UHGV virus genome: UHGV-1558314
Source: a virus
Reading direction: 5' to 3' (one strand)
DNA length: 64,000 nucleotides
Positions 1 to 64,000 of the stretch are shown piece by piece (positions within the stretch are counted from its first letter, which is position 1; each line of letters opens with the position of its first letter). The position numbers and the translations under genes are program-made. The notes under the pieces are model-generated. The model saw only the letters and a list, made by a program, of their open reading frames with translations. It did not search any database and was not told where the DNA came from.

Positions 1-1457
1 GTTTCTACATCTGCAGACTCTTCGCCGCCAATTGTGACTGTTGAGCCTTGCGGATAGATGAAGTTGCCCTTTGCATCCTGAGGGAATGCAACCTTTGCAC
101 CTGATTCGTCAATGTACATTGGAATGCCGTCTTCCTTGCCAATGACAGGAACTGCGCGATATTCAGCTACAACTGCGCGACTTGTGCAGCGTACTGGTGA
201 ACCATCAGCGCCAATGAAGATGTCGCCAAGTGAAATTGGCAACACTGGTGCAACAAATGAAGTCTTTGAAGCTTCACCTGGCTGCACAAATGGAACCATC
301 ACATTAACAAACTCAGATGACACGAAGTCCTTGAGCTGTTCTTTTGTGATTGCGACATCTGTTGCTGTTGGCGTGCAGTCAATCTTTTCAGGATTGATGT
401 CAGTTGACGGACGAGCCATGCCAAGATATTGATGTGTAGCATCATCAGCAAACAATGGACCCGCAGCTTCATCTACAGAAATGTAGTTCGAACCAAAGAT
501 GTCCACTGCACGTTGGAAACGAGCGTCTTCAATGTCATTTGAATTGTAGAACTCGTCAACCTTGTCAGGGTCAATCTTACACATGATACCTGTCGTGTCT
601 GACACTGCATTCACAGCAGTTTCCAATGACAGTTTGTTGCCATTGATATCAAGCAAGTCAGGAATCAATGAGCCAGATACACGACCCATGTAGCCAGATG
701 CTGCAAGCTTTGACAGTGCCTCAGGACCATACATGCCATCAACTTGTGCACGGATGCCATCCTTTGTGAAGTACTTGCCATATACAGTCGAACCTGCAAG
801 TGATTCATAGTTCGTCAGTTTTTCAGAGAAAAACCAAACATCAACCATATAGTCTGACACAAGGTCATTGCAGTTCACGCCGGGTACATACATTGATGGG
901 AAGCGGTCTTGAACTGACTTGATGTCATAATCATAGCCAGTCAATGTTGTCGGCGTAATGAAGATTGTTGCAGACTTGTTTGTAAGTGTTGAGAAGTTGA
1001 GCAGCTGTACGGGGTCAGCGCCAACAGCATTGAGCAGATTCAATGGCTCAGCTTTCCAGAAGTTTGATGTATCATAGACATCCTTAAATGGAACGTCTAC
1101 AGGTGAGCCATCTTCTCCTGAGCTGTTTGCAGCAAAAGTCACTCGTGACAACACATCGCTATCATTGAATGAGCGCAAGTTCAACACAAGAATTGGGCTT
1201 GTTGCAAGCATTTGCTCTGCAATGAGACCAGCGAAACAGCCGGCACGCTCCAAACGCTTGTCACGTTGACCGAAAATTTCATGCAGCTGGTCTGCATCTT
1301 CAACAAGCACGGCGCGATTGACCGGACCGTTCTTCCACTGGCCTGGCAGCAATCGAAGTGTTTGAGCGGGCAGTGAGTCAAGGTGACTTGCGTCAATGAA
1401 CAGACGATATGTCCCGACTGACTTGAACCGTTCAAATAAAGAAGTGTTATTTGCCAT
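1..1457 (-). CDS. Partial CDS (N-terminal 485 codons; 3' end lies beyond window start); putative major capsid protein by position
   Basis: Hand-translated uninterrupted minus-strand frame from ATG at 1455-1457 to position 1 (MANNTSLFERFKSVGTYRLFIDASHL...); absent from ORF track because no stop in window. Product is positional inference only (downstream of protease/scaffold gene). Confidence 0.5.
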   Translation of the reverse strand, partial: MANNTSLFERFKSVGTYRLFIDASHLDSLPAQTLRLLPGQWKNGPVNRAVLVEDADQLHEIFGQRDKRLERAGCFAGLIAEQMLATSPILVLNLRSFNDSDVLSRVTFAANSSGEDGSPVDVPFKDVYDTSNFWKAEPLNLLNAVGADPVQLLNFSTLTNKSATIFITPTTLTGYDYDIKSVQDRFPSMYVPGVNCNDLVSDYMVDVWFFSEKLTNYESLAGSTVYGKYFTKDGIRAQVDGMYGPEALSKLAASGYMGRVSGSLIPDLLDINGNKLSLETAVNAVSDTTGIMCKIDPDKVDEFYNSNDIEDARFQRAVDIFGSNYISVDEAAGPLFADDATHQYLGMARPSTDINPEKIDCTPTATDVAITKEQLKDFVSSEFVNVMVPFVQPGEASKTSFVAPVLPISLGDIFIGADGSPVRCTSRAVVAEYRAVPVIGKEDGIPMYIDESGAKVAFPQDAKGNFIYPQGSTVTIGGEESADVE

Positions 1458-1555
1458 GTTCGTTATCGTATTTGTAAATTGTGAAATGTTGCTTTGTTTG
1501 ATTATAACTTGATATATGTATGTATATGATGACATCAAACATGTTGTTGACCAAA

Positions 1556-1590
1556 ATCAAAAAGACCAGCTCAATTGAGCTGGTCTTTCA
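1556..1590 (-). terminator. Putative intrinsic terminator after protease/scaffold gene
   Basis: 10-bp perfect stem agaccagctc/gagctggtct with aatt loop (1563-1586), followed on minus strand by T-run (plus-strand caaaaa at 1557-1562). Confidence 0.5.
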
Positions 1591-1611
1591 AATGCTGTTT
1601 AACTATCATCA

Positions 1612-4600
1612 TTAGCCACGAATCAAGTCAACCAAGCGTTGCTGTTCAGGAGTCAATGACGACTTTCCACTGCCATCAACGTTTTCGTTAACGAAACCGA
1701 CTGGCTGCTTAGTCGAATATGACTTGATTGCAGCCCAGTTACGTGAACGATAGAATGCTGCGACATCTGACTCATTTACGAAAGTGCGAACTGCTGCCTG
1801 AGTAGCAATCAATGACTTCTGTTCAGGAGTCAAGCTTTCATAAATGTACTTGTATGCTGTTGGCATGTGCTTCAGATACAATGGCGTATGGTCAATTGGC
1901 TGCAGATTCTCATCCAAGACTGCCACACCTGCAGCATCATAGCGAGTTGCAAGCTGCTTTGTTTGACGACGCAATGCAGCAATTTCATGCTTGATGTTTG
2001 TCAAGCATTCATCTGTTGCTTGCGCGCCAAGATATGTGCGAAGCATATCAGACAGCATCTTCTGATTTGCGTCAGTCAAATCACCTGCGACTTCGATGCC
2101 AGTCAGCTGGTCATCCTTACTGATGACTACAGAAATTGTAGAGCCATCACGCTCAACTGTGCGGAAGTCAAAGTCATCATATGACTTATCCTTAAGAACA
2201 GCTTCACGAATATTGTCATCTACGCCTTCATTGACCATGCTCATGCATTCCTCAACATCTACGTCAAGTCCAAGCTCTTCTGCAGTTTCAGCAATCTTTT
2301 CTGCAAGTTGAGCTTTGTTTTCAACTTTGTCGAGGTCTGCTGCATCTGATACAGCATCGACAAGTTCATCTGCCTGTGCACGAGTAATCGTTGAAGCATC
2401 AACAAGGCCATCAATGATTTGCTCTACATCTGCAGGCGTCGGCTTATTGTCTTCTGTAGCTTCATTGATAAACTTAGCAGTCTTTGGCTTGTAGCTAAGC
2501 TTGCCCTCATTAACCATCTCATCCTGCAATTGTGCAGCGATGTATGCAATCAGCAATGACTTGTTGGCTTCAAGTTCATCGACTGCTTCAGCAGACTTTT
2601 GAGCTTTGATGAGTTCATCGTAAGCTGCTGCAACTTTGTCATCCATCGTAGACTTGTCAGGGTCAATGTTTTTGATGCATGTCTTGACAATGTCATCCTG
2701 ATAGAACTTGTCAATGATTGACTTGTCAGTGTCAGAGTACGTTGCATACAGCTTGTCAGCAACAATTGACTCATTGACAATCTTGCCAGGCTCAGATGCA
2801 GGAACAAGAGTCCACTTACCATCAACTTCTGCAACAATGCCTGATGTCGATTCACCATAAGTGACTGTCAGACGAGTACCAGCTTCATTGTTATCAATTG
2901 TGTTGACGACTGCTTCGAATTCATTGCCATCTGCATCATAGATTTTGATGTTGTCACCGACAGCAGCTTCATCTACTGGTGCTTCGAAGAACTCTTTGAC
3001 AAAGTTCTGAACATCAACGGGCAGACTGTCATATGGCTGTGATGCATAGTACTCTGAGTCAGCGTCAAGGTAGTTCTTTGACAGCAGCCAAGTTTTTCGA
3101 GCAGCAACATCTGCAGCATTCCAAGCATCGACTGACTCATCGCAGTCATCAACAAGTGCAAGATACTCAGGGTCTTTCTTGTCATCAAAACGAAGAGTAA
3201 ACTTTTGCTCGGGCTTGCCAGCAGGCCAAACTTCGACTTCAATTTTTGTAGTGCCTGCAACATTTTTGACTGCGCCTACAACAATCTTGTCGCCTTTGTT
3301 GATGCCATTAGACATGTCGTATGGTGCTTCAATAGATTCATCTGTCGACTGTGCTCGAATTGCAGCTGCAATAGCGTTACGAGATTCATTGTCAAACATC
3401 TCCCATGTAGCATTTGCAGCATCTTCTACGCCAATCTTGTCTTTGCCAATCTGCTCAATTAACTGATTGCGGTCAGCTACTGAAGCATTGTACCACCAGT
3501 CTGCTGCAGGGTCAGAAGCTTCATCAAGCGCTTTGACAGTTTCATATCGACCGTCATACAGCATGTACTTATCACCTTCTTTGATGGCTACAGACTCCTT
3601 GCCATTGTACTTGAATGACACTTTGTCTTCATTGAAGCCAGTCAATTCAGCTGTGATTTTGTCACCGTTCTTGTCATAAACTTCGACAGTTTGTGCTTCA
3701 TCAATGTTCAAGTGCTTCTTGAGTGCATCTACAAGTTCTTTGCCAAGTGCATCTTCATTGTCATGAGCATGTTGGAAGCAATCTTCATCTGACTTATCAG
3801 GCTGAACAGCTTTCAATGCTGTGGCACGATTGAGCATTGACATTGTGCCCCAGATTGATACGAAGCTTTTGCCCTCATTGTCTTGTGCTTTGGCTTCGTC
3901 AATTGCATCAATGTCTTTCTCAAGCATTGCATGATGAGCAATGTCGATGCCAGCCCATTTCGTCTTTGCATTATATGGCAAACCAATATGCTTCGACAAA
4001 ATTGACTGACGCTGGTCATCTGTGAATGAATCCCAAGCTTCGCCAAGTGTTGCATGCTTTGCTTCATCAGCAGCAAATTCAGCTTCAATCTTGAGTTTGT
4101 GGTCCTTGTCAATCAGTTGCCACTTGGCATTTGGACGATAAAACTCAGACAATGACAGCTTGTCAAGAATGACTTTGCGTTCGTCATCTGACAATTCGTC
4201 CCACTTGTTGTCAGCAGATTCATCGATGTTGACGAGTTCTTTCTCAATGAGATTCTTGTCAAGCATTGCATCAATGATTGGCTGCTGGGCTTCTGCTGGA
4301 ATGTCTTTGAACGACTTAATTGCAATGACAGCGTCTTTGTCATCAACTTTAGCAGCTTCAACAATTTCTGTCTTCACTTCATCAGTCAAAGCGCCCCAAG
4401 CAGCATCGAGATAATCAAAGTTGAGAGCTTCATCACATTCAACAATGCCATACTGCTTTGCAATGTCATTGTGCTTGTCAAGATTGCTGTCGAGTTCAGC
4501 TTCAATTGCTGCTTTGATGTCATCAATTGACTTATCTTCAACTTCAAACTCAAGAGCTTTTGCAAATTCAGTCAATGCTGCATCATCAAGCTTGCTAATG

Positions 4601-5562
4601 TCATAAGGCTTAGCATCTTCATTTGTGAAGTCAATGCCAAGCAAAGACATTGCTTGTTTTTTGTTTTCTTCTGAGAGTGCATCGAATGCAGTTGCAAGAC
4701 CGACATCGGTATAGTCACACCCAACTTCGTCAAGCAATGCTTCGACTTTCTGGATGTTTTCTACACCAACTTCATTAGCATCAGCATTGTTGTATGCCTC
4801 AATAAAACGTGATTGGTTTGTCATGGTAGTGAAATCTTCTATTGATTCGTTTATGAGTTGCTGTTTGAGTGCATCCAATGATGCTGAGCCAATCAATGCA
4901 TCAGGGAATAGCTTCTGCAACATGCCTGTACGTGCAAGCTCAATCAATTGGAGCATCAATGAGTTTGGCGAGTCTTCGTCATCTACAGATTCACAAATGA
5001 GAGTGTCTTTTGATTCATTAACTGAACCGACAAGATTGAACTCTGCTTCAGGAAATGACGGCTCGCATACTAAATCGTATGTAATCAACTTTAGTAGAGT
5101 CGTTGCACCTGTAGTAGGATTAACTATACCAAGAGCTCGACTTGATACAAACAATGGTGAGCCTGCAGCCACAACTGCCCATGCAATACGACCTGCTGGC
5201 GTATCAAGAATAGTAATCCAGCCTTCAAATCGTTGCTTATCAGGATTCCATTCAATACTGTCAATGCGGTGTGATACATTCCCATACTTCACAGTACGTC
5301 GCTTAACATGCTCAAGCTCGCCAAATAGACGCTTAGCTTTGATTGCTGATTGCAATGTTTGTACTTGCGCAAAATAATTTTCGAAATTGTATGTTCGACC
5401 ATTACGATTACGCTCGCCAATAGTTGCATATGTACCGAACAATCTACCAAGCGCGCCACTTGGCACATGTTCATCTACAGCTTCAGCAACAAATTGACAA
5501 TCCTGGCGGCTTTCTATAATAAGCTGCGCAGGCTTGCCTTTGTATGTTATTGGTTTTGCCAT
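1612..5562 (-). CDS. Prohead protease (T4 gp21-like N-terminal domain) fused to long acidic coiled-coil scaffold-like region, 1316 aa
   Basis: N-terminal ~170 aa carry motifs matching recalled T4 gp21 (NRNGRTY, GELEHV vs GELNHP, FVSSRALG vs GVSSRGLG); remainder is strongly acidic (D/E-rich) and low complexity. ATG start, TAA stop verified. Confidence 0.6.
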   Translation of the reverse strand: MAKPITYKGKPAQLIIESRQDCQFVAEAVDEHVPSGALGRLFGTYATIGERNRNGRTYNFENYFAQVQTLQSAIKAKRLFGELEHVKRRTVKYGNVSHRIDSIEWNPDKQRFEGWITILDTPAGRIAWAVVAAGSPLFVSSRALGIVNPTTGATTLLKLITYDLVCEPSFPEAEFNLVGSVNESKDTLICESVDDEDSPNSLMLQLIELARTGMLQKLFPDALIGSASLDALKQQLINESIEDFTTMTNQSRFIEAYNNADANEVGVENIQKVEALLDEVGCDYTDVGLATAFDALSEENKKQAMSLLGIDFTNEDAKPYDISKLDDAALTEFAKALEFEVEDKSIDDIKAAIEAELDSNLDKHNDIAKQYGIVECDEALNFDYLDAAWGALTDEVKTEIVEAAKVDDKDAVIAIKSFKDIPAEAQQPIIDAMLDKNLIEKELVNIDESADNKWDELSDDERKVILDKLSLSEFYRPNAKWQLIDKDHKLKIEAEFAADEAKHATLGEAWDSFTDDQRQSILSKHIGLPYNAKTKWAGIDIAHHAMLEKDIDAIDEAKAQDNEGKSFVSIWGTMSMLNRATALKAVQPDKSDEDCFQHAHDNEDALGKELVDALKKHLNIDEAQTVEVYDKNGDKITAELTGFNEDKVSFKYNGKESVAIKEGDKYMLYDGRYETVKALDEASDPAADWWYNASVADRNQLIEQIGKDKIGVEDAANATWEMFDNESRNAIAAAIRAQSTDESIEAPYDMSNGINKGDKIVVGAVKNVAGTTKIEVEVWPAGKPEQKFTLRFDDKKDPEYLALVDDCDESVDAWNAADVAARKTWLLSKNYLDADSEYYASQPYDSLPVDVQNFVKEFFEAPVDEAAVGDNIKIYDADGNEFEAVVNTIDNNEAGTRLTVTYGESTSGIVAEVDGKWTLVPASEPGKIVNESIVADKLYATYSDTDKSIIDKFYQDDIVKTCIKNIDPDKSTMDDKVAAAYDELIKAQKSAEAVDELEANKSLLIAYIAAQLQDEMVNEGKLSYKPKTAKFINEATEDNKPTPADVEQIIDGLVDASTITRAQADELVDAVSDAADLDKVENKAQLAEKIAETAEELGLDVDVEECMSMVNEGVDDNIREAVLKDKSYDDFDFRTVERDGSTISVVISKDDQLTGIEVAGDLTDANQKMLSDMLRTYLGAQATDECLTNIKHEIAALRRQTKQLATRYDAAGVAVLDENLQPIDHTPLYLKHMPTAYKYIYESLTPEQKSLIATQAAVRTFVNESDVAAFYRSRNWAAIKSYSTKQPVGFVNENVDGSGKSSLTPEQQRLVDLIRG

Positions 5563-5663
5563 ATTGTTAAATGTGTTATTTGAAAGTTTGCAACATTTTT
5601 GTTGTTATTGATTATATATGCAAGGCAGACTTGTGTGTTGAAAAATTGCAAATTTTCAGTAAT

Positions 5664-5690
5664 TTGTACATACATAAAATACAAAACCAT
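5664..5690 (+). promoter_or_regulatory. Candidate promoter for plus-strand RuvC-like gene containing TTGTACA box
   Basis: aatttgtacatacataaaatac lies ~40 nt upstream of ATG 5708; same TTGTACA core as the recurrent minus-strand box. Confidence 0.3.
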
Positions 5691-5707
5691 CCAAATCAAT
5701 TCATTGT

Positions 5708-6376
5708 ATGTCAACAAACAATCATGGCAAGCTCAGATTACTTGAGCTCAAAGAAGCACAGCCATATGATACACTCAAAATTGGCATCGACGTATCAGTA
5801 GATGCTACTGGCATGTGCATGATATTTGGCAAGACTGTCGCATTGTTCAAATTTACACCACATTTGCCGCCAGAAGATGACAGTTCAGATGATGTGAACT
5901 TTGTGCAGTTCAACAAAATCTATCTGCAAACATCATCTTCTGCAAGAGAACGCTCAAAAATGCATACTCGACATACGCTTGCAAATAAGATTGTTGATGC
6001 TATTGACATGTTCATGCAGGAAATCTGGCCGAACAGTCCAGCAAACATTCAAATTGTCACAGAAGGGTCTGCATATGGCTATGCTGCGCATAACTCTAAC
6101 AGCTTAGTTGAACTTGCTGAATTTAGAAGCGTGATTTTAGAAAGAGTCTATCATCGTTGGCCTCTTGGTACACATCTAAGTCTTGATGTCATTGCGCCAA
6201 AATCATTGAAGAAACACGCGACTGGTGATGGCAAAGCAGACAAACTAAAGATGATTGAAGCTGCAATCGCTAAGTTGACACGCATTCATTGGGCAGGCAA
6301 AATTGACGATGAATGTGACGCATTGCATCTTTGTATGTATGAGCCATTAAGCAATCCTGAACCACGACTTTGGTGA
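5708..6376 (+). CDS. RuvC-like Holliday junction resolvase
   Basis: RuvC-type motifs: KIGIDVSVDATG, VTEGSAYG, ADKLKMIEAAIAKL, DDECDALHLCMY. One of only two clear plus-strand genes. Confidence 0.7.
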   Translation: MSTNNHGKLRLLELKEAQPYDTLKIGIDVSVDATGMCMIFGKTVALFKFTPHLPPEDDSSDDVNFVQFNKIYLQTSSSARERSKMHTRHTLANKIVDAIDMFMQEIWPNSPANIQIVTEGSAYGYAAHNSNSLVELAEFRSVILERVYHRWPLGTHLSLDVIAPKSLKKHATGDGKADKLKMIEAAIAKLTRIHWAGKIDDECDALHLCMYEPLSNPEPRLW

Positions 6377-6497
6377 CATTACATCATACAACATAAGTTT
6401 CATTTCAAAAACTCAATTCATATGCAAATCCCTCGTAACTGGGGGAGGGGCACAACAAGCCCTCCAAAGCAAGTCAAAGATTCTTGCAAAAGTTGAC

Positions 6498-6773
6498 GTG
6501 TATTTAATGCCAAGCGCAAACATTGACACGCTTATCAAACAAGGCTTTAAGTACATTGTGTATCGCAACACTAATACAATGTCAGCGTATCAATACACGA
6601 ATAGAATGTTTGCTGATTCGTCAACAATGGCAATGCTAACATTGACAGACGTTGAAATTGGCGACATGCATTCGTTTGGCTTGCATAACACAACAAATAA
6701 TACAACAAAGCCTATGCAAATGCGTCAAGTAACAATTACACCAACCTCCACTGTTGTAACTGTGCAATGGTGA
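6498..6773 (+). CDS. Hypothetical protein (91 aa)
   Basis: ORF between RuvC-like gene and bidirectional hairpin at 6801-6827; no recognisable motifs. Confidence 0.25.
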   Translation: MYLMPSANIDTLIKQGFKYIVYRNTNTMSAYQYTNRMFADSSTMAMLTLTDVEIGDMHSFGLHNTTNNTTKPMQMRQVTITPTSTVVTVQW

Positions 6774-6794
6774 GCGCTCATTAGCATATGCATC

Positions 6795-6830
6795 AAAAAA
6801 ACTCCGACAGAATTGTTCTGTCGGAGTTTG
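6795..6830. terminator. Putative bidirectional intrinsic terminator
   Basis: Stem actccgacag/ctgtcggagt with aattgtt loop, flanked by A6 upstream and T-rich downstream on plus strand. Confidence 0.5.
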
Positions 6831-7111
6831 CTGTTGTTATAAACAGTTATCTTAACAACACTGTTATCTCAAAATGTTTTGCAATCTACTGCATGATTCA
6901 ATTTTGTGTGGCACTGTCATCAGATGTTGCAAAGTCAACTTCACCAGTAGACTTTACTGCAGACTTAAATGCATTCAAGCCGCATGTAACAATGCAGATA
7001 ACTACAATTTTTAATGCCAAACAGCTTATAAACTGTTACGACACCATTGTCAATCTTGCGGTTATACGTAATTATTTTCTTAAAAAGTGCATGCTTCGTT
7101 TTCATATGTCA

Positions 7112-8908
7112 TTAGCTTTGTGATGTTTTGGCAGGTTCATCATCAATAGGCTCATCATCAACTGACTCATCATCACCTGTATCAATGCCAGAAGCCGCAG
7201 CAAGTGAAACATCATTAGCGACGCCTTGCTGTTCAAGTTGTTGTTGAGCTTGTTTTGTTTGAATTGCGACAAGTCTTGCAGCTTCCATTGCAAGCTTAAG
7301 ATTCTCTTGAAGTTCGATATCAAGCTGTTCAGCATTAGCTTGCATGTCTTCTTTGCTTAAGCCAAGGTACTTGTTGATAAGCCAATTGCTCGAGAAGAAC
7401 GGGCGTTCAGTGTCAGACATGTTAAGTGAACGAACAAGTGAACTGCGAATATCTTCGATTGTATGTATACGCTTCTGAAGCAATGTGAGCTCCATTTGCG
7501 TTTGGAAGTGATTGTATCGATTGAACTTAAGTTTTAGTGCATTCAACACATCATTGTCACCAATGTAGTTATTGTTTTTGATGCACATCAAAACATACAC
7601 AGGCTTCAATATGATTGCAACGCCAAATCTACGCATCAAAGCTGAAATGAAGATAGCAAAGCGCCGCTCATCACGTTGAATTGACTCTTCAGAAACATTC
7701 CACATGCCACCGCCGTCATCGAATCTGCTTAGAGGCAGCTTTGACAAGCGTTGCAAGTTATTGCGGAAATATGTGACTGCTGAAGTGTCAGATAAGTCAG
7801 GCATGCCTGTGCCAATTGTTTGAATGTTGGGTTTGCCTGCATTAGTATCAGCCAGCCAAAATTCGCTATTGAAGGGCACAGATGCTTCACCGTTAACTTG
7901 GAGTTCGCCGGTTTGATTGTCGAATTCAATTTTTTCGTGGTACTTATTCATTGCTTTACGCAATGTTTCCTGTGCAGCAGCTTTCAGTTTACCGCCAGTA
8001 GGAATTGTGATAAGTGAACGAAAACGAGCAGCTGTCGTAGCATATGCAATGCGGCTTCGCTCCAAAATTCTAAGTAAGTTAAACGCACGAACAAGACGCT
8101 CAAAGTATGACATAGACCCAACCATGTCATCATTCCACTGCAAATATGCTACTTGCGAATCAAGCAAGTTGATTTTTTCTGAATTATTAGACACAAATGC
8201 TGGTGCTTTAACATCAAACATTGTATGTGTCTTAAACATATCTTGTTGAGACTTATCATACTGCCAGAAGAACATGTCGCCCTTCTTCATAGGTGTCAAT
8301 GCAAACGCGTTCAACTTTCTGATGCCAACAACATCAGTTGGCTCATCTGCATTATCAAACACAATCTCATAGCCAAGTCTACCTCGTACAAGATATTCAC
8401 GCAACAATGCTTTGACATCTTGTTTACGAGGTTCTGAGTTCAACCCATTGAATGCATACATCAAATAGACTTGCTTGAATGCATCCATAAAGTCATCTTT
8501 GATTGTCTGCTTTGTTGCGTCATCTATCTCAAGTTTATCGATGTCGCAAAAATCAGGCTCGCAAAAGAAATTGCTATCAGAATTGAACACGATGCACTCA
8601 TCAATCATGCGGTCAAGAATGTCATCGAGTTCCGGTTCTGCACTTAAGATGTCATATTTTTTGGCTCGAAGATAACTTGTCAATCCAAAAAGATTCTTTT
8701 TAGGTGACTCTTTCTGATTGAACACGTCATCAGTAGACAACACAACAACTTCTTGGTCATTGATGTTATGCTCACCTGTATATGCTGCTTTCTCCAAATC
8801 TGCATCAGACCCAGACTTGTGCACGTTCAATTGCTGCAATGGGCTGTCTTTTGGAATTGAGCGCAATGCATCAGTCCCCAGATATGTTCGTTTGGTCTTT
8901 TTAGCCAT
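7112..8908 (-). CDS. Putative portal protein (598 aa), positional assignment
   Basis: Large ORF upstream of protease/scaffold gene in transcription order; acidic C-terminus (DTGDDESVDDEPIDDEP). No motif-level confirmation. Confidence 0.35.
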   Translation of the reverse strand: MAKKTKRTYLGTDALRSIPKDSPLQQLNVHKSGSDADLEKAAYTGEHNINDQEVVVLSTDDVFNQKESPKKNLFGLTSYLRAKKYDILSAEPELDDILDRMIDECIVFNSDSNFFCEPDFCDIDKLEIDDATKQTIKDDFMDAFKQVYLMYAFNGLNSEPRKQDVKALLREYLVRGRLGYEIVFDNADEPTDVVGIRKLNAFALTPMKKGDMFFWQYDKSQQDMFKTHTMFDVKAPAFVSNNSEKINLLDSQVAYLQWNDDMVGSMSYFERLVRAFNLLRILERSRIAYATTAARFRSLITIPTGGKLKAAAQETLRKAMNKYHEKIEFDNQTGELQVNGEASVPFNSEFWLADTNAGKPNIQTIGTGMPDLSDTSAVTYFRNNLQRLSKLPLSRFDDGGGMWNVSEESIQRDERRFAIFISALMRRFGVAIILKPVYVLMCIKNNNYIGDNDVLNALKLKFNRYNHFQTQMELTLLQKRIHTIEDIRSSLVRSLNMSDTERPFFSSNWLINKYLGLSKEDMQANAEQLDIELQENLKLAMEAARLVAIQTKQAQQQLEQQGVANDVSLAAASGIDTGDDESVDDEPIDDEPAKTSQS

Positions 8909-9053
8909 TTTTGTATTGCTTTGAATATCTATACACGTCTTGTCAATTTGACATGACCGCAGTCATCTGCAATTATTTAGTAGTGTGTATATGCGTAATT
9001 TGCGTTGCAATTTGTAGTCAAATCACGAACTTCATATGTTGTAGCAGACTCAT

Positions 9054-10172
9054 TCATAGTAATGATGCTTGTAAAATGTCTATAATGTGCTCATCAGTTT
9101 CACATAAATCTGTATCACTTATTATGCAATATGCAGACAATTCAGTAGATGCATTAACATATGCAGTCATTGCAGCAGCTTTTGCTATGACTATATCATC
9201 ATGCAGCCATTTAGCAGGCTTTATTTCAACAACAATTTGCGCGTTATTAAAATGCACAACAAAATCCGCGATATATACATGTGTAGCACTATTGAACACA
9301 TACTTACACCTTGCAGTTTCTATTGAATAGTGTAACTTATTGCGTTCACAAAAGTGTATAAATTTGCGTTCATTGTTTGAACGAAACGACGCTTTAGCTG
9401 ATAAACAGTATTTTGCAGTTTGAACATAGCCTCTCATGCAGTTCATAAATGGCTGCAATGACATTATGTCTCGACCATTTAACAATGCTCTATGCTGTGC
9501 TTCTGCACGTCTACGTTTAACTTCTGGTTTAGCATCTGTAATTTTGCGAGTAGCACGTATACGTTCTTTAACACCAGGTCGAGCCATGATTGCTTTTGCA
9601 GAAGCACTTCGATGCGCATGTGTTTCAGGCCTTGCGTTAGCAATTAGCATCCCATGCAATTGAGTGTCTTTAACTTCTTGACGCTGCATTGCTATTCGAG
9701 TGCTCTGTGAAATCTTTTGCCTAACTGCAGGATTTGACATTGCACGTTTTGCGCGTTCTGACGCCTTTACACGTAGTTCTGTATTATTTGCATACATGGC
9801 ACGTTGAGTATTACTAATTTTGGTGCCAATGCGTTGTTTATATTCTGCATCTGCAAAGTATTTTGCATTTCTGCATGCATGACTGCAAACATCGCCGTCA
9901 CCATAGCCACGTGTTACACACCACCATGTTAATTGCTTGCCACATATAGAACATGTTGGGATATCTGAGTCATCTTTAATTTCACATAGATATTTGTCAT
10001 ACCATTGCTTCAATGAATAGCCTACAATAGGTTCAGCCTTTCTACTAAAATACGTGCTAAATATCCATGTATCAAGTTCAGGCACGTATAACTGAAACTT
10101 TGTACGTGTTATTTGCTTAACAAATTTGTCCCAATTCTTAGCGGCATTGCGCTTAGCGTCTTCAGCAGTCAT
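9054..10172 (-). CDS. Homing-endonuclease-like protein with basic repeats and C-terminal PD-(D/E)XK-like nuclease motif
   Basis: C-terminal IADFVVHFNNAQIVVEIKP fits D...E-x-K; central lysine/arginine-rich repeat region; CxxC...CxxxC cluster near N-terminus. Confidence 0.45.
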   Translation of the reverse strand: MTAEDAKRNAAKNWDKFVKQITRTKFQLYVPELDTWIFSTYFSRKAEPIVGYSLKQWYDKYLCEIKDDSDIPTCSICGKQLTWWCVTRGYGDGDVCSHACRNAKYFADAEYKQRIGTKISNTQRAMYANNTELRVKASERAKRAMSNPAVRQKISQSTRIAMQRQEVKDTQLHGMLIANARPETHAHRSASAKAIMARPGVKERIRATRKITDAKPEVKRRRAEAQHRALLNGRDIMSLQPFMNCMRGYVQTAKYCLSAKASFRSNNERKFIHFCERNKLHYSIETARCKYVFNSATHVYIADFVVHFNNAQIVVEIKPAKWLHDDIVIAKAAAMTAYVNASTELSAYCIISDTDLCETDEHIIDILQASLL

Positions 10173-10179
10173 TAGAGCA

Positions 10180-10926
10180 TCAAATCATTCTGTTATCACT
10201 AACTGCAAAGTTGATATTGTTGTCTTTCAGATATTGCATGTACATTGCAAATACTTGTTCTGCTGTCATTTTGTTGTACTTTGATGATGGTATGAAAATT
10301 GCTTTCGACCAGTTCTCATAAGTTATTTCAATCAAACCTGTAATGCGTTCTGGAATGTATTCACGAAATGCAAACGCGCCGCCATATGGCTGTACAATTG
10401 GCGCGATTTTGTGCCAATCAACAAACACAGGTGTTTGTTCTGTTCTATAAAGCTCGCCTTTATATTTTGATGCAAATGCTCTAAAAATTGCTTCTGCAAT
10501 CACAAAGCGAACTTCAAGTGGCACAAAGTGTAAGCTTAAGCCAACAGAACGCCATTCACCAGATTGTGTGTAAAAGCCGCCCATACAAAAACATAGGGGC
10601 GTTTCGTCCCACACTGCAAGCCAATCTTTTGTTTTAGGGTCACTGTATACAAACATATACAGCTTCCCAGGCTCCATGTACTTTCTGCGAATCTGCACAT
10701 CAGGATTCGTAGCATATGATTTGAACCATGCAGCAGCTTCTCTACCACCGTTTGGCATTTTGTACCACGGATTGCTTCGAATTTCTTTGCCAAGGTCATA
10801 TTGACCAGACTTTACCAAACGATTGAATAATCGTTGTGCTGCAGTCAATATTGAACGTCCTACTGACTTCGCTTTGTCAATAAAAGACGTTTTTGCTTGT
10901 GTATCTAATGAATTAAACTTTGCCAT
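10180..10926 (-). CDS. Hypothetical protein (248 aa)
   Basis: Intact ORF with ATG start; no recognisable motifs. Confidence 0.4.
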   Translation of the reverse strand: MAKFNSLDTQAKTSFIDKAKSVGRSILTAAQRLFNRLVKSGQYDLGKEIRSNPWYKMPNGGREAAAWFKSYATNPDVQIRRKYMEPGKLYMFVYSDPKTKDWLAVWDETPLCFCMGGFYTQSGEWRSVGLSLHFVPLEVRFVIAEAIFRAFASKYKGELYRTEQTPVFVDWHKIAPIVQPYGGAFAFREYIPERITGLIEITYENWSKAIFIPSSKYNKMTAEQVFAMYMQYLKDNNINFAVSDNRMI

Positions 10927-11073
10927 ATCATCATCGTTTCGGCTTTGTGACTACGTGCCAAGCATTGCATTCTTGACACCACACAGCTCTCTTTGTTTGT
11001 TTAGCATTTAGCACTGCTTGCTTAGCTACTTCTGCATTTGCAGCAATCTTATCATAGCATTTCTTTGTGCAAC

Positions 11074-11514
11074 TCATTTGAAGAATCGTTCAGTTATGAT
11101 TTTGAACTTAACATTTTGTTGTTTGCAATATGCAATTGCGGCATTCCACTTTGCGACATTTTTGCAATATGTTTCTTTCGCATAATTTGACGCAGACCGA
11201 CTTGGGCATTGCGTTTCATGCCATGGTTTCACCTCAACGACATATGTAGAATCTGCGGTTTTGAACAAAAAGTCGGGCCAATATGTGTGCGTTACGCCAT
11301 CAAGCTCATATGCAATTGGCAGTGTCTCAGATGACCAAGCAAGAACCTTTGAACTCATATCGCAAAGCTTGCAAAATCTGAATTCAAGTGAACTGCGGTA
11401 TATGATTGTCTTGTCTGTCGCGTCTTTGCCTTTGTACTTATCTGGGTTCATGCATCTGTAGTAGCCTTGCTTGTAGGGCCCTGATTTGTTTGGCTTAAGT
11501 TGCTTAATGTTCAT
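11074..11514 (-). CDS. Small PD-(D/E)XK-like nuclease family protein
   Basis: WPDFLFKTADSTYVVEVKP resembles the nuclease motif of 9054..10172; ATG at 11512-11514 chosen over GTG at 11523. Confidence 0.4.
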   Translation of the reverse strand: MNIKQLKPNKSGPYKQGYYRCMNPDKYKGKDATDKTIIYRSSLEFRFCKLCDMSSKVLAWSSETLPIAYELDGVTHTYWPDFLFKTADSTYVVEVKPWHETQCPSRSASNYAKETYCKNVAKWNAAIAYCKQQNVKFKIITERFFK

Positions 11515-11519
11515 TGCAG

Positions 11520-11765
11520 TCACTCATTGTCAGGTTTGACGTCTTTGCAGCCAAACTTATGCACAGCGTATTCAAGACCAAGTTGTTGCAATTCTGCAAA
11601 TGTCTTATCTTGCACATATTCTTTTGGAAATCTGCCATGCCATTTACCTATCATAGGCGCACATTCTGAACACATTCGAGGCATATTCTGTAAACGTGCA
11701 GACCAATAATAGCCAAGCGCAGTGTTTTCAATTGCGCCACACTTTTCACATACAAATAAAGGCAT
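11520..11765 (-). CDS. Zinc-ribbon protein (about 81 aa)
   Basis: CEKCG...CSEC Cys pairs; start set to internal ATG at 11763-11765 to avoid 65-nt overlap with upstream gene. Confidence 0.35.
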   Translation of the reverse strand: MPLFVCEKCGAIENTALGYYWSARLQNMPRMCSECAPMIGKWHGRFPKEYVQDKTFAELQQLGLEYAVHKFGCKDVKPDNE

Positions 11766-11769
11766 AATA

Positions 11770-13149
11770 TTAGCTATTAACTTCCCACATATTGTCAATA
11801 TCAAGTACAGGCCACATTCTACGTTGAAGCTCAACTGTTTGTGACAGTTTGCCTGACTTTGTGTAGTTCCATTTCAATGCAGTGCTTATGTATTTGCCGC
11901 TCAATCGCAAATTCTTTGCATTTTGAGATACACTTGGCTGTCGCTTTGGCGAATCTGTAGCCTTTTCATCAGGTTTTGTTGGCTCTTCAAGCTTGTTCTT
12001 GATTGACCATATCTCAACGTTTAGTGTTTTGAATGCATATAGCTGGTTCAGTGTTCGTTGTAATGTGCATGACAAAATTACTCTATCAAGCATGCCTTGA
12101 GACCAATCATACATTGCAGCAGCTTCATAAAAATGCTCATGCACATTTGAGTGGTCTGGGTCTCGTTTAGCAAGTTGAATTGCAGTTTGCTCTGTATAAT
12201 CTGCAAAAGTGTCCCAAATCTTATCTGTAGATTCTTGTTTGATGACAGGCTGAGACGTCTGCACATTTATGCTTTGTTCACCCAAATTATGCTGCATTGA
12301 CACAACATTGACTGCCGATGGCCTACGCATAGACGCTGAATTGTATGTCATGCCATATTTTGTGAATCTTGACATCCAATTTTCACCATTGACATTGTTA
12401 TTCAAGATGAGCTTTTGCGGCTTTGGCAATTCTTTGCCATCAATGTTGTCAATTGTTATTGTGTCATCAAGCGGAGTCTCTTCCATTTCTGCAAACACAT
12501 CAACAATCGTCAAACGATACCAAGGGTCAATGAATGCTTTGACAACTTTGTTTTTGCCAAGCCACATATGTCGTAATACATGACGCCTAATGAAGCTTAG
12601 ATATGTTTCATTGCATTGCAGCCATGTCATTTTGTCATCTGTGCCATCGATATTTGTGACAAGGCCAAGACCTGTATCTTCGCAAATCTTCTTGATGACA
12701 TCAATGCTTGTCATGTCATCAAATGATTGAACCATTGTTTGCTTCAATGCATCATCAACAAACAAATGCGCAGAAATTCGAATGTTGCCATTGTCTTGTT
12801 CTGCATTATCAATCAAAAAGTCAGCTTTGATGACCTTGAATTCTGTGTCAGCAGTATTGCCAATGTAAAGTGTTGCAATGTCGTGTACAAGTGGAAAGTC
12901 ATTGAACATAAAGTTTGCATTGTCATTAAATGACAACTCAAATTGTGGCAAAAAGTCCTTGCCATATGACAGCTCAAAGTACTGAATTGACCCAAAGGGC
13001 ACATTCGTGTTGCACACATACACAAGTGGCACAAGTTTACCTGCAGACTTCAGCACAGATTTTGTCGAGTCTTCATTGACAGGGTCATAATTGACCATTA
13101 TGTCTCGCACTTCATCAATCAAAGTGCCCTTCAGAACTTCTTTGAGCAT
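11770..13149 (-). CDS. Hypothetical protein (459 aa)
   Basis: Long intact ORF, ATG start, TAA stop; no recognisable motifs. Confidence 0.45.
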   Translation of the reverse strand: MLKEVLKGTLIDEVRDIMVNYDPVNEDSTKSVLKSAGKLVPLVYVCNTNVPFGSIQYFELSYGKDFLPQFELSFNDNANFMFNDFPLVHDIATLYIGNTADTEFKVIKADFLIDNAEQDNGNIRISAHLFVDDALKQTMVQSFDDMTSIDVIKKICEDTGLGLVTNIDGTDDKMTWLQCNETYLSFIRRHVLRHMWLGKNKVVKAFIDPWYRLTIVDVFAEMEETPLDDTITIDNIDGKELPKPQKLILNNNVNGENWMSRFTKYGMTYNSASMRRPSAVNVVSMQHNLGEQSINVQTSQPVIKQESTDKIWDTFADYTEQTAIQLAKRDPDHSNVHEHFYEAAAMYDWSQGMLDRVILSCTLQRTLNQLYAFKTLNVEIWSIKNKLEEPTKPDEKATDSPKRQPSVSQNAKNLRLSGKYISTALKWNYTKSGKLSQTVELQRRMWPVLDIDNMWEVNS

Positions 13150-13150
13150 A

Positions 13151-13615
13151 TCAAAAGATGATTTTGCCTGCTTGCTGATTGATAATTACATGTGATGTGC
13201 TTCGCCTGTTTGCAACAATTGATGCATTTGACGCTTGTGCTTCAACTTTATCAGTTGTAGTTTTGTTGACTGTTTGCGGAACCGTTTTTGCATCTGCATT
13301 CTGCTTGTATGTCAGCACTGTTATGGCATCATATACAGAAGTCTCAGGCACAAGTAAGATGTCATCAGGCTCAAAATCAAAGGGCGATTTGCGATTATTG
13401 AATGTCATCAATTGCTCAATGCCACGTTTATGCGCATACACATATTCAGATAAGCCAATGGGATTTGCTGCATACACAGGATGCACAAGAGCAACGCCAC
13501 CAACGCCTACTGTGTCAAATTGTCTTGATTGTGTAGCTGTTATGCGTTCATCTGAGTGCAATGTAACATTGTCAAGCAATGGCATTGCAATATCATCATA
13601 ATTATCTGTGACCAT
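13151..13615 (-). CDS. Hypothetical protein
   Basis: ORF track start at 13639 is TTG; first ATG at 13613-13615 used. Confidence 0.35.
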   Translation of the reverse strand: MVTDNYDDIAMPLLDNVTLHSDERITATQSRQFDTVGVGGVALVHPVYAANPIGLSEYVYAHKRGIEQLMTFNNRKSPFDFEPDDILLVPETSVYDAITVLTYKQNADAKTVPQTVNKTTTDKVEAQASNASIVANRRSTSHVIINQQAGKIIF

Positions 13616-13850
13616 TGTTGTGATGATGTTTATGTTCAATCAAAATGAGTGTGCCTGCTTGCAATTTGAACAACTCTTGCATAACATGCATTTGCAAACC
13701 ATATTGAGTATGATGTTGTCTGTTTGCTTCAATGTCTTTTGCAAGCCATGCTTCTGATTCAGAACTTGTTGTCAAGTAGCATGACAGCGTCATTGTACTG
13801 CAGCCAATGCAACATAGTACACACATAAATGCAACAATGAGCTTTGCCAT
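13602..13850 (-). CDS. Small protein with N-terminal hydrophobic signal-like segment (82 aa)
   Basis: MAKLIVAFMCVLCCIGCS hydrophobic N-terminus; tight spacing after upstream gene stop at 13857. Confidence 0.3.
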   Translation of the reverse strand: MAKLIVAFMCVLCCIGCSTMTLSCYLTTSSESEAWLAKDIEANRQHHTQYGLQMHVMQELFKLQAGTLILIEHKHHHNNGHR

Positions 13851-13856
13851 GACAAT

Positions 13857-14480
13857 TTACGCTTTGTTGATTTCAGATGGCATTCTGAACTTGATGTCAT
13901 TGTACACAAATGTCAATGTGAATGTCATCACGTTCTGGTCTACACGAGTTTTGTCATATGTGAGTTCAGAAATTGCAGAAAACACGACATCAATGAAGTC
14001 GATGCCAAACAATGGTTTCTTTGCACCACCATATGTTGCTACAAATCTGCAAGGCTGAAAGTAGATAGTTTCACGTTTATCATTAGCGTACACAAACAGC
14101 GACTCCAAGCAACAAAAATAATTGAGCCCACCATTCGTCAATCTGCATGTCACTTGGATTCGCTTATCAAGTGCTTGATGAATTGTTTTGCTGCCCTTAT
14201 GAAACTGTGTAATCGACTTCTTCATGCCGCTGTCATCAAGAACTTTATTGACATTTTGAGTGACAATGGGCATTGATATGCCCATCAATGACACAGACTG
14301 AATTGAATCATGCAACAAGTCATTGATGTCATAAATGATTTGTGTTGGTTGTTGCACAAACACTTTATTGTATGTCTCAGCAATGTCTTGCGGAATCAAA
14401 TCAATTGGCAAGTCAAAGCGAAACTGGTCAGAACGTGTATCGAGAATGAGCATATTTTTGATAATTTGTTTATGTACCAT
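13857..14480 (-). CDS. Hypothetical protein (207 aa)
   Basis: Intact ORF; no recognisable motifs. Confidence 0.4.
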   Translation of the reverse strand: MVHKQIIKNMLILDTRSDQFRFDLPIDLIPQDIAETYNKVFVQQPTQIIYDINDLLHDSIQSVSLMGISMPIVTQNVNKVLDDSGMKKSITQFHKGSKTIHQALDKRIQVTCRLTNGGLNYFCCLESLFVYANDKRETIYFQPCRFVATYGGAKKPLFGIDFIDVVFSAISELTYDKTRVDQNVMTFTLTFVYNDIKFRMPSEINKA

Positions 14481-15736
14481 TAACTGTCATACGACCAGTG
14501 ACCACAGTCATACACTGGCACAAATCCAGTGTCAAGCATTTCTTGCTCATTAAAGTCATCATCAAGCAAGTGTTCACCCGATTTTGTATTAACCCAGTGC
14601 TTCTTAATTGTGCATTCATCAACCGCAAAGGGATTAAGTACATTGTCAGTACAGTCAATGAACGCATCATTCAAATGCGCTTCAATGATATGAAGCACAA
14701 TTTCTTGGTCGTGCCAATCAAATATCATGAGTGGCGTGTAGCCACATGCAATTGCAAGTTGTTGCTTCCACCAATGATAGTTTGGCTATTTTGCTTCTGC
14801 AGCATTTCGTTTAAAGCCATACACGCTATTATGAGTATGCGTCGGGTTAACGTCAATTAGCAGATTGCCATAATACAGGTCATATGACGTTATGCCAACA
14901 CCATGTTCAAACTCAAAATGCACACCAAGATGTTCTTCAATGTATGATTGCCACCATCTGTTTGGCGCAGATATGATTTGCCCATTTGCTTGCATACATT
15001 TATTTGTCATGCAAAACCATGGCACACCGTAACGTTCCATACAGGTTTTTGAAATTGCAGCAAGCCATTCATCTTTGTCTCTATGCGGCCATGCATAACC
15101 ATAACGCAGACGGCATGTTTGTTGAGCTTTAGCAACGATTGGCGCTAAACGTTCACCGTATATTTCACGTTTAGTTGCGATGGCTTTGCGTGGATTAGTC
15201 CATCCAGCATCACCCCATCGCTCAAGCTTCGTTTGCTGAGATTTTTCAACAATCAGTTCAAGATTCTCACCATATTTTTGACGACGAGTTTGCATTGCTG
15301 CAACATAATCTGTAATGCATCTATGGCCATACAAACGTTCTTTTGTCGCACATTGAACATCTACTGGACCTTGTGGATAGCCATAGCGTTCCATATTCGT
15401 TTGACGAATATGTGCTTTATCGCCATATGAACTGCCGTAGCGTGCAACTTTAGTGGCAATTGTTTGCTTGATGTTGCCTGCTTTAGAACCATAACGAGCT
15501 TCTTTAGTTGCTACGCATTTTTGTTTGACTTCTGCTCTGTTCCAATTATGCTCAACGCCATGTTTACGAAGATGGCCAATTTTCATGTTGTACACGTTTT
15601 TGATATGACCATGAGATGTCTTACGTGGTGCATATCGTACAAATGGTGTTTCTGCAAGCAACTTATCTCGTTCAGCTTCAAGCTCTTTAATTCGAGCTTC
15701 AAGAGCTTCACCAGTCAAAGGCTCTACATGTTTCAT
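14480..15736 (-). pseudogene. Homing-endonuclease-like repeat protein paralog interrupted by a single in-frame TAG
   Basis: ORFs 14786..15736 and 14480..14728 are in the same frame, separated by an in-frame TAG (plus-strand cta at 14786-14788). The combined product aligns along its length with the intact paralog 22976..24175 (shared N-terminal coiled coil, xRYG repeats, C-terminal FDW...YDCGH). Confidence 0.55.
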
Positions 15737-16221
15737 TCGTGTTTGCCAGTTTGAAATAACGAATCAATTGGGATGTGAATACCAGGTTTGGATTGAATGT
15801 TCCATCCGCGCGCCAAACCATTAAGTACGCAGCTCGTAAGGTAAGAAAACGCGTTTTGAGTTACTGTTGGGTCAAACATTTGCCACTTTGACGCCAAAAT
15901 TAGCATGGCTTCTGCTGCGACATCTGCTTGCAAGTCTTTGTCTCTGTAGTATAAACGTCTCTGCACATGTTTGATAAGCAACTCAAACATGTGTATAAGT
16001 TTATCTGACAGCTGCCCAGATACTTTGCATGCGCATATTTCTGCACAAAGTTCTTTGTTGTTAATGTAATAGTTTGATGGCTGACCACGTTTCTTTGTGT
16101 TTGCTGCTTCTTCACGAAGTTGGTCTTCAAGCTGTGTCAACATGTCATCATCTGACACATATTGAATATGCTTATCTTCTGGCAGTTTAGATTCTATTGG
16201 TTGTAAGTTTTGCAGTGGCAT
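15733..16221 (-). CDS. T4 gp55-like late sigma factor
   Basis: NYYINNKEL and FDPTVTQNAFSYLTSCVLN resemble recalled gp55 (NYVNNKEL; FDETKYKNPHAYITQACFN). Start placed at ATG 16219-16221 downstream of promoter box; stop overlaps start of 14480..15736 (ATGA). Confidence 0.5.
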   Translation of the reverse strand: MPLQNLQPIESKLPEDKHIQYVSDDDMLTQLEDQLREEAANTKKRGQPSNYYINNKELCAEICACKVSGQLSDKLIHMFELLIKHVQRRLYYRDKDLQADVAAEAMLILASKWQMFDPTVTQNAFSYLTSCVLNGLARGWNIQSKPGIHIPIDSLFQTGKHE

Positions 16222-16250
16222 AACAGTGAGCATTAAAATTCCTATATAAA

Positions 16251-16262
16251 TTGTACAACATG
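16251..16262 (-). promoter_or_regulatory. TTGTACAA promoter box upstream of gp55-like gene
   Basis: ttgtacaaca at 16251-16260, about 34 nt upstream of ATG 16221. Confidence 0.4.
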
Positions 16263-16287
16263 CAAAATGTTTTTGCACCATTTTGAT

Positions 16288-16356
16288 ACAACATGCATTG
16301 CATATTTGCAATGATGCAAAGTACGATGTACACAACATGCATTGCATATTTGCAAT
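16288..16356. repeat. Two direct copies of a 25-bp element
   Basis: acaacatgcattgcatatttgcaat at 16288-16312 and 16332-16356, between a terminator and the promoter box. Confidence 0.6.
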
Positions 16357-16357
16357 C

Positions 16358-16392
16358 ATAAAAAAGCTCAGCCAATTACGGCTGAGCTTTCA
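16358..16392 (-). terminator. Putative intrinsic terminator after 16438..17727
   Basis: Stem aagctcagcc/ggctgagctt (16364-16389) preceded on plus strand by A5, giving a T-run on minus strand. Confidence 0.5.
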
Positions 16393-16437
16393 TTGAGATG
16401 CAACTTTTACGTTGACAGCAAACCTAACTATGTTCGG

Positions 16438-17727
16438 TTATTCTTTTGGCAGAAGTTCAGCAATGCGTGACTGCAATTGCTCTTTCTGCTTCAAATAGCT
16501 GTCAAGAATTTGCTGATGAGCTGCATAGCCCTCTGATGTTGGGTCCATACTCTGCATTGTGACTTGAACTGCAGCAATGTCTGATTCGACATTGTTGAGC
16601 ACTGTCTGATATGCGTCGACTTGTGCAGATGCACGAATTGCAGCTTTCATTGCAGTGTCATAATGTTCGCGCCACATTGACTTGATGCATTCGATTTCTG
16701 GTGTGCTTACAGAAATTGACTGCAATGCTGCAATGAGTGCAACAATGCCGCCGTATACTGTAATGACGCCAGACTGAGTGTCAAGCATGTTGAAGTGATT
16801 GCCATCAACTGCGTATACAATGATAGGCGCAGATTGCAGCTTGACTGAATTGTCGAGAACTGCAAGCTTTGTGAACTGCTGCGCTACTGTAATGACTGCA
16901 TTGCAAATTGCCTCTGCAGTCTCAAATTCGCCTGCAACTTGCATGCTAACTTGATTGAGTTGCATATAAGTCTTGACTTTCTCAGCGAATTCAAGTGCAG
17001 TCATAACTTGCGAATCAAGCTCAACTGCATCTTGGCCAACAATGCGAACATGGCCGACAATTGTGTCAGCAAAGAATGCTTCAGTCTTTGGACAATACTG
17101 AACAAGAGACATCGCATCCATCAATGCAACAGATTCTGCAGATGGCTCAGATGCTGTAGCATACAGCAAATTACCATCAGATACAGTGAACCACTTGCCA
17201 ACTACAGGCAGACCCATGATGTCGCCTTCAATAATTGCAAGCACATGCTGGCAATCACCTGTAGCAATGATGTGCTCAGGATTTGCTGCATAGTAGATGT
17301 CTTTTGCCTGCTTAATGAGCGACTTCACCTCAGGGTACATGTCATAATTGTCAAGCACGCCATCAACTGCAATTGCTCGAATGATTGGCTCATCAGTTGA
17401 TGCAACATCTACTGCATCTTCGATTGCTGACGCAGCCCTTTGCATATTTGCAGAGCCATCACTCATCAAATCTTCCATGACAAGTGACGCCTTGAAACCA
17501 AAGCCATCTGCGCCAATTGCTGCTTTCTGTGATTTTGCAAATGCGCGTACAGCAGCATCTTTGCTATTTGCAGCGCTTTCCAAAATCATTGCAGCTTTTC
17601 GAAGAGTCAGACCAGACTTTTTGATTTGTGCAAGTGACTCATTGACAAAGTTTGCACCGCCAAAAGTCAATGCTTTGATGCCTTTGATACCTTGAACAAA
17701 TGCATCAACGTTTACAGTATGTTTCAT
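16438..17727 (-). CDS. Hypothetical protein (429 aa), possibly structural
   Basis: Intact ORF adjacent to Ig-like domain protein; no recognisable motifs. Confidence 0.4.
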   Translation of the reverse strand: MKHTVNVDAFVQGIKGIKALTFGGANFVNESLAQIKKSGLTLRKAAMILESAANSKDAAVRAFAKSQKAAIGADGFGFKASLVMEDLMSDGSANMQRAASAIEDAVDVASTDEPIIRAIAVDGVLDNYDMYPEVKSLIKQAKDIYYAANPEHIIATGDCQHVLAIIEGDIMGLPVVGKWFTVSDGNLLYATASEPSAESVALMDAMSLVQYCPKTEAFFADTIVGHVRIVGQDAVELDSQVMTALEFAEKVKTYMQLNQVSMQVAGEFETAEAICNAVITVAQQFTKLAVLDNSVKLQSAPIIVYAVDGNHFNMLDTQSGVITVYGGIVALIAALQSISVSTPEIECIKSMWREHYDTAMKAAIRASAQVDAYQTVLNNVESDIAAVQVTMQSMDPTSEGYAAHQQILDSYLKQKEQLQSRIAELLPKE

Positions 17728-17734
17728 AGTCTAC

Positions 17735-19225
17735 TTATGCCTTTTTAGATTTACGCTTTGCAGCAACTACGACTTCTGCTACGATAGCTTCTACAGTAGC
17801 TTCAGTTACAACAGACTTGTCTGCAACTTTTACAAGAGCTGCATGCAACTTGTAGTTGCCGACTTTGCTGAAAATGCACTTGAATTCTGTTGTTGCATTG
17901 TATTCTGCAGGTACTGCAAAACCACTGTCAGGACCCCATACACCACTATCTTCGAATGTCCAAGGCTGACCCTGTGAATCTGTTGCAGTGAATGTCACAT
18001 GACCATCTTCAGGTGCTTCTACAATTTCATATTGCAGCTGAACGCCATCAACACCAGCTGTGCCAACTACTTCAGTTGCAAGTGTTGCATTGATTGCAAC
18101 TTCTGTTGCAGGCTGAATGCTTGCAGGGACATCTACAGAAATCTTGTATTCTGATACTTCAGGCTGAACTGGCTCAGCAACAACTACTGTAGACTCTGTT
18201 TCAACAACTACACTGTCATCAGCAACCTTGGCAAGAACTGCATGCAATTTGTATGTGCCTGCCTTGCTAAAGATTACAGTGAACTTTGTAGTTGCATTGT
18301 ATTCTGCTGGAATGTCAAAGCCTACTGCAGGACCCCATGTGCCATTGTCGACAAACGTGTATTCCTCGCCAGTTGTGTCAGTAGCCTTGAATGTCACATG
18401 GCCATCTTCAGGTGCTTCGTCTACACCATAGCGGAACTGAACTTTGTCAACACCGACATCACCAACAGTCTTCGTTTTGAATGTTGCATCAAGCTCAACT
18501 TCAGTGTTTTCGATGATTGTTTCAGGCGCAGACATTTCAAACTCATACTCAGATACTGTTTGCACAGCTTGTTCAAGTTTGATGTTCTTTGTCTTGTTTG
18601 AAATCATAGTTTCACGACCAGCCTGGCTAACGTAGCCCTCTTTAGACACTTCCCAGACAATTTCTTCGCCTGACAAAACAGTCAACGAATTGCGAACTTC
18701 ACCATTCATCTTGACAACTGCATCTGCAGGTTCTACATTGATTGTCAGTGTAGCTTTGCTGAGCTCAACAAGCTCCACTACTTGAATGACATCATGGTTT
18801 GTGAGCGTGATTGTGCCCTCCTGAGATTCATAGCCCTCTTTCGACACTTCCCACTTAATTGGAATGCCTGCAGGCACATTCTCAAGCATCTTTGTAGCCT
18901 CACCATTGATTTCTACGTGAGCATCTTCAGGCACAGGCTGAATTGTGATGCTGAACTTATCTTTGCCAGGTTCAGGGTCTGGTCCTGGTCCTGGGTCATC
19001 ACCAGTAATTGCAGGGATGATAGTGTTTTCGATGACTTTCTGAGCTTCTGCAGTTGTGCCATAGAATTTGAGCGTTTTCTTGGCTTCTTCTACAGACATT
19101 TTCTCAAGATTGTCTGCAAGATATGTCAGACCAGTGACTGCAGCAATTTTCTGCCGCATTTCTGGGCTAATGACTACACCAGTAGATTTGACTACTGGAG
19201 CAGCTTGTTTTTGTTTCTTTGCCAT
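17735..19225 (-). CDS. Protein with tandem Ig-like repeat domains; possible capsid decoration (Hoc-like) protein
   Basis: Two ~85-aa internal repeats (PEDGHVTFKATDTTGEEYTF...YKLHAVLAKVADDSVV and PEDGHVTFTATDSQGQPWTF...YKLHAALVKVADKSVV). Start set to internal ATG (MAKKQKQ); the track start would lie inside the upstream terminator. Confidence 0.45.
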   Translation of the reverse strand: MAKKQKQAAPVVKSTGVVISPEMRQKIAAVTGLTYLADNLEKMSVEEAKKTLKFYGTTAEAQKVIENTIIPAITGDDPGPGPDPEPGKDKFSITIQPVPEDAHVEINGEATKMLENVPAGIPIKWEVSKEGYESQEGTITLTNHDVIQVVELVELSKATLTINVEPADAVVKMNGEVRNSLTVLSGEEIVWEVSKEGYVSQAGRETMISNKTKNIKLEQAVQTVSEYEFEMSAPETIIENTEVELDATFKTKTVGDVGVDKVQFRYGVDEAPEDGHVTFKATDTTGEEYTFVDNGTWGPAVGFDIPAEYNATTKFTVIFSKAGTYKLHAVLAKVADDSVVVETESTVVVAEPVQPEVSEYKISVDVPASIQPATEVAINATLATEVVGTAGVDGVQLQYEIVEAPEDGHVTFTATDSQGQPWTFEDSGVWGPDSGFAVPAEYNATTEFKCIFSKVGNYKLHAALVKVADKSVVTEATVEAIVAEVVVAAKRKSKKA

Positions 19226-19316
19226 AAGATATTGTGAATTTGGTTGTTTATTCTTAACAAAATATGTACATACAGATGCAACAGATGATATGTCAGATAC
19301 ACAAAGCTGCATAAAA

Positions 19317-19354
19317 TGACCAGACTTGCAAATAAATTTAAGCAAGTCTGGTCA
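19317..19354 (-). terminator. Putative intrinsic terminator after DNA polymerase C-terminal gene
   Basis: 13-bp stem tgaccagacttgc/gcaagtctggtca with AT-rich loop; T-run follows on minus strand. Confidence 0.45.
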
Positions 19355-19369
19355 TCAGTTTTGATTGCA

Positions 19370-20662
19370 CTACAACAATGACGGCACTCGTTGAGTTTCA
19401 AGTGGGTCGCTGACATTGATGCCTGTGTATGCAACAAGTCGTTGTATTGGGCCAAGTACGAGTTTTTCGAACATGAGTCGTTTGTTCATTGGCGGCACAT
19501 CTGGCATATACTTCGGTGTCGGCATTTCGCCTGGTGCAAAGCCAAATGCATCGCAATATTGACGAGAGCCAATTGGGATATTTGACAAATCTGACTTTGC
19601 TCTGTCAACAAAGTAGTAGAACACTCGACCGCCTTCAATCAATGGGTATCGTGTTTCCAATCCATGAGCTTTTACAAGACGATTATGCCAACAACATGCC
19701 CTGTACTGAGGCAGTACACCTTTTGCTAACTGCCATTCGCCATCATAGCTTAACACATAGTCATGATACTTGTTTGCATTGACATATGCACAAAGTTTTT
19801 CCAAGTCTTGCTCAGCTTCAAAGCGTTTCCATAATTTCTGTATGAGCTTTGGATATGTCGCAGAAGTCAATTCACCTCTGAACATTTTTTTGAATGCATA
19901 ATCAAGCATTTGCCTAACAAGCATTGATGAGCCTGTTTGAATAAGTTCGATGCCCTTACCTTGAATATGCTCAGTAGGGTCTTCAAATACTCGACCATCT
20001 ACATATATTTGAGACTTCAAATACTTTTTCTTTTGGGCAAATAATGCAGTATCAGAAATCGTCTCAAGGTCGAACATTAGCACAGAATCTCCATGACGCT
20101 TTGCAAGGTCATTTGCATATGACCTATTGAACAGTTCTTCCATACGATATTTGAATATCGCAAGAATCAAGTCATACCAATTTTTGCCTGTGTAACCAAT
20201 TGACTTAACTGTCGGCTCAAAGTGAATGTACAAAGAGTCTGTGTCAATATACAGCACTTTGTCTTCATAGGGTTCTTGCTTTGGCGACACAGACAAATCA
20301 AAATTGCCTTTCAATTTGGGGTCATTGCGCAGCTTTTCATGCAATTCATAATCACACCACCATTTATTGTTGAGATAGTCATTTGCTACTCGTTCGCCAA
20401 AGTGAATGAAGTTACGCCCTTCTGCAGTAATTGATTCTGCAACTGCCATATTGAAGAAGTGATAGAATCGATTACTTGTCGCACCATAAATACTGTTCCT
20501 TAGTGTTTTGAACGTCACCTGCAATGACGCATGTTTAAGCGACTCTTGTATTGCAAAGCCACGTAATTCAAATAGACGCTCAGTAGACAACTGACTCAAA
20601 TCGCCAGTTAAATCTACTCCATCTATTTCAATTTTTGACATGTCTATCTGAGCTTCTGCCAT
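19370..20662 (-). CDS. Family-B DNA polymerase, C-terminal fragment (motifs B and C)
   Basis: KTLRNSIYG (motif B, Kx3NSxYG) and YIDTDSLY (motif C, YxDTDS). ATG start, TAG stop. Confidence 0.8.
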   Translation of the reverse strand: MAEAQIDMSKIEIDGVDLTGDLSQLSTERLFELRGFAIQESLKHASLQVTFKTLRNSIYGATSNRFYHFFNMAVAESITAEGRNFIHFGERVANDYLNNKWWCDYELHEKLRNDPKLKGNFDLSVSPKQEPYEDKVLYIDTDSLYIHFEPTVKSIGYTGKNWYDLILAIFKYRMEELFNRSYANDLAKRHGDSVLMFDLETISDTALFAQKKKYLKSQIYVDGRVFEDPTEHIQGKGIELIQTGSSMLVRQMLDYAFKKMFRGELTSATYPKLIQKLWKRFEAEQDLEKLCAYVNANKYHDYVLSYDGEWQLAKGVLPQYRACCWHNRLVKAHGLETRYPLIEGGRVFYYFVDRAKSDLSNIPIGSRQYCDAFGFAPGEMPTPKYMPDVPPMNKRLMFEKLVLGPIQRLVAYTGINVSDPLETQRVPSLL

Positions 20663-20684
20663 AAGGTATCTTATTTAATTATTA

Positions 20685-20724
20685 TTGTACAACACACATT
20701 GCAATTTTGCAATATGTGTGTTAA
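20685..20724 (-). promoter_or_regulatory. Promoter box plus adjacent palindrome upstream of polymerase C-terminal gene
   Basis: ttgtacaaca at 20685-20694 followed by near-palindrome acacacattgcaa..ttgcaatatgtgtgtt. Confidence 0.35.
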
Positions 20725-20758
20725 ACAAAAATGCAGCAGCAGAACATCTGCTGCTGCA
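20724..20758 (-). terminator. Putative intrinsic terminator after 20802..21629
   Basis: Stem gcagcagcag/ctgctgctgc (20733-20757), loop aacat; A-run on plus strand upstream gives T-run on minus. Confidence 0.5.
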
Positions 20759-20801
20759 TCGGCAGGTATCTTCACATGTATTTGAGTTGATTACGATGTG
20801 A

Positions 20802-21629
20802 TTAGAATGGCAGGTCACCATCGTCACCTGCAGCGCCAAATTCAGCTGCAATGTCATATACCAACGTCATTGCGATTCGCAAATCGCGCTTCTTAGACTT
20901 CAGGCGCATGATATCATGACCAGAATTGTTTGTGATGACTGAACATTCAAACTCTTCATTGCCATCAATAAATGACAACATTGATTTGTGAATTGTGATT
21001 GGCGATAAATCAGATGGGTAATTTGCATCAATCACATATTCAAAGTTGTTGTTCTTGGCAATTAGTCCTCGTTCAGTCGTACGAATCTCAATGCCGGGCA
21101 ATTCCTTATCACCAGTATTCAATGAGCCATACGATGACATGATGCCAAAGTGATTTGACGTCAAATCGAGTTTTCTTAGATTTGTTGTGCTGTCAAACAA
21201 CATTGACATATCATTGTCAGACAGCTCAAAGTAGCCAAGTGATGGCATTGAACAAACCTGATTGATTTTGAGCTGATTGTTTGAGATTACAATGAGCTCT
21301 GCAATTGTATCTGTGCCAATTTGTTTGACATAGATTTCAATCATTGCAGATGAGCCAAATGCAGCAAGTACTCGATTGTTAAACTGTGTGCCGTTGTAAA
21401 TGAGCGCCTTGACTGTGACATCTTTGAGCGTCGACTCATAATGCTCACAAATATCAAGAACATTGAGCGTCTGTGATTTTACAAAGCTGCTGTTGCCAGC
21501 ATCAGTTCTGATTCGCTGGTCATTAAGTGAAAAGCTAAGCTTGCCATCGCACTTTAATGATGATGCAAACAATGCTCGCAGCATATCAATGTTTGCATTG
21601 CGTAACGTAATTTTGTTCAAAGTTTCCAT
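20802..21629 (-). CDS. Hypothetical protein (275 aa); weak resemblance to a sliding-clamp-like processivity factor
   Basis: Sits between polymerase fragments; acidic C-terminus ending DDGDLPF. Function not supported by motifs. Confidence 0.25.
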   Translation of the reverse strand: METLNKITLRNANIDMLRALFASSLKCDGKLSFSLNDQRIRTDAGNSSFVKSQTLNVLDICEHYESTLKDVTVKALIYNGTQFNNRVLAAFGSSAMIEIYVKQIGTDTIAELIVISNNQLKINQVCSMPSLGYFELSDNDMSMLFDSTTNLRKLDLTSNHFGIMSSYGSLNTGDKELPGIEIRTTERGLIAKNNNFEYVIDANYPSDLSPITIHKSMLSFIDGNEEFECSVITNNSGHDIMRLKSKKRDLRIAMTLVYDIAAEFGAAGDDGDLPF

Positions 21630-21697
21630 CTTGTATCTATGTTGTTGATTTTCAATTTAATATATTGAACAACATTTGTTGACATTTTGCAACATTG

Positions 21698-22072
21698 TCA
21701 TCGATTGTCGCCTGACCCATGCAGTACGCCTCGTAATTTTCGAGACTGTAGTTTCTGAATGTTAAGCTGACAAATGTCAGTTAAGCTGTAGCCCAAATCA
21801 TGTGCAAGAGTTGCAGCATACCACATGACATCGCTAAGCTCTTTTGCGATTTCCTTGCGAATGTCTTCATTGTCAAAATCACCATTCTTGTCTCGAATGA
21901 CTTTTTTGACTTTGTCTGCAACTTCGCCTGCTTCACCCGTCAAGCCAAGCGTTGGATAGACAATTGCAGCTGATTTAGGATACACTGCGCTATCAAGTGC
22001 AGCAGTCTGATATTCATCAATGGTTGAAATACAAGTGTGGTCAATTACACCATGTTCATCTCGTTTAAGCAT
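21698..22072 (-). CDS. MazG-like nucleoside triphosphate pyrophosphohydrolase
   Basis: All-alpha NTP-PPase signature (LTGEAGEVADKVKK ... ELSDVMWYAATLAHDLG). Confidence 0.55.
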   Translation of the reverse strand: MLKRDEHGVIDHTCISTIDEYQTAALDSAVYPKSAAIVYPTLGLTGEAGEVADKVKKVIRDKNGDFDNEDIRKEIAKELSDVMWYAATLAHDLGYSLTDICQLNIQKLQSRKLRGVLHGSGDNR

Positions 22073-22073
22073 A

Positions 22074-22565
22074 TCATTTACGTTTTTGTTTGACTCTTAA
22101 TCGTTTTTGCATAAATGCTCTTGTAGCTTCACCAAAAGCCATCTCGTCTCGTTCGCCACCACAAAGCTTTGCAAGCTTATTGAATGTGTCTTGGTCAATC
22201 ATTGTGTACGTTGAGTTGTTGACCACATGCAATGCAAACTGAATCAGCGGTGCGCCTGGCTGCAAGCAGAACGGCTCTTTGCCCGCATTGTACACTGCAA
22301 GATGAATCTCGCCATGATAGTCTGAATCTACAAACTCACTTGTTTTGATGATAAGATGATTTCGTGAAATGCCCGACTTATTGTAGGCAATCAATGCATG
22401 ACAGGCAGGCACAAGTGCTTTGATGCCAGATGGAATTGCAATGCCCTCACCAGGTTGCAGCATTGTTTGCACAAAATCATTGGGTATGCAAAAGTCCCAT
22501 GCGCCAGATTCTGCTGTTGACTTAAAAGGACTTTCTACATTTCTGCATTTTGCAAAGAATAACAT
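22074..22565 (-). CDS. dUTPase / dCTP deaminase family protein
   Basis: VDSDYHGEIHLAVYNAG resembles trimeric dUTPase motif GxIDxDYRGE. Confidence 0.5.
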   Translation of the reverse strand: MLFFAKCRNVESPFKSTAESGAWDFCIPNDFVQTMLQPGEGIAIPSGIKALVPACHALIAYNKSGISRNHLIIKTSEFVDSDYHGEIHLAVYNAGKEPFCLQPGAPLIQFALHVVNNSTYTMIDQDTFNKLAKLCGGERDEMAFGEATRAFMQKRLRVKQKRK

Positions 22566-22588
22566 ATTAAGTATGTGTTTGTATGTTG

Positions 22589-22933
22589 TTAGTACATTTC
22601 TCGTTTAACAAGAGCTTTGCGTTTTGAGCGTAACCCTGCCCTATTACGTAATTCTACTGACCAATCACGAATCATTTGCCATGCAATCCCACCACGTTGA
22701 ATACCACCGTGCTTGAACATTTCATTGCAAATACCTTGAATAAACACCGCATCAGACTTTGTCAATGCGTCAACAATTTGACCATGGTTGTCTTCTGTCT
22801 TGACATCATTACAGAGCTTAAGTTCATCTACTGAAAGTTCGCCAAGCAGCTCATAGTAGTATATGAGAGCTTTGCGTGCGGCAATTGCTTTTCTTGAATT
22901 GCCAGAATAAGACAAAGTTACATGTTTGCTCAT
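22589..22933 (-). CDS. Hypothetical protein (114 aa)
   Basis: Track start at 22939 is TTG; ATG at 22931-22933 used. Confidence 0.35.
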   Translation of the reverse strand: MSKHVTLSYSGNSRKAIAARKALIYYYELLGELSVDELKLCNDVKTEDNHGQIVDALTKSDAVFIQGICNEMFKHGGIQRGGIAWQMIRDWSVELRNRAGLRSKRKALVKREMY

Positions 22934-22949
22934 ATTCAATTATTGTTAT

Positions 22950-22972
22950 TATATGTTGATATTGTACAACAT
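22950..22972 (-). promoter_or_regulatory. Recurrent promoter box (coding-strand ATGTTGTACAATATCAACATATAAT)
   Basis: Plus-strand tatatgttgatattgtacaacat; TATAAT-like element ~10 nt downstream of the box on the minus strand. Confidence 0.45.
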
Positions 22973-22975
22973 GTG

Positions 22976-24175
22976 TTAACTTTTTGCATGACCACAATCA
23001 TACACCGCAACATAGCCAGCATCAATCATCTCTTGCTCATCTTGTCCGCAATCTTCAATATGTTCTTTTGTCTTCAAATGACACCAGTGTTTGCGAATTG
23101 TTGACTTGTCATCTGACAATTGCGGATTGAGTGCGAAGTCAGTTGAGTCTACTGGTTCACCTGCAAGATGCTTTCTAATGACATCAATGACAACATCAAA
23201 TGGCATCCAGTCAAACACTGTAATGCAAGTGTAGCTGTGTTTGATAGCAAGTTGTGTTTTGTTAAAATGGTTGTCATATGGTCGTTGCCAATTATGATTT
23301 GCATTGAACACAATATTTGCAAAACTACGCGTGCTATTATGAGAAATAGTTGGGTTAAGTTCAATTAGCAACTTATGCGATTTGCAAACAATGTCATATG
23401 ACAATGACGTGTTCTCAAATGTAAATTCTTGCTCAAAATGCACATCAAGGTTATCAAATAGCATGTTAAGCCTTGTGCATATTTTTGTATTGTGTGCAGA
23501 CTTTGCTTTAGATTTTGCTCTGCATTGAGGCAATTGGCATGGCCACACTACACCATGACGTGACAATGTTGTTGCACGAATTGCGTCAAGATTCGTTGAT
23601 GGATTGCCATATCGAGCTATTCGAGTTTGCCTTGCTTTGTCTATATTGCCTGGGCCTGCATTGCCCCATCGCTGCAACTTTGTTTGTCGAGCTTGTTCAT
23701 GATTGCTGTAATATGGGTCTCCATATCGTTCAAGCTTTGTTTGCTTTAACTTACTCATGTCGCCAAGCCCATTGCCATACTTAGCACGCTTTGTTTCTAT
23801 GCCTTTCTTTAGATTGCCTCGTTTGTTGCCATATTTTGCAATGTTGTGTGCATTACGTTTTTCAATGTCACCAAACCCATTGCCATATCGTGCAAATTTT
23901 GTTGCTTGCGCTTTTTCAAAATTGACTGCTAATGTGCCATAACGAGCATACTTAGTTGCTTTGCCCTTATCAACGACTTCTTTACGATGCAATGCAGCTT
24001 CAACACCATATTTTCGCAAATTTGTAATTTTTGCATTGTATCGTCGTCTAATTGTTGCATGAGTGTTGTTACGAGACCCTGTTCTGACATATTCAGTTGC
24101 AGCAAGTTCAGCATCACGTAACTGCTCAAGTTCTGCAATTCGTTGTTCAAGTTCAGCGCCTACAAGTGGTTTCAT
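22976..24175 (-). CDS. Homing-endonuclease-like protein with ~18-aa basic tandem repeats (intact paralog)
   Basis: About eight repeats of K-x-x-A-T-K-x-A-R-Y-G-N type; N-terminal coiled coil; C-terminal YDIVCKSHKLLIELNP resembles a PD-(D/E)XK-like core with N in place of K. Located between the two DNA polymerase fragments. Confidence 0.45.
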   Translation of the reverse strand: MKPLVGAELEQRIAELEQLRDAELAATEYVRTGSRNNTHATIRRRYNAKITNLRKYGVEAALHRKEVVDKGKATKYARYGTLAVNFEKAQATKFARYGNGFGDIEKRNAHNIAKYGNKRGNLKKGIETKRAKYGNGLGDMSKLKQTKLERYGDPYYSNHEQARQTKLQRWGNAGPGNIDKARQTRIARYGNPSTNLDAIRATTLSRHGVVWPCQLPQCRAKSKAKSAHNTKICTRLNMLFDNLDVHFEQEFTFENTSLSYDIVCKSHKLLIELNPTISHNSTRSFANIVFNANHNWQRPYDNHFNKTQLAIKHSYTCITVFDWMPFDVVIDVIRKHLAGEPVDSTDFALNPQLSDDKSTIRKHWCHLKTKEHIEDCGQDEQEMIDAGYVAVYDCGHAKS

Positions 24176-24183
24176 GTGTTGTT

Positions 24184-25689
24184 TTACAATTTGATTGCGC
24201 CTCTACGAGCAAGCTCTTCTTCAATCAATCGAACATGATTGTTAGAATACCAGAACTGAATTTTTTTGTGATAATTACGCTTGTCTCCAAGTTCTTCCTG
24301 TACTGCTTTGTACATGCTTTTTTCATGATTGTCATACAAGCAGTCATTAACGGACACAAAGTACTCTGGCAATGACTTGTAATGCGCAATTTCATCAGGA
24401 TTTGTCAGACGTCTGATAAAGTTATCCGGTGATACATTGCATGATTTCATTGAACTTGGATAGAGTGAATTTGCATCAACACAAACAACTTTATGAGCCC
24501 AATGGTTAAATGGTTGCTTCACAAAGCCACCTTCAAATGCATGCACAACATTTTCTGGACCGCCTTGAGCACATACGACTTTGCCACCATATTTGTTGTA
24601 CAAATATGTCATCATGACGCCCTCAGATTGCTTAACTGGGCCTTGACAGTGGTTCATATCAATGTTTGACACATTTGACAAGCCCATCACATTTGATATC
24701 AAGTCAGTTTTTGCAGCAATCATCGCATTGACCATCGTATCGACAGCATTATATGCAATGAACGTGCATGGATGATACAAATACAGCTCTTTAAGTGTAC
24801 AATCATAGGGCAGCTTACCTACACCGAACATACGATGTGCAATATAGTCAAGTCGCAATGACTCTTTTTGCCACACTGAATAGTCGTATGTGTCCATGAG
24901 CTGCATGTAGTCATCAATGTACTTGTGATATGGCATACCATTGCCCCAGACAGTTCTGCCAACTGGAGATGCCAATGCTAAATCAATATTGTGCATTGCG
25001 CATCGATTTTTGACATAGATGTTGTCGAAGCCATTGATGTTCCAGCCTGTCAATGCAGGAATGTTTTTGAAGAGCTTAGTCACCCAAAAATGCAACAATT
25101 CATGCTCATTTGCATGTTGAAAGATTTTGACAGTTGGATGTTCTTTCAAATACGCAGCAAAGCAATGTTGACCCATGTACTCTTGAATGATGCCATTGAC
25201 AAACTCAAATGCATCATCCAGTGTTGGGTTTTGTTTGCCACAGCTTTTGCGCAAATCATCATCATTCAACAAGTCAACAGTAGTCTGAATGACACAATTG
25301 CATTGTTCATCGCATGTACTTATTGCATTAATGGGCATTTCAGCTTTGTCAGGCTTTGGAAAGCCATTGCCAATTTCAGTCTCAATATCGTAAAAGTATA
25401 ACTTTGGTCTACGATAAGCAAACAATTCAACTTTGTCAGCTTCAGGCAATTCAAATAAGAATTGCAGCAAGTCAAATTGATTGAATCGTTTTGCTGTGAC
25501 TCGAGTCACAGGCAATTTGCGCCAATCTTGAATATCTGCATATTGCGGCTCTACATGGTCTGATATTTGCCATACTGGAAATTGATATGGCTGTTCACAG
25601 ACTGGGTATGTTTTGATGTCAATGCCACCTTGCTCATTAACGTATGAAACTTCAATGCCATGTGACAAATATGCTACGTCGACAATCAT
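24184..25689 (-). CDS. Family-B DNA polymerase, N-terminal fragment (3'-5' exonuclease motifs and motif A)
   Basis: Exo I FYDIETE, Exo II NINGFDNIY, Exo III YNAVD, motif A VDANSLYPS. Track start 25725 is TTG; first ATG 25687-25689 used. Confidence 0.8.
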   Translation of the reverse strand: MIVDVAYLSHGIEVSYVNEQGGIDIKTYPVCEQPYQFPVWQISDHVEPQYADIQDWRKLPVTRVTAKRFNQFDLLQFLFELPEADKVELFAYRRPKLYFYDIETEIGNGFPKPDKAEMPINAISTCDEQCNCVIQTTVDLLNDDDLRKSCGKQNPTLDDAFEFVNGIIQEYMGQHCFAAYLKEHPTVKIFQHANEHELLHFWVTKLFKNIPALTGWNINGFDNIYVKNRCAMHNIDLALASPVGRTVWGNGMPYHKYIDDYMQLMDTYDYSVWQKESLRLDYIAHRMFGVGKLPYDCTLKELYLYHPCTFIAYNAVDTMVNAMIAAKTDLISNVMGLSNVSNIDMNHCQGPVKQSEGVMMTYLYNKYGGKVVCAQGGPENVVHAFEGGFVKQPFNHWAHKVVCVDANSLYPSSMKSCNVSPDNFIRRLTNPDEIAHYKSLPEYFVSVNDCLYDNHEKSMYKAVQEELGDKRNYHKKIQFWYSNNHVRLIEEELARRGAIKL

Positions 25690-25700
25690 ATTATTATCTT

Positions 25701-26111
25701 TTAGAATAGAGATATTGTACAACAATTTGATTCAGGTTGCCATTCTACAATATGCGCATCAAAGTGTTTGTTAAGCCAATGTGCAAGTATGTGTCTATGA
25801 CAAAATGCAGATGGTCTGCACCAACATAACAATACAATGTCTCGTTCGCCTGCAAAAATCTTTATGCGATGCAGCATCAAACTTATCTGTGACAATGCAG
25901 CGTCAAGTTTTGCTGCATATTGCTCTGCATATTGTGCATTGTCAAGCAAGCCTGCTTTATGCAAACGAACAAGTGACATGTAATCAGGCATGACGTCAGT
26001 CCATGTAAAATCTGCTATGAAGCCCTTAGGCTTTGTTGCAGACACTTGAACAAGAAATGCGTTATCAGGCAGATGCCTGCATGCATAATATGAAGTCAAG
26101 ATTCTTGTCAT
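25701..26111 (-). CDS. Small protein with C-x-x-x-x-C-H-R motif (DUF488-like?)
   Basis: LLCWCRPSAFCHRHILAHWL; family assignment from memory only. Confidence 0.3.
   Translation of the reverse strand: MTRILTSYYACRHLPDNAFLVQVSATKPKGFIADFTWTDVMPDYMSLVRLHKAGLLDNAQYAEQYAAKLDAALSQISLMLHRIKIFAGERDIVLLCWCRPSAFCHRHILAHWLNKHFDAHIVEWQPESNCCTISLF
25711..25726 (-). promoter_or_regulatory. Promoter box upstream of polymerase N-terminal gene
   Basis: attgtacaaca at 25714-25724, embedded in the 3' end of the upstream gene. Confidence 0.4.
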
Positions 26112-27031
26112 TCTACAGTAATTGTTGCAAGTTTGTTAATTGGCTGTATGAACACATCAAAGCTTTTAACAGTGCCAAACGCATTTCGTTTAACTGCATA
26201 TAACATTGTAGTGTTCACATCATGCTTTGCATAGCGAGTTTCAATGACTTGACTGATGTAGCCTTTTGAATCTCGAATGTATTCTATGCTTGTAGCAATT
26301 TTGTTTGCTTTGATAGAGTTTACTGTAATCAATGCGCCATTCTGACCATATGCATATTGCATTGTTGCTGTAGATGGCTTTGCAGCATTCACACTTAACT
26401 GCTGAATGACTTGCATTTTGCGACCATGCGAATCATAGTAATATGTGAATGTGCATGGAAACTTGCCAACCAAACTGTTCAAATGACGCAACTGCTCATA
26501 ATGATAGCTGAACTGCACTACACTACTATTAGATTCACAAATGCTGCTTGGTCTGTAGTAGCCATTGAAGCACCCATACTGAATTGTGTATGTTTCAAAA
26601 TGACCTCTACGATACAAACTAAGCAAACTAAGCATAGTCGTAGCCTCATCAACATGCAAGAACTTAATGTCTGCGCATGCATTGCTCTTGGCATAATCAG
26701 CTGCATTCCACTTATCAACGACTTTCCAAGAGTAGCATTTGATGCTTTGATTGCGCTCATTGACAAAGTGTATGCCATTTGACTGCACCTTTACAATGTC
26801 ATAGCAATTCAAATGACCATTACTGTCAATGAATTTTTGCAGCCAGTTTAAGGCCATAATATTTGTTGCAAATGTCTGTGCAAATGCAATTTGACCATCT
26901 GCAAATGCTGCTGTGTATGTCTTGTTCTTATCGTAGATTGGCAATGTTGCATCTGCATATGATGCTGCTACAAACGCATAGCCAATCACATTATTCTCAG
27001 AACTTAAATTAGAATGTCTCAACTGTTCCAT
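26108..27031 (-). CDS. Hypothetical protein (307 aa)
   Basis: Intact ORF; no recognisable motifs. Confidence 0.4.
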   Translation of the reverse strand: MEQLRHSNLSSENNVIGYAFVAASYADATLPIYDKNKTYTAAFADGQIAFAQTFATNIMALNWLQKFIDSNGHLNCYDIVKVQSNGIHFVNERNQSIKCYSWKVVDKWNAADYAKSNACADIKFLHVDEATTMLSLLSLYRRGHFETYTIQYGCFNGYYRPSSICESNSSVVQFSYHYEQLRHLNSLVGKFPCTFTYYYDSHGRKMQVIQQLSVNAAKPSTATMQYAYGQNGALITVNSIKANKIATSIEYIRDSKGYISQVIETRYAKHDVNTTMLYAVKRNAFGTVKSFDVFIQPINKLATITVE

Positions 27032-27240
27032 GTGCCATTACGCTTACGACGTTCAATTTCTGCCTCAACGTCATCAATGTCATGATTTATTTGAGCAAGA
27101 CGAATGTCATTGTCATACTCTTTAAGTAGCTGTTCAAACAAATCTTCTTTGAACTGCTTCAAACGTTCATTTGAAAATGCTCTTACGTTCATATCAAAGT
27201 CTACATTCTTTTTCAAGTTTCTTGTCATTGATGACAACAT
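27019..27240 (-). CDS. Hypothetical small protein (73 aa)
   Basis: ATG start verified; charged, likely coiled coil. Confidence 0.3.
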   Translation of the reverse strand: MLSSMTRNLKKNVDFDMNVRAFSNERLKQFKEDLFEQLLKEYDNDIRLAQINHDIDDVEAEIERRKRNGTWNS

Positions 27241-27763
27241 TCAACAAATAGTTGACATGTTTGCATGAATGACGATACATAAAGCCTGGGCAATCACAAT
27301 ACGCTTGCATTGATTCAGGATATAACACAAGTACATGTGAATTGCCTCGTGAGCCAAAGACTTTGTACTTGACCGGTACTGTCGGCAAGCCAATCAAATT
27401 ATTGACGTCTTGTGAATGTCTGATGTTATGCAGCTGTTTAAGTGAAACCCAGTGTTCTGCGGCTTCAGTAGCAGACATCAAATTAATGCCAAATGCTTGT
27501 TTATATTGCTGTTTGCAAAACAACTGCCATTTGTGTGCATATACAGAGTTCTTTTGCAGTATCTCTTTATGCAACAAATACTCTTCAATATATCTTGGTT
27601 GCCAACGAGTCGACCATGACGCAAATTCAGGCACAAACTGAATGTCTTCAAGAGTTGTGCCTGCTGGTACAGAATGCCAAGCATCACCTGTACATGCATA
27701 AGTGCCTGTTGTTGTTACAATTATTGCCGGATTACATTTGCCAATGATTTGAATCTTGTCCAT
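27194..27763 (-). CDS. SWIM zinc-finger protein
   Basis: C-terminal CDCPGFMYRHSCKH matches CxCxnCxH. Confidence 0.45.
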   Translation of the reverse strand: MDKIQIIGKCNPAIIVTTTGTYACTGDAWHSVPAGTTLEDIQFVPEFASWSTRWQPRYIEEYLLHKEILQKNSVYAHKWQLFCKQQYKQAFGINLMSATEAAEHWVSLKQLHNIRHSQDVNNLIGLPTVPVKYKVFGSRGNSHVLVLYPESMQAYCDCPGFMYRHSCKHVNYLLNVVINDKKLEKECRL

Positions 27764-27795
27764 CTTATTTATGATTTGATGTCTTGTATTTATAT

Positions 27796-27816
27796 TATAT
27801 GTTGATATTGTACAAC
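27796..27816 (-). promoter_or_regulatory. Recurrent promoter box
   Basis: Plus-strand tatatgttgatattgtacaac; minus-strand context TTGTACAATATCAACATATAATATAAATAC. Confidence 0.45.
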
Positions 27817-27975
27817 GCTAAGTGTCATTTTGCACTGTCGTCACCAATTGTTATTGATGGTGTTGCAAACAATGCAAGCAAACACCAACCACTTTTAGTA
27901 ACTGCACAAGCAACTGCTATTGCAGCAAAGAAGCTTGCATAAATGATTGCTGCAGCAAGCCAACTTGTTTTATCG

Positions 27976-28266
27976 CTATATTTGTTGTTCGATGAGTTCT
28001 CCATTGATAATGTCTTTTCTGATGTAAACGCCCTTTAATGTTGGATGCTGCTGTACAAACGTCATGTGACCAATAACATGCACTTTGTGATTTTTAGGCA
28101 GTACAATGCCATGCTCAAATATAGCATGAGTATCTGTAAATTGCAACAGTTTCACCGGTGCTGTAATACAATTGACAAAGTACAACTTGCCAACTTGCGC
28201 ATCTGCTGCTTTGATTTTGTCTTTCATTGTTATGCAATTTGAGTACTGGCGTATTTTACAAGCCAT
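27976..28266 (-). CDS. Hypothetical protein (96 aa)
   Basis: ATG start verified. Confidence 0.3.
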   Translation of the reverse strand: MACKIRQYSNCITMKDKIKAADAQVGKLYFVNCITAPVKLLQFTDTHAIFEHGIVLPKNHKVHVIGHMTFVQQHPTLKGVYIRKDIINGELIEQQI

Positions 28267-28508
28267 GCATACACATCATAGTGAAAAATCTTCACATAAT
28301 GCGGCATGCTAAAGCATTCACCACAACTGCAATGCGCATCAATGTTGCCTGTAATAACGTTGTATGTTAGCCGAACAATTTCATATGACTCAGAGCCCAT
28401 TTGACAATGCTGCTTAATGTCAATTGTTCTGCCAAATCGTTTGCGAAACCATATAACAAGTTGTGCATACAAATCATCAATGTTTGATGTCATTGAGCAG
28501 TCTTTCAT
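28230..28508 (-). CDS. Hypothetical protein (92 aa)
   Basis: ATG start verified; contains HCSCGEC. Confidence 0.3.
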   Translation of the reverse strand: MKDCSMTSNIDDLYAQLVIWFRKRFGRTIDIKQHCQMGSESYEIVRLTYNVITGNIDAHCSCGECFSMPHYVKIFHYDVYAWLVKYASTQIA

Positions 28509-28532
28509 ATGCGTAAGGATAGTCGGGATTTG

Positions 28533-28979
28533 TCAGCAAACGCTTAATAAACTGTTGAGCTCAAATTTGCTGTCAAATGATTGAACTGCAGGCCTGCCAA
28601 CAAATTTGAGATATTTGATTGCTTCTTTAGCAAATTTGCCTGCAGAATTACTGTCAAGCATTATGTATGATGTCAAAGTGTCAATCATAAAAATGCTTCG
28701 CCAACTTGGTGCGCCACAAATGACTTCTACTGCATTCCTGTTAGGAATGCGTCGTACACGTACATTAAGAATGGTCATCAAGTCATTCCAAGATGCGTCT
28801 CTGCATGTACATGGCTGCAAATTCCACTGACGTGTCATATGACACCAATATAGAATTGTGTTTGCAGGCAATTCTGCTCGTTCAGCTTTGCTAAGCTTAT
28901 GGCCATCTGCTGCATAGACAGCTTGTCTGCTAATCTGAACAGAGCTAAGCTTGCCTCGTTTGTGTGTAACTGCTACCAT
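28533..28979 (-). CDS. Hypothetical protein (148 aa)
   Basis: ATG start verified. Confidence 0.35.
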   Translation of the reverse strand: MVAVTHKRGKLSSVQISRQAVYAADGHKLSKAERAELPANTILYWCHMTRQWNLQPCTCRDASWNDLMTILNVRVRRIPNRNAVEVICGAPSWRSIFMIDTLTSYIMLDSNSAGKFAKEAIKYLKFVGRPAVQSFDSKFELNSLLSVC

Positions 28980-29371
28980 GTCTTTGCATAGTTAATGAGC
29001 TGCTTAACATCAAAGAATGCAGGATTGTCGTACGTAGACTTGCTGTAGTCAAAGATGACACAAATGTTGTTGCCAAGCAATCTGCAGTTGCCATAGATTT
29101 TTGCAATCTTTGTGTTACGTTTCTTGTCAACGCAAATATTGATTGCTTGTACTTTCATGACATCAAGCCACTGACCAGTGTATTCATTCTGAACTGCAGA
29201 TGGTTCACAAGTTGGCAATGCAAGCACATATGTCTTACCACTGTCAAGTCGTTCAATGACTTCACCATGATATTGAGGTTCAAGAATGTTGACGCCATTG
29301 ACATCAGGATTTGCTGTTCGTAATGCAACTTTCAATTCTTCTGTAGTTGCGTTGTAATTTATTCTGTACAT
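28973..29371 (-). CDS. Hypothetical protein (about 132 aa)
   Basis: Track start 29503 is TTG and overlaps the next gene; internal ATG at 29369-29371 used. Confidence 0.3.
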   Translation of the reverse strand: MYRINYNATTEELKVALRTANPDVNGVNILEPQYHGEVIERLDSGKTYVLALPTCEPSAVQNEYTGQWLDVMKVQAINICVDKKRNTKIAKIYGNCRLLGNNICVIFDYSKSTYDNPAFFDVKQLINYAKTW

Positions 29372-29387
29372 ATCTATTGATATTTTG

Positions 29388-29618
29388 TTATTCGAAATCC
29401 GTGTCATCTGCATTTTCATTAGGGTCATAGATAAGCCATACAAATGCTGCACAGCCAAGTATGAATAAGCCTCCGCCAATGATTGTAGTGAAGATTGAGC
29501 CAATGTAGTGTTTTACAATATCGCCAAGCGGATTCAGTGTTTCGTAACCCATCATAAATGCGACAAATACAACTATTATTGCTGCTATTGCTTTGTTTGT
29601 CGTGTTTCGTTTTATCAT
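29388..29618 (-). CDS. Small membrane protein (about 76 aa)
   Basis: Two hydrophobic segments (AIAAIIVVFVAFMMGY; IIGGGLFILGCAAFVWLIY); start at ATG 29616-29618. Confidence 0.35.
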   Translation of the reverse strand: MIKRNTTNKAIAAIIVVFVAFMMGYETLNPLGDIVKHYIGSIFTTIIGGGLFILGCAAFVWLIYDPNENADDTDFE

Positions 29619-29741
29619 TATTGTAGAGGTTTTAGTGTTCTGTATATTATGTTCGAATATATGGGGGCATATATTATATATAGATATATTACAACACACA
29701 AATCATTTTTGCACACTTTTATAAACCAAAATTTCACAAAA

Positions 29742-30050
29742 ATGCAAACACAAGAAGTTTTAACGGATGTCATTGACATGTCACAATCAGCTCGCAATTA
29801 TGCGCTTGGCACTGTATGTGACGCAGAAGAGCATGAAGATGCTGTTGACGCAGTTATCGAAGATTACATGCAAGGCGCAAGAGAAATGTACGTCAAGTTG
29901 ACTACATTTGTCAATGTCAATGATGCAGTGCCTACAAATAACTACCCAGTCATTGCAAAGCTTGCAAATGATTCATATGCAATTGCAACATTTGAAAATG
30001 ACATGTGGTCAGTTGACCATATTGTTGCGTGGCGCAAGTTGCACATTTAA
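29742..30050 (+). CDS. Hypothetical acidic protein (102 aa), plus strand
   Basis: ATG at 29742 with AT-rich upstream region; ends 12 nt before a strong bidirectional terminator. Confidence 0.4.
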   Translation: MQTQEVLTDVIDMSQSARNYALGTVCDAEEHEDAVDAVIEDYMQGAREMYVKLTTFVNVNDAVPTNNYPVIAKLANDSYAIATFENDMWSVDHIVAWRKLHI

Positions 30051-30061
30051 GATTACAGCAC

Positions 30062-30100
30062 AACAAAAAAGTCCGAGCAATGCTCGGACTTTTTTGTTGT
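30062..30100. terminator. Bidirectional intrinsic terminator between convergent genes
   Basis: aaaaaagtccgagcaatgctcggacttttttg: 10-bp stem flanked by A6 and T6. Confidence 0.7.
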
Positions 30101-30111
30101 GCACTGATTGT

Positions 30112-33100
30112 CTATCGAACAATCGATGTAATTGATGCTACTGGTATCGTACCAATGATTGATGTAGTTGAGCGGAAGTCTGCATAGACTTTAATGTCAA
30201 ATGTGAACTCCTTGCCACCAATGTAGCATATGAAATTCATTGTTTTTGTGTATGACAACTTGTTTTGTTGAGTATTGCTGTCAATGTCAGATGAACCAAC
30301 TGCATCAGTCATACGAGCCTGGAACAACAATGGTATCAGCAATGCATTGTTTTCACCAGGCTTAACTACATAAGCTGCAGAATCAGTACTATTCGAAACT
30401 TGCATTTGATTGACTGTTGTCGGATTCAACAGCAAGAATGCGCCACGACTATTTGCGCCGACTGCATAGACGTCGTTGTCTGTGAATGCGCATTTAGGTG
30501 CGTTTTCTGCAGTAAGTTCAAGTGGCAGAATCTGCTGATACTTTGACTTAATAACAGAATTGAACTTAGCAAGTTCTGCAAATGCAGCAGTCAATGCTGC
30601 TTTTGTTTGTTCATTCTTATTTGCTGAGTATGCAATCCATGCAGGATGCTGAACAGACAGCAGATTATATGCGTCTGGTGATACTGTCGACTTCAATGCA
30701 ATCGCTTCATAATCATCGTCATTCTTATGAACAAATTTGCGATTTGCTGCTTGTGCAGAAGTGTCAATGTTTTGTGTTTCTACAGTAGACGATGATGGTG
30801 TTTCTGCAGCAATGTACAGCTTTTCTGTGCCTGTTACGTTTTTCAAACCAGCATACAATGCTTGTCCCATGTATTGACGAGTGCCATACGGCGCCAAGAT
30901 GTCATTGCTGTCATATGCATCGCTGTTAAGCACTACAGGCACATCATAGACATCTGCAAAATCTTGTAGCTTGTCTGTAATATGCTGTGACAAGTCACCA
31001 TGATATCGTGGGTACAATGAAATGTTTTCTGCACCAATGTTGTAGAACTTCAGCCAATATTGTCGAGTAAGCACTTTACCATAGTTGTCTGCTGAAGTGA
31101 TGTCAAACTTATCTGCATAAGTGCCAGCAAACAAAACATTGCTTGAGCCATTCAGAATTTCTGTTTGATTGCCTTCGTCATCTATGATTGCAACTCGAAG
31201 CATCGAGCCTTGATTCAGAATGATGTCTTTGAGCTGCGCGACTTCATTGCTAAGTGACAACAGTTTTTCGTATGTCGTCACTTTTGCAAGCTCTGATGTA
31301 AAGAAGCCTGATGCGATGTTTTGAGCATTGTGAGCATAGTAGATGTTGTTTTCTGAGAATGCATCTGCAATATGCTTGATAAGACCTTTGTTCTCAAGCA
31401 TATTTTCAAGAGCTACATTTTGCTTATCAATTGCAAGTTCATCTTTAAGTGTGACAAACATTGCAGAAGCTGCAAGACTTTCTGGGAATTGAATGCTAAC
31501 AATATTCGACCACTCAGATTCATTGAGTACATTTGGATAGCCTGCTTCGCCAATCGCTTTAACACGGAACTGAACAATCTCATTAGCAGAAATTGGAATT
31601 TCAAGCTGATTGCATGAGATTGCATCAATGGATTCTGAATTGATTGGTTCCCATTGAATGCTACCATCGACAATGATTTTGCGACGAAGTGGCGTAAATA
31701 CTTCATTCCATGTGCTAAATGCTGCTGTCGTAATTGTGCCTGCTGCGTTTTCGATGTCAAATGTGTCTGCCTTTGCTACTGTGCCATTCAATGATGCATA
31801 TCTGTACTGCACCTTGAATTGCACAATGTTTTGTGCTGCAGTAAACCTACTGATTGCAGGGTCTTGTACCGGTAAGAAGCCTCGAACTCTGAACTTTGGA
31901 TTGTACAATGCGTCATATGCAGCACCATTGATATTCAGCATCTCATCAATGATATTTGTGAGTGTTTGCAGTCGTTCTGCTCTTTGCTGAGTCAATGTAA
32001 CATATTGTGTAGACGCTTTTTGACGTTCAACATCATTCTTGAAATTGTTTGTATTGAGCTTTGACATCACAGATGCAATGTCAGAGTCAAGCACCGACAT
32101 TTCTTGCTGAACTGCTCGTTTTTGATTGTACAATGACAAAATTCGAGATTTGTCAGTGTTGTCAATCAAATGCGTGTTAAGCTGAATGACTTTGAATGCT
32201 TCTGCAGACAATTGCAAACGATTTGGCTTAATTGCATATTGCGATGGCGCAAGCATATCAGTAGTCAATGCGGCAATATAAGTGCCAATTGATGCGTCGC
32301 CATGTGACAACATATACGAGTTTGCATTGACAAGCTCATTTGTTGCAGTACGAATTGTAAGTGTTGCAGTGTCAATCAAAACTGCTGGGCTGTACTGAGC
32401 TACTGTGTTATATGCATCATGCACAGGCGACAAGAACAACACGAATTTTTCAGAATGTCGAAGTGGTACTTCAATGACTTTTCGAACAATGGGCTCTACA
32501 AAGACGAGGTCAGTGACTTCTACATTCAATGCATTCAAGCCTGCAGTACGCTGCAGTATACATGTTTGCGACAGTTTGTCAATCGAAACAATTTGCAGTA
32601 ATACTGAACCAGTTGGGTCTGACAATGTGTCACCGACTTTCAATGTCAGTGAACCAGCAACTTTTGCGTCAATTGCATCATATACAATGCTGTCAAGTTT
32701 GACAGCGATTGTGCCATTGTTCGCATTTTGCTTCTTGAGAATTTTGAAGCTGCCACTTGATGCTGCTCGTCGTGGTCGCAGATTAACTGTGAAGTCTTCA
32801 AGAGTATAGTCATCATCAGTATGCCAGCCATGCGCATCAATTTCAGCAAGCAATGCAGCATGGCTCATTTCAATGCCTGTTTGTGTCACAATTTGCTGCA
32901 ATGCAGCAAACATGACGTCTGAGCATATGTACTTTGTAACTTGACATTGTTTAAGATACGATGATGCTTGACCAGTCACATCAATTTGCACGTGCATACC
33001 AAGCGCTGTTGCGCGTTCAAGCATATCATTGCCAAGTGCGACAACATTGTTATCTTCTGCTATCGTGCCTTGCAAAGTTTTCAAAGTCTCAGGCTGATTC

Positions 33101-33417
33101 AACAAGCTCATATGCACCATTGTACGCATATTGTTGTTTGCATCTACAAGTTGTGCATACAACTGCTCGCCATTATTTAAGCCTATCAAGACTTTCATAT
33201 TTTGCTCAATGACAGTCATGCGACGTTGAATTGACGCAAAGCTTGGCACAGTAATGCTTGTTGTGTTGCCATCGTCATTTGTCAATGTTATTGTGACTGT
33301 ATCTTCTGATGATGACACTGCAGCTTGCAGCACATCAAGGTATTGCAGACTATTGTCATACAGTTGCTTAATGTCTGACAGCAATTGTTGCATTGCATTT
33401 GTTGAAACTTCTGACAT
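30112..33417 (-). CDS. Large virion structural protein (about 1100 aa), putative tail fiber or baseplate component
   Basis: Very long ORF; track start is TTG, ATG at 33415-33417 used; no enzymatic motifs. Confidence 0.4.
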   Translation of the reverse strand: MSEVSTNAMQQLLSDIKQLYDNSLQYLDVLQAAVSSSEDTVTITLTNDDGNTTSITVPSFASIQRRMTVIEQNMKVLIGLNNGEQLYAQLVDANNNMRTMVHMSLLNQPETLKTLQGTIAEDNNVVALGNDMLERATALGMHVQIDVTGQASSYLKQCQVTKYICSDVMFAALQQIVTQTGIEMSHAALLAEIDAHGWHTDDDYTLEDFTVNLRPRRAASSGSFKILKKQNANNGTIAVKLDSIVYDAIDAKVAGSLTLKVGDTLSDPTGSVLLQIVSIDKLSQTCILQRTAGLNALNVEVTDLVFVEPIVRKVIEVPLRHSEKFVLFLSPVHDAYNTVAQYSPAVLIDTATLTIRTATNELVNANSYMLSHGDASIGTYIAALTTDMLAPSQYAIKPNRLQLSAEAFKVIQLNTHLIDNTDKSRILSLYNQKRAVQQEMSVLDSDIASVMSKLNTNNFKNDVERQKASTQYVTLTQQRAERLQTLTNIIDEMLNINGAAYDALYNPKFRVRGFLPVQDPAISRFTAAQNIVQFKVQYRYASLNGTVAKADTFDIENAAGTITTAAFSTWNEVFTPLRRKIIVDGSIQWEPINSESIDAISCNQLEIPISANEIVQFRVKAIGEAGYPNVLNESEWSNIVSIQFPESLAASAMFVTLKDELAIDKQNVALENMLENKGLIKHIADAFSENNIYYAHNAQNIASGFFTSELAKVTTYEKLLSLSNEVAQLKDIILNQGSMLRVAIIDDEGNQTEILNGSSNVLFAGTYADKFDITSADNYGKVLTRQYWLKFYNIGAENISLYPRYHGDLSQHITDKLQDFADVYDVPVVLNSDAYDSNDILAPYGTRQYMGQALYAGLKNVTGTEKLYIAAETPSSSTVETQNIDTSAQAANRKFVHKNDDDYEAIALKSTVSPDAYNLLSVQHPAWIAYSANKNEQTKAALTAAFAELAKFNSVIKSKYQQILPLELTAENAPKCAFTDNDVYAVGANSRGAFLLLNPTTVNQMQVSNSTDSAAYVVKPGENNALLIPLLFQARMTDAVGSSDIDSNTQQNKLSYTKTMNFICYIGGKEFTFDIKVYADFRSTTSIIGTIPVASITSIVR

Positions 33418-33503
33418 ATGCTTAAAATGTGGTGTTTGAATATGTACAAACAAAAAGACTGCTGCAAATTATTGCAGCAGTCTTTGATAATTGCTTGTTT
33501 ATG

Positions 33504-34397
33504 CTATGTCAATGCAATAAAGACATCACCAGATTGCTCAGCCTCAAGCTCTTTTTCAACTGTCTGTTGCATTGTTTGACCTTTTGACGCAAGTCTATCA
33601 AAGTTAATGCGAACATTGCCGGGCAACTTGAAGTCATATGTGCCAATGATATCTGCAAGTTCTTGCATGCATTGACCAGTGCAGTATCTCAAGAAACGCC
33701 TGTCTTCATACAATGATTGCAGTGGCACTCTTACCCAACACATCAACACCAAATCAGACCCTTCATTGTCACCAAGAATGTTCAGCTTATGACTAAATCT
33801 GTTGAAGTTATACGTGATTGTTCGTTGCAGAATGCTTTCATACGTGCCAATTTCATACATTGTCACCCACAAGTCATCTGCAATTGATGCATTTTGAGAA
33901 CCTGCAGGCCCAGCGTAGTTAAATGACACACCATTTGCCTCACTGTAGAAATTGATTGAATTGCTAAGCAGTCGTTCAAGATAGAAATTTGCACGCCGCA
34001 TTGATAACTTATGCTGCGATTCAAGTAGCTGAACATCTGATACAGCCCAGATTTGTGGCGGCAATTTGACAATTTTGTTTGCGCCATCAGTCATGTCAAT
34101 ATCGCGAACAACAAACCAGCGCTCTTCAAGAGCAGACTCAGAATGTTCAAAGAACCATTCTGCACAAGTCTCAATGATTTGTGGCATACGAGTCTTCGGA
34201 ATTGCAAATGGCAATGCACAGCCTCGTGTGACTTCTTGTACAAGTCGCTCAATAAATCGCAAGTCTATGCTGTAGTCATATCGAGAATTGATATTTTCGA
34301 CTTCAGGCTTATTGCACGCAGTTGTTGTAGCACCTTCAACTTTCCAAGAAGTTGCACCATCATTAAATTCTGCTTGTGGTTTACGATTGACTTTCAT
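33504..34397 (-). CDS. Hypothetical structural protein (297 aa)
   Basis: Intact ORF in presumed tail/baseplate block. Confidence 0.35.
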   Translation of the reverse strand: MKVNRKPQAEFNDGATSWKVEGATTTACNKPEVENINSRYDYSIDLRFIERLVQEVTRGCALPFAIPKTRMPQIIETCAEWFFEHSESALEERWFVVRDIDMTDGANKIVKLPPQIWAVSDVQLLESQHKLSMRRANFYLERLLSNSINFYSEANGVSFNYAGPAGSQNASIADDLWVTMYEIGTYESILQRTITYNFNRFSHKLNILGDNEGSDLVLMCWVRVPLQSLYEDRRFLRYCTGQCMQELADIIGTYDFKLPGNVRINFDRLASKGQTMQQTVEKELEAEQSGDVFIALT

Positions 34398-34846
34398 AGA
34401 GTTTGTCTTACAACAAGTTGAATGACCGGCATATTGTACACGTCCATTTTGAATATGTCTTCGCCTTCTGTCATTAGCAATGCATCAAGAACCGCATTGC
34501 CAATGGGTGAATTCATAAACATTGACGTGCTATTAAGTGCCAATTCAGCCAAATATGTAGAAATATCTACATTATCGCCAGGTCGCATTTCCTGACGTAT
34601 ATAATAAGGGTCGTTTGGATTATCCAAGTAATCATTCCAGCCAAAACCATCGGGCTGCTTAGTATAAGCAATATCAGTAAAACCAAGCTGTGCTCTTATC
34701 ATCTTATCATTGTCAAGTAACTTGTACCAAACTTGGCCATCAGCAGATACCATGTAATTTGATGGCACAGTTAAGTTGTACTTTGATTTTGCTTGTGCAG
34801 CAGTTAATACGCCGCTTTCAAATGTGAAGCCAGCTGTTGCATGCAT
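34394..34846 (-). CDS. Hypothetical structural protein (150 aa)
   Basis: Start overlaps stop of upstream gene by 4 nt. Confidence 0.35.
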   Translation of the reverse strand: MHATAGFTFESGVLTAAQAKSKYNLTVPSNYMVSADGQVWYKLLDNDKMIRAQLGFTDIAYTKQPDGFGWNDYLDNPNDPYYIRQEMRPGDNVDISTYLAELALNSTSMFMNSPIGNAVLDALLMTEGEDIFKMDVYNMPVIQLVVRQTL

Positions 34847-34989
34847 AGCATTTTGTGCTCTGTAATGTTATTGAGTTACACGTGACATATGAGTCTCAAT
34901 TTTATTGTGTTTGTTTATCTATCAACTTGTGATTATCTCTATCTATCAACTTATGATTGTCCATCTCTTATCAAAGTTGTGATGTCAAC

Positions 34990-35601
34990 TTATGGTGCAA
35001 CAATCGGTCCGCCACCAGGCAGACTTGAGCATGTTTGCATGTACGAGTACAACAAGTTGCCAATGTTCTGCATAATGTTTGCAAACATAAGTGCAATGCC
35101 TCGCAAATCTGCTTCGCCTTCAAATGTGTTGATAAATGCTTGCTGAGCGCATGCAAACATTACTGGCACAGTCGATGCACTTGTCATTGCTATCACAGGT
35201 CCACCAGGCGACAAGGGCAGCACCGGTGGTGATGCTGGCACAGTTAAGTTTGTTGGAATCCATGCTGCAACTGCTGCAGCATAGGGCTTAAAGCCATTGC
35301 CAAACTTTATTGCAATGTTCTTTGGGTCTGCTTCACCTTGAAAAGTTTCTATAAGTGCTTGTCTGCCTGCTTCAAATAGAGATTGCTCAAGTGTAGCAGT
35401 TGGACCTGCAGCTATTGGACCGCCGACAGGCAAACCTGTGCAAGTTGCAATGTAGCTTGCTACACCTGTAGCAAACAATTGACTGAATTTGTTGGCAAAC
35501 TTTGATGCAATTTGTGGTCTATCAAGCTCACCTTGAAAAGTTGCAGTGTATGCTTGATATGCAATTGGCTGCACAGCAGCTTGCAATGTAGCGCCTGACA
35601 T
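34990..35601 (-). CDS. Protein with three internal ~60-aa repeats
   Basis: Repeats TFQGELDRPQIASKFANKF / TFQGEADPKNIAIKFGNGF / TFEGEADLRGIALMFANIM each followed by PxGGP segments; start at internal ATG 35599-35601. Confidence 0.4.
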   Translation of the reverse strand: MSGATLQAAVQPIAYQAYTATFQGELDRPQIASKFANKFSQLFATGVASYIATCTGLPVGGPIAAGPTATLEQSLFEAGRQALIETFQGEADPKNIAIKFGNGFKPYAAAVAAWIPTNLTVPASPPVLPLSPGGPVIAMTSASTVPVMFACAQQAFINTFEGEADLRGIALMFANIMQNIGNLLYSYMQTCSSLPGGGPIVAP

Positions 35602-35602
35602 A

Positions 35603-35887
35603 TCAATCCAACAATTGAGCAGCAGCAACTGCGCCAAGTGCTGCAGATATGAATGATTGCGCAATGTATGATAAACTCCAGCAACGTTCTATTGCATAGA
35701 GTTTTGACAAGCCACATGCAATAATGTCAAGTGTTACTGAAAGTAACGTAACTACAAGCAAATGTGTTCGCAATGGCACTTCAATTGTGTCGTATGTCAT
35801 TAGTGTTGTTGCAAATGCAATGAATGCGATTATTACGCAGTGCAGCAGTGCAAACATCAAGCGTTCAATGAAATGTTGACTGTTCAT
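35603..35887 (-). CDS. Small membrane protein (94 aa)
   Basis: Three hydrophobic helices. Confidence 0.35.
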   Translation of the reverse strand: MNSQHFIERLMFALLHCVIIAFIAFATTLMTYDTIEVPLRTHLLVVTLLSVTLDIIACGLSKLYAIERCWSLSYIAQSFISAALGAVAAAQLLD

Positions 35888-35889
35888 AT

Positions 35890-36768
35890 TTAGTCTTGGC
35901 CTTTATCAATTGTTGCGATTTTTGATAGTGTCTCAGGCAAAAAGTTTGAGTCTTTCTTATGTGTACTGTTTGATGGCTGCTGCACTTTTGTAGGATATGT
36001 TCCAAACACAGGTGCGAGTGGACTTGTGTATGGATTGCCTTGAGCTGTTGTCTGGAGCTGCTTCATGACTTCTGCAAGATTGTCAACAACTTCTTTCACA
36101 TAGTCAAGAACATTTTGATGCGCAGTTTTGTTGTCATCTCCAACTACACAAGGCTGTTCTGATTTATCTGTGCTGCCAAAGCTCAAATGACCATCAGCAG
36201 TCATATGAATGACTCCATTTTTGTCAGCATCAGTAGTCATATGAATTGACTTGTCCTTGCGCAAATTGATGTCTGTGCCATTGTAGTGAATATGCCAGCC
36301 TTGTTCAGGTGTCCACCAAATGCCAAACTTGCCCTCTGTGCCATATCGTTCAGCATCATCATAGACAACAATCTTTGCTTTGGCGTTTTCATCACCAATG
36401 ACATCTTTTGCGATATCTGAACGAGAATCAAGATGCATCCAAGTCATATTGTAAACACCTCGACTCAAATCAAGCATAACCCAGTCACCCACAATTGGCG
36501 CATCATACATGTTCATCATGCTGCTATCTGCATAGCACCATGGCAGCTTGTCTGTAGCAATTTCATTGTCAGCAAATCGAGTAAAGCCATCAATTTGACA
36601 GCGTATACGACATTGTAACATGTCATCATCAACATCAACAACTTCACCAATGAGCTTAACTGGCATACCCTCTGTCAAAGACCCAATTGATGATGCAGTT
36701 ATTGATGCATTGTATGCTGATATCTTTTCAAACAGCTCTTCTTGAGTAACAAGCAACATATCAGACAT
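35890..36768 (-). CDS. Hypothetical structural protein (292 aa)
   Basis: Start overlaps upstream stop (TAATG). Confidence 0.35.
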   Translation of the reverse strand: MSDMLLVTQEELFEKISAYNASITASSIGSLTEGMPVKLIGEVVDVDDDMLQCRIRCQIDGFTRFADNEIATDKLPWCYADSSMMNMYDAPIVGDWVMLDLSRGVYNMTWMHLDSRSDIAKDVIGDENAKAKIVVYDDAERYGTEGKFGIWWTPEQGWHIHYNGTDINLRKDKSIHMTTDADKNGVIHMTADGHLSFGSTDKSEQPCVVGDDNKTAHQNVLDYVKEVVDNLAEVMKQLQTTAQGNPYTSPLAPVFGTYPTKVQQPSNSTHKKDSNFLPETLSKIATIDKGQD

Positions 36769-38198
36769 TACATTGAATCTTCATACACATTGATACGACC
36801 AAGCTTTGGTAGTTTGCTTTGGTCTGGTTCATACACAGGATTTGCAAGTGCTTTCTGTGATAAGTTGTCATCATACTTTGTTACTGCAGACCCTTTGAGC
36901 AATTGCTTTGCTCTTGAATATGCAAACTGTGGATTTGTCAATGCTGCAATTTCAACAGAATTCAAGCCATAAACATTGCCAACAGTCTTGCCAACAAGTA
37001 TTCGACTTGCTTGCATATTGATTTCAGCCAACGCATTTGCTGCAGTAGACAAAGCAAACTCTTTTGCATATTCAAGCGCTTCTTTAGCCGCTTTATTGAC
37101 TGCGTCTTTGAGCAATTGTTTGACTGATTGACCTTTCATTGTCGACACAACTTGCTGTGTAATCTTGCCGTATTTGCTGTCTTTTGCAAGCTTGACAAAT
37201 TGCTGGCCGTACGTCTCTTTCTTTTTCTCAACTGTTTCTGATGTATCAGTGTCACTAAGAATTTTTTGAGACTGCACTACAAGGCCCTTATGGCTATCTT
37301 TCATTGCTGCAAATGCAGATGAAATTGACAATGTGCCATATGACACTTTGATGTTGTTTGTCGCCATTGTAGGCTCAGCAGTGTTGTCTATGTCTTGTAC
37401 AAAATTTGCGCCAGAATCGGGCATAAATGCACATTGCCCAAAATTGAAGAGCACATACTGACCAGCATTGATTACGACTGCAATGTCATCAGGTCTTGCC
37501 ATTTGAGTTGATGATGACACGCCTTCTATGCGTGCTTGCTGAATTGCTTTGATGTCTTCACCGTAGTTTGCAACTTCTGTTCTCGTATCACCAAAACTGT
37601 GCTCTGACATACCAAGCATTTGCTCAACTTCATTGTCAAGTTTTAATGACTTGTCATCTGCAAGTTCTTCTTGGAATATGCGAACTTCTGTTACATACAC
37701 AAACATATTGAAGCGTTGCAAGTTCAGTGGTAGCACATAGACCATGCGGTCGTAGTCATATAACACTTGCTTGAGCAGTGTGTTAATTGTCGCAAATCGC
37801 CAGTCAACGCTTTCTGTCACAGTAAGCCCAATGGTTTTGTCATTCAAAATGACTTCTTTCATTGTTCGCTTATATGCGTCAGCAAGTCCTTGAATGCCTG
37901 TAAAGCAATGAAACGCAGAGTCCTGAATTGCTTGCAGCATCTTTATGACAATTTCAAGCTGTGCATATCGTGTATCATCACCAATTCGCTTCAAATACGC
38001 CAATGCGCTGTTCTTAAACTTAGCATCTGCAAGTAAACCCATTTCAGAGTCAAAGTTAAAGAACACTCTGAATGTCAAATATGTTGGGTCTTGATATGCA
38101 TTGCACAACACACCATTTATGACCTCTGGGTCAAGTGACATGAACTGGTATACACCATTGAACATGTCTATGCGTGAAGTTGCGTGATTTGATGGCAT
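36768..38198 (-). CDS. Hypothetical structural protein (476 aa)
   Basis: Intact ORF; no recognisable motifs. Confidence 0.4.
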   Translation of the reverse strand: MPSNHATSRIDMFNGVYQFMSLDPEVINGVLCNAYQDPTYLTFRVFFNFDSEMGLLADAKFKNSALAYLKRIGDDTRYAQLEIVIKMLQAIQDSAFHCFTGIQGLADAYKRTMKEVILNDKTIGLTVTESVDWRFATINTLLKQVLYDYDRMVYVLPLNLQRFNMFVYVTEVRIFQEELADDKSLKLDNEVEQMLGMSEHSFGDTRTEVANYGEDIKAIQQARIEGVSSSTQMARPDDIAVVINAGQYVLFNFGQCAFMPDSGANFVQDIDNTAEPTMATNNIKVSYGTLSISSAFAAMKDSHKGLVVQSQKILSDTDTSETVEKKKETYGQQFVKLAKDSKYGKITQQVVSTMKGQSVKQLLKDAVNKAAKEALEYAKEFALSTAANALAEINMQASRILVGKTVGNVYGLNSVEIAALTNPQFAYSRAKQLLKGSAVTKYDDNLSQKALANPVYEPDQSKLPKLGRINVYEDSM

Positions 38199-38304
38199 AT
38201 TGTGTATAGTTTGCTTTCTTAATTTTTGGATATATACACATGCTCAAACTGCACAAAAAACTTCGCATCAATAACTTGATGCGAAGTGTACTCAATGTAA
38301 TATG

Positions 38305-39966
38305 CTAACGACCGTAGCTGTATGCATTTGCTTTATCAGCATTTGCTTTACGTGCATTGTTTCGTTGAGTTTGACTACGAATTGCTTTCTTATTGCCAGA
38401 TGCTGCAAGTGCATCATTGTACTGCTTAACTGCTGCATTGAGCTCGTTCACAAATTGCTGTGTATTGCATTGTTCAAGCAACAGCATGTCAGATGTCAAT
38501 TGCGCTGACTCAGTATTATCATTGAGCTGCTCCAAATCACGACAATTGTAATATGTGGTGACGTCATCATCTGTAATGCTGACACAAGTTGATGCAAATG
38601 CCACTGTAGGCTTAGCAATGTTGCATTCATATTCATAGTATTTGACGTCTTGATAGTCATATCCACCACTCAAGCGCTTAACTTTGACATTATTGCGAAC
38701 TTGTTCTACTTTCTGAATGTTTGCTATCTGTGCAAGCTGTGCATACTTAGACGCATCAATGGTTGCAACTCCAAGTGATTCAGATGCTTTAATGTCTTCA
38801 AGCAATTCATAAATTGCTGCAGCAATGTTTGATTTGATGCCTACATAATTTGCTGTTAGCTGCTGAGGCGTACGAGCTTGTTCAACAATCTTTACATTTT
38901 GACGAAGCTTAGCAAAGTTGTCAGTGCTTGTTAGCAATGCATTGTAGAGCAAAGTGTCATTTGCAGGCTCACCACCGTATTTGGCGCATAATGCATCGTT
39001 GGGCTTGCCAAACACGTCTTCAATACGATTTGCGTAGATACCAGTTGGAATTCGTGCAGCACTTCTGTTTGTCACATAGATTTCATTACCAGATTCATCG
39101 CAAATTGCTAAGTAACTGTTGTCTTCTGTGTATACTCTGCAAGTTTTGCCTTTGATATTTTTGAGCTTATATTTGCGATTGTTACTGTCAAACCATACGC
39201 TGTCGCTTTTAATGACATTGCCATCAGTGTCATAATTTGCAAACCACTGAAAAGTTTTAGAATTGAAACTCTTAGACTGCACTGCATCATTAGGTTCCCA
39301 AGTTGCATTTGGCAGCTGACGAGCATGCGTAGTCAATTCATATCGTCCATCGTCAGCATTCCATGTTTTTGTAATGATATGCGCCTTTGTTTTGTCTGTC
39401 CATACAGTGCAAGTGCCATCAGATGTTCGCTCAGAATACATTTCGCCAATAGGACTGATTTCCCAAAAGATGTCACCAGTTTTGCCAGCAGTCTGTATAA
39501 ACTTGCGATTGTCTTCACCAGTGATTCTATCGATGCGACCAACAAGTTCATATTTGCTTACAGTGTATTCATAGCCATTGTCGTCATATGCAATAGTGTG
39601 TTTGAGTCTGCACTGATATTTGCCATTGTCGGTATACAACTCCTGATAAACTTCACGGCCTTTGCTGTCATATGACCACTTGCCTAACAGTTGACCAAGT
39701 GAATTGTATTCAAGCCAAGTGCCTGACTGCTTGCCATCATTGTCCCAAGTTCGAATCATAGCAAGTTGAGCGTTATCGAACCACTGTTCGTCTTTAATGA
39801 CGACGCCTGCAGCATTCGTAGTAGTTCTACTACGCAAGCATTTGTCTACAAGACTTCCGTCTTTAAGTGTTTGCCAATGCGTCGTCGTGACTTTTTGTGC
39901 GTCTGCGTTTACATGCATAAGCACACTTGCCGCTAATACAAGCAGCAACATTTTTAGTGTTTTCAT
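38305..39966 (-). CDS. Secreted repeat protein with N-terminal signal peptide (553 aa)
   Basis: MKTLKMLLLVLAASVLMHVNADAQ signal-like N-terminus; multiple W/Y-x-x-D/N-G-K repeats resembling MORN/YwqK-type. Confidence 0.45.
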   Translation of the reverse strand: MKTLKMLLLVLAASVLMHVNADAQKVTTTHWQTLKDGSLVDKCLRSRTTTNAAGVVIKDEQWFDNAQLAMIRTWDNDGKQSGTWLEYNSLGQLLGKWSYDSKGREVYQELYTDNGKYQCRLKHTIAYDDNGYEYTVSKYELVGRIDRITGEDNRKFIQTAGKTGDIFWEISPIGEMYSERTSDGTCTVWTDKTKAHIITKTWNADDGRYELTTHARQLPNATWEPNDAVQSKSFNSKTFQWFANYDTDGNVIKSDSVWFDSNNRKYKLKNIKGKTCRVYTEDNSYLAICDESGNEIYVTNRSAARIPTGIYANRIEDVFGKPNDALCAKYGGEPANDTLLYNALLTSTDNFAKLRQNVKIVEQARTPQQLTANYVGIKSNIAAAIYELLEDIKASESLGVATIDASKYAQLAQIANIQKVEQVRNNVKVKRLSGGYDYQDVKYYEYECNIAKPTVAFASTCVSITDDDVTTYYNCRDLEQLNDNTESAQLTSDMLLLEQCNTQQFVNELNAAVKQYNDALAASGNKKAIRSQTQRNNARKANADKANAYSYGR

Positions 39967-40273
39967 TGTTTGTTGTTATTTGAGATGGTTTTGGGCAAGC
40001 TGCAAAGAATGGATTGCATTTGTAGTTGTTCAGTCGCAAATCATCATACTGTGACTTGTCAATGTATTGCACTGTGACTTTGTTAAACGCTAGTTTGACG
40101 CCAAATCGAGCAGCGCATTGGCCATATAACATATAACGATAATTGACGTTCTTACGAGATATGCTGCTGTCCTTATTAAAGGATATTTTTCGTGTGCTTA
40201 TGTATGCAAATGTAACATCGCCGTCAAGACATGTAAACTTGCGTGCATACACATATACTAGAACAGTTTTCAT
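39863..40273 (-). CDS. Cys-rich hypothetical protein
   Basis: Start set to ATG 40271-40273; overlaps start of 38305..39966 by ~100 nt in another frame, so uncertain. Confidence 0.25.
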   Translation of the reverse strand: MKTVLVYVYARKFTCLDGDVTFAYISTRKISFNKDSSISRKNVNYRYMLYGQCAARFGVKLAFNKVTVQYIDKSQYDDLRLNNYKCNPFFAACPKPSQITTNNENTKNVAACISGKCAYACKRRRTKSHDDALANT

Positions 40274-40277
40274 AGCA

Positions 40278-41543
40278 TTACCGATATTTGATGTGCCATG
40301 GCCGCATAAATGCGCATGCATTAATGCAGTTTGCATACACATATCGAAGCATTGCAATTGCATTGCTGACATCACTTACTGCAGCAGGCTCATAATTTGC
40401 ATGGCCGCCAATCTTAGCATTCAAAGCATCACGAGTAATTGGTGCAAGACTCCCATTTCTGAGTTCAGGCCATAACTGTGCTGCAAGTGATGCATTGTTT
40501 ACAATGGCTTGCTTATGAAATATTGCATTTTCTCGTGCGTTCTTTTTGCAATTTGACTGCCATATGCCATACACAAAGTATGGCTGATGCATAACCACAC
40601 AATTGCCAGACAGCTGCAAAATTGCATGCACAAAGTCGATTGCAGTGTCTGCATCAAGACCCTTTGTTTTGCAATCATTGTAATCGATATTGTACAACTT
40701 AAGCCACTCTGCATCGAACATCTCATATGGGTCATTGATGTAAATGTGCTTGAACCATAGCAATTCTGCATCAGAAGACATCACTGCAATGTCTACTTGT
40801 GCAATACGCTGCCAGTTGTCATCAAATATGCTGCTTGGGATGCTGTCATGCTTTACGCCACTGTAGCATGTCATTGCTGCAGTGCAATGCAGCATAGGCC
40901 AAACTTGAAGTCGCTTGCAGCATTCTGCAAAAACATCTGCGCATGCATTGACATCAGCAAGGGCGTCATGAGCAGATTCAAAGTCATGACCGAACAAACC
41001 TCGATATGCATCGACAAGTTTTGCAGACCCATTGCTCAAATGCTTTGCAAAGCCTTTGTACAGAAACTTTGTGTCAATGACGGGATATTGAGTCATGAAG
41101 TTTGCAGTTTTGCAACGCTGACATTCATAATCGAGAATCGTCAAGTCATATGGTGCGTTGTGTGCAATAAGATGCGTTACACCAAAACGCTCCAAGTCAA
41201 GTCTGAACTGGTCAAGCACTTTTTGCATTGGCTCTCCATGTTCATACAACTGCGCCATAGTATGACCATGCACAGCAAGAGCTTCTGCTGGCATATCATC
41301 AAAACTGCTGTTGAATCTGCCAAGTGGCATTACAAGCATGTTGTTTCGATGCAGTTCTATAATGTTGCCCGCATAGTCAAGTCTGAAGATTTTGTATGCA
41401 AGCTGAACTACAAATGACATCTCTTGCAAATCAATGACATCTTGCTTATGCCAGTAATCGACTGCTAACCCTGTTGACTCTACATCAAACGCTGCGCATA
41501 CAAGCTCTGTGATATGCTCTTTGCTTTTATTGATATGTTCCAT
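40278..41543 (-). CDS. DnaQ-like (DEDDh) 3'-5' exonuclease with ~200-aa C-terminal extension
   Basis: Exo motifs AAFDVESTG, HNAPYDL, HDALADV. Confidence 0.6.
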   Translation of the reverse strand: MEHINKSKEHITELVCAAFDVESTGLAVDYWHKQDVIDLQEMSFVVQLAYKIFRLDYAGNIIELHRNNMLVMPLGRFNSSFDDMPAEALAVHGHTMAQLYEHGEPMQKVLDQFRLDLERFGVTHLIAHNAPYDLTILDYECQRCKTANFMTQYPVIDTKFLYKGFAKHLSNGSAKLVDAYRGLFGHDFESAHDALADVNACADVFAECCKRLQVWPMLHCTAAMTCYSGVKHDSIPSSIFDDNWQRIAQVDIAVMSSDAELLWFKHIYINDPYEMFDAEWLKLYNIDYNDCKTKGLDADTAIDFVHAILQLSGNCVVMHQPYFVYGIWQSNCKKNARENAIFHKQAIVNNASLAAQLWPELRNGSLAPITRDALNAKIGGHANYEPAAVSDVSNAIAMLRYVYANCINACAFMRPWHIKYR

Positions 41544-41545
41544 GC

Positions 41546-42178
41546 TTATAAGAATTTTTCTGCAATCAAGCCAGGTGTAAAATCAGGATGGAACTGCAGA
41601 GGCCCATTATCAATGACATTGATTTCGAGATGATTGCCATCGATGTCTATGACAGACGCTTTGTCAAAGCCTACAGGGCTATTGTAGATGTACGCATTGC
41701 CAGATTTGTCAATGACAATATCACCATGAACAAAGTATTCACGCTCAGTTACAGCAAAGCCTCCGCAAGTTGCAGTGTTGTCTGACTCTTGTTTGACATC
41801 GTAGTCAGCTTTCAATGCTTGTGCAAGCGTAATGACATCTTTGCTGTACTTTCTGCGGCCAATAGGCGTGTCAATCATATTGATGAGCGACGTAATTTTG
41901 TCTTGCGGCGACATGTTCATAGCAGCATATTGCAATGCTGACATACAATGTAGCAATTCGCATGTATCAGTTGTAATACGACAAATCTGACAAACGTCAC
42001 CAATTGCAATGTCATCAATGTTGTCGCATTTTATTGATGTCACCAATAACTTTACGTTGTCATGCATGCACGATACTACAATAGAACTGATGCTGTTATC
42101 ATAATAACGTTCAATTTTTGTCACGGTTGCAATGCGGTAATTGCTGCGCTCTATCATGCGATAATTTGTTTTATTCAT
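41546..42178 (-). CDS. Hypothetical protein
   Basis: Start set to ATG 42176-42178, overlapping upstream stop by 8 nt. Confidence 0.3.
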   Translation of the reverse strand: MNKTNYRMIERSNYRIATVTKIERYYDNSISSIVVSCMHDNVKLLVTSIKCDNIDDIAIGDVCQICRITTDTCELLHCMSALQYAAMNMSPQDKITSLINMIDTPIGRRKYSKDVITLAQALKADYDVKQESDNTATCGGFAVTEREYFVHGDIVIDKSGNAYIYNSPVGFDKASVIDIDGNHLEINVIDNGPLQFHPDFTPGLIAEKFL

Positions 42179-42392
42179 ATGTGTAAGTGTGAAGTTGTTC
42201 AAAAAGGTCTTCAATTGAGTTTGTTTCAAATGCAAACTCATCTTTTGATATGCAAGTGACCATATAAATGCCATCAATATTTACAATGCGGCAATCATGG
42301 CCATCTGGGCTGAACTTCTTGTCTTTGTACAGAATTTCAGCCATGATGAGTCGTTGGTTAAGCGTAAGTGGATTGCTATAGAATCGTTTCAT
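42171..42392 (-). CDS. Hypothetical small protein (73 aa)
   Basis: ATG start verified. Confidence 0.3.
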   Translation of the reverse strand: MKRFYSNPLTLNQRLIMAEILYKDKKFSPDGHDCRIVNIDGIYMVTCISKDEFAFETNSIEDLFEQLHTYTYE

Positions 42393-42396
42393 ATCA

Positions 42397-42618
42397 TTAA
42401 GCTTCTTTGAAATTCAAGCAATTATTGAACCAGAGTTCTTCTGCAATCGTAAGCTCCAGTTCAGAGCAGTTATTCTTAATGAAGTCAGTCGGGTCATAAT
42501 TGAAATACACATATTCACCTGAATAGTGAAAAGGCTGTTCCATAGCAATCAATGCGAACATTAAACTGTCGATGTCCCTTTTATTGCCATATGCTACGTA
42601 AACTTTAATCTGTTTCAT
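42397..42618 (-). CDS. Hypothetical small protein (73 aa)
   Basis: ATG start verified; preceded by promoter-box variant. Confidence 0.3.
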   Translation of the reverse strand: MKQIKVYVAYGNKRDIDSLMFALIAMEQPFHYSGEYVYFNYDPTDFIKNNCSELELTIAEELWFNNCLNFKEA

Positions 42619-42636
42619 TGTTGTAGAGGTTTTATA

Positions 42637-42660
42637 TTATATATTGATATATTACAACAT
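42637..42660 (-). promoter_or_regulatory. Promoter-box variant (TTACAACA)
   Basis: tatatattgatatattacaacat immediately upstream of ATG 42618. Confidence 0.3.
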
Positions 42661-42763
42661 TTGTTGTCAATTTGCACAATTGTTGTTAACAAAATGCATT
42701 ACATTGACAAAAAAATAAAGGCTCAGTTTGTATAACTGAGCCTCTTGAAATGACACGAACTTA

Positions 42764-43822
42764 TTACTGCTTCAAGCCTGTGAACAGTTCATACTTGAAT
42801 GCAGGCCCTGCTGTGTAAGCCTCAAAGTAGAAGTCACCAATATTGATGCTTGCAATAGCGTCATCGACAGCTTTCTTGTAGCCTACACGTTCAATTGTCT
42901 GCTTATCGCATTTACGCCAATATGTGCTGTGCATCATAAGCGTGGGTGATGCAGCATAGTCTACTGCAAGCTGTTGTTTTGCAGTGTCAATGTGATGTTC
43001 ATAGATGTGCACATCATTGCCAGTCCAAATGAACTCTCTTGCCGCACAGTTAGTCAATGTTGCAACAATATGTGTAAGCAATGCATATGATGCGATATTG
43101 ATGGGCACACCAAGACACATGTCACAACTACGCTGAGTAAGCGCACAGTCAAGCCACATGCTTGGTACTTGAGCAGAATCAAGGCATTCTGCAGAACAAT
43201 CATGCACAAGCATGCTATCATTAGCAATCTGAATTCGTTCTTCAAGAGTCATTGGCTGACAATTGAACTGAAACAGCATATGACATGGCGGCAATGCCAT
43301 CTGAGACATTTGTGCAGGATTCCATGCAGACACGACTTTGTAGCGGCCAGTTGGATTGATGACAATGTCTTTAATGCAAGTTGCAAGTTGGTCATATCCA
43401 CTGTCATTGAAGTTGCGCCACTGATACCCATAGATAGGTCCGCAATCACCATACTCAGGCTTGCTGAATTTTGTGTTATGCAGTTCTGTGCACCAAGTTT
43501 CAAAGTCGACATCTTCACCTGGATGCAGTTTACGCCAATGACGATATGCATCCTGATGCCAGAACTTTGTAATACCAAGCGTGTCAAGCGTTTTTACATT
43601 TGTATCACCTGACATAAACCACAGAAGTTCTCCAATGACACCCTTGACAAACATTCTCTTGGATGTCAACAGTGGAAAGCCTTTACGCAAATCAAATCGC
43701 ATTGATTCTACAAACAATGACTTTGTGCGAGGCATGTTTTCACGAGCAGGCTCCTTAAATCTGCCATGTTCAATAACATTGTTAAGTACTCTCAAGTACT
43801 CAGTGTCGTGTTTGATATTCAT
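42764..43822 (-). CDS. thyA: Thymidylate synthase (ThyA family, canonical dUMP-type)
   Basis: ELLWFMSGDTN, LPPCHMLFQF (catalytic Cys), GVPINIASYALL with Asn at the base-specifying position. Confidence 0.75.
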   Translation of the reverse strand: MNIKHDTEYLRVLNNVIEHGRFKEPARENMPRTKSLFVESMRFDLRKGFPLLTSKRMFVKGVIGELLWFMSGDTNVKTLDTLGITKFWHQDAYRHWRKLHPGEDVDFETWCTELHNTKFSKPEYGDCGPIYGYQWRNFNDSGYDQLATCIKDIVINPTGRYKVVSAWNPAQMSQMALPPCHMLFQFNCQPMTLEERIQIANDSMLVHDCSAECLDSAQVPSMWLDCALTQRSCDMCLGVPINIASYALLTHIVATLTNCAAREFIWTGNDVHIYEHHIDTAKQQLAVDYAASPTLMMHSTYWRKCDKQTIERVGYKKAVDDAIASINIGDFYFEAYTAGPAFKYELFTGLKQ

Positions 43823-44444
43823 GAATGGGATGTTTATGAGTGTCTAATGATATGTCTGAGAATTCATATGCATACTTTGATATTGCAACACCATTTGCAT
43901 CTTCAAATGCTTCTGTAAAGTTGCTATCAATCCATCGTTTGACAGACTTAACTCCGCCTAAATGACATGCTGCAAGCAATGACGCTTCGGTTATTGTAAA
44001 TGTGTTATCATTGTATGTCGCTTTACGCCCAATTGCGTCATAACAACCGTAGTGCTGCAGCAATTCTTGTTGACGTTCAAGTAGCATATGCTGCACCGCA
44101 ATCTGCTTTGTAGAATCTTTAGCAATTTCTTGCAGTGAACAAGTCAATCCTTTGTATCGTACCAAGTCATCATGAGCAATCTTTGTTAGCTGCCATCGAC
44201 CTGTTGCGCCAAATCGATTTGTGATATGCCAACGATTGCGAGATTCAAGATAGCCCAGCTTATCTAAGTATTCTGCAAAGCTGCAAGTTTCTGGTTCAGT
44301 GACGTCTAACAAGACGTGCACATTTGACAAATTTGCGACTGGCGCATATGTGACATGTTTTGTTGCAGTGCAATCACATAATGTCGGCCATGCAATGATA
44401 AAAGCAACACCAATTTTGATGAGCGATTCACATAATCTTATCAT
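43800..44444 (-). CDS. Lytic transglycosylase (SLT-domain)-like protein with N-terminal hydrophobic segment; candidate endolysin
   Basis: YLESRNRW...GATGRWQL resembles SLT ES...GAxGLMQ; N-terminal SLIKIGVAFIIAWPTL may be a membrane anchor. Track start is TTG; ATG 44442-44444 used. Confidence 0.35.
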   Translation of the reverse strand: MIRLCESLIKIGVAFIIAWPTLCDCTATKHVTYAPVANLSNVHVLLDVTEPETCSFAEYLDKLGYLESRNRWHITNRFGATGRWQLTKIAHDDLVRYKGLTCSLQEIAKDSTKQIAVQHMLLERQQELLQHYGCYDAIGRKATYNDNTFTITEASLLAACHLGGVKSVKRWIDSNFTEAFEDANGVAISKYAYEFSDISLDTHKHPIHEYQTRH

Positions 44445-44488
44445 TTGTTTGAAATTAGTGAAGAGCACTTGCAGGCAGCTCAATCTCC

Positions 44489-44504
44489 TGACAGTACACT
44501 GTCA
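44489..44504. promoter_or_regulatory. Perfect inverted repeat TGACAGT-AC-ACTGTCA
   Basis: Between helicase stop (44510) and SLT-like gene start. Confidence 0.3.
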
Positions 44505-44509
44505 TGCAA

Positions 44510-46387
44510 TCAAAAGCCTGCAAAGAAATCAGCATCAGCAGCATCTTGCTGCGATGTTGACTCTTGTTCAATCACAAATCGACTGTGCAACTTTTGATTA
44601 TGTTTTATGTATGGCATAATGCGCCGGATTGATTCATCAATGACAAACGTTTCACACCAGTCATTTGCATGTCGAATGCCTCGACCAACTGACTGTACGA
44701 AGCTTTGATAGCACTTATTGCGATACCAGCTTTCGTGATTTGCAGCTTTTGTTTTGACTACGATATCACCAAGTGATTGCCAAGGTAATTTTGCAACAAT
44801 TTGACATCTACAACGATTGTCTGGTAAGTCAACGCCTTCAGTAATGCTAAAGCCTACAAGTACGTAGTTAGTGCCATCAGCAAGCATTGCAAGTTTGTTT
44901 TGTTTATCTTCAGCATTGACATATGTCAGCATTCTGCGTTTGTGCTTGCTGTTATTGATGATATAGTTTGCAATGTCTCGTGTTGATGTGTGTATGATAC
45001 AGTTGCAGTCATGCGTGTCAAGAATGCTGTCAATCTTCTCAACAAGTCGAGGCATATTTGCCGCTTTATTCTTGTAGCTCAATGACAACGCAGGCCTGCA
45101 CAGTACAATGGGGGATTTGCTAAAATCCCAATCAGGCTCCATGTAGAATGCTACATAGTTTTTGATGCCATTGAGTGCAGCAAATGTGTCGATGTCACCA
45201 ATTGTCGCTGACATCCACAATTGTGCGTGTGTAGCATCACTGTGATGCACCAGCGTATTTGCAAGAAGCTCATCATTGACACATTTGAATTGCAAGCTGT
45301 TTGTTGCAGCGTCAAGTACTACAAGCATGTCACCAGGTGATTGTTCAGTTGCATCAAGCATTGTAATGATTGAATATGACAACGTATCACAGCTGGCAAC
45401 AAAGCGAATGAACGCTTTCTCAAATTGACCAAGTATTTTACCAGAATCCTGAAGTTCACTTAGCTTGTCATATGCAGTATGCAAAAAGTCTACAAGTTCT
45501 GACAACTGCTGTGCAAGCACTCTTGCTTCTGCTCGCATTGTTGCAATGTCATATTGTGTTGTTGCAAGCTTAATGATTGCTTTGACTTGTGCAAACACAT
45601 TATTGCGAAGTTCTACATATTTATTCTGATTTTCAAGAGTCATGATACCTGCAATCAGTGACTCGGCCTTTGTGCAATTCTGAATGAATCGAGGACCAAT
45701 TGACGTGTAAAGAAAGCCTGACAAAATGTCATCAATCTTATGGCACTCATCGAATATTGTCAATTCACGAGGCCCAAATAAGTTTTTGACGCAATTGACT
45801 TGTATCAACCAGTATGCATAATTGAGCACAGTGCAATTTGCTGCTGCAGCCTTTTGACGAGTCTGCAAATATGCGCATTTAGGTCCGCATGGCAATGCAA
45901 GAGCTTTCTTTGATGACAGCCCGTCTTGCTGGCATTTGCCCATACTGAATGGCAGCCCATTGACATGACAAATGTAGTTGTCTCGACCTTTGAGCATTAC
46001 ACAACTTCTGAATGCTGAAGTAGTTGTATCTGCTTTAGCATTGTTGTCGTACAAATATTGCTGAATGAACTTGTCGTACTGGTCTTGCAGCAGTTTATCA
46101 GAAGTCAGTACATACGACTTAAAGAACGTTGCACAAAACATTGCAACCACAGATTTCCCCGTTCCAGTCGCGCCCTGCAACACAACATTTTGCCCATTTG
46201 CAATGCAACGAATGATGTCAATAATTAGTTGACGTTGAGTTGCGTCAAAACGTGCTTGGTCCCATTTGCATGTCTTTGATTGTGCAAGATATGCTGAGAA
46301 TTTGTCGATATGTGCTACAATGAGCTCATCAAGCTCTTGCTGAGACTGTTCTTCTGTCTTATGTTCTGTTGGTGTTAGTCTACCCAT
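44510..46387 (-). CDS. DinG/XPD-family Fe-S helicase
   Basis: Walker A GATGTGKS, DECH box FDECHKID, four-Cys cluster between them, C-terminal VGRGIRHANDWCETFVIDE. Confidence 0.65.
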   Translation of the reverse strand: MGRLTPTEHKTEEQSQQELDELIVAHIDKFSAYLAQSKTCKWDQARFDATQRQLIIDIIRCIANGQNVVLQGATGTGKSVVAMFCATFFKSYVLTSDKLLQDQYDKFIQQYLYDNNAKADTTTSAFRSCVMLKGRDNYICHVNGLPFSMGKCQQDGLSSKKALALPCGPKCAYLQTRQKAAAANCTVLNYAYWLIQVNCVKNLFGPRELTIFDECHKIDDILSGFLYTSIGPRFIQNCTKAESLIAGIMTLENQNKYVELRNNVFAQVKAIIKLATTQYDIATMRAEARVLAQQLSELVDFLHTAYDKLSELQDSGKILGQFEKAFIRFVASCDTLSYSIITMLDATEQSPGDMLVVLDAATNSLQFKCVNDELLANTLVHHSDATHAQLWMSATIGDIDTFAALNGIKNYVAFYMEPDWDFSKSPIVLCRPALSLSYKNKAANMPRLVEKIDSILDTHDCNCIIHTSTRDIANYIINNSKHKRRMLTYVNAEDKQNKLAMLADGTNYVLVGFSITEGVDLPDNRCRCQIVAKLPWQSLGDIVVKTKAANHESWYRNKCYQSFVQSVGRGIRHANDWCETFVIDESIRRIMPYIKHNQKLHSRFVIEQESTSQQDAADADFFAGF

Positions 46388-46388
46388 T

Positions 46389-46422
46389 CTAAATGAGATT
46401 TAGATTATGTTCGAATATATGA
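46389..46422 (-). promoter_or_regulatory. Conserved 5' leader hairpin plus shared 16-mer upstream of helicase gene
   Basis: Inverted repeat TCTAAAT-gag-ATTTAGA abuts the ATG, identical to the leader of 49413..53339; tatgttcgaatatatg also occurs at 29648-29663. Confidence 0.4.
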
Positions 46423-46631
46423 GAACATATATTATTTGTAAAGATATAATACTACAAACAGCACACATTTGCACTTTGACATAACTGATTGAGTATCAAT
46501 CAATTATGAGTTTATAAAAGTTTTTCAAAAGTAGGGTGTTGTTGTTTGAGTAGAGTGTTGTTAATGCTGTCAGCTGTCTTGTTAGCATTATCGATTGCTT
46601 GCAAACTATCAGCCGTCATAGAACATCACAA

Positions 46632-46665
46632 AAGCAAGCAGACTACAATTGCAGTCTGCTTGCTT
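46632..46665 (-). terminator. Palindromic terminator-like element, copy 1
   Basis: aagcaagcagact acaattgc agtctgcttgctt; 27/28 identical to element at 62977-63004. Confidence 0.45.
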
Positions 46666-46687
46666 TGACATATGTGTAGCATATAGC

Positions 46688-47044
46688 TTATTTGCACATA
46701 AACAATGCAGCAAACCAATTCACTGGCTTGTCAATAAGCTGCTTCCACATAGTCCAATTGTACATGCCATGTGCAAACATTGTAAGAGCAAACAGCAGCA
46801 TACACATTGATACAAGCCAATCAGCAAATGGCATATTGCCCCATCGAATGTACTCGAAAATGCCAACTTTAACAAGCTGAGCAAACAAAATGAGCATTAC
46901 AGCCATTGCAAGTCGCGTCCAGACTACATATTGCTGAGTCTTATCTACAAACTTTGCAATCAATGCTGGCACAAAGTACATAATGTATGCAAACAGCAGC
47001 AAGCAAAAGCCTGCATACAGCAGATTAGAAATAAAAGCTCCCAT
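46688..47044 (-). CDS. Multi-pass membrane protein (118 aa)
   Basis: Four hydrophobic segments. Confidence 0.4.
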   Translation of the reverse strand: MGAFISNLLYAGFCLLLFAYIMYFVPALIAKFVDKTQQYVVWTRLAMAVMLILFAQLVKVGIFEYIRWGNMPFADWLVSMCMLLFALTMFAHGMYNWTMWKQLIDKPVNWFAALFMCK

Positions 47045-47047
47045 ATT

Positions 47048-47929
47048 CTATCGTTTGAATTTGATGAAGTGTTCAGCATCGAGGCCCTCAAATACATACG
47101 GGTCAAGAGTTTCCCAGAAGTTTGAGTATGTCGTTGTCTTTGCAATGCTTGTTTGCTTTGACAAGTTCATATTTGGGTAGCCAAGCATTGCATAGTGTCG
47201 CTCATATATGTGCATTGACGTCGCATTATGCACATATGCGCCAAGCTTAAGACCAAGTTCATTTGCGACAAGTTCTTGCAACAAAGTGAATGCAAACTGG
47301 TCGTTGCAAAAGCCCCAAATGACATCATTGCTTCGCATGTATGTTGTCAAGTACAGCTTATCACCACGAACATTGAAAACAAGATTCAATGTGCATGGCA
47401 TGTCTTTGCCAGTGTAGTTTGCATATTGCGGCTCATAAATGCTAATAACTGCTCGTCTTGTGCATTCATGATTTCGCAAACGTTCAATGACATCTGCAAT
47501 CTGCTTGTGCCAAATTGCGCCATACTGTGAATTGACATTGACACCATCGTCGCTGAATTGCTTCCAACGAGGCAAATAACGTTCAATGCATTCAACTGCA
47601 GGATTGGCTGTCATGTACCACGCAAATTCTGCAGCAGCATTGAGCTTTTTCCATGGTCGTACGTCAATCTTGATTTGCCGCTGTGAAGGGTCCTGAATAA
47701 CTACAGACACATTCAGCAATTCTTTTGTTCGAGTCACTGTTTGTGCATTGTTGCCCTTTGATTCTACAAACTCACCTCTACAATGAAGTTCATACAAAAT
47801 TGAGCGAAATGCTTCTGTTGCAGTGTTTTCAATGATTGTCGTCTGTTGATAACATAAATTTGACGACAATGCTTCAGCATCATTGTACTTTATGCTGTCA
47901 TTGTCATAAGGTGAATTTTTTGTGTGCAT
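47048..47929 (-). CDS. Deoxycytidylate hydroxymethylase-like protein (ThyA-family paralog)
   Basis: RRAVISIY, PCTLNLVF (catalytic Cys), MRSNDVIWGFCNDQFAF with Asp at the base-specifying position, MHIYERH; closely resembles recalled T4 gp42 (MRSNDVVFGFRNDYAW, LHVYSRH). Confidence 0.55.
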   Translation of the reverse strand: MHTKNSPYDNDSIKYNDAEALSSNLCYQQTTIIENTATEAFRSILYELHCRGEFVESKGNNAQTVTRTKELLNVSVVIQDPSQRQIKIDVRPWKKLNAAAEFAWYMTANPAVECIERYLPRWKQFSDDGVNVNSQYGAIWHKQIADVIERLRNHECTRRAVISIYEPQYANYTGKDMPCTLNLVFNVRGDKLYLTTYMRSNDVIWGFCNDQFAFTLLQELVANELGLKLGAYVHNATSMHIYERHYAMLGYPNMNLSKQTSIAKTTTYSNFWETLDPYVFEGLDAEHFIKFKR

Positions 47930-47953
47930 ATTTTGGGATGTTTGTTTTTGTTA

Positions 47954-49048
47954 TCATACAACGACGGTATCTCGTTTGCAATCTGTTCTGTCGAATATCG
48001 AGCAACAATATGATGCAGATTGCTCTTTGATTGCAATAGCTTCGTCATTGTCAAGTGATGAAATACCATCTATGTATGCTTTTGTATTGCCAGCGATGTC
48101 ATCATTTGTTAGCAATGCTGCACGACGTTCAGTACCAAAGAAGCCAAAGCACAATTGACGCTGCAATGCTTCACGAGAAATCTTGTCATCAAACTCGGAT
48201 TTCATGTGTTGCATAAATTCGACAATATCATCAATGTCGCATTGAGTAAAGTCAATGTACAATTTATGCATGTACTTGAATCGTTTGTAGTCTGTTGCAA
48301 GAATTTCTGGGTGCACAATGAACAACGTCTTTTTGCTGTCTATTGGATTTGCAATGACTGACGCTTGAACATAATCAACAAGCACGCCAGATTCACGAAG
48401 TTGCTCAACTGTTTTGCCAAATATATGCCCAAACGTGTCATCAAACCACTTCAAGTATACTTCGTTGTCTTCATCTTTTGATGCGCCAACAATGTAAATC
48501 TCATTGACTCCAAGCGCTTTAAGACGAGTGTCAGATAGCATCGTGTTCAATTGATGCTGCACATACAGCATTGGGCTGCTATGCAAAACTGTTTTGACAA
48601 TCTCACAAGCAATGTCCATATATGCATAGTCAAGCTTTGCAGATTTTGACACATACACTGCACGTTGCTGCAATGGCTCAATTGCTGAGCATGTGGTCAC
48701 AAAGTTGCCAACACATTCTGCTACTGCAATGTCATGCAAGTCATCTGCAATGTACACAATACTTGACAAGTCATCAAATGTTTGAACAAGTTGCTGAAGC
48801 TTTGTTTTGTAATTGCAGAGCATCAATGACTTGATGTTGCAATTGCCAAGCATTGTCTTGATGAGTCGTTGACCTGCTTCAGTGCTGTCACCAGAAATGA
48901 CATGCACATCGCAGTCAAACCAGTTCAACATGTCGATTGCATGCCGAACGCCATATTGCATTTGTTTTGCGAACTTGCCAGATTCATTGAACAGCATTTC
49001 ACCTGACATAATGCCGTCAAAGTCACATACGATTTGAAGTCTGTCCAT
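47954..49048 (-). CDS. HAD-superfamily (KdsC-like) phosphatase domain protein with uncharacterised C-terminal half
   Basis: N-terminal VCDFDGIMSGE ... VHVISGDS ... IADDLHD. Confidence 0.4.
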   Translation of the reverse strand: MDRLQIVCDFDGIMSGEMLFNESGKFAKQMQYGVRHAIDMLNWFDCDVHVISGDSTEAGQRLIKTMLGNCNIKSLMLCNYKTKLQQLVQTFDDLSSIVYIADDLHDIAVAECVGNFVTTCSAIEPLQQRAVYVSKSAKLDYAYMDIACEIVKTVLHSSPMLYVQHQLNTMLSDTRLKALGVNEIYIVGASKDEDNEVYLKWFDDTFGHIFGKTVEQLRESGVLVDYVQASVIANPIDSKKTLFIVHPEILATDYKRFKYMHKLYIDFTQCDIDDIVEFMQHMKSEFDDKISREALQRQLCFGFFGTERRAALLTNDDIAGNTKAYIDGISSLDNDEAIAIKEQSASYCCSIFDRTDCKRDTVVV

Positions 49049-49052
49049 GTTG

Positions 49053-49385
49053 CTACAATTTTGAAGTTAAGTCAATTCGAATTTTGTCTGCGTTGCTTTG
49101 GTCAACAAATCTGTCATCAAAGAAACATTCAACTACGACAAGCTTCTTTGAATTCACAAATTCGATTAGCGATTTTTGCATTGCATCAAGTTGCTTCATG
49201 CATTTACAAAAGCTGCTGTATGACATGATTTGCTTTGGTAACATATCAAATGCGTCTGCAATTCGCTGATGAGCAATCTTTTTTGATGTTGCAATAATGA
49301 CATCTGCTTTGTTGTCATTTGCATGATTGCCAAATATCGCAATATGGTAAACTTTCATTGTATGAGTGATTTTGCTGTTATACAT
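49053..49385 (-). CDS. Hypothetical protein (110 aa)
   Basis: ATG start verified. Confidence 0.3.
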   Translation of the reverse strand: MYNSKITHTMKVYHIAIFGNHANDNKADVIIATSKKIAHQRIADAFDMLPKQIMSYSSFCKCMKQLDAMQKSLIEFVNSKKLVVVECFFDDRFVDQSNADKIRIDLTSKL

Positions 49386-49412
49386 TTATGTTATATATGC
49401 ACATTGTGCCAG

Positions 49413-52400
49413 TTAACAAATTGATGACGTGCCATCAGTATTTGCTACAACTGTCAATGCACTATCAAACTCATCTTGTTGCAATACATGGTCAACTATG
49501 AGTGTTTTGCGAATTGCAGAAAGCTTGGTAAGCAACTGCATCAACACTTGCTGATAATTGATATTGTTGACATCATGCTCAGCGCCAACAATCTGCCCAT
49601 TGCTAAGCTTGCCACTGATTTCGTCAATGAGCAAGATGTTGCCCACTTTGTTTAAGCGTTGAGTCAAAATGAGATGCACGATTGCAAGACCTGCGAAAGT
49701 TCCTTCCATGCCAGACATTTGACTTACACTTCGAATTGACTTCGAGCCCATCAAGTCAATCATCTTCAACACATTGTTGTCATTGATGTCAAAGAACACT
49801 CGGTAGTTCAATGAATCCAGCAAATCATTGAGCTGTGCATTCAGTGATGTTGCAATTGCTGCAAAGACATATGAAACTAAGCCTCGTTTGCTTGTGCACT
49901 GCTTATATGCATTGTACACCAAGTTTGCAATGTTCCACTTTTTCGAAGCTTGCAAATCTTTCTTGAGAGCTTCAATTCGCACATTGTTTGCTGATAAGTC
50001 TGCTTGCATTGTTGCAATTTCTGCATTGATGCTTAGCAGTTTTGAGTTCGCTTCAGTTTCATGCTGCTTAGCATCATCAATGTCGACTTGCAATGCAGCA
50101 TTTGTTGTAATATGCTGCTGAGTTTGCTGTGCATGTTCAAGTGCAAATGCTGCAGCAGTCTTATCAATCTCAAGTTGTTTAAGCGCAGACTCATATGTCG
50201 CTTTCTTATCATACTCTGCTTGAGCAATTTCAAGTTCAGCATTTATTGCAGCCAGTTCTGATTCTACTGTAGATTTTGATTGCAATACATCTTGCTTTGC
50301 TTGTTCAGCTTTACGTTTGATGTCTGCAAGTTGATTTGTGATATCTGCAATTTGCATTTTGACTGCTTCGACTTCAAGCAATGTTGCTGCAGTAGCCATT
50401 GGTTGTGCAATGAATGCATCTAAGTCTCTTTGCGCATTGACTACAGTTCTCTGCAAATCATTGAGCTTTTCTGCATGCATGTCATATGCTGCTTTGTGTG
50501 CTGGATTCAGTGCAGCAATTATTGCATTTGAATCTGTAACATCTATGATTGCTGCTTGCAGTTGCTCAATTTCATACTTCAAATTGCCAATTTTGACAAC
50601 ATTCTCATTGAATTGCTCTGTCTTTTGCGCACATTCTTGACGCAACTTAGCAAGCTCAGTTGACAACCACAGCTTGTATGCTTGTCCTGTGCCAGATGTC
50701 AAGTCATTTGTACATACAGGGCATTTGTCGTTTTCAAGTTGCTTTTGCTTGTCTATAACATTGTCGATGTTTGTTTTTGCAGCAGATATTTCTGTTCTAA
50801 GTGCATTTTGAACAGTGTTGATGTCTTCAATTTGCTTTTGCAAAGCATCTATTTTTGCCCGAGTGTTTGCATTGTACGACTTGCCAAGATTTATCAGCAC
50901 AGAATCAATGTGCTGCTTTGCTGCATCATATGCAAGCTTTGATTCATCAAGCTTTGTTCTGTACAATGACTCTGCATGCGCAACTTCTTTCTGCACTTTT
51001 GCAGATAGCTCATTCTGTTTTGTAAGCAGCTCAGCATATGTATTGTGCAGCTGTGAGCCAGATGCTATGACATTTGTGTATGCTGTATTAGCTTCATTGT
51101 CAATATTAGTGAGTTGCTGCTCAATCTGTGCTTTTGCTGTTTGCAACTTAGACATATCTTGCAATGCAAGTGCAGCAATGTCAAGCTCAACTTTGTGAAT
51201 CTTTGCAATGATGCCATCGATATTTGCTGTTGCATCTTCTATAGTTAAGATGTCTGCAGGAATTTGATGTAGTTTCTTTGAGAGCTCTTCTACTTTTGCA
51301 CGAGCTTTTGTAAGCTTCGCGGACCACTCTTTTTGATTATCTTGTCGTAACTGCAAAGAGTAATTGAGTTCATTGCAAGTTGTATTGAGAGACTCAAGTT
51401 CTGCTTTTATTGCAACATCAGTCAATGCGGGCTTACTAAGGCCATCAAACAATGCAGCCTTTGCAGCATCATTAGAATTGCCAAGCTGTACAAATGTATT
51501 GATGCCAAGAGTATCAAGTAGCCAGTCATTCAATGAATTTGAGTCCATTGCAATGATTTGGTCAAGTAGTGTCTGATTGATACAAACATATCGCGACAAT
51601 TCCCAGATAGAGCCAAAGATTGCATATAGCGTGTCTTTGATTTCATGCTGCGGCACTACGTAGTCATCTGACAATCTTACAAGCTGAACAGTCTCATTGA
51701 CTGCTGACACGTTATCTCGCCATGAGCCATCTGCATTTATTCGAGAACCTCGTTTGAATTTGCGTTCAAGTGTTCGAATCAATTTGTAGTGAACATTTTG
51801 ACCTGCTACTACATGCACAAAGACACAAGAAGCTTCAAGCTTATCATATGACTCATTGTCAATCAATTTGTCATTGAAGTATGTCAAAGCGTTCTGCTTT
51901 GTTGCTGCAGAAGACTGTTCAGCGTCAATAAAGCCAGTCAGCAGCCATTTGATAAGTCTGAAGATTGTAGTCTTGCCATTGCCATTGTTGCCTCTAACTT
52001 GTGTAAGCTGTGCAAGATTGTCAAAGCTGACATCAACATCTTTCAATGCCATGAACTGATTTGCTTTAACATTTTGAATGACATATTTTGCAACTTCAGT
52101 GTCAAAAGACAATTTATCAATTTGTTCATCAATCAATGACTTGAACATGTCAACAAACTGCTGAGCATCTTCAGTAGCAACTATGGCATTGCGTTCAATG
52201 TATGCATTGACCCAGTCAAGTGCAGCGTCTTTAAGCCATTCAGCAGTTTGAACCTTTTGCAGCAAATTGTCGCCATTTGCGTCTACAGCATTGATTGAAT
52301 CAATGACAGCAGAATCATACAGAATGTCAATTGCAGCAACAACATATGAACTTACAAGATTCTGTGCAATGCGCTCAACAATACCAGACAGTTCGGGCTT

Positions 52401-53339
52401 TGTGACCTTTGACTTGATTTTGATTTTATTGATGCGGCCAGGGTTGATGAGTGCAATCTTGTCTGTTTTGACATCATTATCAATTGTGATTGTATGATAA
52501 TGCACAAGCTGCTCAAGTGGATGCCACTCTACCACAATTCGCTTGTTGTCAATATCGATGTCAAGCAAGTTGTAGCCATGTTCTGCAGTACCATGCTGTA
52601 TTGCAGTGTCATTCAACAAATAGTCGCCTTCACCAAAATCTCTGACAATTGGCGAGCCGCAATATGTTAATGTCTTATCACCAGCAACCCATATTGCATG
52701 CTTATGAATGTCACCCATTGCAACAAAGTTGCTATTAAATTGCATTGCATCTATACGACTGTCATTGTCACCACGAACAATACAATCATCAAAGTTGACA
52801 CAATTCTTTACAGGGTCATGGAACAGCTCAATGACACACATTGATGACAATGCTGCAATCTGCGATTCATCAAGTGATGCCCAAGGCGAATATGTGCCAC
52901 CAGACCACTTCTCATTTTGAGCCCATACTGCAGCAGCAAAACCAGGTGCAAGCAGTTCAACTCTTGAACTGTTGATATACTTGATTCGCTTGTCATCAAT
53001 TGCAGTTACAAGCTTGTCAATGCTATCTGTCCACTGCATTTGTGAACCATCACCAGCATCAAATGTGTTATCACGTTGCTTCAAATCATGATTGCCAGCA
53101 GTAATGACAATTTGAAGCTTGTCATTGACTTCAAGCATGCCTTTGAGCAGCTTAACAAACAGCGACTCTTCAAGTGAATTGCTATTCCAATGCTCAAACA
53201 CGTCGCCGACAATGAATACAAACTCAACTGACTTTGCTTTGTCAATTAGTTGTTTGTTGATGTGCTCATATTCTACGAAACGTCGTAAATGACCTTGTCG
53301 AACATTATATTGAATGTCTGCTATGTGAAGTGCTTTCAT
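49413..53339 (-). CDS. Fused Mre11/SbcD-like nuclease and Rad50/SbcC-like ATPase (1308 aa)
   Basis: N-terminal phosphoesterase motifs (LHIADIQ, IVGDVFEH, TAGNHD) resemble recalled T4 gp47; then Walker A GNNGNGKTT, long coiled coil, zinc hook CPVCTNDL, C-terminal LLIDEISGKL. Confidence 0.65.
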   Translation of the reverse strand: MKALHIADIQYNVRQGHLRRFVEYEHINKQLIDKAKSVEFVFIVGDVFEHWNSNSLEESLFVKLLKGMLEVNDKLQIVITAGNHDLKQRDNTFDAGDGSQMQWTDSIDKLVTAIDDKRIKYINSSRVELLAPGFAAAVWAQNEKWSGGTYSPWASLDESQIAALSSMCVIELFHDPVKNCVNFDDCIVRGDNDSRIDAMQFNSNFVAMGDIHKHAIWVAGDKTLTYCGSPIVRDFGEGDYLLNDTAIQHGTAEHGYNLLDIDIDNKRIVVEWHPLEQLVHYHTITIDNDVKTDKIALINPGRINKIKIKSKVTKPELSGIVERIAQNLVSSYVVAAIDILYDSAVIDSINAVDANGDNLLQKVQTAEWLKDAALDWVNAYIERNAIVATEDAQQFVDMFKSLIDEQIDKLSFDTEVAKYVIQNVKANQFMALKDVDVSFDNLAQLTQVRGNNGNGKTTIFRLIKWLLTGFIDAEQSSAATKQNALTYFNDKLIDNESYDKLEASCVFVHVVAGQNVHYKLIRTLERKFKRGSRINADGSWRDNVSAVNETVQLVRLSDDYVVPQHEIKDTLYAIFGSIWELSRYVCINQTLLDQIIAMDSNSLNDWLLDTLGINTFVQLGNSNDAAKAALFDGLSKPALTDVAIKAELESLNTTCNELNYSLQLRQDNQKEWSAKLTKARAKVEELSKKLHQIPADILTIEDATANIDGIIAKIHKVELDIAALALQDMSKLQTAKAQIEQQLTNIDNEANTAYTNVIASGSQLHNTYAELLTKQNELSAKVQKEVAHAESLYRTKLDESKLAYDAAKQHIDSVLINLGKSYNANTRAKIDALQKQIEDINTVQNALRTEISAAKTNIDNVIDKQKQLENDKCPVCTNDLTSGTGQAYKLWLSTELAKLRQECAQKTEQFNENVVKIGNLKYEIEQLQAAIIDVTDSNAIIAALNPAHKAAYDMHAEKLNDLQRTVVNAQRDLDAFIAQPMATAATLLEVEAVKMQIADITNQLADIKRKAEQAKQDVLQSKSTVESELAAINAELEIAQAEYDKKATYESALKQLEIDKTAAAFALEHAQQTQQHITTNAALQVDIDDAKQHETEANSKLLSINAEIATMQADLSANNVRIEALKKDLQASKKWNIANLVYNAYKQCTSKRGLVSYVFAAIATSLNAQLNDLLDSLNYRVFFDINDNNVLKMIDLMGSKSIRSVSQMSGMEGTFAGLAIVHLILTQRLNKVGNILLIDEISGKLSNGQIVGAEHDVNNINYQQVLMQLLTKLSAIRKTLIVDHVLQQDEFDSALTVVANTDGTSSIC

Positions 53340-53341
53340 AT

Positions 53342-53383
53342 TCTAAATGAGATTTAGATTATATGTTGATATTGTACAACATG
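53342..53383 (-). promoter_or_regulatory. Promoter box plus conserved leader hairpin upstream of Mre11-Rad50 fusion gene
   Basis: Minus strand GTTGTACAATATCAACATATAATCTAAATCTCATTTAGAAT then ATG. Confidence 0.45.
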
Positions 53384-53418
53384 CAAAATGCACTTGCATT
53401 TTGATACAACGTATGTCA

Positions 53419-53766
53419 TTATTTTGCAAGCATTTTGCTGATTGCATCTATCACAGTTTCACTGAGCAAGTAGTAGACAACGCTTATCAGCAATGATATC
53501 AGTACTGCAGCTGTGATAAATTGCAACGCATTCACAATTGCACGCACAAATGTTATCTGTGTGTTGTATGCAAGCACTATGCAGCATAGCACAATAATGA
53601 CACACCAGACTACAATTGCATATGCAGGCATCAATGAATTTGTCCATATGCAGTACAATACAGTAGTTAGCATCAAAAATGCTATTGCTCTGATGACTGA
53701 CACAATGATGTCTATGTAGAGCTTCATTACACGTAAATGAACTCTTGGCTTATGCGGTTTCATCAT
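53419..53766 (-). CDS. Small multi-pass membrane protein
   Basis: Start at ATG 53764-53766 overlapping upstream stop (ATGA); three hydrophobic helices. Confidence 0.35.
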   Translation of the reverse strand: MMKPHKPRVHLRVMKLYIDIIVSVIRAIAFLMLTTVLYCIWTNSLMPAYAIVVWCVIIVLCCIVLAYNTQITFVRAIVNALQFITAAVLISLLISVVYYLLSETVIDAISKMLAK

Positions 53767-54995
53767 GACTTTATGTACAATTCTGCAAGTTGTCTGGTGT
53801 ACAATCGTGGATTGTGATATGCTTTCCAATATGCAGTAGACTTTATTGCAGCAAGAATCTCATCATAATGTTTGACTGCTTTTGCTACAACTTCATCAAG
53901 TACATGCAAATCTTCTACACTAACAAGCAGCCATTTTTCTACAATGTCAATGAATTCTTGATTGCAATTAAAGCCATATTTGTAGTTGCAAGTGTCAAGT
54001 ACAAGTGGGATGCAGTCATTTGTCAGTGCTTCAAAAAATCTACGAAGACTGAAACAATTCTCATCATATGATGGAATGCTTAATGTAAACTTGGCAGTCT
54101 TGATGAGTTGCAAATACTCTTCGTATGGAATCAGAGGACCATTGTGCTTCCACTGATTGTTATGTCGTCTTGTTGTGTACTTGAACAAAAACTTTGAACT
54201 GTCAAGCTCACAAAGATGGTCCATGCGTAAAATGTAGTTATAGCGGTCTCTTCTATCAGGCCAACTGTCAGTCATTGCAAACACAAAGTCTCTTTGCTTG
54301 TCACATTTTGCTGACATACCTCTATGCTGACACATGCAGTACCAATATTGCTGCGATGGACTGAACTCGAACTTTGAGTGATGCTCACTGCCATCTTTGC
54401 ATTGTTGAACGTAAATATTGTCAGGCACAAAGTGAAAGTAGAAATGTCGAATTTGCAAGCCGTCAATGTAGTCAAGCTTATGCTGCAATGGGTCCTCACA
54501 GAAATTGTAACACTGAATGCGTTTTGCTGCAGCATACTCAGCAACTATGAATGTGCACACCCATTGCAATGCGATGTCTTCACTCTTCAAAAAGTCAACA
54601 AGTGGCTCATTTGGATGCGCTTTGCATTCATTGAACATTTTGTACCACTTGCATTGCTCCATGTCATACTTGGAGACTGTATTGCCATTAAAAAATGACA
54701 CAGTATCAATTTTGAATGCCTCAAGTTGTTTATGCACAATGTCGATTGCTTGTGCATATGTGACAGTCTCATCAGACATTATTTGTGCAAACTTGATTGG
54801 ATGCGCATGCAAATTTGCAATTGTGTCTGCTGACATTTTGCGCTGTGTATGATAATCGACATACAAAAACTGACACTTGTCTGTAAGCAATTCAAGCATT
54901 GCTACAGATTTCCATCGAATTGCTTGAAAGAAATTGAAGTGCGCAGTTTGAAAAATGAGATGCGTAGGCTTGTCAGAATGAGTCAAAGTTTGCAT
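53763..54995 (-). CDS. Glycosyltransferase-like protein (GT-B-type C-terminal motif), paralog B'
   Basis: IPSYDENCFSLRRFFEALTNDCIPLV resembles GT-B donor-binding motif; paralogous to 58026..59582 (shared EDPLQHKL, PSQQYWY). Track start is TTG; ATG at 54993-54995 used. Confidence 0.45.
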   Translation of the reverse strand: MQTLTHSDKPTHLIFQTAHFNFFQAIRWKSVAMLELLTDKCQFLYVDYHTQRKMSADTIANLHAHPIKFAQIMSDETVTYAQAIDIVHKQLEAFKIDTVSFFNGNTVSKYDMEQCKWYKMFNECKAHPNEPLVDFLKSEDIALQWVCTFIVAEYAAAKRIQCYNFCEDPLQHKLDYIDGLQIRHFYFHFVPDNIYVQQCKDGSEHHSKFEFSPSQQYWYCMCQHRGMSAKCDKQRDFVFAMTDSWPDRRDRYNYILRMDHLCELDSSKFLFKYTTRRHNNQWKHNGPLIPYEEYLQLIKTAKFTLSIPSYDENCFSLRRFFEALTNDCIPLVLDTCNYKYGFNCNQEFIDIVEKWLLVSVEDLHVLDEVVAKAVKHYDEILAAIKSTAYWKAYHNPRLYTRQLAELYIKS

Positions 54996-56158
54996 GGACA
55001 AATGTCGCAGTTATGTTGATGTTTGTGTTTATTTATGAAGTCATATGTCACTGCAAAAAAGTGCTTTGCAATGTCATATCGAGTTTTCAAATATGCTGCT
55101 TGTCGTTCACAAAATGCTGCATAAATATCTGGGTGTTGTTTGAATGCTGCAATGCGTTGCTGTACTTGTTCTGCAGAATGCACATATGACACTTTGCTCA
55201 AATATACATCATCTGCAAATAATCGTTTGTCTTTGTCAACTGCGCAATCAACAAAAGTTGCAATTCGTGCAACAATTGCTTCACCGACACGATTTGGTAT
55301 TAGCCCATATTGCTCATATTGCTGTTCGCCGATAGCAATGTGTGCTGCTGCATATGACATTGCATATGGCACACTATAAAATGGCACACTAAAATCAAAT
55401 GAACAATTTGACTGCAGCAATTGTGTTTGTGCATCAGACAATCTACTTGTCAAGTTGCCTGTATATTTGTGCTCACCAAGAAAACTTGAGCGACAGCCTG
55501 AATCTACATAGTATCGAATGACTTTGTTTATGCGACTGTCAGATAGCATATGCCAATCTCTTGTAGCATATATCAAGTCTACTGTTTTTGCGCCAATATG
55601 ACGAGGCTCTATCGCAACATTGCTGTATGTTGGCAGCATAAACAATGGCAGCCATTTGACATTGTTGAACACTGAATGCTCATTTGACAAATTCATGCAC
55701 TGGCTAAGTTCAAGTACTGGCTCATCATACACGCCATGTAGCTCAACTCTGCCTGCATGCACAAAGTTGACACGCTTAAATGGAAATCGCATATCAGTGC
55801 AAACTGTCATTCTTGCTGCAATAGACATTCGCCACATAGCATGCAGCTTAACAACTGCTTCTGCTTGAGGTCGAGGCAACATATTTAGCAAATCAATCCA
55901 GCCGCCCCACAAAATCCAAACATCATTTGAACAGATGTTGAATTGCAAACTCAATATGTCTTCTACTGTTGTAGCAATAATGTCATGCCCATTGATGCTT
56001 GCAAGGTGTTTTCGTTGATTTGCAATAATAATGACTTGACTGAATGGAGACTCTGGAAATGACACAAGCGCTTTTGCAAACAACACGGGTTCTTGCGACA
56101 CCAAGTTGTTTGAGTATGGGTCGATTATGCAATCAAGCTTGTGTATGAAGAGTCTCAT
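54983..56158 (-). CDS. Hypothetical protein (391 aa), paralog A' of 59579..60745
   Basis: Shared N-terminus MRLFIHKLD vs MSKLFILKFD and TDMRFPF vs TDLRFDF; sits immediately upstream of a GT-like gene. Confidence 0.4.
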   Translation of the reverse strand: MRLFIHKLDCIIDPYSNNLVSQEPVLFAKALVSFPESPFSQVIIIANQRKHLASINGHDIIATTVEDILSLQFNICSNDVWILWGGWIDLLNMLPRPQAEAVVKLHAMWRMSIAARMTVCTDMRFPFKRVNFVHAGRVELHGVYDEPVLELSQCMNLSNEHSVFNNVKWLPLFMLPTYSNVAIEPRHIGAKTVDLIYATRDWHMLSDSRINKVIRYYVDSGCRSSFLGEHKYTGNLTSRLSDAQTQLLQSNCSFDFSVPFYSVPYAMSYAAAHIAIGEQQYEQYGLIPNRVGEAIVARIATFVDCAVDKDKRLFADDVYLSKVSYVHSAEQVQQRIAAFKQHPDIYAAFCERQAAYLKTRYDIAKHFFAVTYDFINKHKHQHNCDICPCKL

Positions 56159-56889
56159 TTTGCAGATGATTCAAAAAATTTGTAGACATCGCAGTTAGCA
56201 ATGTGGTCATTCCAAGCATCTTCAGAGTCTGCAACAAAGCCACAATGACAGCGTTTTGGCTGCCAAACTGGTTCAACTACTGCAGGCATTGCTTCTTCAA
56301 TAGTGTTTGCAGGTTCATTATCTGCTGGCAATACTTCAACGTCTTCAACTTGTGCTGCATCTTGTTGTGCACGCTGCTCAATGACATTGCCCTCAAAGTC
56401 AAACTGAATGCCAGCTTGTTCTGCTTTTGTACGATTATTACGAGCTACGAACAAATACGCAAAGATGAATTCGACAAGCGCTATGGCAAGTGACTTCAGT
56501 GCATTGACAAGAAGCATGATGCCTGTTGATAAATGGCCGTCAAAGCTCAAAAACACGAACACACATGTAAAGCATGACATAAACACTGCAATCAGTGGAA
56601 TGTTCTTGTATTTTGGCAACAAATCAGAGTTGACTGATGTAAGCAACACAACGAATTGATAACCTATTGCAAGCCAATAGTCGCCAAACACTGCATAGAT
56701 ATGCGTAGTGATGCCAATAAGAAATGTGATAGTCACAATCATAATGAGCAACACACTTGTCAGAAAGTCTGCAATAGAATTGCTGAGCTTGTCATACCAG
56801 TGTTTGTTGACAATTGACGTGTTGGCTACGCGCACTTTACTAAGTGCATCTATGCCGCTTTTGATATTTGATTGTGCTTTCATACACAT
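56155..56889 (-). CDS. Multi-pass membrane protein with C-terminal Cys/His-rich soluble domain (244 aa)
   Basis: Several hydrophobic helices; C-terminal CHCGF...HIANCD; ATGA overlap with next gene. Confidence 0.4.
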   Translation of the reverse strand: MCMKAQSNIKSGIDALSKVRVANTSIVNKHWYDKLSNSIADFLTSVLLIMIVTITFLIGITTHIYAVFGDYWLAIGYQFVVLLTSVNSDLLPKYKNIPLIAVFMSCFTCVFVFLSFDGHLSTGIMLLVNALKSLAIALVEFIFAYLFVARNNRTKAEQAGIQFDFEGNVIEQRAQQDAAQVEDVEVLPADNEPANTIEEAMPAVVEPVWQPKRCHCGFVADSEDAWNDHIANCDVYKFFESSAK

Positions 56890-57136
56890 ATAACGTTATA
56901 TCATATCTACACACAAAGCAAATGCTACTGCAAGTGCAGCCATAATTGCATATACGACTATCGATGCAGTATAATCTGATTCAGGATTCCACTTATCAGG
57001 TGTGTTAAGCTTGTGATACTTGTCTCGTCTCATCTTGAGTCAAAAAATGATGGCTGCTGCTACATTTTGTGAAATCATGTGCAGCAGCCATCTGGCAGGT
57101 TTCTTGCTTTGTAAAGCTTGGATAGAGGATGGATTT

Positions 57137-57195
57137 TATATGTTGATATTGTACAACATGCAAAATGTATTTGCATTTTGATACAACATATATTG
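57137..57195 (-). promoter_or_regulatory. Promoter box with adjacent palindrome
   Basis: tatatgttgatattgtacaacatgcaaaatgtatttgcattttgatacaac, near-identical to 53360-53410. Confidence 0.45.
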
Positions 57196-57411
57196 TCATT
57201 TTGCACAGTCTGATGCAATTAAATCTTTGTCAAAGCATTCATCTATAATGTCTTCAATAAGATACGCTTCGACATTGTTAAGCTTCAAGATATCTACGAG
57301 TTTTGCTTTGATATCGCAAGCTAATGCAGATTCGACTGTATGCAATATGACTGATGATACGACATGCTTGTCTGTCATCATTTGTAATTGCTGTGGTGTT
57401 ACTCTACTCAT
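57196..57411 (-). CDS. Small acidic hypothetical protein (71 aa)
   Basis: ATG start overlaps Tmk-like stop (ATGA). Confidence 0.3.
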   Translation of the reverse strand: MSRVTPQQLQMMTDKHVVSSVILHTVESALACDIKAKLVDILKLNNVEAYLIEDIIDECFDKDLIASDCAK

Positions 57412-57980
57412 GCGCCAAGTTCAGCTAAGCATTTCAACACATTGTCTTGCAGACTTGCATTGTTGTCAATTTCGACAATATGCAATGGTGAGTTCTTTCG
57501 CCACTCATCATATGCAGCAATCATTTCATTGCGTTTGCTGACATCAATGTTGACATCACCGCAAAAATTATCGACAAAATCTGGCACAACATCACGCTTG
57601 CATAAGAACACTACGTGCGGCAATGTTGCAAGCTTCTTTTCATATGCTTCAAAGAATGCTTGATGCTTATCAGTGTGCAGCTCTTTGTAAAGCGTTGTGT
57701 TGAAGATTTGATGCGTGATGAATGAACGGTCACACAAAAACGTTGCTTTGCCAAAGCCTTGAGAGTCATTTCCAATGAACTCTAAGAAGAAGCGCCAATC
57801 ATAAAAGAACGCTTCATTGAGGTCCCAAGGTTCGGGCATTGGGTCATCACCTGACTCATGCTGCTGCCACCAAGAACGAGATGTTCGTTTGCAATTGATA
57901 AACCATGGGCGCCACTTCATCAATTCATTGATGAGTGTTGTTTTGCCTGAAGCTTCTACACCTTCAAATATCGCTATCAT
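57408..57980 (-). CDS. Thymidylate-kinase-like P-loop nucleoside monophosphate kinase
   Basis: P-loop FEGVEASGKTT and CDRSFITHQ (DR-Y/H-like). Confidence 0.55.
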   Translation of the reverse strand: MIAIFEGVEASGKTTLINELMKWRPWFINCKRTSRSWWQQHESGDDPMPEPWDLNEAFFYDWRFFLEFIGNDSQGFGKATFLCDRSFITHQIFNTTLYKELHTDKHQAFFEAYEKKLATLPHVVFLCKRDVVPDFVDNFCGDVNIDVSKRNEMIAAYDEWRKNSPLHIVEIDNNASLQDNVLKCLAELGA

Positions 57981-58025
57981 TGTGTATTATGTTTGATTTT
58001 TGATTACAGTACAACGTAGTTATGC

Positions 58026-59582
58026 TCATTGCACTTCTACGAATGGCTCTTTCAACACAAAGCTGTCACCATTGCAACATGCGGCTGAGCCATCGTCTGC
58101 ATCAAGTGCGCATGACATATCAGACTTGCAGAACTTGCAATATGAACATGACCATGCATGACTCATAAAGTTGTTTGCTTCACAAATTACACAGCGCTCA
58201 TGTGAAAGTGTATTGTCGCAATTGTCACAAGACTTCTTGATTGGCACATCTTTATTGATATATGCAAGATGCAATGCAATATCATACACAAAGTCACCCG
58301 TATATTGCTGAATGAAATCAGTGTGCCACAACTCTTTTAACAATTGTGTATGTCTATATGGCTGAACAATGTCTTCAAGATGCTGCAAGTCATCATCGCT
58401 AACCATGAGCTTCTTAATGACAAACTGTTTGAACTGCGGCCATCTGTCAAACATATAGAGTTTGCATGAGTTGTGCACAAGTGGAACACAGCCAAGCACA
58501 ATGCTTTCACAGAATCTACGCAAACTAAAACAGTTTGCATCATATGACGGCACAATCAATGTGAATCTGCTATGCTTGATGAGTTCAAGGTATGTGTCAT
58601 ATGGCAGTAGCTTGTCTGACAATGGCTGCTGTTGCTTGTCCCTGCTGAAAAATCTGAACACAATGCCTTTATCAATTGCATCTTGATTGTGCAGATGCAT
58701 GAGTTTGTTGATGAGTTCTGTGCGTTCAGTTTTGTCTCGCCAAGTATTCGTCAATGCAAATGCAAAATTCAGTCGCTTGTCATCAAACGTCGCTTCAATG
58801 TCATCCCAAGTTTTGTCATGCAAATACCAGTATTGCTGTGATGGGCACCATCCATAATATGCAATAGCGTCTTGTTCTGCTGTAACGTCATACACATATG
58901 CAGAATTGTATTCAAGGCCAAGCCCTTTGACATTGTTGCAGTCATGAAAGTACCAATGCTGCACTTTGAATATCTTTGATGCACTGAATGCGCTTTCATA
59001 TGGCCCTGAATAGCGATAGTCAATGTAATTGAGCTTGTGCTGCAATGGGTCTTCGACAAAGTTGTTTATGACTGTGCCTTGTTGTTTGCCATTAGTCTTG
59101 CGAGCATTCAATGCAATATTGTACTGCATAATGACTGACAGCATCTCATACACTACATACATGAGTGCTTTGTAGACTGAGCCTGCTGCGTCAATTAGCG
59201 GCAAATCACGTTTGACTGATGCAGTACCAAATGTCTTGCAATATGCAGAAAATGTATCAAGTTCTGCCTGTTGAAATGAATTGCATGCGCCATTGAATAT
59301 GTTGAATGTTGCAATGTAGCTCATATTACAAGATGTCATTGACATATCAAGACGCTTCATAATGTCAGCAATGCGACATTGAGCAAAATCTGACACATCA
59401 ACATATTTGACATGATGACCTGATGCAGTCAAGCCAACTGCGACTTCTTTCATTTGTGGCACAAAGCCTACTACAATGAACAAGTCATCTTTGTTTGCTC
59501 GTTCAAACATTGCTGCACTTTTCCAAGTCAATGAATTGAAAAAGTCTATGTAGCCAGTCTGTGTGATGATATGTGTTCTCAT
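58026..59582 (-). CDS. Glycosyltransferase-like protein (GT-B-type C-terminal motif), paralog B
   Basis: VPSYDANCFSLRRFCESIVLGCVPLV; C-terminal Cys-rich extension (CDNCDN...CVICE...CSYCKFC). Confidence 0.45.
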   Translation of the reverse strand: MRTHIITQTGYIDFFNSLTWKSAAMFERANKDDLFIVVGFVPQMKEVAVGLTASGHHVKYVDVSDFAQCRIADIMKRLDMSMTSCNMSYIATFNIFNGACNSFQQAELDTFSAYCKTFGTASVKRDLPLIDAAGSVYKALMYVVYEMLSVIMQYNIALNARKTNGKQQGTVINNFVEDPLQHKLNYIDYRYSGPYESAFSASKIFKVQHWYFHDCNNVKGLGLEYNSAYVYDVTAEQDAIAYYGWCPSQQYWYLHDKTWDDIEATFDDKRLNFAFALTNTWRDKTERTELINKLMHLHNQDAIDKGIVFRFFSRDKQQQPLSDKLLPYDTYLELIKHSRFTLIVPSYDANCFSLRRFCESIVLGCVPLVHNSCKLYMFDRWPQFKQFVIKKLMVSDDDLQHLEDIVQPYRHTQLLKELWHTDFIQQYTGDFVYDIALHLAYINKDVPIKKSCDNCDNTLSHERCVICEANNFMSHAWSCSYCKFCKSDMSCALDADDGSAACCNGDSFVLKEPFVEVQ

Positions 59583-60745
59583 GATTTGAATGTTTGTTCA
59601 AGAATTGTGTAACACTGCACAATCATTACTGCAAGAGCTTTTTGCTGTGCTTGTTTGCAATCATCAAAATTTGTGGGCGCAGTGCGTACGCGTGTTTTGC
59701 TATTAAGTGTCGCAAATGTCGCGTAGTCATCGAAGCCTATAATGTCAGCAAATAGGGCAATTGGCTTATAATCTACAAGTATGTTGCAGCAATTTGCAAG
59801 TACGCCTTCAACCCATCGATTTGGCAGCAAGTCTGCTTGCACATACAATGAATCACCAACTACAAGATTGTATGCCGACTGTGACATTACACGCGGCATT
59901 GCATCGTATGTGACTTTGTATTTAAGTGTAAAGTTTGGTGCTGCTGATTTAATCGCAGACAAAATTGTGTCATCAAGATATGATGTTATGAGACACGTGT
60001 CGCACATATGTATGACAAATTGTTCAATCACACTTCTACGATACTCGTCAAGATATGTGAAACCTGCACAACTTGCACAGCATGCATATTGCTGCTTTAT
60101 GTCAGCAAAGCTACGCACATGAGCTTCAATTGCATTTTGCATCGTTACTTGTAGTTTAAGCAATCTTGGCTCTTTAATGTATTGAAGCTTCAATGCATTG
60201 ACTGCTGCAATGATTTGCAATGGGGCAAACACACATTGAGACTCATCAAGCCAAGCGTATTTGAGATTTTTGTGCTGGCATAGATGCGTAATGTTGTCTT
60301 TTTGTGATTCTAAGTACTCTTTGTAATTGTGCAATCGCTTTGTCAATGTGCATTCTTTATCAAAGTCGAATCGCAAATCAGTTGTTAGTGTAAATTTGCG
60401 AGCGTTTGACAAACACCATGTTTTGAATGCATTCCACAGAACATCTTGCTGAAATTCTGAGCAATGTTCAAGAGCAGCCTTTGAACCTTGCCAGAATATT
60501 GCGCAATCATCTGATTTTGCGCACTTCAGCATATCTTGCCATGCATGTATGTTATTGATAATATGCACATTATCATACACAAGCTCATCAAGTATTGCAT
60601 GCTTGTTCTCAGGGTCGCCAAACACATATACAGCATCAAACATTGTCTGCACAAAACCTGCAAATGCAATAGGTTCTGTATGCTTAAGATGCTGTACGTC
60701 TGAACGCACGCATGTGTCAAATTTCAAAATGAATAGTTTGCTCAT
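59579..60745 (-). CDS. Hypothetical protein (388 aa), paralog A
   Basis: ATGA overlap with downstream GT-like gene; paralogous to 54983..56158. Confidence 0.4.
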   Translation of the reverse strand: MSKLFILKFDTCVRSDVQHLKHTEPIAFAGFVQTMFDAVYVFGDPENKHAILDELVYDNVHIINNIHAWQDMLKCAKSDDCAIFWQGSKAALEHCSEFQQDVLWNAFKTWCLSNARKFTLTTDLRFDFDKECTLTKRLHNYKEYLESQKDNITHLCQHKNLKYAWLDESQCVFAPLQIIAAVNALKLQYIKEPRLLKLQVTMQNAIEAHVRSFADIKQQYACCASCAGFTYLDEYRRSVIEQFVIHMCDTCLITSYLDDTILSAIKSAAPNFTLKYKVTYDAMPRVMSQSAYNLVVGDSLYVQADLLPNRWVEGVLANCCNILVDYKPIALFADIIGFDDYATFATLNSKTRVRTAPTNFDDCKQAQQKALAVMIVQCYTILEQTFKS

Positions 60746-61442
60746 ATACTTTGCAATTATCTATTACATGTTGATATTGTACTTCATCTATGATGTGATT
60801 TGCAATGACACCATATGAGGCGTCATACATTGGCATCTTCTCATATGACAATGCTGCGTCAAGATTGCATATCACATAATTGCAATGCACAATGTCATCT
60901 ACATTGTCACTAACTGCTACGATATTGACACACTTTGCAAGAAATGCATCATCAAAGTCTACTTGATTGCATGCAACCTCATAATCTGCTGCGCTTCTTG
61001 GGTACCAATATAACTCAATGCCAGCACTACTAAGTAGTCGCAAGCCATCTATGTGATGATACAAGTCAACAAAATGCACTTGCTTAACGCCTGCTTGCAA
61101 AATAAGCTTTGCGCAATCAATGCATGGACTGTATGTTACATACAGCACTGCGTCATTTGCGGTCGCATTGCCATATTTGCACAGCTTCATCAATGCGTTT
61201 GATTCTGCATGCAAAACTTCTTTGTTGGTTTTGATACCTGCCGATGTTGCATGCTCACAACAATTTGACATGCCAGTTGGCATGCCATTGTAGCCATCTG
61301 AAATTATGCAACCATTTTTTACAAGCAATGCGCCAACTTTTGCTCGCTGAGCATATGAATTTAATGACCAAAGCTCAGCCATTTTAAGATATATGAGATT
61401 TCGTTGAAACTGCTTTGTTTCAGACCAAGTTAGCCATTTCAT
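60717..61442 (-). CDS. dCMP deaminase (zinc-dependent cytidine/deoxycytidylate deaminase family)
   Basis: HAESNAL ... SPCIDCAKLI zinc-binding motifs. Confidence 0.7.
   Translation of the reverse strand: MKWLTWSETKQFQRNLIYLKMAELWSLNSYAQRAKVGALLVKNGCIISDGYNGMPTGMSNCCEHATSAGIKTNKEVLHAESNALMKLCKYGNATANDAVLYVTYSPCIDCAKLILQAGVKQVHFVDLYHHIDGLRLLSSAGIELYWYPRSAADYEVACNQVDFDDAFLAKCVNIVAVSDNVDDIVHCNYVICNLDAALSYEKMPMYDASYGVIANHIIDEVQYQHVIDNCKVYEQTIHFEI
60766..60785 (-). promoter_or_regulatory. Promoter box embedded in 3' end of dCMP deaminase gene
   Basis: acatgttgatattgtacttc about 25 nt upstream of ATG 60745. Confidence 0.35.
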
Positions 61443-61446
61443 ATGC

Positions 61447-62829
61447 TTACAGTGAGTTTATAATTTTGATAAAGTCTGTTACAATGTTTGTATGCAACTC
61501 AATGAGATAGTTGTCTTGTAATGTCATAAGCTCATCAAGTTCATCTACACTTAATGACTTGAAGACTTCTGCACAATGCTTGGCATTTTTGATGTGTGCG
61601 ACTTTATGATACTTGATAAAGTCAGGACACACACAATTATTCACGTACATACAAGGCAAGCCTGCAAGCATTGATTCAGTTGCTCTGAATGTAATTGCGT
61701 TGCATTGTTTCATATTCTCTTCACACACAATGTATGCAAAGTCGAACTGCGACAAGTATGTTAACATGTCAAAATACTTGATTGTGCCATTATAGACATG
61801 TGGCATATCAATGTCGATATTGCCGACAACATGAGTTTCGATGTCTGCGCAGCCAAGCAAATCAATGACTTCTTGTTTGCGTTCAGCGCACATGTCATTC
61901 CAAGCAACCATCGGCATTGCAGTAGTCAACTTGCCTGATTGCAATTTTGCTAAACGTTTTTCGTTATGTGATGCATACAATGGAATGCCTTCAAGTCTTG
62001 CATGCTGAATTGTGTTGACATTGATTTCTGTCAGCATTGACAACGCATTATGCATGTTCTGTGCTTGTGTGACAACTGTCATCTTTTTGCAGCGCAATCT
62101 AAAGTTTGCAATGTGTGGCACGAGTCGTAAATCATACCACAGCCATACAATGTCACCCTTCCATGACTCAATAAGCTGCTTGTGCTGTTTGTAGATGACT
62201 GACTGACTCATCAAGTCATTCATTGCTGAGCATACAATGTACAACACACCATATTTGTCAATTGAGTGCTGCACATAGTCAACTGAGCAGCATAGCACAT
62301 CTTTGTCGAAAAGTTTTGGGTCATGCACTTCTGCATCATCTACAATAAGATGTGCCTTGTATTGATGCTGCTTTGTTGCATCAATGATGCGAGCAATTGC
62401 AAAGCATTCTCTACTTTGAATGTCTGTCTTATCTTGTCGTGGTTGGTCTTGTGTTCGTACAGGATATGCAGGCTTAAGTATTACAGGCACAAAATGTGTT
62501 TTTGCAGAATATGGTGCATCTACTGCAGCAAACTCCGCGTTGCATCGTTGTGAATGCAGATGTCGTGCATATGATTGCAACAATTCATGAATCATTGCAA
62601 TGTACTCTTTCAATTCAAACAGCTCGTGTACAGTTGCGTTTGTTATGTCGACTACGACAGTTTGTCGCACAATTGGATACACACAAATAACGTAATCATT
62701 ATATGATAGTGGAATGCCTATAAATGCTGAGCATCTGTTTCGAAGCCATGCAATGCAATCAGCGTCAAACACAATTTCATATTGCTGCTGCAAAGCATTT
62801 AATTGCGCTATAATCAAATCATTGTGCAT
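61447..62829 (-). CDS. Hypothetical protein (460 aa), possible third glycosyltransferase-like protein
   Basis: C-terminal FDFAYIVCEENMKQCNAITFRATESMLAGLPCMYV loosely resembles the same GT-B motif. Confidence 0.3.
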   Translation of the reverse strand: MHNDLIIAQLNALQQQYEIVFDADCIAWLRNRCSAFIGIPLSYNDYVICVYPIVRQTVVVDITNATVHELFELKEYIAMIHELLQSYARHLHSQRCNAEFAAVDAPYSAKTHFVPVILKPAYPVRTQDQPRQDKTDIQSRECFAIARIIDATKQHQYKAHLIVDDAEVHDPKLFDKDVLCCSVDYVQHSIDKYGVLYIVCSAMNDLMSQSVIYKQHKQLIESWKGDIVWLWYDLRLVPHIANFRLRCKKMTVVTQAQNMHNALSMLTEINVNTIQHARLEGIPLYASHNEKRLAKLQSGKLTTAMPMVAWNDMCAERKQEVIDLLGCADIETHVVGNIDIDMPHVYNGTIKYFDMLTYLSQFDFAYIVCEENMKQCNAITFRATESMLAGLPCMYVNNCVCPDFIKYHKVAHIKNAKHCAEVFKSLSVDELDELMTLQDNYLIELHTNIVTDFIKIINSL

Positions 62830-62846
62830 ATTCGTATTGTTTTATC

Positions 62847-62975
62847 ATATATGAATATATTGTACAACATGTATTGAGCTTTTGCACAACATATGTTGTT
62901 AAAATATCATCATTGTACAACATAAAGCGCATATTTGCACGTTGTGTTGCTAAAAATATTGTTATTGTACACAAA
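62847..62975 (-). promoter_or_regulatory. Promoter region with three copies of the TTGTACA(A) box
   Basis: atatattgtacaacatg (62857-62872), cattgtacaacat (62911-62923), ttattgtacac (62962-62972). Confidence 0.4.
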
Positions 62976-62976
62976 A

Positions 62977-63004
62977 CAAGCAGACTGCAATTGCAGTCTG
63001 CTTG
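62977..63004 (-). terminator. Palindromic terminator-like element, copy 2
   Basis: Perfect 28-bp palindrome caagcagactgcaa|ttgcagtctgcttg downstream of 63052..63597. Confidence 0.45.
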
Positions 63005-63051
63005 CACTTGTTATTAACCCTTAAAATCAATGACACTATGTCAATGTCATT

Positions 63052-63597
63052 TTAGTTTGCGTCCGCTTCCTGCGATTCAGCTTCAGCAGACTTTTCAGCA
63101 AGTTCTGCTTGCTTGCGTTTGTCAATTTCCTGCAAGCAAGTATCAAGTGCAGTAGCATTTTCACGATACTGCTCGTCGAACTTCTGTACTTCTGCTGCAG
63201 GTGCCTCAAGCAGATTGTTGAGCGAATCCAGTGCTGCAGCAACCTGAGCACCCTTGAACTTCGTTGTAGATACTGCACGAACAATGTACTTGAACTCGAA
63301 GATGCCCATGGTGCTTCGTCCTTTTGCAGCGTCAGTAGCCCATGCAGCAAATGCGACAACATCACGCATAAGTCGCATATCAAACTCAAGCTGCGGCAAA
63401 ACAAGTTCGCACACATTACGTGCAACAGACTTGAGCAATTCGCCATCAGTCGTGACAATCATCTGCATTGACTGCGATTTGTCTTCGAGTTCTTTTCGAG
63501 CTTCACTGAGCAACTTTTCAAGTGCTTTCAGCTGCTCCATTGTCATGTCTTTGAGTTCAGTTGCAGGCTTTGCTGCAACAGCATTTTTCTTTGCCAT
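63052..63597 (-). CDS. Hypothetical coiled-coil protein (181 aa)
   Basis: ATG start verified; acidic C-terminus. Confidence 0.4.
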   Translation of the reverse strand: MAKKNAVAAKPATELKDMTMEQLKALEKLLSEARKELEDKSQSMQMIVTTDGELLKSVARNVCELVLPQLEFDMRLMRDVVAFAAWATDAAKGRSTMGIFEFKYIVRAVSTTKFKGAQVAAALDSLNNLLEAPAAEVQKFDEQYRENATALDTCLQEIDKRKQAELAEKSAEAESQEADAN

Positions 63598-63610
63598 ATG
63601 AATAAATGTG

Positions 63611-64000
63611 TTATGAGATGATTTTGATGATTGCTAATGCTAATGTTGCTAAGCACAATGCGCTTAACAGAATCTTCCATATTGTGGCAGAATATCTTAA
63701 CAATCGTAAGGGCTGTTCTTCTGCATATGCAAGATATTCGAGTTCAGCAACATTTGACATCACTGTTCTAATGATGCCATTGCCAGTGTAGTTATGTCGA
63801 AGTGTTACGACATCAAGCAGATTGTTTTGCACAAGTTGATTGAAGACAGGTTCCATGCGTTCATGCATGATGTGCTCAACAATTGCGACTGAGTCAAGTG
63901 CTTCAAATTCTGTGCCCTGTATTGTTGCAATGACTTCAGCAGGGAGCTGCGTATGCACAATGAGACATCGTTGTTCATTGAACAATGCAAATCCACTGTT
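63611..64000 (-). CDS. Hypothetical protein, 5'-partial (N-terminus beyond window end)
   Basis: Frame stays open from 63985 to 64000; track start at 63985 is TTG; C-terminal hydrophobic segment. Confidence 0.35.
   Translation of the reverse strand, partial: NSGFALFNEQRCLIVHTQLPAEVIATIQGTEFEALDSVAIVEHIMHERMEPVFNQLVQNNLLDVVTLRHNYTGNGIIRTVMSNVAELEYLAYAEEQPLRLLRYSATIWKILLSALCLATLALAIIKIIS

What the first reader, a model, noticed from the sequence alone, without database searches (positions are those of the whole stretch)
1612..5562. Prohead protease fused to a 1,100-aa acidic scaffold-like region
The first ~170 residues carry gp21-type protease motifs; the remaining ~1,100 residues are strongly acidic, repetitive and coiled-coil-like. 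Protease and scaffold are usually separate and the scaffold is small. A capsid-internal protein of this size could act as a length ruler or an ejected cargo protein.
Basis: partly seen in the sequence, partly recalled or inferred. Interest (0 to 1): 0.6.

Follow-up and report, generated by a model that had tools for sequence, protein, structure and literature searches.

The report
Capsid protease fused to self-cutting polyprotein
A large phage makes its T4-type capsid-maturation protease as the head of a 1,316-residue chain of about 17 small acidic domains. Every joint between domains carries what looks like the protease's own cutting site, and close relatives swap whole domains in and out at those joints.

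Summary
The ORF is real: window 1612-5562, minus strand, 1,316 aa.

- **Protease.** Residues 1-183 are a T4 gp21-type prohead serine protease (PHROG E 7e-34; AlphaFold model matches PDB 5JBL, TM 0.76-0.79; His85/Ser140/Asp163 invariant).
- **Tail.** The remaining ~1,130 residues are strongly acidic (net -115). They are not a coiled coil. They form ~17 small folded modules on flexible linkers.
- **Junction motif.** Eighteen junctions carry hydrophobic-(N/D)-E|(S/A/G/N). A strict form occurs 12 times against 0.8 expected (z=13). Seventeen of 18 sites lie in disordered linkers.
- **Why it looks like a cleavage site.**
  - It follows the rule that T4-type and giant-phage prohead proteases cut after Glu.
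  - It aligns with an ITE|S motif in the T4 gp21 tail.
  - It occurs twice in the N-terminal propeptide region of this phage's major capsid protein.
- **Cassettes.** Among 25 relatives (62-100% identical), all nine indel sites sit at junction motifs.
- **Position.** In relatives the gene lies directly between portal and capsid genes, where T4 has gp21 plus gp22.

Best reading: a protease-led, self-processing prohead-core polyprotein. Cleavage itself is inferred, not shown. It is a new variant of known protease-scaffold fusions such as P2 gpO.

The parts
1612..5562 (-). Whole ORF: 1,316 aa, 145.9 kDa, protease-led polyprotein (stop codon 1612-1614)
   Evidence: The identical protein P0001 occurs on 175-kb contigs.
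5512..5562 (-). Putative N-terminal propeptide, aa 1-17, ending LIIE17|S18
   Evidence: It lines up by position with T4 gp21 LLIE9|T10, where nine N-terminal residues are self-cleaved (PMC9958956). Most distant homologues conserve the site, but P0033 and P0062 have D or Q in place of E. Inferred.
5014..5511 (-). T4 gp21-type (S77) prohead serine protease domain, aa 18-183. His85 at 5308-5310, Ser140 at 5143-5145, Asp163 at 5074-5076.
   Evidence: phrog_207 E 7e-34; Pfam PF03420 at 26.9 bits against a cut-off of 27. BLASTP to T4 gp21 aligns GELEH, VSSRxLG and the Asp. H85, S140, S141, R142 and D163 are invariant in 20 diverse homologues. The AF2 model matches 5JBL at E 3e-9, TM 0.76-0.79.
5011..5022 (-). 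First junction, VNE183|S184: the predicted self-release site of the protease
   Evidence: N182-E183-S184 is invariant even in homologues only 30% identical. It lies in the disordered stretch aa 169-198. It aligns with T4 gp21 KEITE|S.
4219..5013 (-). Conserved N-proximal modules: aa 184-239 (6.1 kDa), 240-378 (15.4 kDa), 379-448 (7.7 kDa). Junction motifs at 4843-4854, 4426-4437 and 4216-4227.
   Evidence: Module families N, B and A. B and A occur in all or nearly all of the 70 homologues; N occurs in 39. Helical bundles with pLDDT 74-90.
2770..4218 (-). Variable cassette array, aa 449-931. Eight modules of 52-67 aa: five helical modules carrying a W..l.D..R motif, or a looser form of it, and three small beta-barrels. 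Junction motifs at 4060-4071, 3892-3903, 3694-3705, 3517-3528, 3334-3345, 3133-3144, 2965-2976 and 2767-2778.
   Evidence: Seven of the nine indel sites among 25 relatives fall in this region, all at junction motifs. The other two are at ref 315 and 377. Module sizes are; structure is.
1909..2769 (-). Conserved C-terminal core, aa 932-1218: modules of 88, 15, 78 and 106 aa. Junction motifs at 2503-2514, 2458-2469, 2224-2235 and 1906-1917.
   Evidence: Module families D, E and F are present in all 70 homologues; the 15-aa W peptide is separately delimited in 25. The junction Glu is invariant at most of these sites across 42 sequences, and nearly invariant at 1218. phmmer of aa 932-1316 against 1.8 billion representatives finds only 6 clusters below 1e-30.
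1615..1908 (-). C-terminal 'anchor', aa 1219-1316, near neutral. Core pattern MP..Y..i.ESLT.eQk..i..QA..R.FVNE|S....F..R.NW. Junction motifs at 1768-1779 and 1681-1692.
   Evidence: The profile of aa 1219-1264 hits Tenacibaculum phage pT24 gp140 (E 1.8e-11) and P0071 (E 8e-7). The same pattern is visible in MA9V-2 gp209, P0072, P0080 and huge phages LR756500 and LR756501. The capsid-binding role is inferred.
1559..1588 (-). Intrinsic-terminator-like hairpin directly after the ORF: AAAGACCAGCTCAATTGAGCTGGTCTTTTT
   Evidence: Read directly from the sequence.
7112..8908 (-). Context: T4-like portal gene upstream
   Evidence: Pfam Portal_T4 E 1.9e-59; phrog_213.
3..1457 (-). Context: 5' part of the tail sheath gene, cut by the window edge. 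The major capsid gene lies beyond the window, at L004:19785-21500.
   Evidence: phrog_34521 tail sheath E 1e-48. The MCP matches phrog_138 at E 2e-15 and carries two junction motifs, at aa 19 and 45.

Best explanation
The gene encodes a T4 gp21-type prohead serine protease fused in frame to a polyprotein that forms the prohead core.

**Architecture**
- Protease (aa 18-183).
- About 17 small acidic folded modules on flexible linkers.
- A conserved C-terminal anchor (aa ~1219-1316).

**Proposed mechanism**
1. The intact 146-kDa chain co-assembles with portal and major capsid protein. It is targeted by its conserved C-terminal part and fills the prohead as the scaffold or core.
2. Once the shell is complete, the protease activates. 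This probably involves cutting at LIIE17|S18, as T4 gp21 does at LLIE9|T10.
3. The protease releases itself at the invariant VNE183|S184.
4. It cuts every hydrophobic-(N/D)-E|(S/A/G/N) junction, and the two such sites in the capsid protein's N-terminal propeptide.
5. The chain falls into ~19 fragments of 1.7-18.5 kDa. These either leave the shell or stay as internal proteins, making room for DNA.
6. Because each module is flanked by cutting sites, modules can be inserted, duplicated or lost as cassettes without disturbing assembly. This explains the variable middle.

**Shown:** ORF integrity, protease fold and catalytic residues, motif enrichment, motif location in linkers, indels in register with the motif, motifs in capsid-protein N-termini, and gene position.

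**Inferred:** that cleavage happens, what the anchor binds, and the fate of the fragments.
For: **Protease**
- phrog_207 E 7e-34.
- Alignment to T4 gp21 with the catalytic His, Ser and Asp matched.
- These residues are invariant in 20 homologues down to 30% identity.
- The AF2 model's only significant PDB hit is T4 gp21 5JBL: E 3e-9, prob 1.0, TM 0.76-0.79.

**Junction motif**
- [LIVMFC][ND]E[SA] occurs 12 times against 0.8 +/- 0.9 in 2,000 shuffles, z=13.
- A wider form reaches 10.6 per 1,000 aa here against 0.70 in the window's other minus-strand ORFs.
- Over 142 sites, P3 is V/I/L in 68% and P1' is S, A or G.
- The P1 Glu is invariant or nearly so at 10 junctions across 42 sequences.
- 17 of 18 sites lie in pLDDT<50 linkers that cover 31% of the chain. 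None of 100,000 random placements matches this.

**Cleavage identity**
- T4, phiKZ and SPN3US proteases all cut after Glu in a 3-residue motif, and they auto-process their own ends (PMC5694885, PMC9958956).
- The first junction aligns with T4 gp21 ITE|S.
- This phage's MCP has VLDE|S at aa 19 and MNE|S at aa 45. Eleven other neighbours have none.
- Divergent relatives keep the same two MCP positions.
- MA9V-2 and PAU MCPs carry the motif near the N-terminus. PAU proteins gp142 and gp154, annotated 'internal capsid protein', and the neighbouring gp153 carry KLNE|A at aa 12.

**Cassettes**
- All 9 indel sites in 25 relatives fall at junction motifs.
- Splitting 70 homologues at the motif yields coherent module families with a conserved frame and a variable middle.

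**Scaffold slot**
- In L007 the order is portal, this gene, MCP, with nothing between. L009 is the same except for one 177-aa ORF.
- No recognisable scaffold was found in the 24 kb examined around the gene.
Against: - No proteomic or biochemical data exist for this phage or any fused homologue, so cleavage is inferred from sequence only.
- The Pfam S77 score (26.9 bits) is just under the gathering cut-off of 27.
- The tail shows no detectable homology to the T4 scaffold gp22 (hhalign probability 1.4%). It has no significant fold match in PDB or BFVD either.
- The linker test is not fully independent of the indel test, because gaps in the alignment can lower pLDDT. Even so, 6 of the 7 sites in the indel-free C-terminal third lie in linkers.
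- A 1:1 ratio of protease to scaffold differs from T4, which has ~55-100 gp21 to ~580 gp22 copies. It would need explaining, for example by a nested internal start, for which I found no evidence.
- The tail sheath carries two motif copies by chance, so the motif alone does not prove cleavage.
Confidence: 0.65

Rival explanations
1. Cargo-delivery reading. The conserved ends do the assembly work. The variable middle modules are internal proteins that stay in the filled head and are ejected with the DNA, like T4 IPI/II/III, for example as anti-defence effectors. The polyprotein is a way to package them in fixed amounts.
For: - The predicted products are folded 6-8 kDa domains, not short peptides. 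Junction sites here are ~63 aa apart, against 16 [LI]xE sites in the 269 aa of T4 gp22.
- Cassette content differs between relatives that are 95-98% identical elsewhere. That is the pattern expected of genes under an arms race.
- Relatives carry a second multi-junction protein without a protease domain.
Against: - Modules are acidic (pI 4.1-5.4). From my own knowledge, T4 internal proteins are basic.
- No module matches any known anti-defence or enzymatic family.
- The variable region finds no stand-alone homologues in 5.8 billion proteins.
- Retention and ejection cannot be tested with these tools.
Confidence: 0.2
2. Plain long scaffold or size ruler. The tail is only a space-filling or size-determining scaffold, and its length sets capsid dimensions. 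The junction sites merely allow its removal.
For: - Acidic composition and position between portal and MCP, as for classical scaffolds.
- Fused homologues in huge phages have repetitive helical middles: LR756501 has a 14-aa repeat.
Against: - Length varies from 1,316 to 1,563 aa among relatives whose longest contigs all stay at 175-181 kb.
- The chain is small globular modules on disordered linkers, not a rigid rod.
- Modules are gained and lost between near-identical phages.
Confidence: 0.1
3. The motif is not a cleavage site. The protein remains intact, or is cut only once after the protease, and forms a permanent inner-capsid structure. The (N/D)E(S/A) motif would be a linker or helix-capping signature, or a footprint of recombination.
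For: - No direct evidence of cleavage exists.
- The motif also occurs inside one helix (DNES at aa 725-728) and twice in the tail sheath.
Against: - Codons at the 18 junctions differ, and the shared DNA is at most ~8 nt. That is too short to be a recombination site, so selection acts on the protein.
- The same motif sits at conserved N-terminal positions of MCPs in four lineages, where a linker role makes no sense.
- Its form matches the Glu-P1 rule of the protease family to which the N-terminal domain belongs (PMC5694885).
Confidence: 0.08

Closest known systems
Phage T4 prohead core: protease gp21 (MEROPS S77, PDB 5JBL) plus separate scaffold gp22, core proteins gp67 and gp68, and internal proteins IPI-III
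   Same: - Protease fold and catalytic His/Ser/Asp.
- Cleavage after Glu in a hydrophobic-x-E motif with small P1'. T4 gp23 is cut at LTE65|A (PMC9958956).
- Self-processing of the protease.
- An MCP N-terminal propeptide carrying sites.
- Gene position next to portal and MCP.
- An acidic core that is dismantled.
   Different: - In T4 these are six or more separate genes. Here they are one 1,316-aa chain.
- The motif is narrower: P2 is restricted to N or D.
- Products are folded 6-15 kDa domains rather than short peptides.
- The tail shows no detectable homology to gp22.
Protease-scaffold fusion proteins: phage P2 gpO (PMC7552001); from my own knowledge also lambda gpC/Nu3 and herpesvirus UL26/UL26.5
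   Same: An N-terminal maturation protease and a C-terminal scaffold or capsid-binding part on one polypeptide, which cleaves itself and the capsid protein.
   Different: - gpO is 284 aa with one scaffold domain. This protein is 1,316 aa with ~17 modules and 18 junction sites.
- It belongs to a different protease family by sequence: only S77 and S80 hits.
- Cassette turnover has not been described for gpO.
- No nested scaffold-only product was detected here.
Giant-phage proteases phiKZ gp175 and SPN3US gp245 (MEROPS S80) and their multiply cleaved head and ejection proteins (PMC5694885, PMC10052503)
   Same: - A gp21-related protease.
- A Glu-P1 motif (A/S/G-x-E).
- C-terminal autocleavage, with a C-terminal region thought to target the enzyme into the prohead.
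- Substrates with several sites.
   Different: - Those proteases are ~260 aa and their substrates are separate genes.
- Their motif has a small residue at P3, whereas here P3 is hydrophobic and P2 is N or D.
Unstudied homologues: Chryseobacterium phage MA9V-2 gp209 (1,207 aa, 'prohead core protein serine protease'), Tenacibaculum phage pT24 gp140 (527 aa, 'prohead core scaffold'), and huge phages LR756500 and LR756501 (632 and 807 aa)
   Same: - A tripartite plan: S77 protease, variable middle, then the conserved C-terminal anchor.
- Motif copies: 20 in MA9V-2, 8 in pT24, 5 and 7 in the huge phages.
   Different: - Middles are unrelated in sequence. LR756501 has a 14-aa helical repeat instead of globular modules.
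- None has been analysed. The MA9V-2 paper does not mention the protein.
Polyproteins of RNA viruses and retroviruses with an embedded protease (analogy only, from my own knowledge)
   Same: One translation product carries its own protease, with recognition sites at every domain boundary.
   Different: Unrelated proteases and unrelated biology. Here the products are capsid-internal assembly or cargo modules of a dsDNA tailed phage.

Membership tests
T4 gp21-type prohead protease (MEROPS S77 / Pfam PF03420 / phrog_207) | Significant match to the family sequence profiles | tested here: met
   phrog_207 E 7.1e-34 over aa 10-243. Pfam PF03420 gives E 3.9e-6 at 26.9 bits, just under the 27-bit gathering score. 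The family-derived profile hits PAU gp151, annotated 'capsid maturation protease', at E 6e-31.
T4 gp21-type prohead protease (MEROPS S77 / Pfam PF03420 / phrog_207) | gp21 / herpesvirus-protease fold | tested here: met
   AF2 model of aa 1-250 (core pLDDT 75-93) against PDB. The only significant hits are the three chains of 5JBL (T4 gp21): E 3e-9 to 7e-9, prob 1.00, TM 0.75-0.79, rmsd 3.2-3.4 A over 166-169 columns.
T4 gp21-type prohead protease (MEROPS S77 / Pfam PF03420 / phrog_207) | Catalytic His-Ser-Asp triad | tested here: met
   GELEH85, VSS140-141R and TYD163 align with T4 GELNH, VSSRGLG and GVDAV. H85, S140, S141, R142 and D163 are invariant in 20 homologues down to 30% identity. The identity of the catalytic residues follows the triad given for gp21-type enzymes in PMC5694885.
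T4 gp21-type prohead protease (MEROPS S77 / Pfam PF03420 / phrog_207) | Proteolytic activity, cutting after Glu in a short motif | not testable with these tools
   Only indirect evidence: enrichment and placement of hydrophobic-(N/D)-E|(S/A/G) motifs.
T4 gp21-type prohead protease (MEROPS S77 / Pfam PF03420 / phrog_207) | Encoded in the head module next to portal and major capsid genes | tested here: met
   The portal gene is 1.5 kb upstream in the window. The MCP gene is 5.8 kb downstream in L004 and directly adjacent in L007.
Protease-scaffold fusion proteins (P2 gpO type) | N-terminal protease and C-terminal scaffolding part on one polypeptide | tested here: inconclusive
   The architecture and gene position fit, and no separate scaffold gene was seen in 24 kb. 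Scaffolding function itself cannot be tested.
Protease-scaffold fusion proteins (P2 gpO type) | Sequence homology to gpO, lambda C or the herpes protease-scaffold families | tested here: not met
   The Pfam scan returns only S77 and, weakly, S80. It is therefore a functional analogue, not a member.
T4 gp22 major scaffold protein | Homology to gp22 | tested here: not met
   hhalign of the aa 932-1112 family profile against T4 gp22 gives probability 1.4%. A marginal hmmsearch hit (E 0.0015 in one of about 130 searches) is not significant.
T4-type internal proteins (IPs) with a capsid-targeting sequence | Small protein released inside the head by a gp21-type cut, retained and ejected | not testable with these tools
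   Module sizes (6-15 kDa) and flanking motifs fit. Charge is acidic rather than basic. No homology to any PHROG or Pfam family was found.

The most novel reading that the evidence does not exclude
The junction-delimited middle of the protein may be a natural plug-in system for packaging proteins into capsids. Any small domain inserted between two hydrophobic-(N/D)-E|S junctions would ride into the prohead on the protease-scaffold chain. It would then be freed by the chain's own protease, stay in the head and be injected with the DNA. The rapid cassette turnover among near-identical phages would reflect an arms race, with the modules acting as early anti-defence or host-takeover effectors.
Probability: 0.2. 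Interest if true: 0.8.

Novelty: new variant of a known kind. Interest (0 to 1): 0.58.

Why it matters
- Tailed phages normally encode the head protease, scaffold and internal proteins as separate genes. Polyprotein strategies are associated with RNA viruses.
- A dsDNA phage lineage appears to chain about 17 capsid-internal domains behind the protease that would release them, and to exchange those domains as cassettes. This would be a distinct solution to stoichiometric core assembly.
- It gives a sequence-readable map of a prohead protease's specificity.
- It suggests a ready-made design for loading foreign proteins into capsids, as is done artificially with the T4 capsid-targeting sequence.
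- The simpler protease-middle-anchor plan also occurs in the largest phage genomes checked here (462 and 735 kb), where head assembly is essentially unstudied.
- The idea is directly testable in a cultured relative, Chryseobacterium phage MA9V-2.

Tried and rejected
- **Nucleotide search.** Megablast of window 1-12000 against 50,697 phage records found no match.
- **PDB by sequence.** phmmer of the protease domain found nothing at E<=1. The link to 5JBL came only from the fold search.
- **Fold search of the tail.** Foldseek of the 1,136-aa tail model against PDB and BFVD gave nothing significant. There were only small local hits to SH3/Sm-like barrels and to two unnamed 65- and 88-aa viral proteins.
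- **Scaffold homology.** The tail shows no homology to T4 gp22.
- **Reach of the C-terminal region.** phmmer of aa 932-1316 against 1.8 billion representatives found only this narrow family.
- **Stand-alone modules.** A search with the variable region aa 449-931 found no free-standing module genes. Module profiles against small proteins of the PAU head cluster gave only weak hits (PAU gp149 at E 4e-5 to a cassette of P0042). This is a lead, not a finding.
- **Nested scaffold-only product.** Met247 is nearly invariant. However, this phage uses no Shine-Dalgarno sites, and no Bacteroidota-type promoter motif lies upstream. The question is unresolved.
- **Apparent unfused protease.** P0085 (192 aa, 76% identical) is a 1-nt frameshift in a metagenome contig. 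The reading frame continues in the +2 frame.
- **N-glycosylation sequon (N-x-S/T).** Rejected, because half the sites are DE(A/S) or NE(A/G).
- **Recombination-site explanation.** Rejected, because codons differ at each junction.
- **Second protease-domain search.** A repeat search with the protease domain alone listed only short gp21-like proteins. It said nothing about how common long fusions are.

Full report
**1. The observation**

A single ORF occupies window 1612..5562 on the minus strand: ATG start, 1,316 aa, 145.9 kDa. An identical protein (P0001) is recorded on contigs of up to ~175 kb. Sixty-nine further full-length homologues of 1,316-1,661 aa come from independent assemblies. The long ORF is therefore not a sequencing artefact.

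Residues 1-180 are near neutral. Residues 181-1316 have 20.6% D+E, net charge -115 and pI 4.3. The last ~115 residues are again neutral. The region contains no DNA tandem repeats.

**2. The N-terminal domain is a gp21-type prohead protease**

- PHROG phrog_207 ('head maturation protease') matches aa 10-243 at E 7e-34. Pfam Peptidase_S77 matches aa 52-173 at 26.9 bits, just below its 27-bit cut-off.
- BLASTP against T4 gp21 aligns GELEH85 with GELNH, VSS140-141RALG with VSSRGLG, and TYD163LV with GVDAV.
- H85, S140, S141, R142 and D163 are invariant across 20 homologues down to 30% identity.
- An AlphaFold2 model of aa 1-250 has a core pLDDT of 75-93. Its only significant PDB matches are the three chains of 5JBL, the T4 gp21 structure: E 3e-9, probability 1.00, TM 0.76-0.79.
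- A sequence-only search of the PDB found nothing.

**3. The tail is beads on a string, not a coiled coil**

The AlphaFold2 model of aa 181-1316 used 42 aligned homologues and reached mean pLDDT 60.6 and pTM 0.26. It shows compact elements with pLDDT mostly 65-90, separated by segments below 50.

- Composition is 51% helix and 10% strand.
- No single helix exceeds 26 residues. The longest helical stretch is two consecutive helices in aa ~1164-1207.
- There are three small beta-barrels (aa ~625-668, ~760-792, ~871-919) and one alpha/beta module (aa ~1131-1207).
- Modules are only weakly related to one another. The best pair is aa 449-500 against 501-556, E 6e-7. A strict search finds a W..l.D..R motif in four modules (aa 389, 454, 510, 720), and looser forms occur in three more.

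**4. A junction motif**

Reading the homologues showed that modules end in hydrophobic-(N/D)-E followed by S, A, G or N. The query has 18 such sites, at aa 181, 237, 376, 446, 498, 554, 620, 679, 740, 807, 863, 929, 1017, 1032, 1110, 1216, 1262 and 1291.

- **Enrichment.** The strict form [LIVMFC][ND]E[SA] occurs 12 times against 0.8 +/- 0.9 in 2,000 composition-preserving shuffles, z=13.
- **Density.** The form [LIVMFC][ND]E[SAG] reaches 10.6 per 1,000 aa here, against 0.70 in the other minus-strand ORFs of the window.
- **Logo.** Over 142 sites in seven representative homologues, P3 is V/I/L in 68%, P2 is N or D about equally, and P1' is S (80), A (47) or G (15).
- **Conservation.** The P1 Glu is invariant or nearly so at ten junctions across 42 sequences with mean column identity 36%. 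N182-E183-S184 is invariant even in homologues only 30% identical.
- **Location.** 17 of 18 scissile positions lie in pLDDT<50 segments that cover 31% of the model. None of 100,000 random placements reaches this.
- **Caveat.** Alignment gaps can lower pLDDT. Even so, 6 of the 7 sites in the indel-free C-terminal third lie in such segments.

**5. Why the motif is probably the protease's own cleavage site**

- T4 gp21 and the giant-phage proteases all cut after Glu in a three-residue motif. They also process their own termini (PMC5694885; PMC9958956).
- T4's own sites have a hydrophobic P3 and a small P1'. Examples are gp23 LTE65|A, gp21 LLIE9|T and many xES sites in gp22.
- The first junction (VNE183|S) aligns with KEITE|S in the T4 gp21 tail. 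It lies in a disordered stretch, aa 169-198.
- The N-terminus has LIIE17|S, matching by position the site where T4 gp21 removes nine residues to activate (PMC9958956).
- The major capsid protein provides an independent check. It lies outside the window at L004:19785-21500 (571 aa, phrog_138 E 2e-15). It carries exactly two motif copies, VLDE|S at aa 19 and MNE|S at aa 45, in its N-terminal propeptide region. Eleven neighbouring proteins have none and the 945-aa sheath has two.
- Divergent relatives keep both MCP positions, with substitutions inside the motif class: VIDE|A and INE|G in L007, VIDE|S and INE|G in L009.
- MA9V-2 MCP has FINE|A at aa 22 and FLNE|S at aa 60. PAU MCP has KLNE|S at aa 21. 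PAU gp142 and gp154, annotated 'internal capsid protein', and the neighbouring gp153 all begin ...LYExKLNE|A at aa 12.
- Codons differ at each junction. The conservation is therefore in the protein, not a DNA recombination site.

**6. Cassette behaviour**

I aligned the 25 closest homologues (62-100% identical over their best local alignment, 1,316-1,661 aa). Every one of the nine internal indel sites falls at a junction motif, at reference positions 315, 377, 449, 559, 625, 680, 740, 808 and 863. In other words, whole modules are present or absent.

I then cut all 70 homologues at the motif and clustered the 1,623 pieces by BLASTP with at least 60% mutual coverage. This gave coherent families:

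- A conserved frame: the protease, then B, A ... D, E, F, I, G, H. N and the short W peptide are found only in part of the family.
- A variable middle containing duplications of resident module types as well as unrelated modules.

**7. Genomic context**

- In the window, the minus-strand order is: gp2-like DNA end protector (10180-10926), an endonuclease-domain ORF (9054-10172), the T4-like portal (7112-8908), this gene, a strong terminator hairpin (~1559-1588), then the tail sheath.
- A plus-strand RuvC-like ORF and small ORFs lie between the portal and this gene.
- In relatives L007 and L009 the order is portal, this gene, MCP, with nothing between (L007) or one 177-aa ORF between (L009). 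This is the position of gp21 plus gp22 in T4.
- No recognisable separate scaffold gene was found in the 24 kb examined.
- None of 41 gene starts has a Shine-Dalgarno sequence. The nearest cultured relatives, about 30% identical in portal and protease, infect Chryseobacterium, Tenacibaculum and Sphingobacterium (PMC3738902). The host is therefore probably a member of Bacteroidota.

**8. Wider distribution**

- Chryseobacterium phage MA9V-2 encodes a 1,207-aa 'prohead core protein serine protease' between portal and MCP, with 20 motif copies.
- Tenacibaculum phage pT24 has a 527-aa version with 8 copies.
- Uncultured huge phages LR756500 (462 kb) and LR756501 (735 kb) have 632- and 807-aa versions with 5 and 7 copies.
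- All share the protease and a C-terminal ~60-residue pattern: MP..Y..i.ESLt.eqk..i..qA..r.F.NE|S....F..R.NW.
- Their middles are unrelated to this one. LR756501 has a 14-aa helical repeat.
- Phage PAU has the unfused state: a 246-aa protease, a separate gene annotated as scaffolding, and small internal capsid proteins.
- The fusion of protease, middle and anchor is thus old in this clade. The lineage in the window expanded the middle into a junction-delimited module array.
- The MA9V-2 paper does not discuss the protein. Literature searches found no description of such a polyprotein.

**9. Proposed mechanism**

The intact chain is targeted to the assembling prohead by its conserved C-terminal part. 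This follows the analogy of the scaffold C-terminal domain of P2 gpO (PMC7552001) and the prohead-targeting C-termini of giant-phage proteases (PMC5694885). There it forms the acidic core.

On activation the protease trims its N-terminus and releases itself at E183. It then cuts all junctions and the MCP propeptide. The result is ~19 fragments of 1.7-18.5 kDa.

- **Shown:** everything in sections 1-8.
- **Inferred:** that cleavage occurs, what the anchor binds, and whether the fragments leave or stay.

**10. Rivals**

- **Ejected cargo.** The variable modules could be ejected cargo. Their folded IP-sized products and fast cassette turnover support this. Their acidity and the lack of any family match argue against it.
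- **Ruler.** A ruler is unlikely. Length varies by 19% among relatives whose contigs all stay at 175-181 kb, and the chain is flexible.
- **Non-cleavage motif.** This reading is contradicted by the MCP N-terminal sites.

**11. Comparison and novelty**

- By sequence, fold and catalytic residues, the N-terminal domain is a member of the gp21/S77 protease family.
- The whole protein works like the known protease-scaffold fusions (P2 gpO; from my own knowledge also lambda C/Nu3 and herpes UL26). It is not homologous to them or to T4 gp22.
- What I did not find described elsewhere is the combination of three things: the size, ~18 junction sites delimiting folded modules, and cassette exchange at those junctions.
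- I rate it a new variant of a known kind. It is of moderate-to-good interest and is directly testable in MA9V-2.

Noticed in passing
window 19370-20662 (-) and 24184-25725 (-): The family-B DNA polymerase appears split into two ORFs. ORF 24184-25725 matches phrog_262 positions 111-490, and ORF 19370-20662 matches positions 505-842. They are ~3.5 kb apart with three ORFs between them.
   Followed up: no
L007:18648-20498 and L009:18053-20080 (relatives; not in the window): Relatives carry a second multi-junction protein without a protease domain: 616 aa with 7 motif copies and 675 aa with 6 copies (Pfam DUF5856). It starts MKKRK...LVLE|S and contains the same W..D.ER helical modules. It may be a second cleavable core or internal-protein chain.
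   Followed up: partly
window 5708-6376 (+), 6498-7123 (+), 9054-10172 (-); L004:18407-19696, 21846-22868, 22895-23951: The head module of this lineage carries extra genes that relatives L007 and L009 lack. These are a plus-strand RuvC-like ORF and small ORFs between portal and protease, and a 372-aa ORF with a TnsA/endonuclease I-like domain. Three ORFs around the MCP gene, which by eye share conserved sequence blocks, also resemble endonuclease genes. They look like mobile or homing-type insertions.
   Followed up: partly
window, upstream of all 41 minus-strand gene starts examined: No Shine-Dalgarno sequences occur. Leaders are A/T-rich. This fits a Bacteroidota host, as do the nearest cultured relatives.
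   Followed up: partly
window ~46388-46410 and ~53340-53362 (-): An identical 21-nt leader, ATAATCTAAATCTCATTTAGA, sits immediately upstream of the ATG of the helicase-like gene (44510-46387) and of the 1,308-aa SbcC/metallophosphoesterase-like gene (49413-53339). It may be a shared promoter or regulatory element.
   Followed up: no
window ~1559-1588 (-): A perfect 11-bp stem hairpin followed by a T-run, AAAGACCAGCTCAATTGAGCTGGTCTTTTT, lies 24 nt after the stop codon. It separates the polyprotein gene from the tail sheath gene.
   Followed up: no
L012 (LR756501, 735-kb uncultured phage) 6986-9409: The largest phage genome in the collection encodes an 807-aa protease fusion with the same C-terminal anchor. 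Its middle is a roughly 14-residue repeat, YxEYIAExxDxxIx, repeated about 15 times, which is a more classical coiled-coil-like scaffold.
   Followed up: partly
L010:8001-8872 (metagenome contig of a close relative): An apparent stand-alone 192-aa protease (P0085) results from a 1-nt frameshift just after the first junction. The polyprotein continues in the +2 frame. It is most likely an assembly error.
   Followed up: yes
window 4822-4824 (-), codon Met247: A nearly invariant Met sits at the start of the first large conserved module, after a poorly conserved disordered stretch. It could mark a nested scaffold-only start, as in lambda Nu3 or herpes UL26.5. No supporting signal was found.
   Followed up: partly

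Follow-up and report, generated by a model that had tools for sequence, protein, structure and literature searches.

Several selfish, mobile nuclease genes sit between essential genes of a gut-metagenome phage, and a single C-to-T change has just broken one of them; this is ordinary phage biology, with the genetic code unchanged. The reading that we regard as very probable is that this part of a metagenome-assembled phage distantly related to T4 carries free-standing homing endonuclease genes (HEGs), and that the in-frame TAG in one of them is a recent nonsense mutation.

Gene content and setting

The window (the whole stretch of viral DNA that was analysed, 64,000 nt) contained all four ORFs described in an initial annotation, 9054..10172, 11074..11514, 14480..15736 and 22976..24175, each on the minus strand. 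They had been grouped as one homing-endonuclease-like family. This stood for 22976..24175 and 14480..15736, which were paralogous, had a fitting build and shared a predicted Vsr-like fold, and two of the genes were found to be present or absent in near relatives; 11074..11514 (11523 with an upstream start) dropped out as a core gene. Judged by paralogy, repeat architecture, predicted fold, exact presence/absence, mosaic flanks and a leftover remnant, 22976..24175 and 14480..15736 appear to act as free-standing HEGs, and 9054..10172 appears to do likewise.

Each of these three genes was an ORF of its own in a spacer between conserved genes, with neither intron nor intein. The gene at 22976..24175 began 8 nt past the stop of the N-terminal half of a split family-B DNA polymerase, the start of 14480..15736 overlapped the stop of a gp55-like late sigma factor gene (15733..16359, minus strand; PHROG 234, E 2.7e-8) by 4 nt (ATGA), and 9054..10172 started 7 nt after a gp2-like DNA end protector gene (10180..10926, minus strand; PHROG 429, E 1e-29, and Pfam Phage_T4_gp2 in the contig tables). 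Tight placement behind a core gene, noted earlier for all four ORFs, therefore applied to three, the fourth being a core gene itself. No Rfam family, introns included, was found in the window.

Architecture of the repeat proteins

The intact gene at 22976..24175 encodes a 399-aa protein, and 14480..15736 (418 codons) is its paralogue; the two aligned over their full length by BLASTP (39 % identity, 240 bits, E 6e-80), the alignment crossing the internal stop of the latter. The repeats and C-terminal domain that they had been said to share were borne out by this alignment and by the regular spacing of the repeats. In the structure model the N-terminus, earlier described as a coiled coil, formed a single long helix (residues 6–26, pLDDT >90), which may serve in dimerisation. 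It is followed by [R/K][Y/W]G anchors every 18–19 residues, with eight regular units of 18–19 aa each in the 399-aa protein (residues ~62–208; 23552..23992) and nine to 10 in the interrupted protein. The repeat region was basic (32 K+R versus 13 D+E in 160 residues) and its consensus, from 170 units, was N-x-x-K-x-x-x-T-K-x-x-R-Y-G. Both proteins exceeded the whole-protein gathering cut-off of Pfam DUF7487 (PF24308), which is 27 bits: the 399-aa protein scored 36.0 bits and the read-through 418-aa protein 40.4 bits. The matches were confined to the repeat region and did not extend into the C-terminal domain.

The basic array of eight to 10 helix–loop DUF7487 repeats would bind the DNA target. 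Repeat number ranged from five to 11 units per homologue, and alleles differed by exact 57-nt indels, corresponding to gain or loss of whole repeat units. It is conceivable, though unlikely, that the array is a modular DNA-reading solenoid in which the variable helix positions of each 18–19-aa helix–loop unit would touch one step of the target, the backbone being gripped by the invariant residues K, T, K, R, Y and G, and in which adding or removing whole units would retarget the nuclease. In that case the DUF7487 family would amount to a re-programmable DNA-binding scaffold of natural origin, joined to a compact Vsr-like cutter.

Predicted nuclease domain

The C-terminal domain of the repeat proteins (residues ~222–337 of the 399-aa protein; 23165..23512) was predicted to adopt a nuclease fold of the Vsr/I-Bth0305I type, and is followed by a small β module (residues 338–399; 22979..23164). 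A Foldseek search of the PDB with the structure model (mean pLDDT 77) matched I-Bth0305I with probability 1.0 (TM 0.66) and Vsr with probability 0.92, and the structural matches in BFVD were phage endonuclease-like, homing endonuclease and DUF559 proteins. The catalytic residues were placed by spacing and secondary structure. The arrangement D261-x12-N274-x4-H279, with E272 two residues ahead of N274, fits the spacing of D196, N208 and H213 of I-Bth0305I and of its extra acidic residue at the position of Vsr F62. The first and last motif positions, which are Glu and Asp in the EDxHD motif, appear to be taken here by Asn229, conserved in at least 90 % of the 93 members, and by His303. The link to EDxHD/Vsr nucleases is drawn from the predicted structure and the motif spacing.

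Single sequences and profiles gave no match to nuclease families in the PDB and Pfam, and DUF559 was touched by only one of the 93 relatives (E 5e-4). Of the homologies that the initial annotation had looked to profile searches for, the repeats were therefore recovered, as DUF7487 above its cut-off, and no Pfam or solved nuclease family was matched by the C-terminal domain. A Vsr-like domain of the EDxHD, I-Bth0305I kind would cut a genome without a copy of the gene near the insertion point. Where both kinds of genome share a cell, repair of the break would draw on the one that carries the gene, so that the gene and some flanking sequence would be copied.

The interrupted paralogue and its TAG

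Translation of 14480..15736 gave 418 codons with exactly one internal stop, the TAG at 14786..14788 on the minus strand, and a terminal TAA at 14480–14482. The 101 codons past the TAG by themselves matched residues 303–396 of the paralogue (47 % identity, E 2e-28), so that the single in-frame TAG with homology on both sides, as first described, was upheld. DNA alignments showed CAG at this site in four related loci (L001–L003 and L007). All of the 13 intact alleles read had Gln there, each within AEAKQPNYHWW, and intact alleles with Gln made up 13 of the 15 listed members of the 90 % cluster; intact alleles of 415–418 aa and of 399 aa were present in relatives. Since every intact allele read has CAG, the TAG represents a single C-to-T transition, and the closest intact allele (P0036) differed at just two other residues. 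Among the three explanations offered earlier, a pseudogene was favoured, sequencing error was considered unlikely and programmed read-through gained no support: the sequences favour a real nonsense mutation, CAG(Gln)→TAG, that arose very recently in one strain and is turning the gene into a pseudogene.

The one-base difference from intact alleles might also reflect a sequencing or assembly error, with CAG in the true genome. The TAG-bearing contigs were all 100 % identical to the window and may share one read set, possibly all deriving from one sample. Set against this, the same base was called in at least three differently built assemblies (ENA k119_42272, ENA ZEEV15-1 scaffold_201 and Logan ERR1136818), and JGI/IMG lists an identical 316-aa protein. 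A consensus substitution error at one site is rare in deep short-read assembly. Because several assemblies call the same TAG base, we regard an error as very unlikely.

The product as written has 316 aa (14786..15736, minus strand). On the 399-aa paralogue the TAG maps to around residue 298, immediately before a conserved helix that includes H303 and K306 and before the core strand ITVFDW. The protein stops at residue 316 of 418 and so is missing this His/Lys helix, the final core strand and the C-terminal module. With this helix and strand missing, the activity of the predicted nuclease is probably lost in the 316-aa product, which should still bind DNA while no longer cutting. On this view the copy has just entered the decay phase of the HEG life cycle. 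Compared with L001, dN/dS was 0.04 before the TAG and 0.08 after it; by these low values, purifying selection acted on the gene until recently. A purely selfish gene that is fixed at its site would not usually show such constraint, which hints at a benefit to the phage.

TAG is otherwise a working stop. It terminated nine of 69 long ORFs, including the C-terminal half of the DNA polymerase at 19370–19372, where the next in-frame stop lies four codons further on. What followed the eight other TAG stops was either junk or another gene, and profile alignments did not run past them; the initial statements that TAG is a true stop elsewhere and that its wholesale reassignment is unlikely were thus both sustained. 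A phage-wide reading of TAG as Gln (code 15) is not supported, as the ORFs tile the window under code 11 and homology across the stop was seen in 14480..15736 alone.

Read-through of this one TAG at some level would yield the full-length protein with Gln, either through a suppressor tRNA(CUA) of phage or host origin or through misreading of a weak UAG-C by a near-cognate tRNA-Gln, and the nonsense codon would throttle a possibly toxic nuclease without abolishing it. Consistent with this, the ancestral codon specifies Gln, the residue inserted by TAG-recoding phages, and TAG-recoded Lak phages carry distant homologues. The base after the TAG is C, UAG-C being a weak termination context in Escherichia coli, and there is no second lesion downstream, the 3′ part staying open for 101 codons. 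However, a search for tRNAs, suppressors among them as the initial annotation had proposed, found none in the window and flanking loci, which made up 82 kb of the 175-kb contig. The eight genuine TAG stops also speak against read-through, and the absence of further decay reflects the youth of the allele, which is rare and differs from an intact one by only two residues. Taken together, these observations make read-through very unlikely.

Selection of the split form itself is also highly improbable in our judgement; in that reading the 316-aa fragment would bind DNA without cutting, either by itself or together with a possible 82-aa C-terminal ORF (14480..14728, minus strand; ATG at 14728), and might serve as a repressor or shield target sites from related nucleases. 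One related lineage (L004) has an independent break within ~13 codons of the TAG, a 1-nt frameshift whose simplest placement is in an A-run, and retains an intact 82-aa ORF; between the two broken alleles the 3′ part showed five non-synonymous versus seven synonymous changes (dN/dS 0.15). These are two cases only, and the chance of a second break that close was estimated at ~0.07. Moreover, the low dN/dS may predate both lesions, most alleles are intact, and the 82-aa ORF starts at a Met that belongs to a conserved core strand and also occurs in intact alleles. We therefore retain a recent nonsense mutation as the explanation of the TAG.

Presence, absence and remnants in related genomes

The genes 22976..24175 and 9054..10172 were precisely missing from relatives of ~95 % identity. 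In L009, window positions 22950..24183 were replaced by 4 nt. Window positions 9061..10176 were lacking in L001 and L007, which instead carried a DUF7487 gene 70 nt further on. The locus of 14480..15736 was occupied in all of the seven related loci examined, so its mobility is deduced from its paralogues.

A 44-nt remnant of the 3′ end of a DUF7487 gene, LADDCGHVKLTRRV*, was found at 8929..8972 on the minus strand. Window positions 8972..8893 were identical to L007 10381..10460 (80 of 80 nt), a segment spanning the end of a 412-aa ORF (L007 9186..10424), and in L007 this intact 412-aa DUF7487 gene occupies the position of the remnant. By this sequence match 8929..8972 is read as the footprint of a lost DUF7487 copy. 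A third intact paralogue lies just beyond the window edge.

The split polymerase consists of an N-terminal half at 24184..25725 (minus strand; PHROG 2062 and PHROG 262, profile positions 111–490 of 856, with tblastn matches to phage polB genes) and a C-terminal half at 19370..20662 (minus strand; PHROG 1918 and PHROG 262, profile positions 505–842 of 856). Besides the endonuclease gene, four genes separate the halves, encoding a 116-aa protein, a dUTPase, MazG and a 275-aa protein. In the gp2-like protein, residues ~100–235 formed a divergent mosaic patch relative to related phages, with both ends identical in the protein alignment and sliding identity of 57–84 %; this patch adjoins the 372-aa gene at 9054..10172.

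The putative nuclease gene 9054..10172 and the core gene 11074..11523

The free-standing minus-strand gene 9054..10172 occupies the gp2–portal spacer. Its product, a putative nuclease of 372 aa, begins with a Cys-rich part, continues with basic helical repeats and has a TnsA/gp4-like PD-(D/E)XK core (E...D...VEIKP) at the C-terminus. It matched PHROG 15427 ‘endonuclease’ (E 7e-10), and its score against Pfam Tn7_TnsA-like_N (23.4 bits, E 9e-5) lay below the 26.5-bit cut-off; on these matches it resembles the TnsA-like PD-(D/E)XK family, short of curated membership. The database match was a single protein cluster of its own sequence only (100 % identity, two member sequences). It would represent a third HEG of different build, in which basic repeats are joined to a gp4/TnsA-like PD-(D/E)XK core.

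The core had been reported as common to this protein and the product of 11074..11523, and the two indeed aligned by BLASTP (34 % over 59 residues, E 2e-8), including D...VE[IV]KP, both also matching TnsA-like_N. The gene at 11074..11523 (minus strand; 149 aa from GTG, or 146 aa from the ATG at 11514) nevertheless encodes a head-completion nuclease of the T4 gp4 type. It scored 67.1 bits against Tn7_TnsA-like_N (cut-off 26.5, E 2e-18) and matched PHROG 218 ‘head closure’ (E 1e-36). The gp2 homologue follows 147 nt downstream; all that was called in the gap, and only in some relatives, is an ORF of 48 aa. The gene was kept in every relative covering the site (L001, L002, L005, L007 and L013). 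The PHROG match, proximity to gp2 and conservation ruled it out as a homing-endonuclease-like insert and so removed it from the mobile family in which it had been placed. By sequence it is assigned as the head-completion protein gp4, a core gene sharing only the nuclease fold, and differs in no notable way from an ordinary orthologue of T4 gp4.

Comparison with known systems

The α/β fold predicted for the C-terminal domain resembles that of I-Bth0305I, the prototype of the EDxHD (Vsr-like) enzymes (PDB 3r3p; PMC3239194), with no detectable sequence similarity. The first Glu and last Asp of the EDxHD motif are apparently Asn229 and His303 here, DNA would be bound by a DUF7487 repeat array rather than by NUMOD/HTH motifs, and the genes are free-standing rather than intron-borne and encode an extra C-terminal β module. 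Hef of phage U5 and the Hef-like genes F-LimIII, VII, VIII and X of LIMEstone1 (PMC3296691, PMC2988022) are, by description, similarly free-standing, beside conserved genes and in several copies per genome; the authors of the I-Bth0305I study placed Hef/Hef-like endonucleases of T4-related phages in the Vsr-like family (PMC3239194).

The Seg and Mob HEGs of T4 and the naturally defective I-TevIII (PMC2988022, PMC2790892) have the same genomic lifestyle: they insert into short gaps that separate essential genes, are present in one relative and absent from another, co-convert their flanks and include naturally inactivated copies. They belong, however, to other catalytic families (GIY-YIG, HNH). 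In Aeromonas phage 25, seg43(25) likewise lies at the junction of a polB split in two (PMC2988022); the present locus differs in the four extra genes between the halves and in the endonuclease family. As one relative has a split polB without the endonuclease, the gene probably invaded an already split polymerase.

The structural matches in BFVD included a ‘homing endonuclease’ of Campylobacter phage CP21. Searched by tblastn, 50,697 phage records yielded only genes of Asteriusvirus and Lak phages, at <30 % identity and in the repeat region. The best match from a cultured phage was WAE77138.1, an ‘endonuclease domain-containing protein’ of Escherichia phage ph0011 (Asteriusvirus) with a DUF7487 score of 135.8 bits. 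It is longer (664 aa) and <30 % identical. After the DUF7487 match it has D...IEFNG..WHN...KHQDK...IHIYEDEW, in which the motif takes its canonical form, G-x-x-W-H; this stretch aligned with the C-terminal domain of the repeat proteins (hhalign E 0.004).

Genomic setting

Under the standard genetic code the long ORFs, nearly all of them on the minus strand, tiled the window and ended in TAA (31), TGA (29) or TAG (9). T4-like markers comprised a portal, a gp2-like DNA end protector, a gp55-like late sigma factor, a prohead protease and a family-B DNA polymerase, the best phage relatives of the last being found in Chryseobacterium phages MA9V-1/2 (36 % identity), Tenacibaculum phages and Sphingomonas phage PAU. 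The phage is known solely from metagenomes; no near-identical DNA was found among 50,697 phage records, and metagenome contigs of about 175 kb contain identical sequence. The T4-type late promoter TATAAATA occurred at one site in the window, which did not exceed the chance level.

The polymerase was split, with the N-terminal half (24184..25725) and the C-terminal half (19370..20662) 3.5 kb apart and separated by a 399-aa endonuclease gene, a 116-aa gene, a dUTPase, MazG and a 275-aa gene. In Chryseobacterium phage MA9V-2 the polymerase is divided in the same way and three different genes, one of them a TnpB, occupy the interval, so that the split is old and the gap gathers mobile genes.

Several further features were recorded. 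The prohead protease match was confined to the first ~240 residues of a 1316-aa ORF (1612..5562), the other ~1,070 residues being without a match. Three plus-strand ORFs (222, 88 and 111 aa; 5708..7123), situated between the protease and portal genes, formed the sole sizeable block on the opposite strand. The stretch carrying an 82-aa ORF at 13602..13850 was largely absent from the related locus L007 (68 % alignment gaps over 13601..13800); no ORF was called at this position in L007 or in a second relative, L001, and a 71-aa ORF was called in a third, L004. The 525–536-aa protein of 17735..19345 contained an internal duplication (17820..18055 versus 18219..18454, ~71 % nt identity), and it carried the Pfam tag Head_fiber_dimeric in contig tables and had no PHROGs match.

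Repeat proteins with a predicted Vsr-like C-terminal domain

The initial annotation had described four ORFs as homing-endonuclease-like, and all four were located at the positions given there (22976..24175, 14480..15736, 9054..10172 and 11074..11514, the last taken here as 11074..11523, all on the minus strand). The designation held for three of them, the exception being 11074..11523, a core gp4-type gene. The basic repeats that had been noted in 22976..24175, which encodes an intact protein of 399 aa, and in its interrupted paralogue 14480..15736 were also recovered, as a strongly basic array with [R/K][Y/W]G anchors every 18–19 residues, eight in the intact and nine to ten in the interrupted protein. 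Among 170 units from 24 homologues, each with five to 11 units, the consensus was N-x-x-K-x-x-x-T-K-x-x-R-Y-G-N-x-x-G, in which K, T, K, R, Y and G were near-invariant and the remaining helix positions variable. Alleles at the same locus differed by exact 57-nt indels, corresponding to one unit.

Profile searches, which had been proposed for both regions, placed the repeats in Pfam DUF7487 but assigned the C-terminal domain to no Pfam nuclease family. The DUF7487 match covered the repeat region alone, with 36 bits for the 399-aa protein and 40 bits for the 418-aa read-through of the interrupted gene (cut-off 27 bits), and no literature on this family was found. Searches with the full profile, a domain profile and single sequences linked the C-terminal domain to no solved structure or Pfam nuclease family, and NCBIfam gave nothing useful. 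Among 1.84 billion proteins, the domain family comprised 424 cluster representatives at E ≤ 1e-3. DUF7487 was present in 80 of 93 scanned relatives, DUF559 was touched by only one, and a Mom-like domain, absent from the proteins of the window, was found in a few. Most of the distant relatives (proteins P0023–P0026, 2105..4096 of locus L010, and the A4 consensus) were longer. They began with zinc ribbons, and a Mom-like domain (PF25680) was inserted ahead of a final KHW..N..YDCG module, after the nuclease domain; of this Mom-like domain the window proteins apparently retain just the tail.

An AlphaFold model of the 399-aa protein (26 sequences, mean pLDDT 77.5) consisted of an N-terminal helix hairpin, a row of 12-residue helices separated by 6–7-residue loops, an α/β domain (residues 245–337) and a small β module (residues 361–393). 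The top Foldseek match in the PDB was the catalytic domain of I-Bth0305I (probability 1.0, TM 0.66 on the target); Vsr, AbaSI and 3hrl, a protein of the DUF559 type, came next. The catalytic residues of I-Bth0305I are E170, D196, N208, H213 and D222, with an additional acidic residue at the position of Vsr F62 (PMC3239194). Across 93 diverse C-terminal domain relatives, conservation reached at least 90 % at S226, N229, E250, D261, E272, P275, H279, Y302, H303, K306, A310, D322 and W323. The spacing D261-x12-N274-x4-H279 reproduced that of I-Bth0305I, with E272 two residues ahead of N274; the counterparts here of E170 and D222, mapped by spacing, appear to be N229 and H303. Since fold and spacing agree and no sequence-level link was found, the repeat proteins are likened to endonucleases of the EDxHD/Hef type; they would act in a similar way, as a variant rather than as proven members. 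DUF7487 thereby gains a concrete, testable role: it would bind DNA as the repeat array in a family of Vsr-like homing endonucleases.

The gp4-type gene and the 372-aa gene

A nuclease core, D...VE(I/V)KP, had been reported as common to 9054..10172 and 11074..11523, and the similarity was reproduced (E 2e-8). The product of 11074..11523 matched a TnsA-like N domain (67 bits) and the PHROG 'head closure' (E 1e-36). Its gene preceded the gp2 homologue (10180..10926) by 147 nt, with only a 48-aa ORF called between the two in some relatives, and was found in every relative covering the site. It is the gp4 head-completion nuclease, a core gene that had been wrongly grouped with the mobile set. The 372-aa protein encoded by 9054..10172 had the same fold as gp4 and matched the PHROG 'endonuclease' (E 7e-10), remaining under the Pfam cut-off; its only homologues were those of its own-sequence cluster (100 % identity, two member sequences).

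The TAG at 14786-14788

As originally described, a single in-frame TAG (14786-14788) interrupted 14480..15736, a frame of 418 codons, and homology continued on both sides of it. The full-length match to 22976..24175 spanned the stop (39 % identity, E 6e-80), and the 101 codons beyond it matched the paralogue independently (47 % identity, E 2e-28). A pseudogene, a sequencing error and programmed read-through had all been put forward; the first of these was favoured, in the form of a recent nonsense allele, and recoding was not.

TAG stops in the window looked odd at first because of the longer read-on behind them: the next in-frame stop came after a median of 53 codons, compared with 8–9 after TAA and TGA. 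C followed six of the nine. The extensions were nevertheless junk, except behind a complete thymidylate synthase, where a separate gene for a membrane protein followed, and the profile alignments of the polymerase C-terminal half and of a 1101-aa protein terminated at their TAGs. The other TAG stops are therefore genuine and TAG recoding was rejected, in agreement with the earlier view that wholesale reassignment was unlikely. The individual long extensions are accounted for in this way and the overall bias persists. The suppressor tRNA search that had been suggested, performed with ARAGORN on the window and flanking loci (82 kb of the 175-kb contig), detected no tRNA.

The position of the TAG was occupied by CAG in the related loci L001–L003 (91 % nt identity) and in L007 (99.4 % identity upstream of the codon). 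Thirteen of the 15 listed members of the 90 % cluster were intact (415–418 aa), the others being a 399-aa allele one repeat shorter and the 316-aa form of the window; AEAKQPNYHWW occurred in every intact sequence among them. The nearest intact allele, P0036, differed from the window's read-through by two residues apart from the Gln. Values of dN/dS against L001 were 0.04 before and 0.08 after the TAG, so that the whole frame had been under purifying selection and the lesion is too young to show decay.

With regard to a sequencing error, the same TAG was present in ENA k119_42272 (175,395 nt), ENA ZEEV15-1 scaffold_201 (113,549 nt) and Logan ERR1136818, all 100 % identical to the window where they overlapped, and JGI/IMG listed a record with this 316-aa protein (its longest contig measuring 175,564 nt). 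The ENA and Logan contigs may share one sample origin; their concordance excludes an assembler artefact, and a read-level problem, on which it has no bearing, is considered unlikely. The favoured reading is that the TAG is a recent nonsense mutation giving a loss-of-function allele, and not evidence of recoding.

In the 399-aa paralogue the TAG aligned near residue 298, just ahead of a helix (302–312, with the conserved H303 and K306) and a core strand (316–321, ITVFDW). According to the model, the 316-aa product would retain the helix, the repeats and three nuclease strands and would lose part of the active site, one core strand and the C-terminal module, from which we infer that cutting was lost and DNA binding kept.

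An independent disruption was observed in L004 (954..2155; Logan SRR20627582), where one nucleotide was missing, most simply from an A-run, about 13 codons upstream of the TAG position, which left a 298-aa ORF and the same 82-aa ORF as in the interrupted gene; restoring one base reopened the frame with the same linker length. The 5' part of this copy was a divergent allele and the 3' part was nearly identical to the window. The linker around the break is also the recombination junction that joins variable 5' parts to a common 3' module. The chance of two breaks lying so near each other was estimated at ~0.07, and two events are too few for a hotspot.

Evidence for mobility and traces of loss

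Presence and absence of the genes were compared among relatives. In a 174.6-kb IMG/VR contig ~95 % identical to the window, the stop of the polymerase N-terminal half was followed by 4 nt and then by the spacer of the 116-aa gene, whereas the window had 1,234 nt at this junction (22950..24183), including the 399-aa gene. In the gp2–portal spacer, L001 and L007 were without window 9061..10176, which holds the 372-aa gene, and instead had a 412-aa DUF7487 gene ~70 nt further along. The window still has 44 nt from the very 3' end of that gene (LADDCGHVKLTRRV*) at 8929..8972, inside an 80/80-nt match to L007; this remnant is the footprint of a lost DUF7487 copy. At the 3' end of the 412-aa paralogue in L007 (10330..10424), three tandem 33-nt copies encoded LLADDCGHVK, of which the window remnant has one; the protein P0008 shows a similar C-terminal duplication.

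Residues ~100–235 of gp2 (window 10200..10800) formed a sharply bounded divergent patch (57–84 % nt identity) that directly adjoins the 372-aa nuclease gene, both ends of gp2 being identical to the relatives. Such a patch would be the expected trace of co-conversion from a foreign donor. The site of 14480..15736 was occupied in seven of seven related loci examined, and the mobility of this gene is therefore inferred from its paralogues.

An endonuclease borne by an intron or intein was considered and rejected, as no Rfam family, intron or other RNA, reached the gathering score in the window. All three genes are best regarded as ordinary free-standing homing-endonuclease-like genes, those of the two repeat proteins belonging to a little-studied family with a predicted Vsr-like fold. 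The annotation can be amended to this effect, with the TAG read as a fresh loss-of-function allele and 11074..11523 transferred to gp4. Several stages of the endonuclease life cycle are displayed within one phage lineage: insertion, purifying selection on an intact copy, the first inactivating lesion and a remaining footprint. The comparison gives a clean picture; it challenges nothing known and will not surprise phage specialists.

A third, intact DUF7487 paralogue, overlapping the stop of its upstream gene, was located just to the right of the window in the phage's own genome (L011, 3045..4181, 378 aa). In its counterpart in a relative (L008, 5001..6167, 388 aa), the last 290 nt were 84 % identical to window 22982..23271. 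The resemblance of this 3' end to that of the 399-aa gene shows that C-terminal modules are shuffled among paralogues.

Follow-up and report, generated by a model that had tools for sequence, protein, structure and literature searches.

A distant T4 gp55-family minimal sigma factor gene and its recurrent promoter module in a human gut phage

The sigma factor gene and its neighbourhood

The window analysed here is a stretch of 64,000 nucleotides from the genome of an uncultivated human gut phage (UHGV-1558314; genome at least 174 kb). It carries genes for a T4-type portal, gp2, gp4 and prohead protease, and the nearest phages are MA9V-1/2, PAU, PTm1 and Lak. The open reading frame for which a late sigma factor had been proposed in a preliminary description of this DNA was found as described, and its strand and length are specified in Table 1 together with the surrounding features. 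A second in-frame ATG at 16233 offers an alternative start; of the two, it is the ATG at 16221 that is conserved in L007, a relative whose sigma orthologue shows 72% identity. The codons of these two orthologues differ by 61 synonymous and 45 non-synonymous changes and, on this comparison, the gene is under strong purifying selection. The gene is intact and codes for a distant relative of T4 gp55 in a T4-related gut phage.

Table 1. Features at and near the sigma factor locus, in window coordinates
Feature	Position	Strand	Remarks
DUF7487 homing-endonuclease-like gene	14480..15736	minus	Pfam DUF7487 E=1.3e-10, PHROG 3339
gp55-family minimal sigma factor gene	15733..16221	minus (16221->15733)	162 aa, MPLQNLQ...GKHE
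TATATA hexamer just downstream of proximal promoter	16243..16248	minus	
Proximal canonical module, TGCAAAA-N11-GTTGTACAAT	16250..16277	minus	holds TTGTACAA box
Middle module copy, TGCAAAT-N11-GTTGTATCAA	16283..16310	minus	within repeat 2
Distal module copy, TGCAAAT-N11-GTTGTGTACA, degenerate -10-like part	16327..16354	minus	within repeat 1
Intrinsic terminator, closes transcription unit of upstream 429-aa gene	16362..16391	minus	13-pair stem, 6 G-C pairs, then T run
C-terminal half of split family-B DNA polymerase	19370..20662	minus	ends ...VPSLL
Candidate sliding clamp, 275 aa, acidic	20802-21629	minus	fold search

Directly downstream, the DUF7487 gene begins at 15736 and overlaps the stop codon of the sigma gene (ATGA). 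Both the overlap and the classification of this homing-endonuclease-like frame as a pseudogene had been proposed and were confirmed. The otherwise full-length gene is interrupted by a single in-frame TAG at 14786-14788, where L010, a relative 94-97% identical to the window, has CAG; both halves share one frame and are homologous to intact paralogues. Recoding of TAG as glutamine was considered as an explanation and set aside as a general property: of the 60 open reading frames, 9 terminate at TAG, one of them being the interrupted DUF7487 gene itself and the others including the polymerase gene, and the frames not ended by TAG are long under the standard code. The DUF7487 gene is absent from L001-L007, its presence varying between close genomes, and it represents a lineage-specific insertion, placed with the sigma gene on one side and a tail-tube-like gene on the other.

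Homology, fold and C-terminal tail of the sigma factor

In a BLASTP comparison with T4 gp55, amino acids 47-138 of the protein were aligned with gp55 residues 5-108 at 19% identity (pairwise E=0.004). The aligned region contains both blocks in which a resemblance to gp55 had been noticed, NYYINNKEL corresponding to YNYVNNKEL and NAFSYLTS to NPHAYITQ. The homology also holds in profile searches, on which the preliminary description had made its proposal depend: the protein matches PHROG 234, annotated as 'late sigma transcription factor' (E=1.2e-8), a 61-member family profile retrieves T4 gp55 (PDB 7D7C chain F) with E=2.6e-12, and hhalign of the family against T4 gp55 gives a probability of 97.6% (E=3e-12). 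A family profile was required here, the single-sequence search of PDB sequences having returned noise only. A word-indexed protein search identified only two close relatives compared to 466 in an exhaustive HMMER search, and a near-DNA search of phage genomes gave no match. The sole Pfam signal was Sigma70_r2 (PF04542) at 17.1 bits, below the gathering threshold of 24, and the protein is related to this Pfam family at the fold level only.

In the AlphaFold (AF2) model of the protein (pLDDT 87), a core of four helices is accompanied by one N-terminal helix and by a short helix at the C-terminus. In a Foldseek search, the best PDB match was 7D7C_F, with an rmsd of 1.8 Å over 99 columns and a probability of 1.00, and the further high-ranking matches were mostly sigma region-2 domains or sigma-containing complexes. 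The product is a single sigma-region-2-like helical domain, extended by 46 residues at the N-terminus and ending in a short conserved tail; it is a minimal, single-domain sigma factor devoid of regions 3 and 4. For T4 gp55, residues N13, L54, R57, F86, H95, Y97 and T99 were reported to be required for recognition of the -10-like element (PMC7892883). In the hhalign alignment these correspond to N55, V86, R89, F116, F125, Y127 and T129, so that five of the seven pocket residues are identical, one is conservatively replaced and one is changed (H95 to F).

The best database matches, at 30-38% identity, are the proteins of Chryseobacterium phage MA9V-2 (MA9V2_198, 'sigma-70 region 2'), Sphingomonas phage PAU (gp112), the Tenacibaculum phages PTm1/pT24 and the Lak phages of Prevotella. 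Minimal sigma factors are already described for this phage group: the family was described for the group-2 jumbo phages by Iyer et al. 2021, and all of these phages were reported to have minimal sigmas together with a gp33 orthologue (PMC7824862). Most members of the family have 110-140 amino acids and, unlike the protein of the window, contain no such N-terminal extension. MA9V-2 has the same gene order as the window, namely the C-terminal polB half, a hypothetical protein and the sigma factor, and in both phages a terminator followed by a promoter lies upstream. The MA9V-2 sigma locus (L009, 12 kb) differs in that its sigma gene is not preceded by the TGCAAAW-N11-GTTGTA module described below. 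Within this known family, the 162-residue protein is a sound but unexceptional member.

The clamp-binding epitope of T4 gp55 was located in its C-terminal segment (PMC2988020). The tail of the window's sigma factor, IHIPIDSLFQTGKHE, is invariant in close relatives and is modelled as a short helix following a low-confidence linker. Other members of the family carry similar tails, one of them ending in ...SSLDFLTSDF, and the family-wide tail pattern h-S-h-(D/S)-x-h includes VPISSLDFLTSDF, which resembles SLDFLYEAND of T4. A possible partner is coded directly upstream of the DNA polymerase palm/thumb gene and is preceded by a variant promoter module at 21691-21664. The model of this protein has a mean pLDDT of 57.5 and is confident only in the N-terminal half, at residues 1-128; the best 50 of its 756 Foldseek matches in the PDB (E<=10) were all PCNA, beta-clamp or 9-1-1 proteins. 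It is treated as a candidate sliding clamp on the fold search, sequence profiles having given nothing, hhalign against T4 gp45 having been negative, and the PDB profile search having returned weak leucine-rich-repeat noise only. Two other open reading frames considered as sliding clamps, 43800-44483 and 41546-42277, were rejected, with no match in PHROG, Pfam, NCBIfam or the PDB sequences. A clamp motif common to the ends of the polymerase (...VPSLL) and the sigma factor (...IDSLF) was also considered; it comprises four positions ([IV]-x-S-L-[FL]) and was judged too weak.

A recurrent promoter module upstream of the sigma gene

The terminator, the two direct 25-bp repeats and the TTGTACAA box that had been described upstream of the sigma gene are all present. 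The terminator occurs at the same place in L001, L007, L010 and phage MA9V-2. The direct repeats, 16288-16320 and 16332-16364, extend over 33 nt with 91% identity and an exact central part of 25 nt, and a third, partial copy was identified at 16254-16277. The TTGTACAA box, at 16251-16258, is contained in GTTGTACAAT. The repeats and the box belong to a single promoter module, TGCAAAW-N11-GTTGTA(CAAT), which stands three times in tandem after the terminator. The proximal copy can be read as nTGCAA-N17-TACAAT and ends 28 nt before the ATG. Just downstream of it, the TATATA hexamer is a possible late-type -10-like element or transcription start region; the window contains few (AT)3 hexamers, and 14 of their 26 clusters fall in non-coding DNA, which makes up 11% of the window.

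The number of copies differs among relatives, with three before the sigma gene in the window and in L001-L006 and one in L010 and L007. The distal copy is absent from L010 and L007; the proximal copy is the sole one kept in L010, its equivalent in L007 being TGCATAT-N11-GTAGTACTTT. Since a relative with 94-97% identity has a single copy, the triplication is recent. The elements behind the earlier suggestion of regulated expression are real; a description as three copies of a recurrent module suits them better than one as a special regulatory device, and one copy suffices in a close relative.

In the window, TGCAAAW-N11-GTTGTA has 12 exact matches compared to 0.06 expected and GTTGTACAAT has 10 compared to 0.38 expected, all of them on the coding strand. 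The module precedes genes of replication and nucleotide metabolism, including both polB halves, the clamp candidate, a helicase and SbcCD, and was not found upstream of the genes for portal, protease, baseplate or tail in the window. The GTTGTATCAA variant also precedes a canonical module at 53428 and 57205. Within the 10-mer, positions 1, 2, 4 and 5 are G, T, G and T in 16 of 16 copies, and position 3 is T in 15 of 16. Some copies have flanking pieces of 5'-UTR in common, which suggests that the module may have spread by recombination.

A generic sigma-70 promoter scan did not flag the module. It scores only 3/6 against the E. coli -35 consensus, and it matches neither the E. coli nor the Bacteroidota consensus (TTTG / TAnnTTTG). 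Shine-Dalgarno sequences were identified for one of 60 genes, a near-absence that points to a Bacteroidota-like host; the Bacteroidota promoter pattern TTTG-N19-21-TAnnTTTG is not enriched in the non-coding DNA of the window. Neither an Rfam RNA family nor a tRNA was identified in the whole window.

Late transcription and comparison with T4

In T4, late transcription depends on gp55, gp33 and the gp45 clamp acting at TATAAATA; the gp55-dependent promoters serve structural genes, and the gene 55 product accumulates together with the replication proteins. For the phage studied here, a T4-type late mode had been proposed, and it is plausible but supported only in part. The clamp-like protein and the hydrophobic tail of the sigma factor agree with it; on the other side, gp33 was not found by PHROG or Pfam matching in any open reading frame of the 64-kb window, small ones included, and TATAAATA is not the promoter used, its single occurrence in the window (27794) lying before a non-structural gene. 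The structural genes of the window show boxes of the type (C/T)ATATAT(A/C), a candidate late motif defined on few sites.

The explanation that we consider likely as a whole is that of a T4 gp55-family minimal sigma factor made with the replication proteins, which switches on the late genes and is probably tethered to the clamp. The sigma gene itself would not be late: the terminator would insulate it from the upstream structural genes, and it would be transcribed from TGCAAAW-N11-GTTGTACAAT, the promoter class of the replication and nucleotide-metabolism genes. By virtue of this promoter class, the sigma factor is expected to accumulate with the replication proteins, like the product of T4 gene 55. 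The triplication of the module probably raises or prolongs its expression, yet is dispensable. The protein would dock on the core of the host RNA polymerase at the site of sigma domain 2. In the manner of gp55, it would flip bases of the non-template strand into pockets and so recognise a -10-like element rich in A/T, and this recognition would switch on the structural genes. The tail IHIPIDSLFQ probably tethers the sigma factor to the phage's own sliding clamp, the candidate at 20802-21629, by which late transcription would be linked to replication. The analysis shows that the protein is homologous to gp55 and shares its fold and most of its pocket residues, that the promoter family belongs to one class of genes, that its copy number differs between relatives and that purifying selection acts on the sigma gene; from there we infer the late timing, the late promoter sequence read, the binding to the clamp and the effect of the triplication.

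It could instead be argued that the sigma factor reads the GTTGTACAAT module itself and is a middle or replication-phase sigma with positive feedback, a separate sigma-4-like partner reading TGCAAAW. The module does stand before the sigma gene, its near-invariant 10-mer is as strict as the T4 late box and stricter than usual host promoters, and it fits neither the E. coli -35 nor the Bacteroidota pattern, though the host seems to lack Shine-Dalgarno sequences. This reading is nevertheless unlikely: gp55-dependent promoters of T4 serve structural genes, whereas no structural gene here carries the module; the conserved pocket residues flip adenines at -12, -9 and -8, for which an A/T-only box is better suited than GTTGTACAAT; and a purely autocatalytic promoter would require another way to start. 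The unusual module and the seeming lack of Shine-Dalgarno sequences in the host are also the reason for a wider proposal, in which phage-supplied specificity factors would do the reading. Both the replication-phase and the late programme would then depend on such factors, with the sigma factor reading GTTGTACAAT, also where it precedes the sigma gene, and with tandem amplification of the box, from one copy to three between 95%-identical genomes, allowing the dosage of sigma to be adjusted rapidly in evolution, which we hold to be quite unlikely.

The two 25-bp repeats could also be taken chiefly as operators for a dimeric DNA-binding regulator that holds back or times the synthesis of the sigma factor, and hence the late switch. 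Each repeat contains the inverted repeat ATTGCA-N4-TGCAAT within the imperfect palindrome ATTGCAAATATGCAAT, a near-perfect palindrome, ATTGCAA-AA-TTGCAAT, overlaps the module before the polymerase gene (20698-20713), and weaker copies lie at 5645 and 54806, giving 15 matches with up to three mismatches compared to 7.4 expected; moreover, the -10-like parts of the two upstream module copies are degenerate (TATCAA, TGTACA). The repeats have, however, the exact architecture and spacing of the module (TGCAAAT-N11-GTTGT), and the palindrome is missing from the tandem pairs with the GTTGTATCAA variant that lie before SbcCD and at 57205. In addition, the sigma gene and a single module are present in L010 and L007, from which the repeats are absent, and no candidate regulator was identified, which leaves this reading very unlikely. 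A further reading takes the protein for a sigma relic reduced to region 2, or for an inhibitor that binds RNA polymerase as a decoy for the beta-prime clamp helices and shuts off host transcription without promoter specificity; its small size, its single domain and the lack of gp55 segment 3 would agree with this. This reading is hardly credible in view of the five of seven conserved DNA-pocket residues, the strong purifying selection estimated for the gene, and the wide distribution of the family among T4-related jumbo phages devoid of any other late specificity factor.

The gp55-family sigma factor places this uncultivated phage among the T4-related jumbo phages (MA9V, PAU, PTm1, Lak), which redirect host RNA polymerase with a minimal sigma; the known picture of gp55-type transcription is unchanged. 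Two sequences obtained from the window, the consensus TGCAAAW-N11-GTTGTACAAT for replication-phase promoters and the candidate late box, could help to annotate the transcription units of related metagenomic genomes. The promoter copy-number polymorphism and the gain or loss of DUF7487 genes represent very recent turnover of regulatory and mobile elements around a core regulator.

In T4, no counterpart known to us has been described for the tandem triplication upstream of the sigma gene; the module has no sequence relationship to the MotA box, and homologues of MotA and AsiA were not found. The protein is shorter than gp55 (162 versus 185 amino acids) and has the additional N-terminal extension of 46 residues, whereas about 60 residues between region 2 and the clamp epitope of gp55, including the conserved segment 3, are missing. 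In common with gp55 are the region-2-like helical domain, in which some 100 residues align collinearly, the hydrophobic C-terminal tail after a flexible linker, and the position of the gene among T4-type core genes with a predicted expression together with the replication genes instead of the late genes. The module element is centred near -31 instead of the canonical -35, as in T4 early and middle promoters, and, like the MotA-box middle promoters of T4 and the mobile PeSL promoter cassettes, it is a highly conserved phage-specific module that is reused before many replication genes.

The sigma gene and its gp55-type product

The gene preliminarily described as coding for a late sigma factor resembling T4 gp55 lies on the minus strand, which carries nearly all transcription of the window. 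The direct evidence from the single sequence was modest: PHROG 234 'late sigma transcription factor' was matched with E=1.2e-8, the Pfam Sigma70_r2 score was under its threshold, and BLASTP against T4 gp55 gave 19% identity over 104 residues in a collinear alignment (aa 47-138 to gp55 5-108). By an exhaustive HMMER search over 1.84 billion representative proteins, 466 relatives were identified, mostly of 110-140 aa, and a family profile was built from an alignment of 61 of them. This profile identified PDB 7D7C chain F, which is T4 gp55, with E=2.6e-12, ranked above ECF-type sigma fragments, so that homology to gp55, whose absence was named preliminarily as refuting the assignment, is found in profile searches; hhalign against the T4 gp55 sequence gave a probability of 97.6%. 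The same chain was the top PDB match of the AlphaFold model (mean pLDDT 87; rmsd 1.8 Å over 99 columns), and the remaining high-ranking fold matches were mostly sigma region-2 domains or sigma-containing complexes.

In the T4 late complex, cryo-EM showed that N13, L54, R57, F86, H95, Y97 and T99 of gp55 form pockets for the flipped bases of the -10-like element (PMC7892883). In the hhalign alignment these map to N55, V86, R89, F116, F125, Y127 and T129, with five residues identical, one conservative and one changed. Sequence profile, fold and functional residues thus all support the gp55 assignment. The 72%-identical orthologue from a related locus (L007) differs by 61 synonymous and 45 non-synonymous codons, so that the gene is under purifying selection. 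The start ATG at 16221 is conserved in this orthologue, where a stop codon closely precedes it; an alternative in-frame ATG at 16233, four codons upstream, was chosen by gene callers in relatives. The preliminary description of the surroundings was confirmed: the terminator, the two 25-bp repeats, the TTGTACAA box and the overlap of the sigma stop codon with the downstream start were all located in the sequence.

Coordinates of the sigma gene, its surroundings and other features
Feature	Position	Strand	Remark
Sigma ORF	16221-15733	-	162 aa
Terminator hairpin	16391-16362	-	13 pairs and T run
Two direct repeats	16288-16320, 16332-16364		33 nt, 91% identity, central 25 nt exact
Third repeat copy	16254-16277		partial
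TTGTACAA box	16251-16258		
DUF7487 ORF start	15736		overlaps sigma stop codon as ATGA
DUF7487 family sites, window	9054-10172, 14480-15736, 22976-24175		
DUF7487 family site, related locus L001	4546-5505		before polymerase C-half
Tandem module pairs	53428, 53398; 57205, 57175		first pair before SbcCD
Module pair to hairpin	57205-57040	-	
GTTGTACAAT copies in predicted coding sequence	40689-40698, 25714-25723	-	
Shared 5' leader stretches	29657-29640 / 46415-46398; 46405-46388 / 53360-53340	-	
(C/T)ATATAT(A/C) boxes, window	before protease fusion (5613), structural operon at 38230, genes starting at 1435 and 49385		25-80 nt before genes
(C/T)ATATAT(A/C) box, L001 and diverged L007	before tail-tube-like gene		25-80 nt before gene
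Clamp candidate	20802-21629		275 aa
Polymerase exonuclease half	24184-25725		
Polymerase palm/thumb half	19370-20662		
Prohead protease fusion	1612-5562		1316 aa, protease domain in first ~240 aa
Pyrimidine/sugar set	42764-43822, 47048-47929, 60717-61442, 22074-22565, 21698-22072, 53763-56158		

The recurrent promoter module

The TTGTACAA box is part of the 10-mer GTTGTACAAT, which occurs ten times exactly in the window (0.38 expected), on the coding strand in every case. When the sites were aligned, a bipartite module became apparent, TGCAAAW-N11-GTTGTA(CAAT), with 12 exact copies against 0.06 expected, all on the coding strand, and with 16 copies once those with one mismatch are included. 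All 16 share TGCAA without change; GTTGT varies at its third position alone, where 15 of the 16 copies have T. Read as nTGCAA-N17-TACAAT, the module has the layout of a sigma-70-type promoter. Between the end of the proximal copy and a start codon there are usually 21-58 nt, and the genes behind modules include the sigma gene, both polymerase halves, the clamp candidate, a helicase, SbcCD, a zinc-finger protein and several small genes. Before the polymerase exonuclease half, the 10-mer (25723) is accompanied only by a weak upstream element.

The two 25-bp repeats were identified as further copies of the module, each TGCAAAT-N11-GTTGT with a degenerate -10-like part (GTTGTGTACA, GTTGTATCAA); therefore, three modules precede the sigma gene, spaced 44 and 33 nt. 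Tandem pairs with the same GTTGTATCAA variant are present at two other sites. In the 94-97% identical contig L010 only one module directly follows the terminator, as in L007, where it has diverged to TGCATAT-N11-GTAGTACTTT, which implies that the triplication is recent and dispensable. As RNA, the upstream region folds more than shuffled sequence (z=-2.9), mainly by the terminator and palindromes within the repeats, and an Rfam search gave no match. The regulated expression suggested preliminarily is hence refined to a triplicated, recurrent replication-phase promoter behind a terminator.

Two exact copies of GTTGTACAAT lie within predicted coding sequence, one in the gene of a 421-aa RNase T-like exonuclease and one where the gene that precedes the polymerase exonuclease half ends; they may serve as promoters inside genes, or the start codons may have been wrongly assigned. 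The tandem pair at 57205 is followed ~60 nt on by a strong terminator-like hairpin (GATGGCTGCTGC...GCAGCAGCCATC and a T run); no ORF is obvious in the interval, and this unit could represent a small RNA or an attenuated leader. Further, 5' leader stretches are common to unrelated genes: CATATATTCGAACATAAT is present twice and AATCTAAATCTCATTTAGA precedes both helicase and SbcCD. The upstream regions have the appearance of mosaics built from reusable cassettes.

Promoter recognition and a possible T4-type late mechanism

The sigma gene and the replication genes are under one promoter class, as would be expected if the sigma factor has to be made ahead of late transcription, as in T4. In the window, modules were not found before the portal, protease, baseplate, adaptor or tail-tube-like genes. 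T4's TATAAATA occurs once in the window. Alternating A/T hexamers are rare, with 14 of 26 clusters in non-coding sequence, which makes up 11% of the window, and (C/T)ATATAT(A/C) boxes precede several genes, among them the protease fusion and a structural operon; from this small sample, the motif is a candidate late box. Similar A/T runs are also present downstream of several module promoters. Alternatively, but less probably, the sigma factor might read the recurrent module itself. The module was not flagged by a generic E. coli-type promoter scan, and a Shine-Dalgarno-like sequence in only 1 of 60 genes would fit a Bacteroidota-like host, but enrichment of the Bacteroidota pattern TTTG / TAnnTTTG was not seen in the window; both findings are compatible with this alternative.

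TATATA is about five-fold under-represented (9 sites, mostly intergenic, against ~46 expected from base composition by our own estimate). Gene leaders are A-rich across the window; taken together, this feature, the rarity of Shine-Dalgarno-like sequences, the origin from the gut and the identity of the nearest phages suggest that the host is Bacteroidota-like.

For T4 gp55, the short hydrophobic and acidic C-terminus was shown to be a clamp-binding epitope that is interchangeable with the one of the DNA polymerase (PMC2988020). The tail of the sigma factor, GIHIPIDSLFQ (SLDFLYEAND in T4 gp55), is invariant in orthologues down to 72% identity, forms a short helix behind a linker of low confidence in the AlphaFold model, and has counterparts across the family, for example VPISSLDFLTSDF. 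A sliding clamp was not detectable by sequence searches. An acidic ORF adjoining the polymerase gene has no sequence-family match, and in its model the N-terminal half, which is the confident part, matches sliding clamps only, 50 of the 50 PDB entries listed being PCNA, beta-clamp or 9-1-1 chains. On the basis of this model the protein is a clamp candidate, which may be a very divergent phage clamp. For the T4-type late mode proposed preliminarily, the clamp candidate and the conserved tail speak in favor; against it stand a candidate late box unlike that of T4 and a search for gp33 that gave no match within the 64-kb window. A complete late mechanism of the T4 type is plausible, though not proven.

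Mobile DUF7487 genes and relation to known phages

Downstream of the sigma gene, the 316-aa ORF (DUF7487 / PHROG 3339) and the next ORF of 82 aa share one frame, in which a single TAG (14786-14788) and 19 sense codons lie between them; each part can be aligned with intact paralogues. In L010 the same gene is intact, with CAG at this codon, while in the related loci L001-L007 it is not present and a tail-tube-like gene follows ~50 nt after the sigma gene. This identifies a mobile gene whose insertion and inactivation are both recent, in agreement with the homing-endonuclease-like pseudogene named preliminarily. General recoding of TAG was not supported, since TAG ends 9 of 60 ORFs, one by the interrupted gene's own TAG. 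Other DUF7487 copies come and go among related genomes. Family sites differ even between genomes of 94-97% identity: neither L001 nor L010 has the copy at 22976-24175, and the L001 copy is not present in the window.

The T4-type neighbours comprise a portal, a gp2 DNA-end protector, a gp4 head-completion protein and the prohead protease fusion. The family-B DNA polymerase is split into halves that lie ~3.5 kb apart and enclose a DUF7487 gene, the clamp-like gene, dUTPase and MazG; L001 and Chryseobacterium phage MA9V-2 have a polymerase divided in the same way. An SbcCD-like fusion and a helicase were also identified, as were two thymidylate-synthase-like proteins, a dCMP deaminase, dUTPase, MazG and two or three glycosyltransferase-like proteins, a set which suggests that the phage DNA contains a pyrimidine that is modified and perhaps glycosylated.

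No close phage genome was found by DNA-level search. The close relatives of the window are from human gut metagenomes, one being a 174.6-kb IMG/VR contig with 94-97% identity. Sigma and portal proteins agree on the nearest group, which consists of Chryseobacterium MA9V-1 and MA9V-2, Sphingomonas PAU, Tenacibaculum PTm1 and pT24, the Prevotella Lak phages and other huge metagenomic phages; at the protein level, T4-like phages proper are more distant. According to Iyer et al. 2021 (PMC7824862), minimal sigma factors and a gp33 orthologue are common to all group-2 jumbo phages, Lak and PTm1 among them. Proteins of this kind have thus been described before in this phage group. In MA9V-2, the same order of polymerase C-half, hypothetical protein and 'sigma-70 region 2' protein is present, and there, also, a terminator and then a promoter precede the sigma gene.
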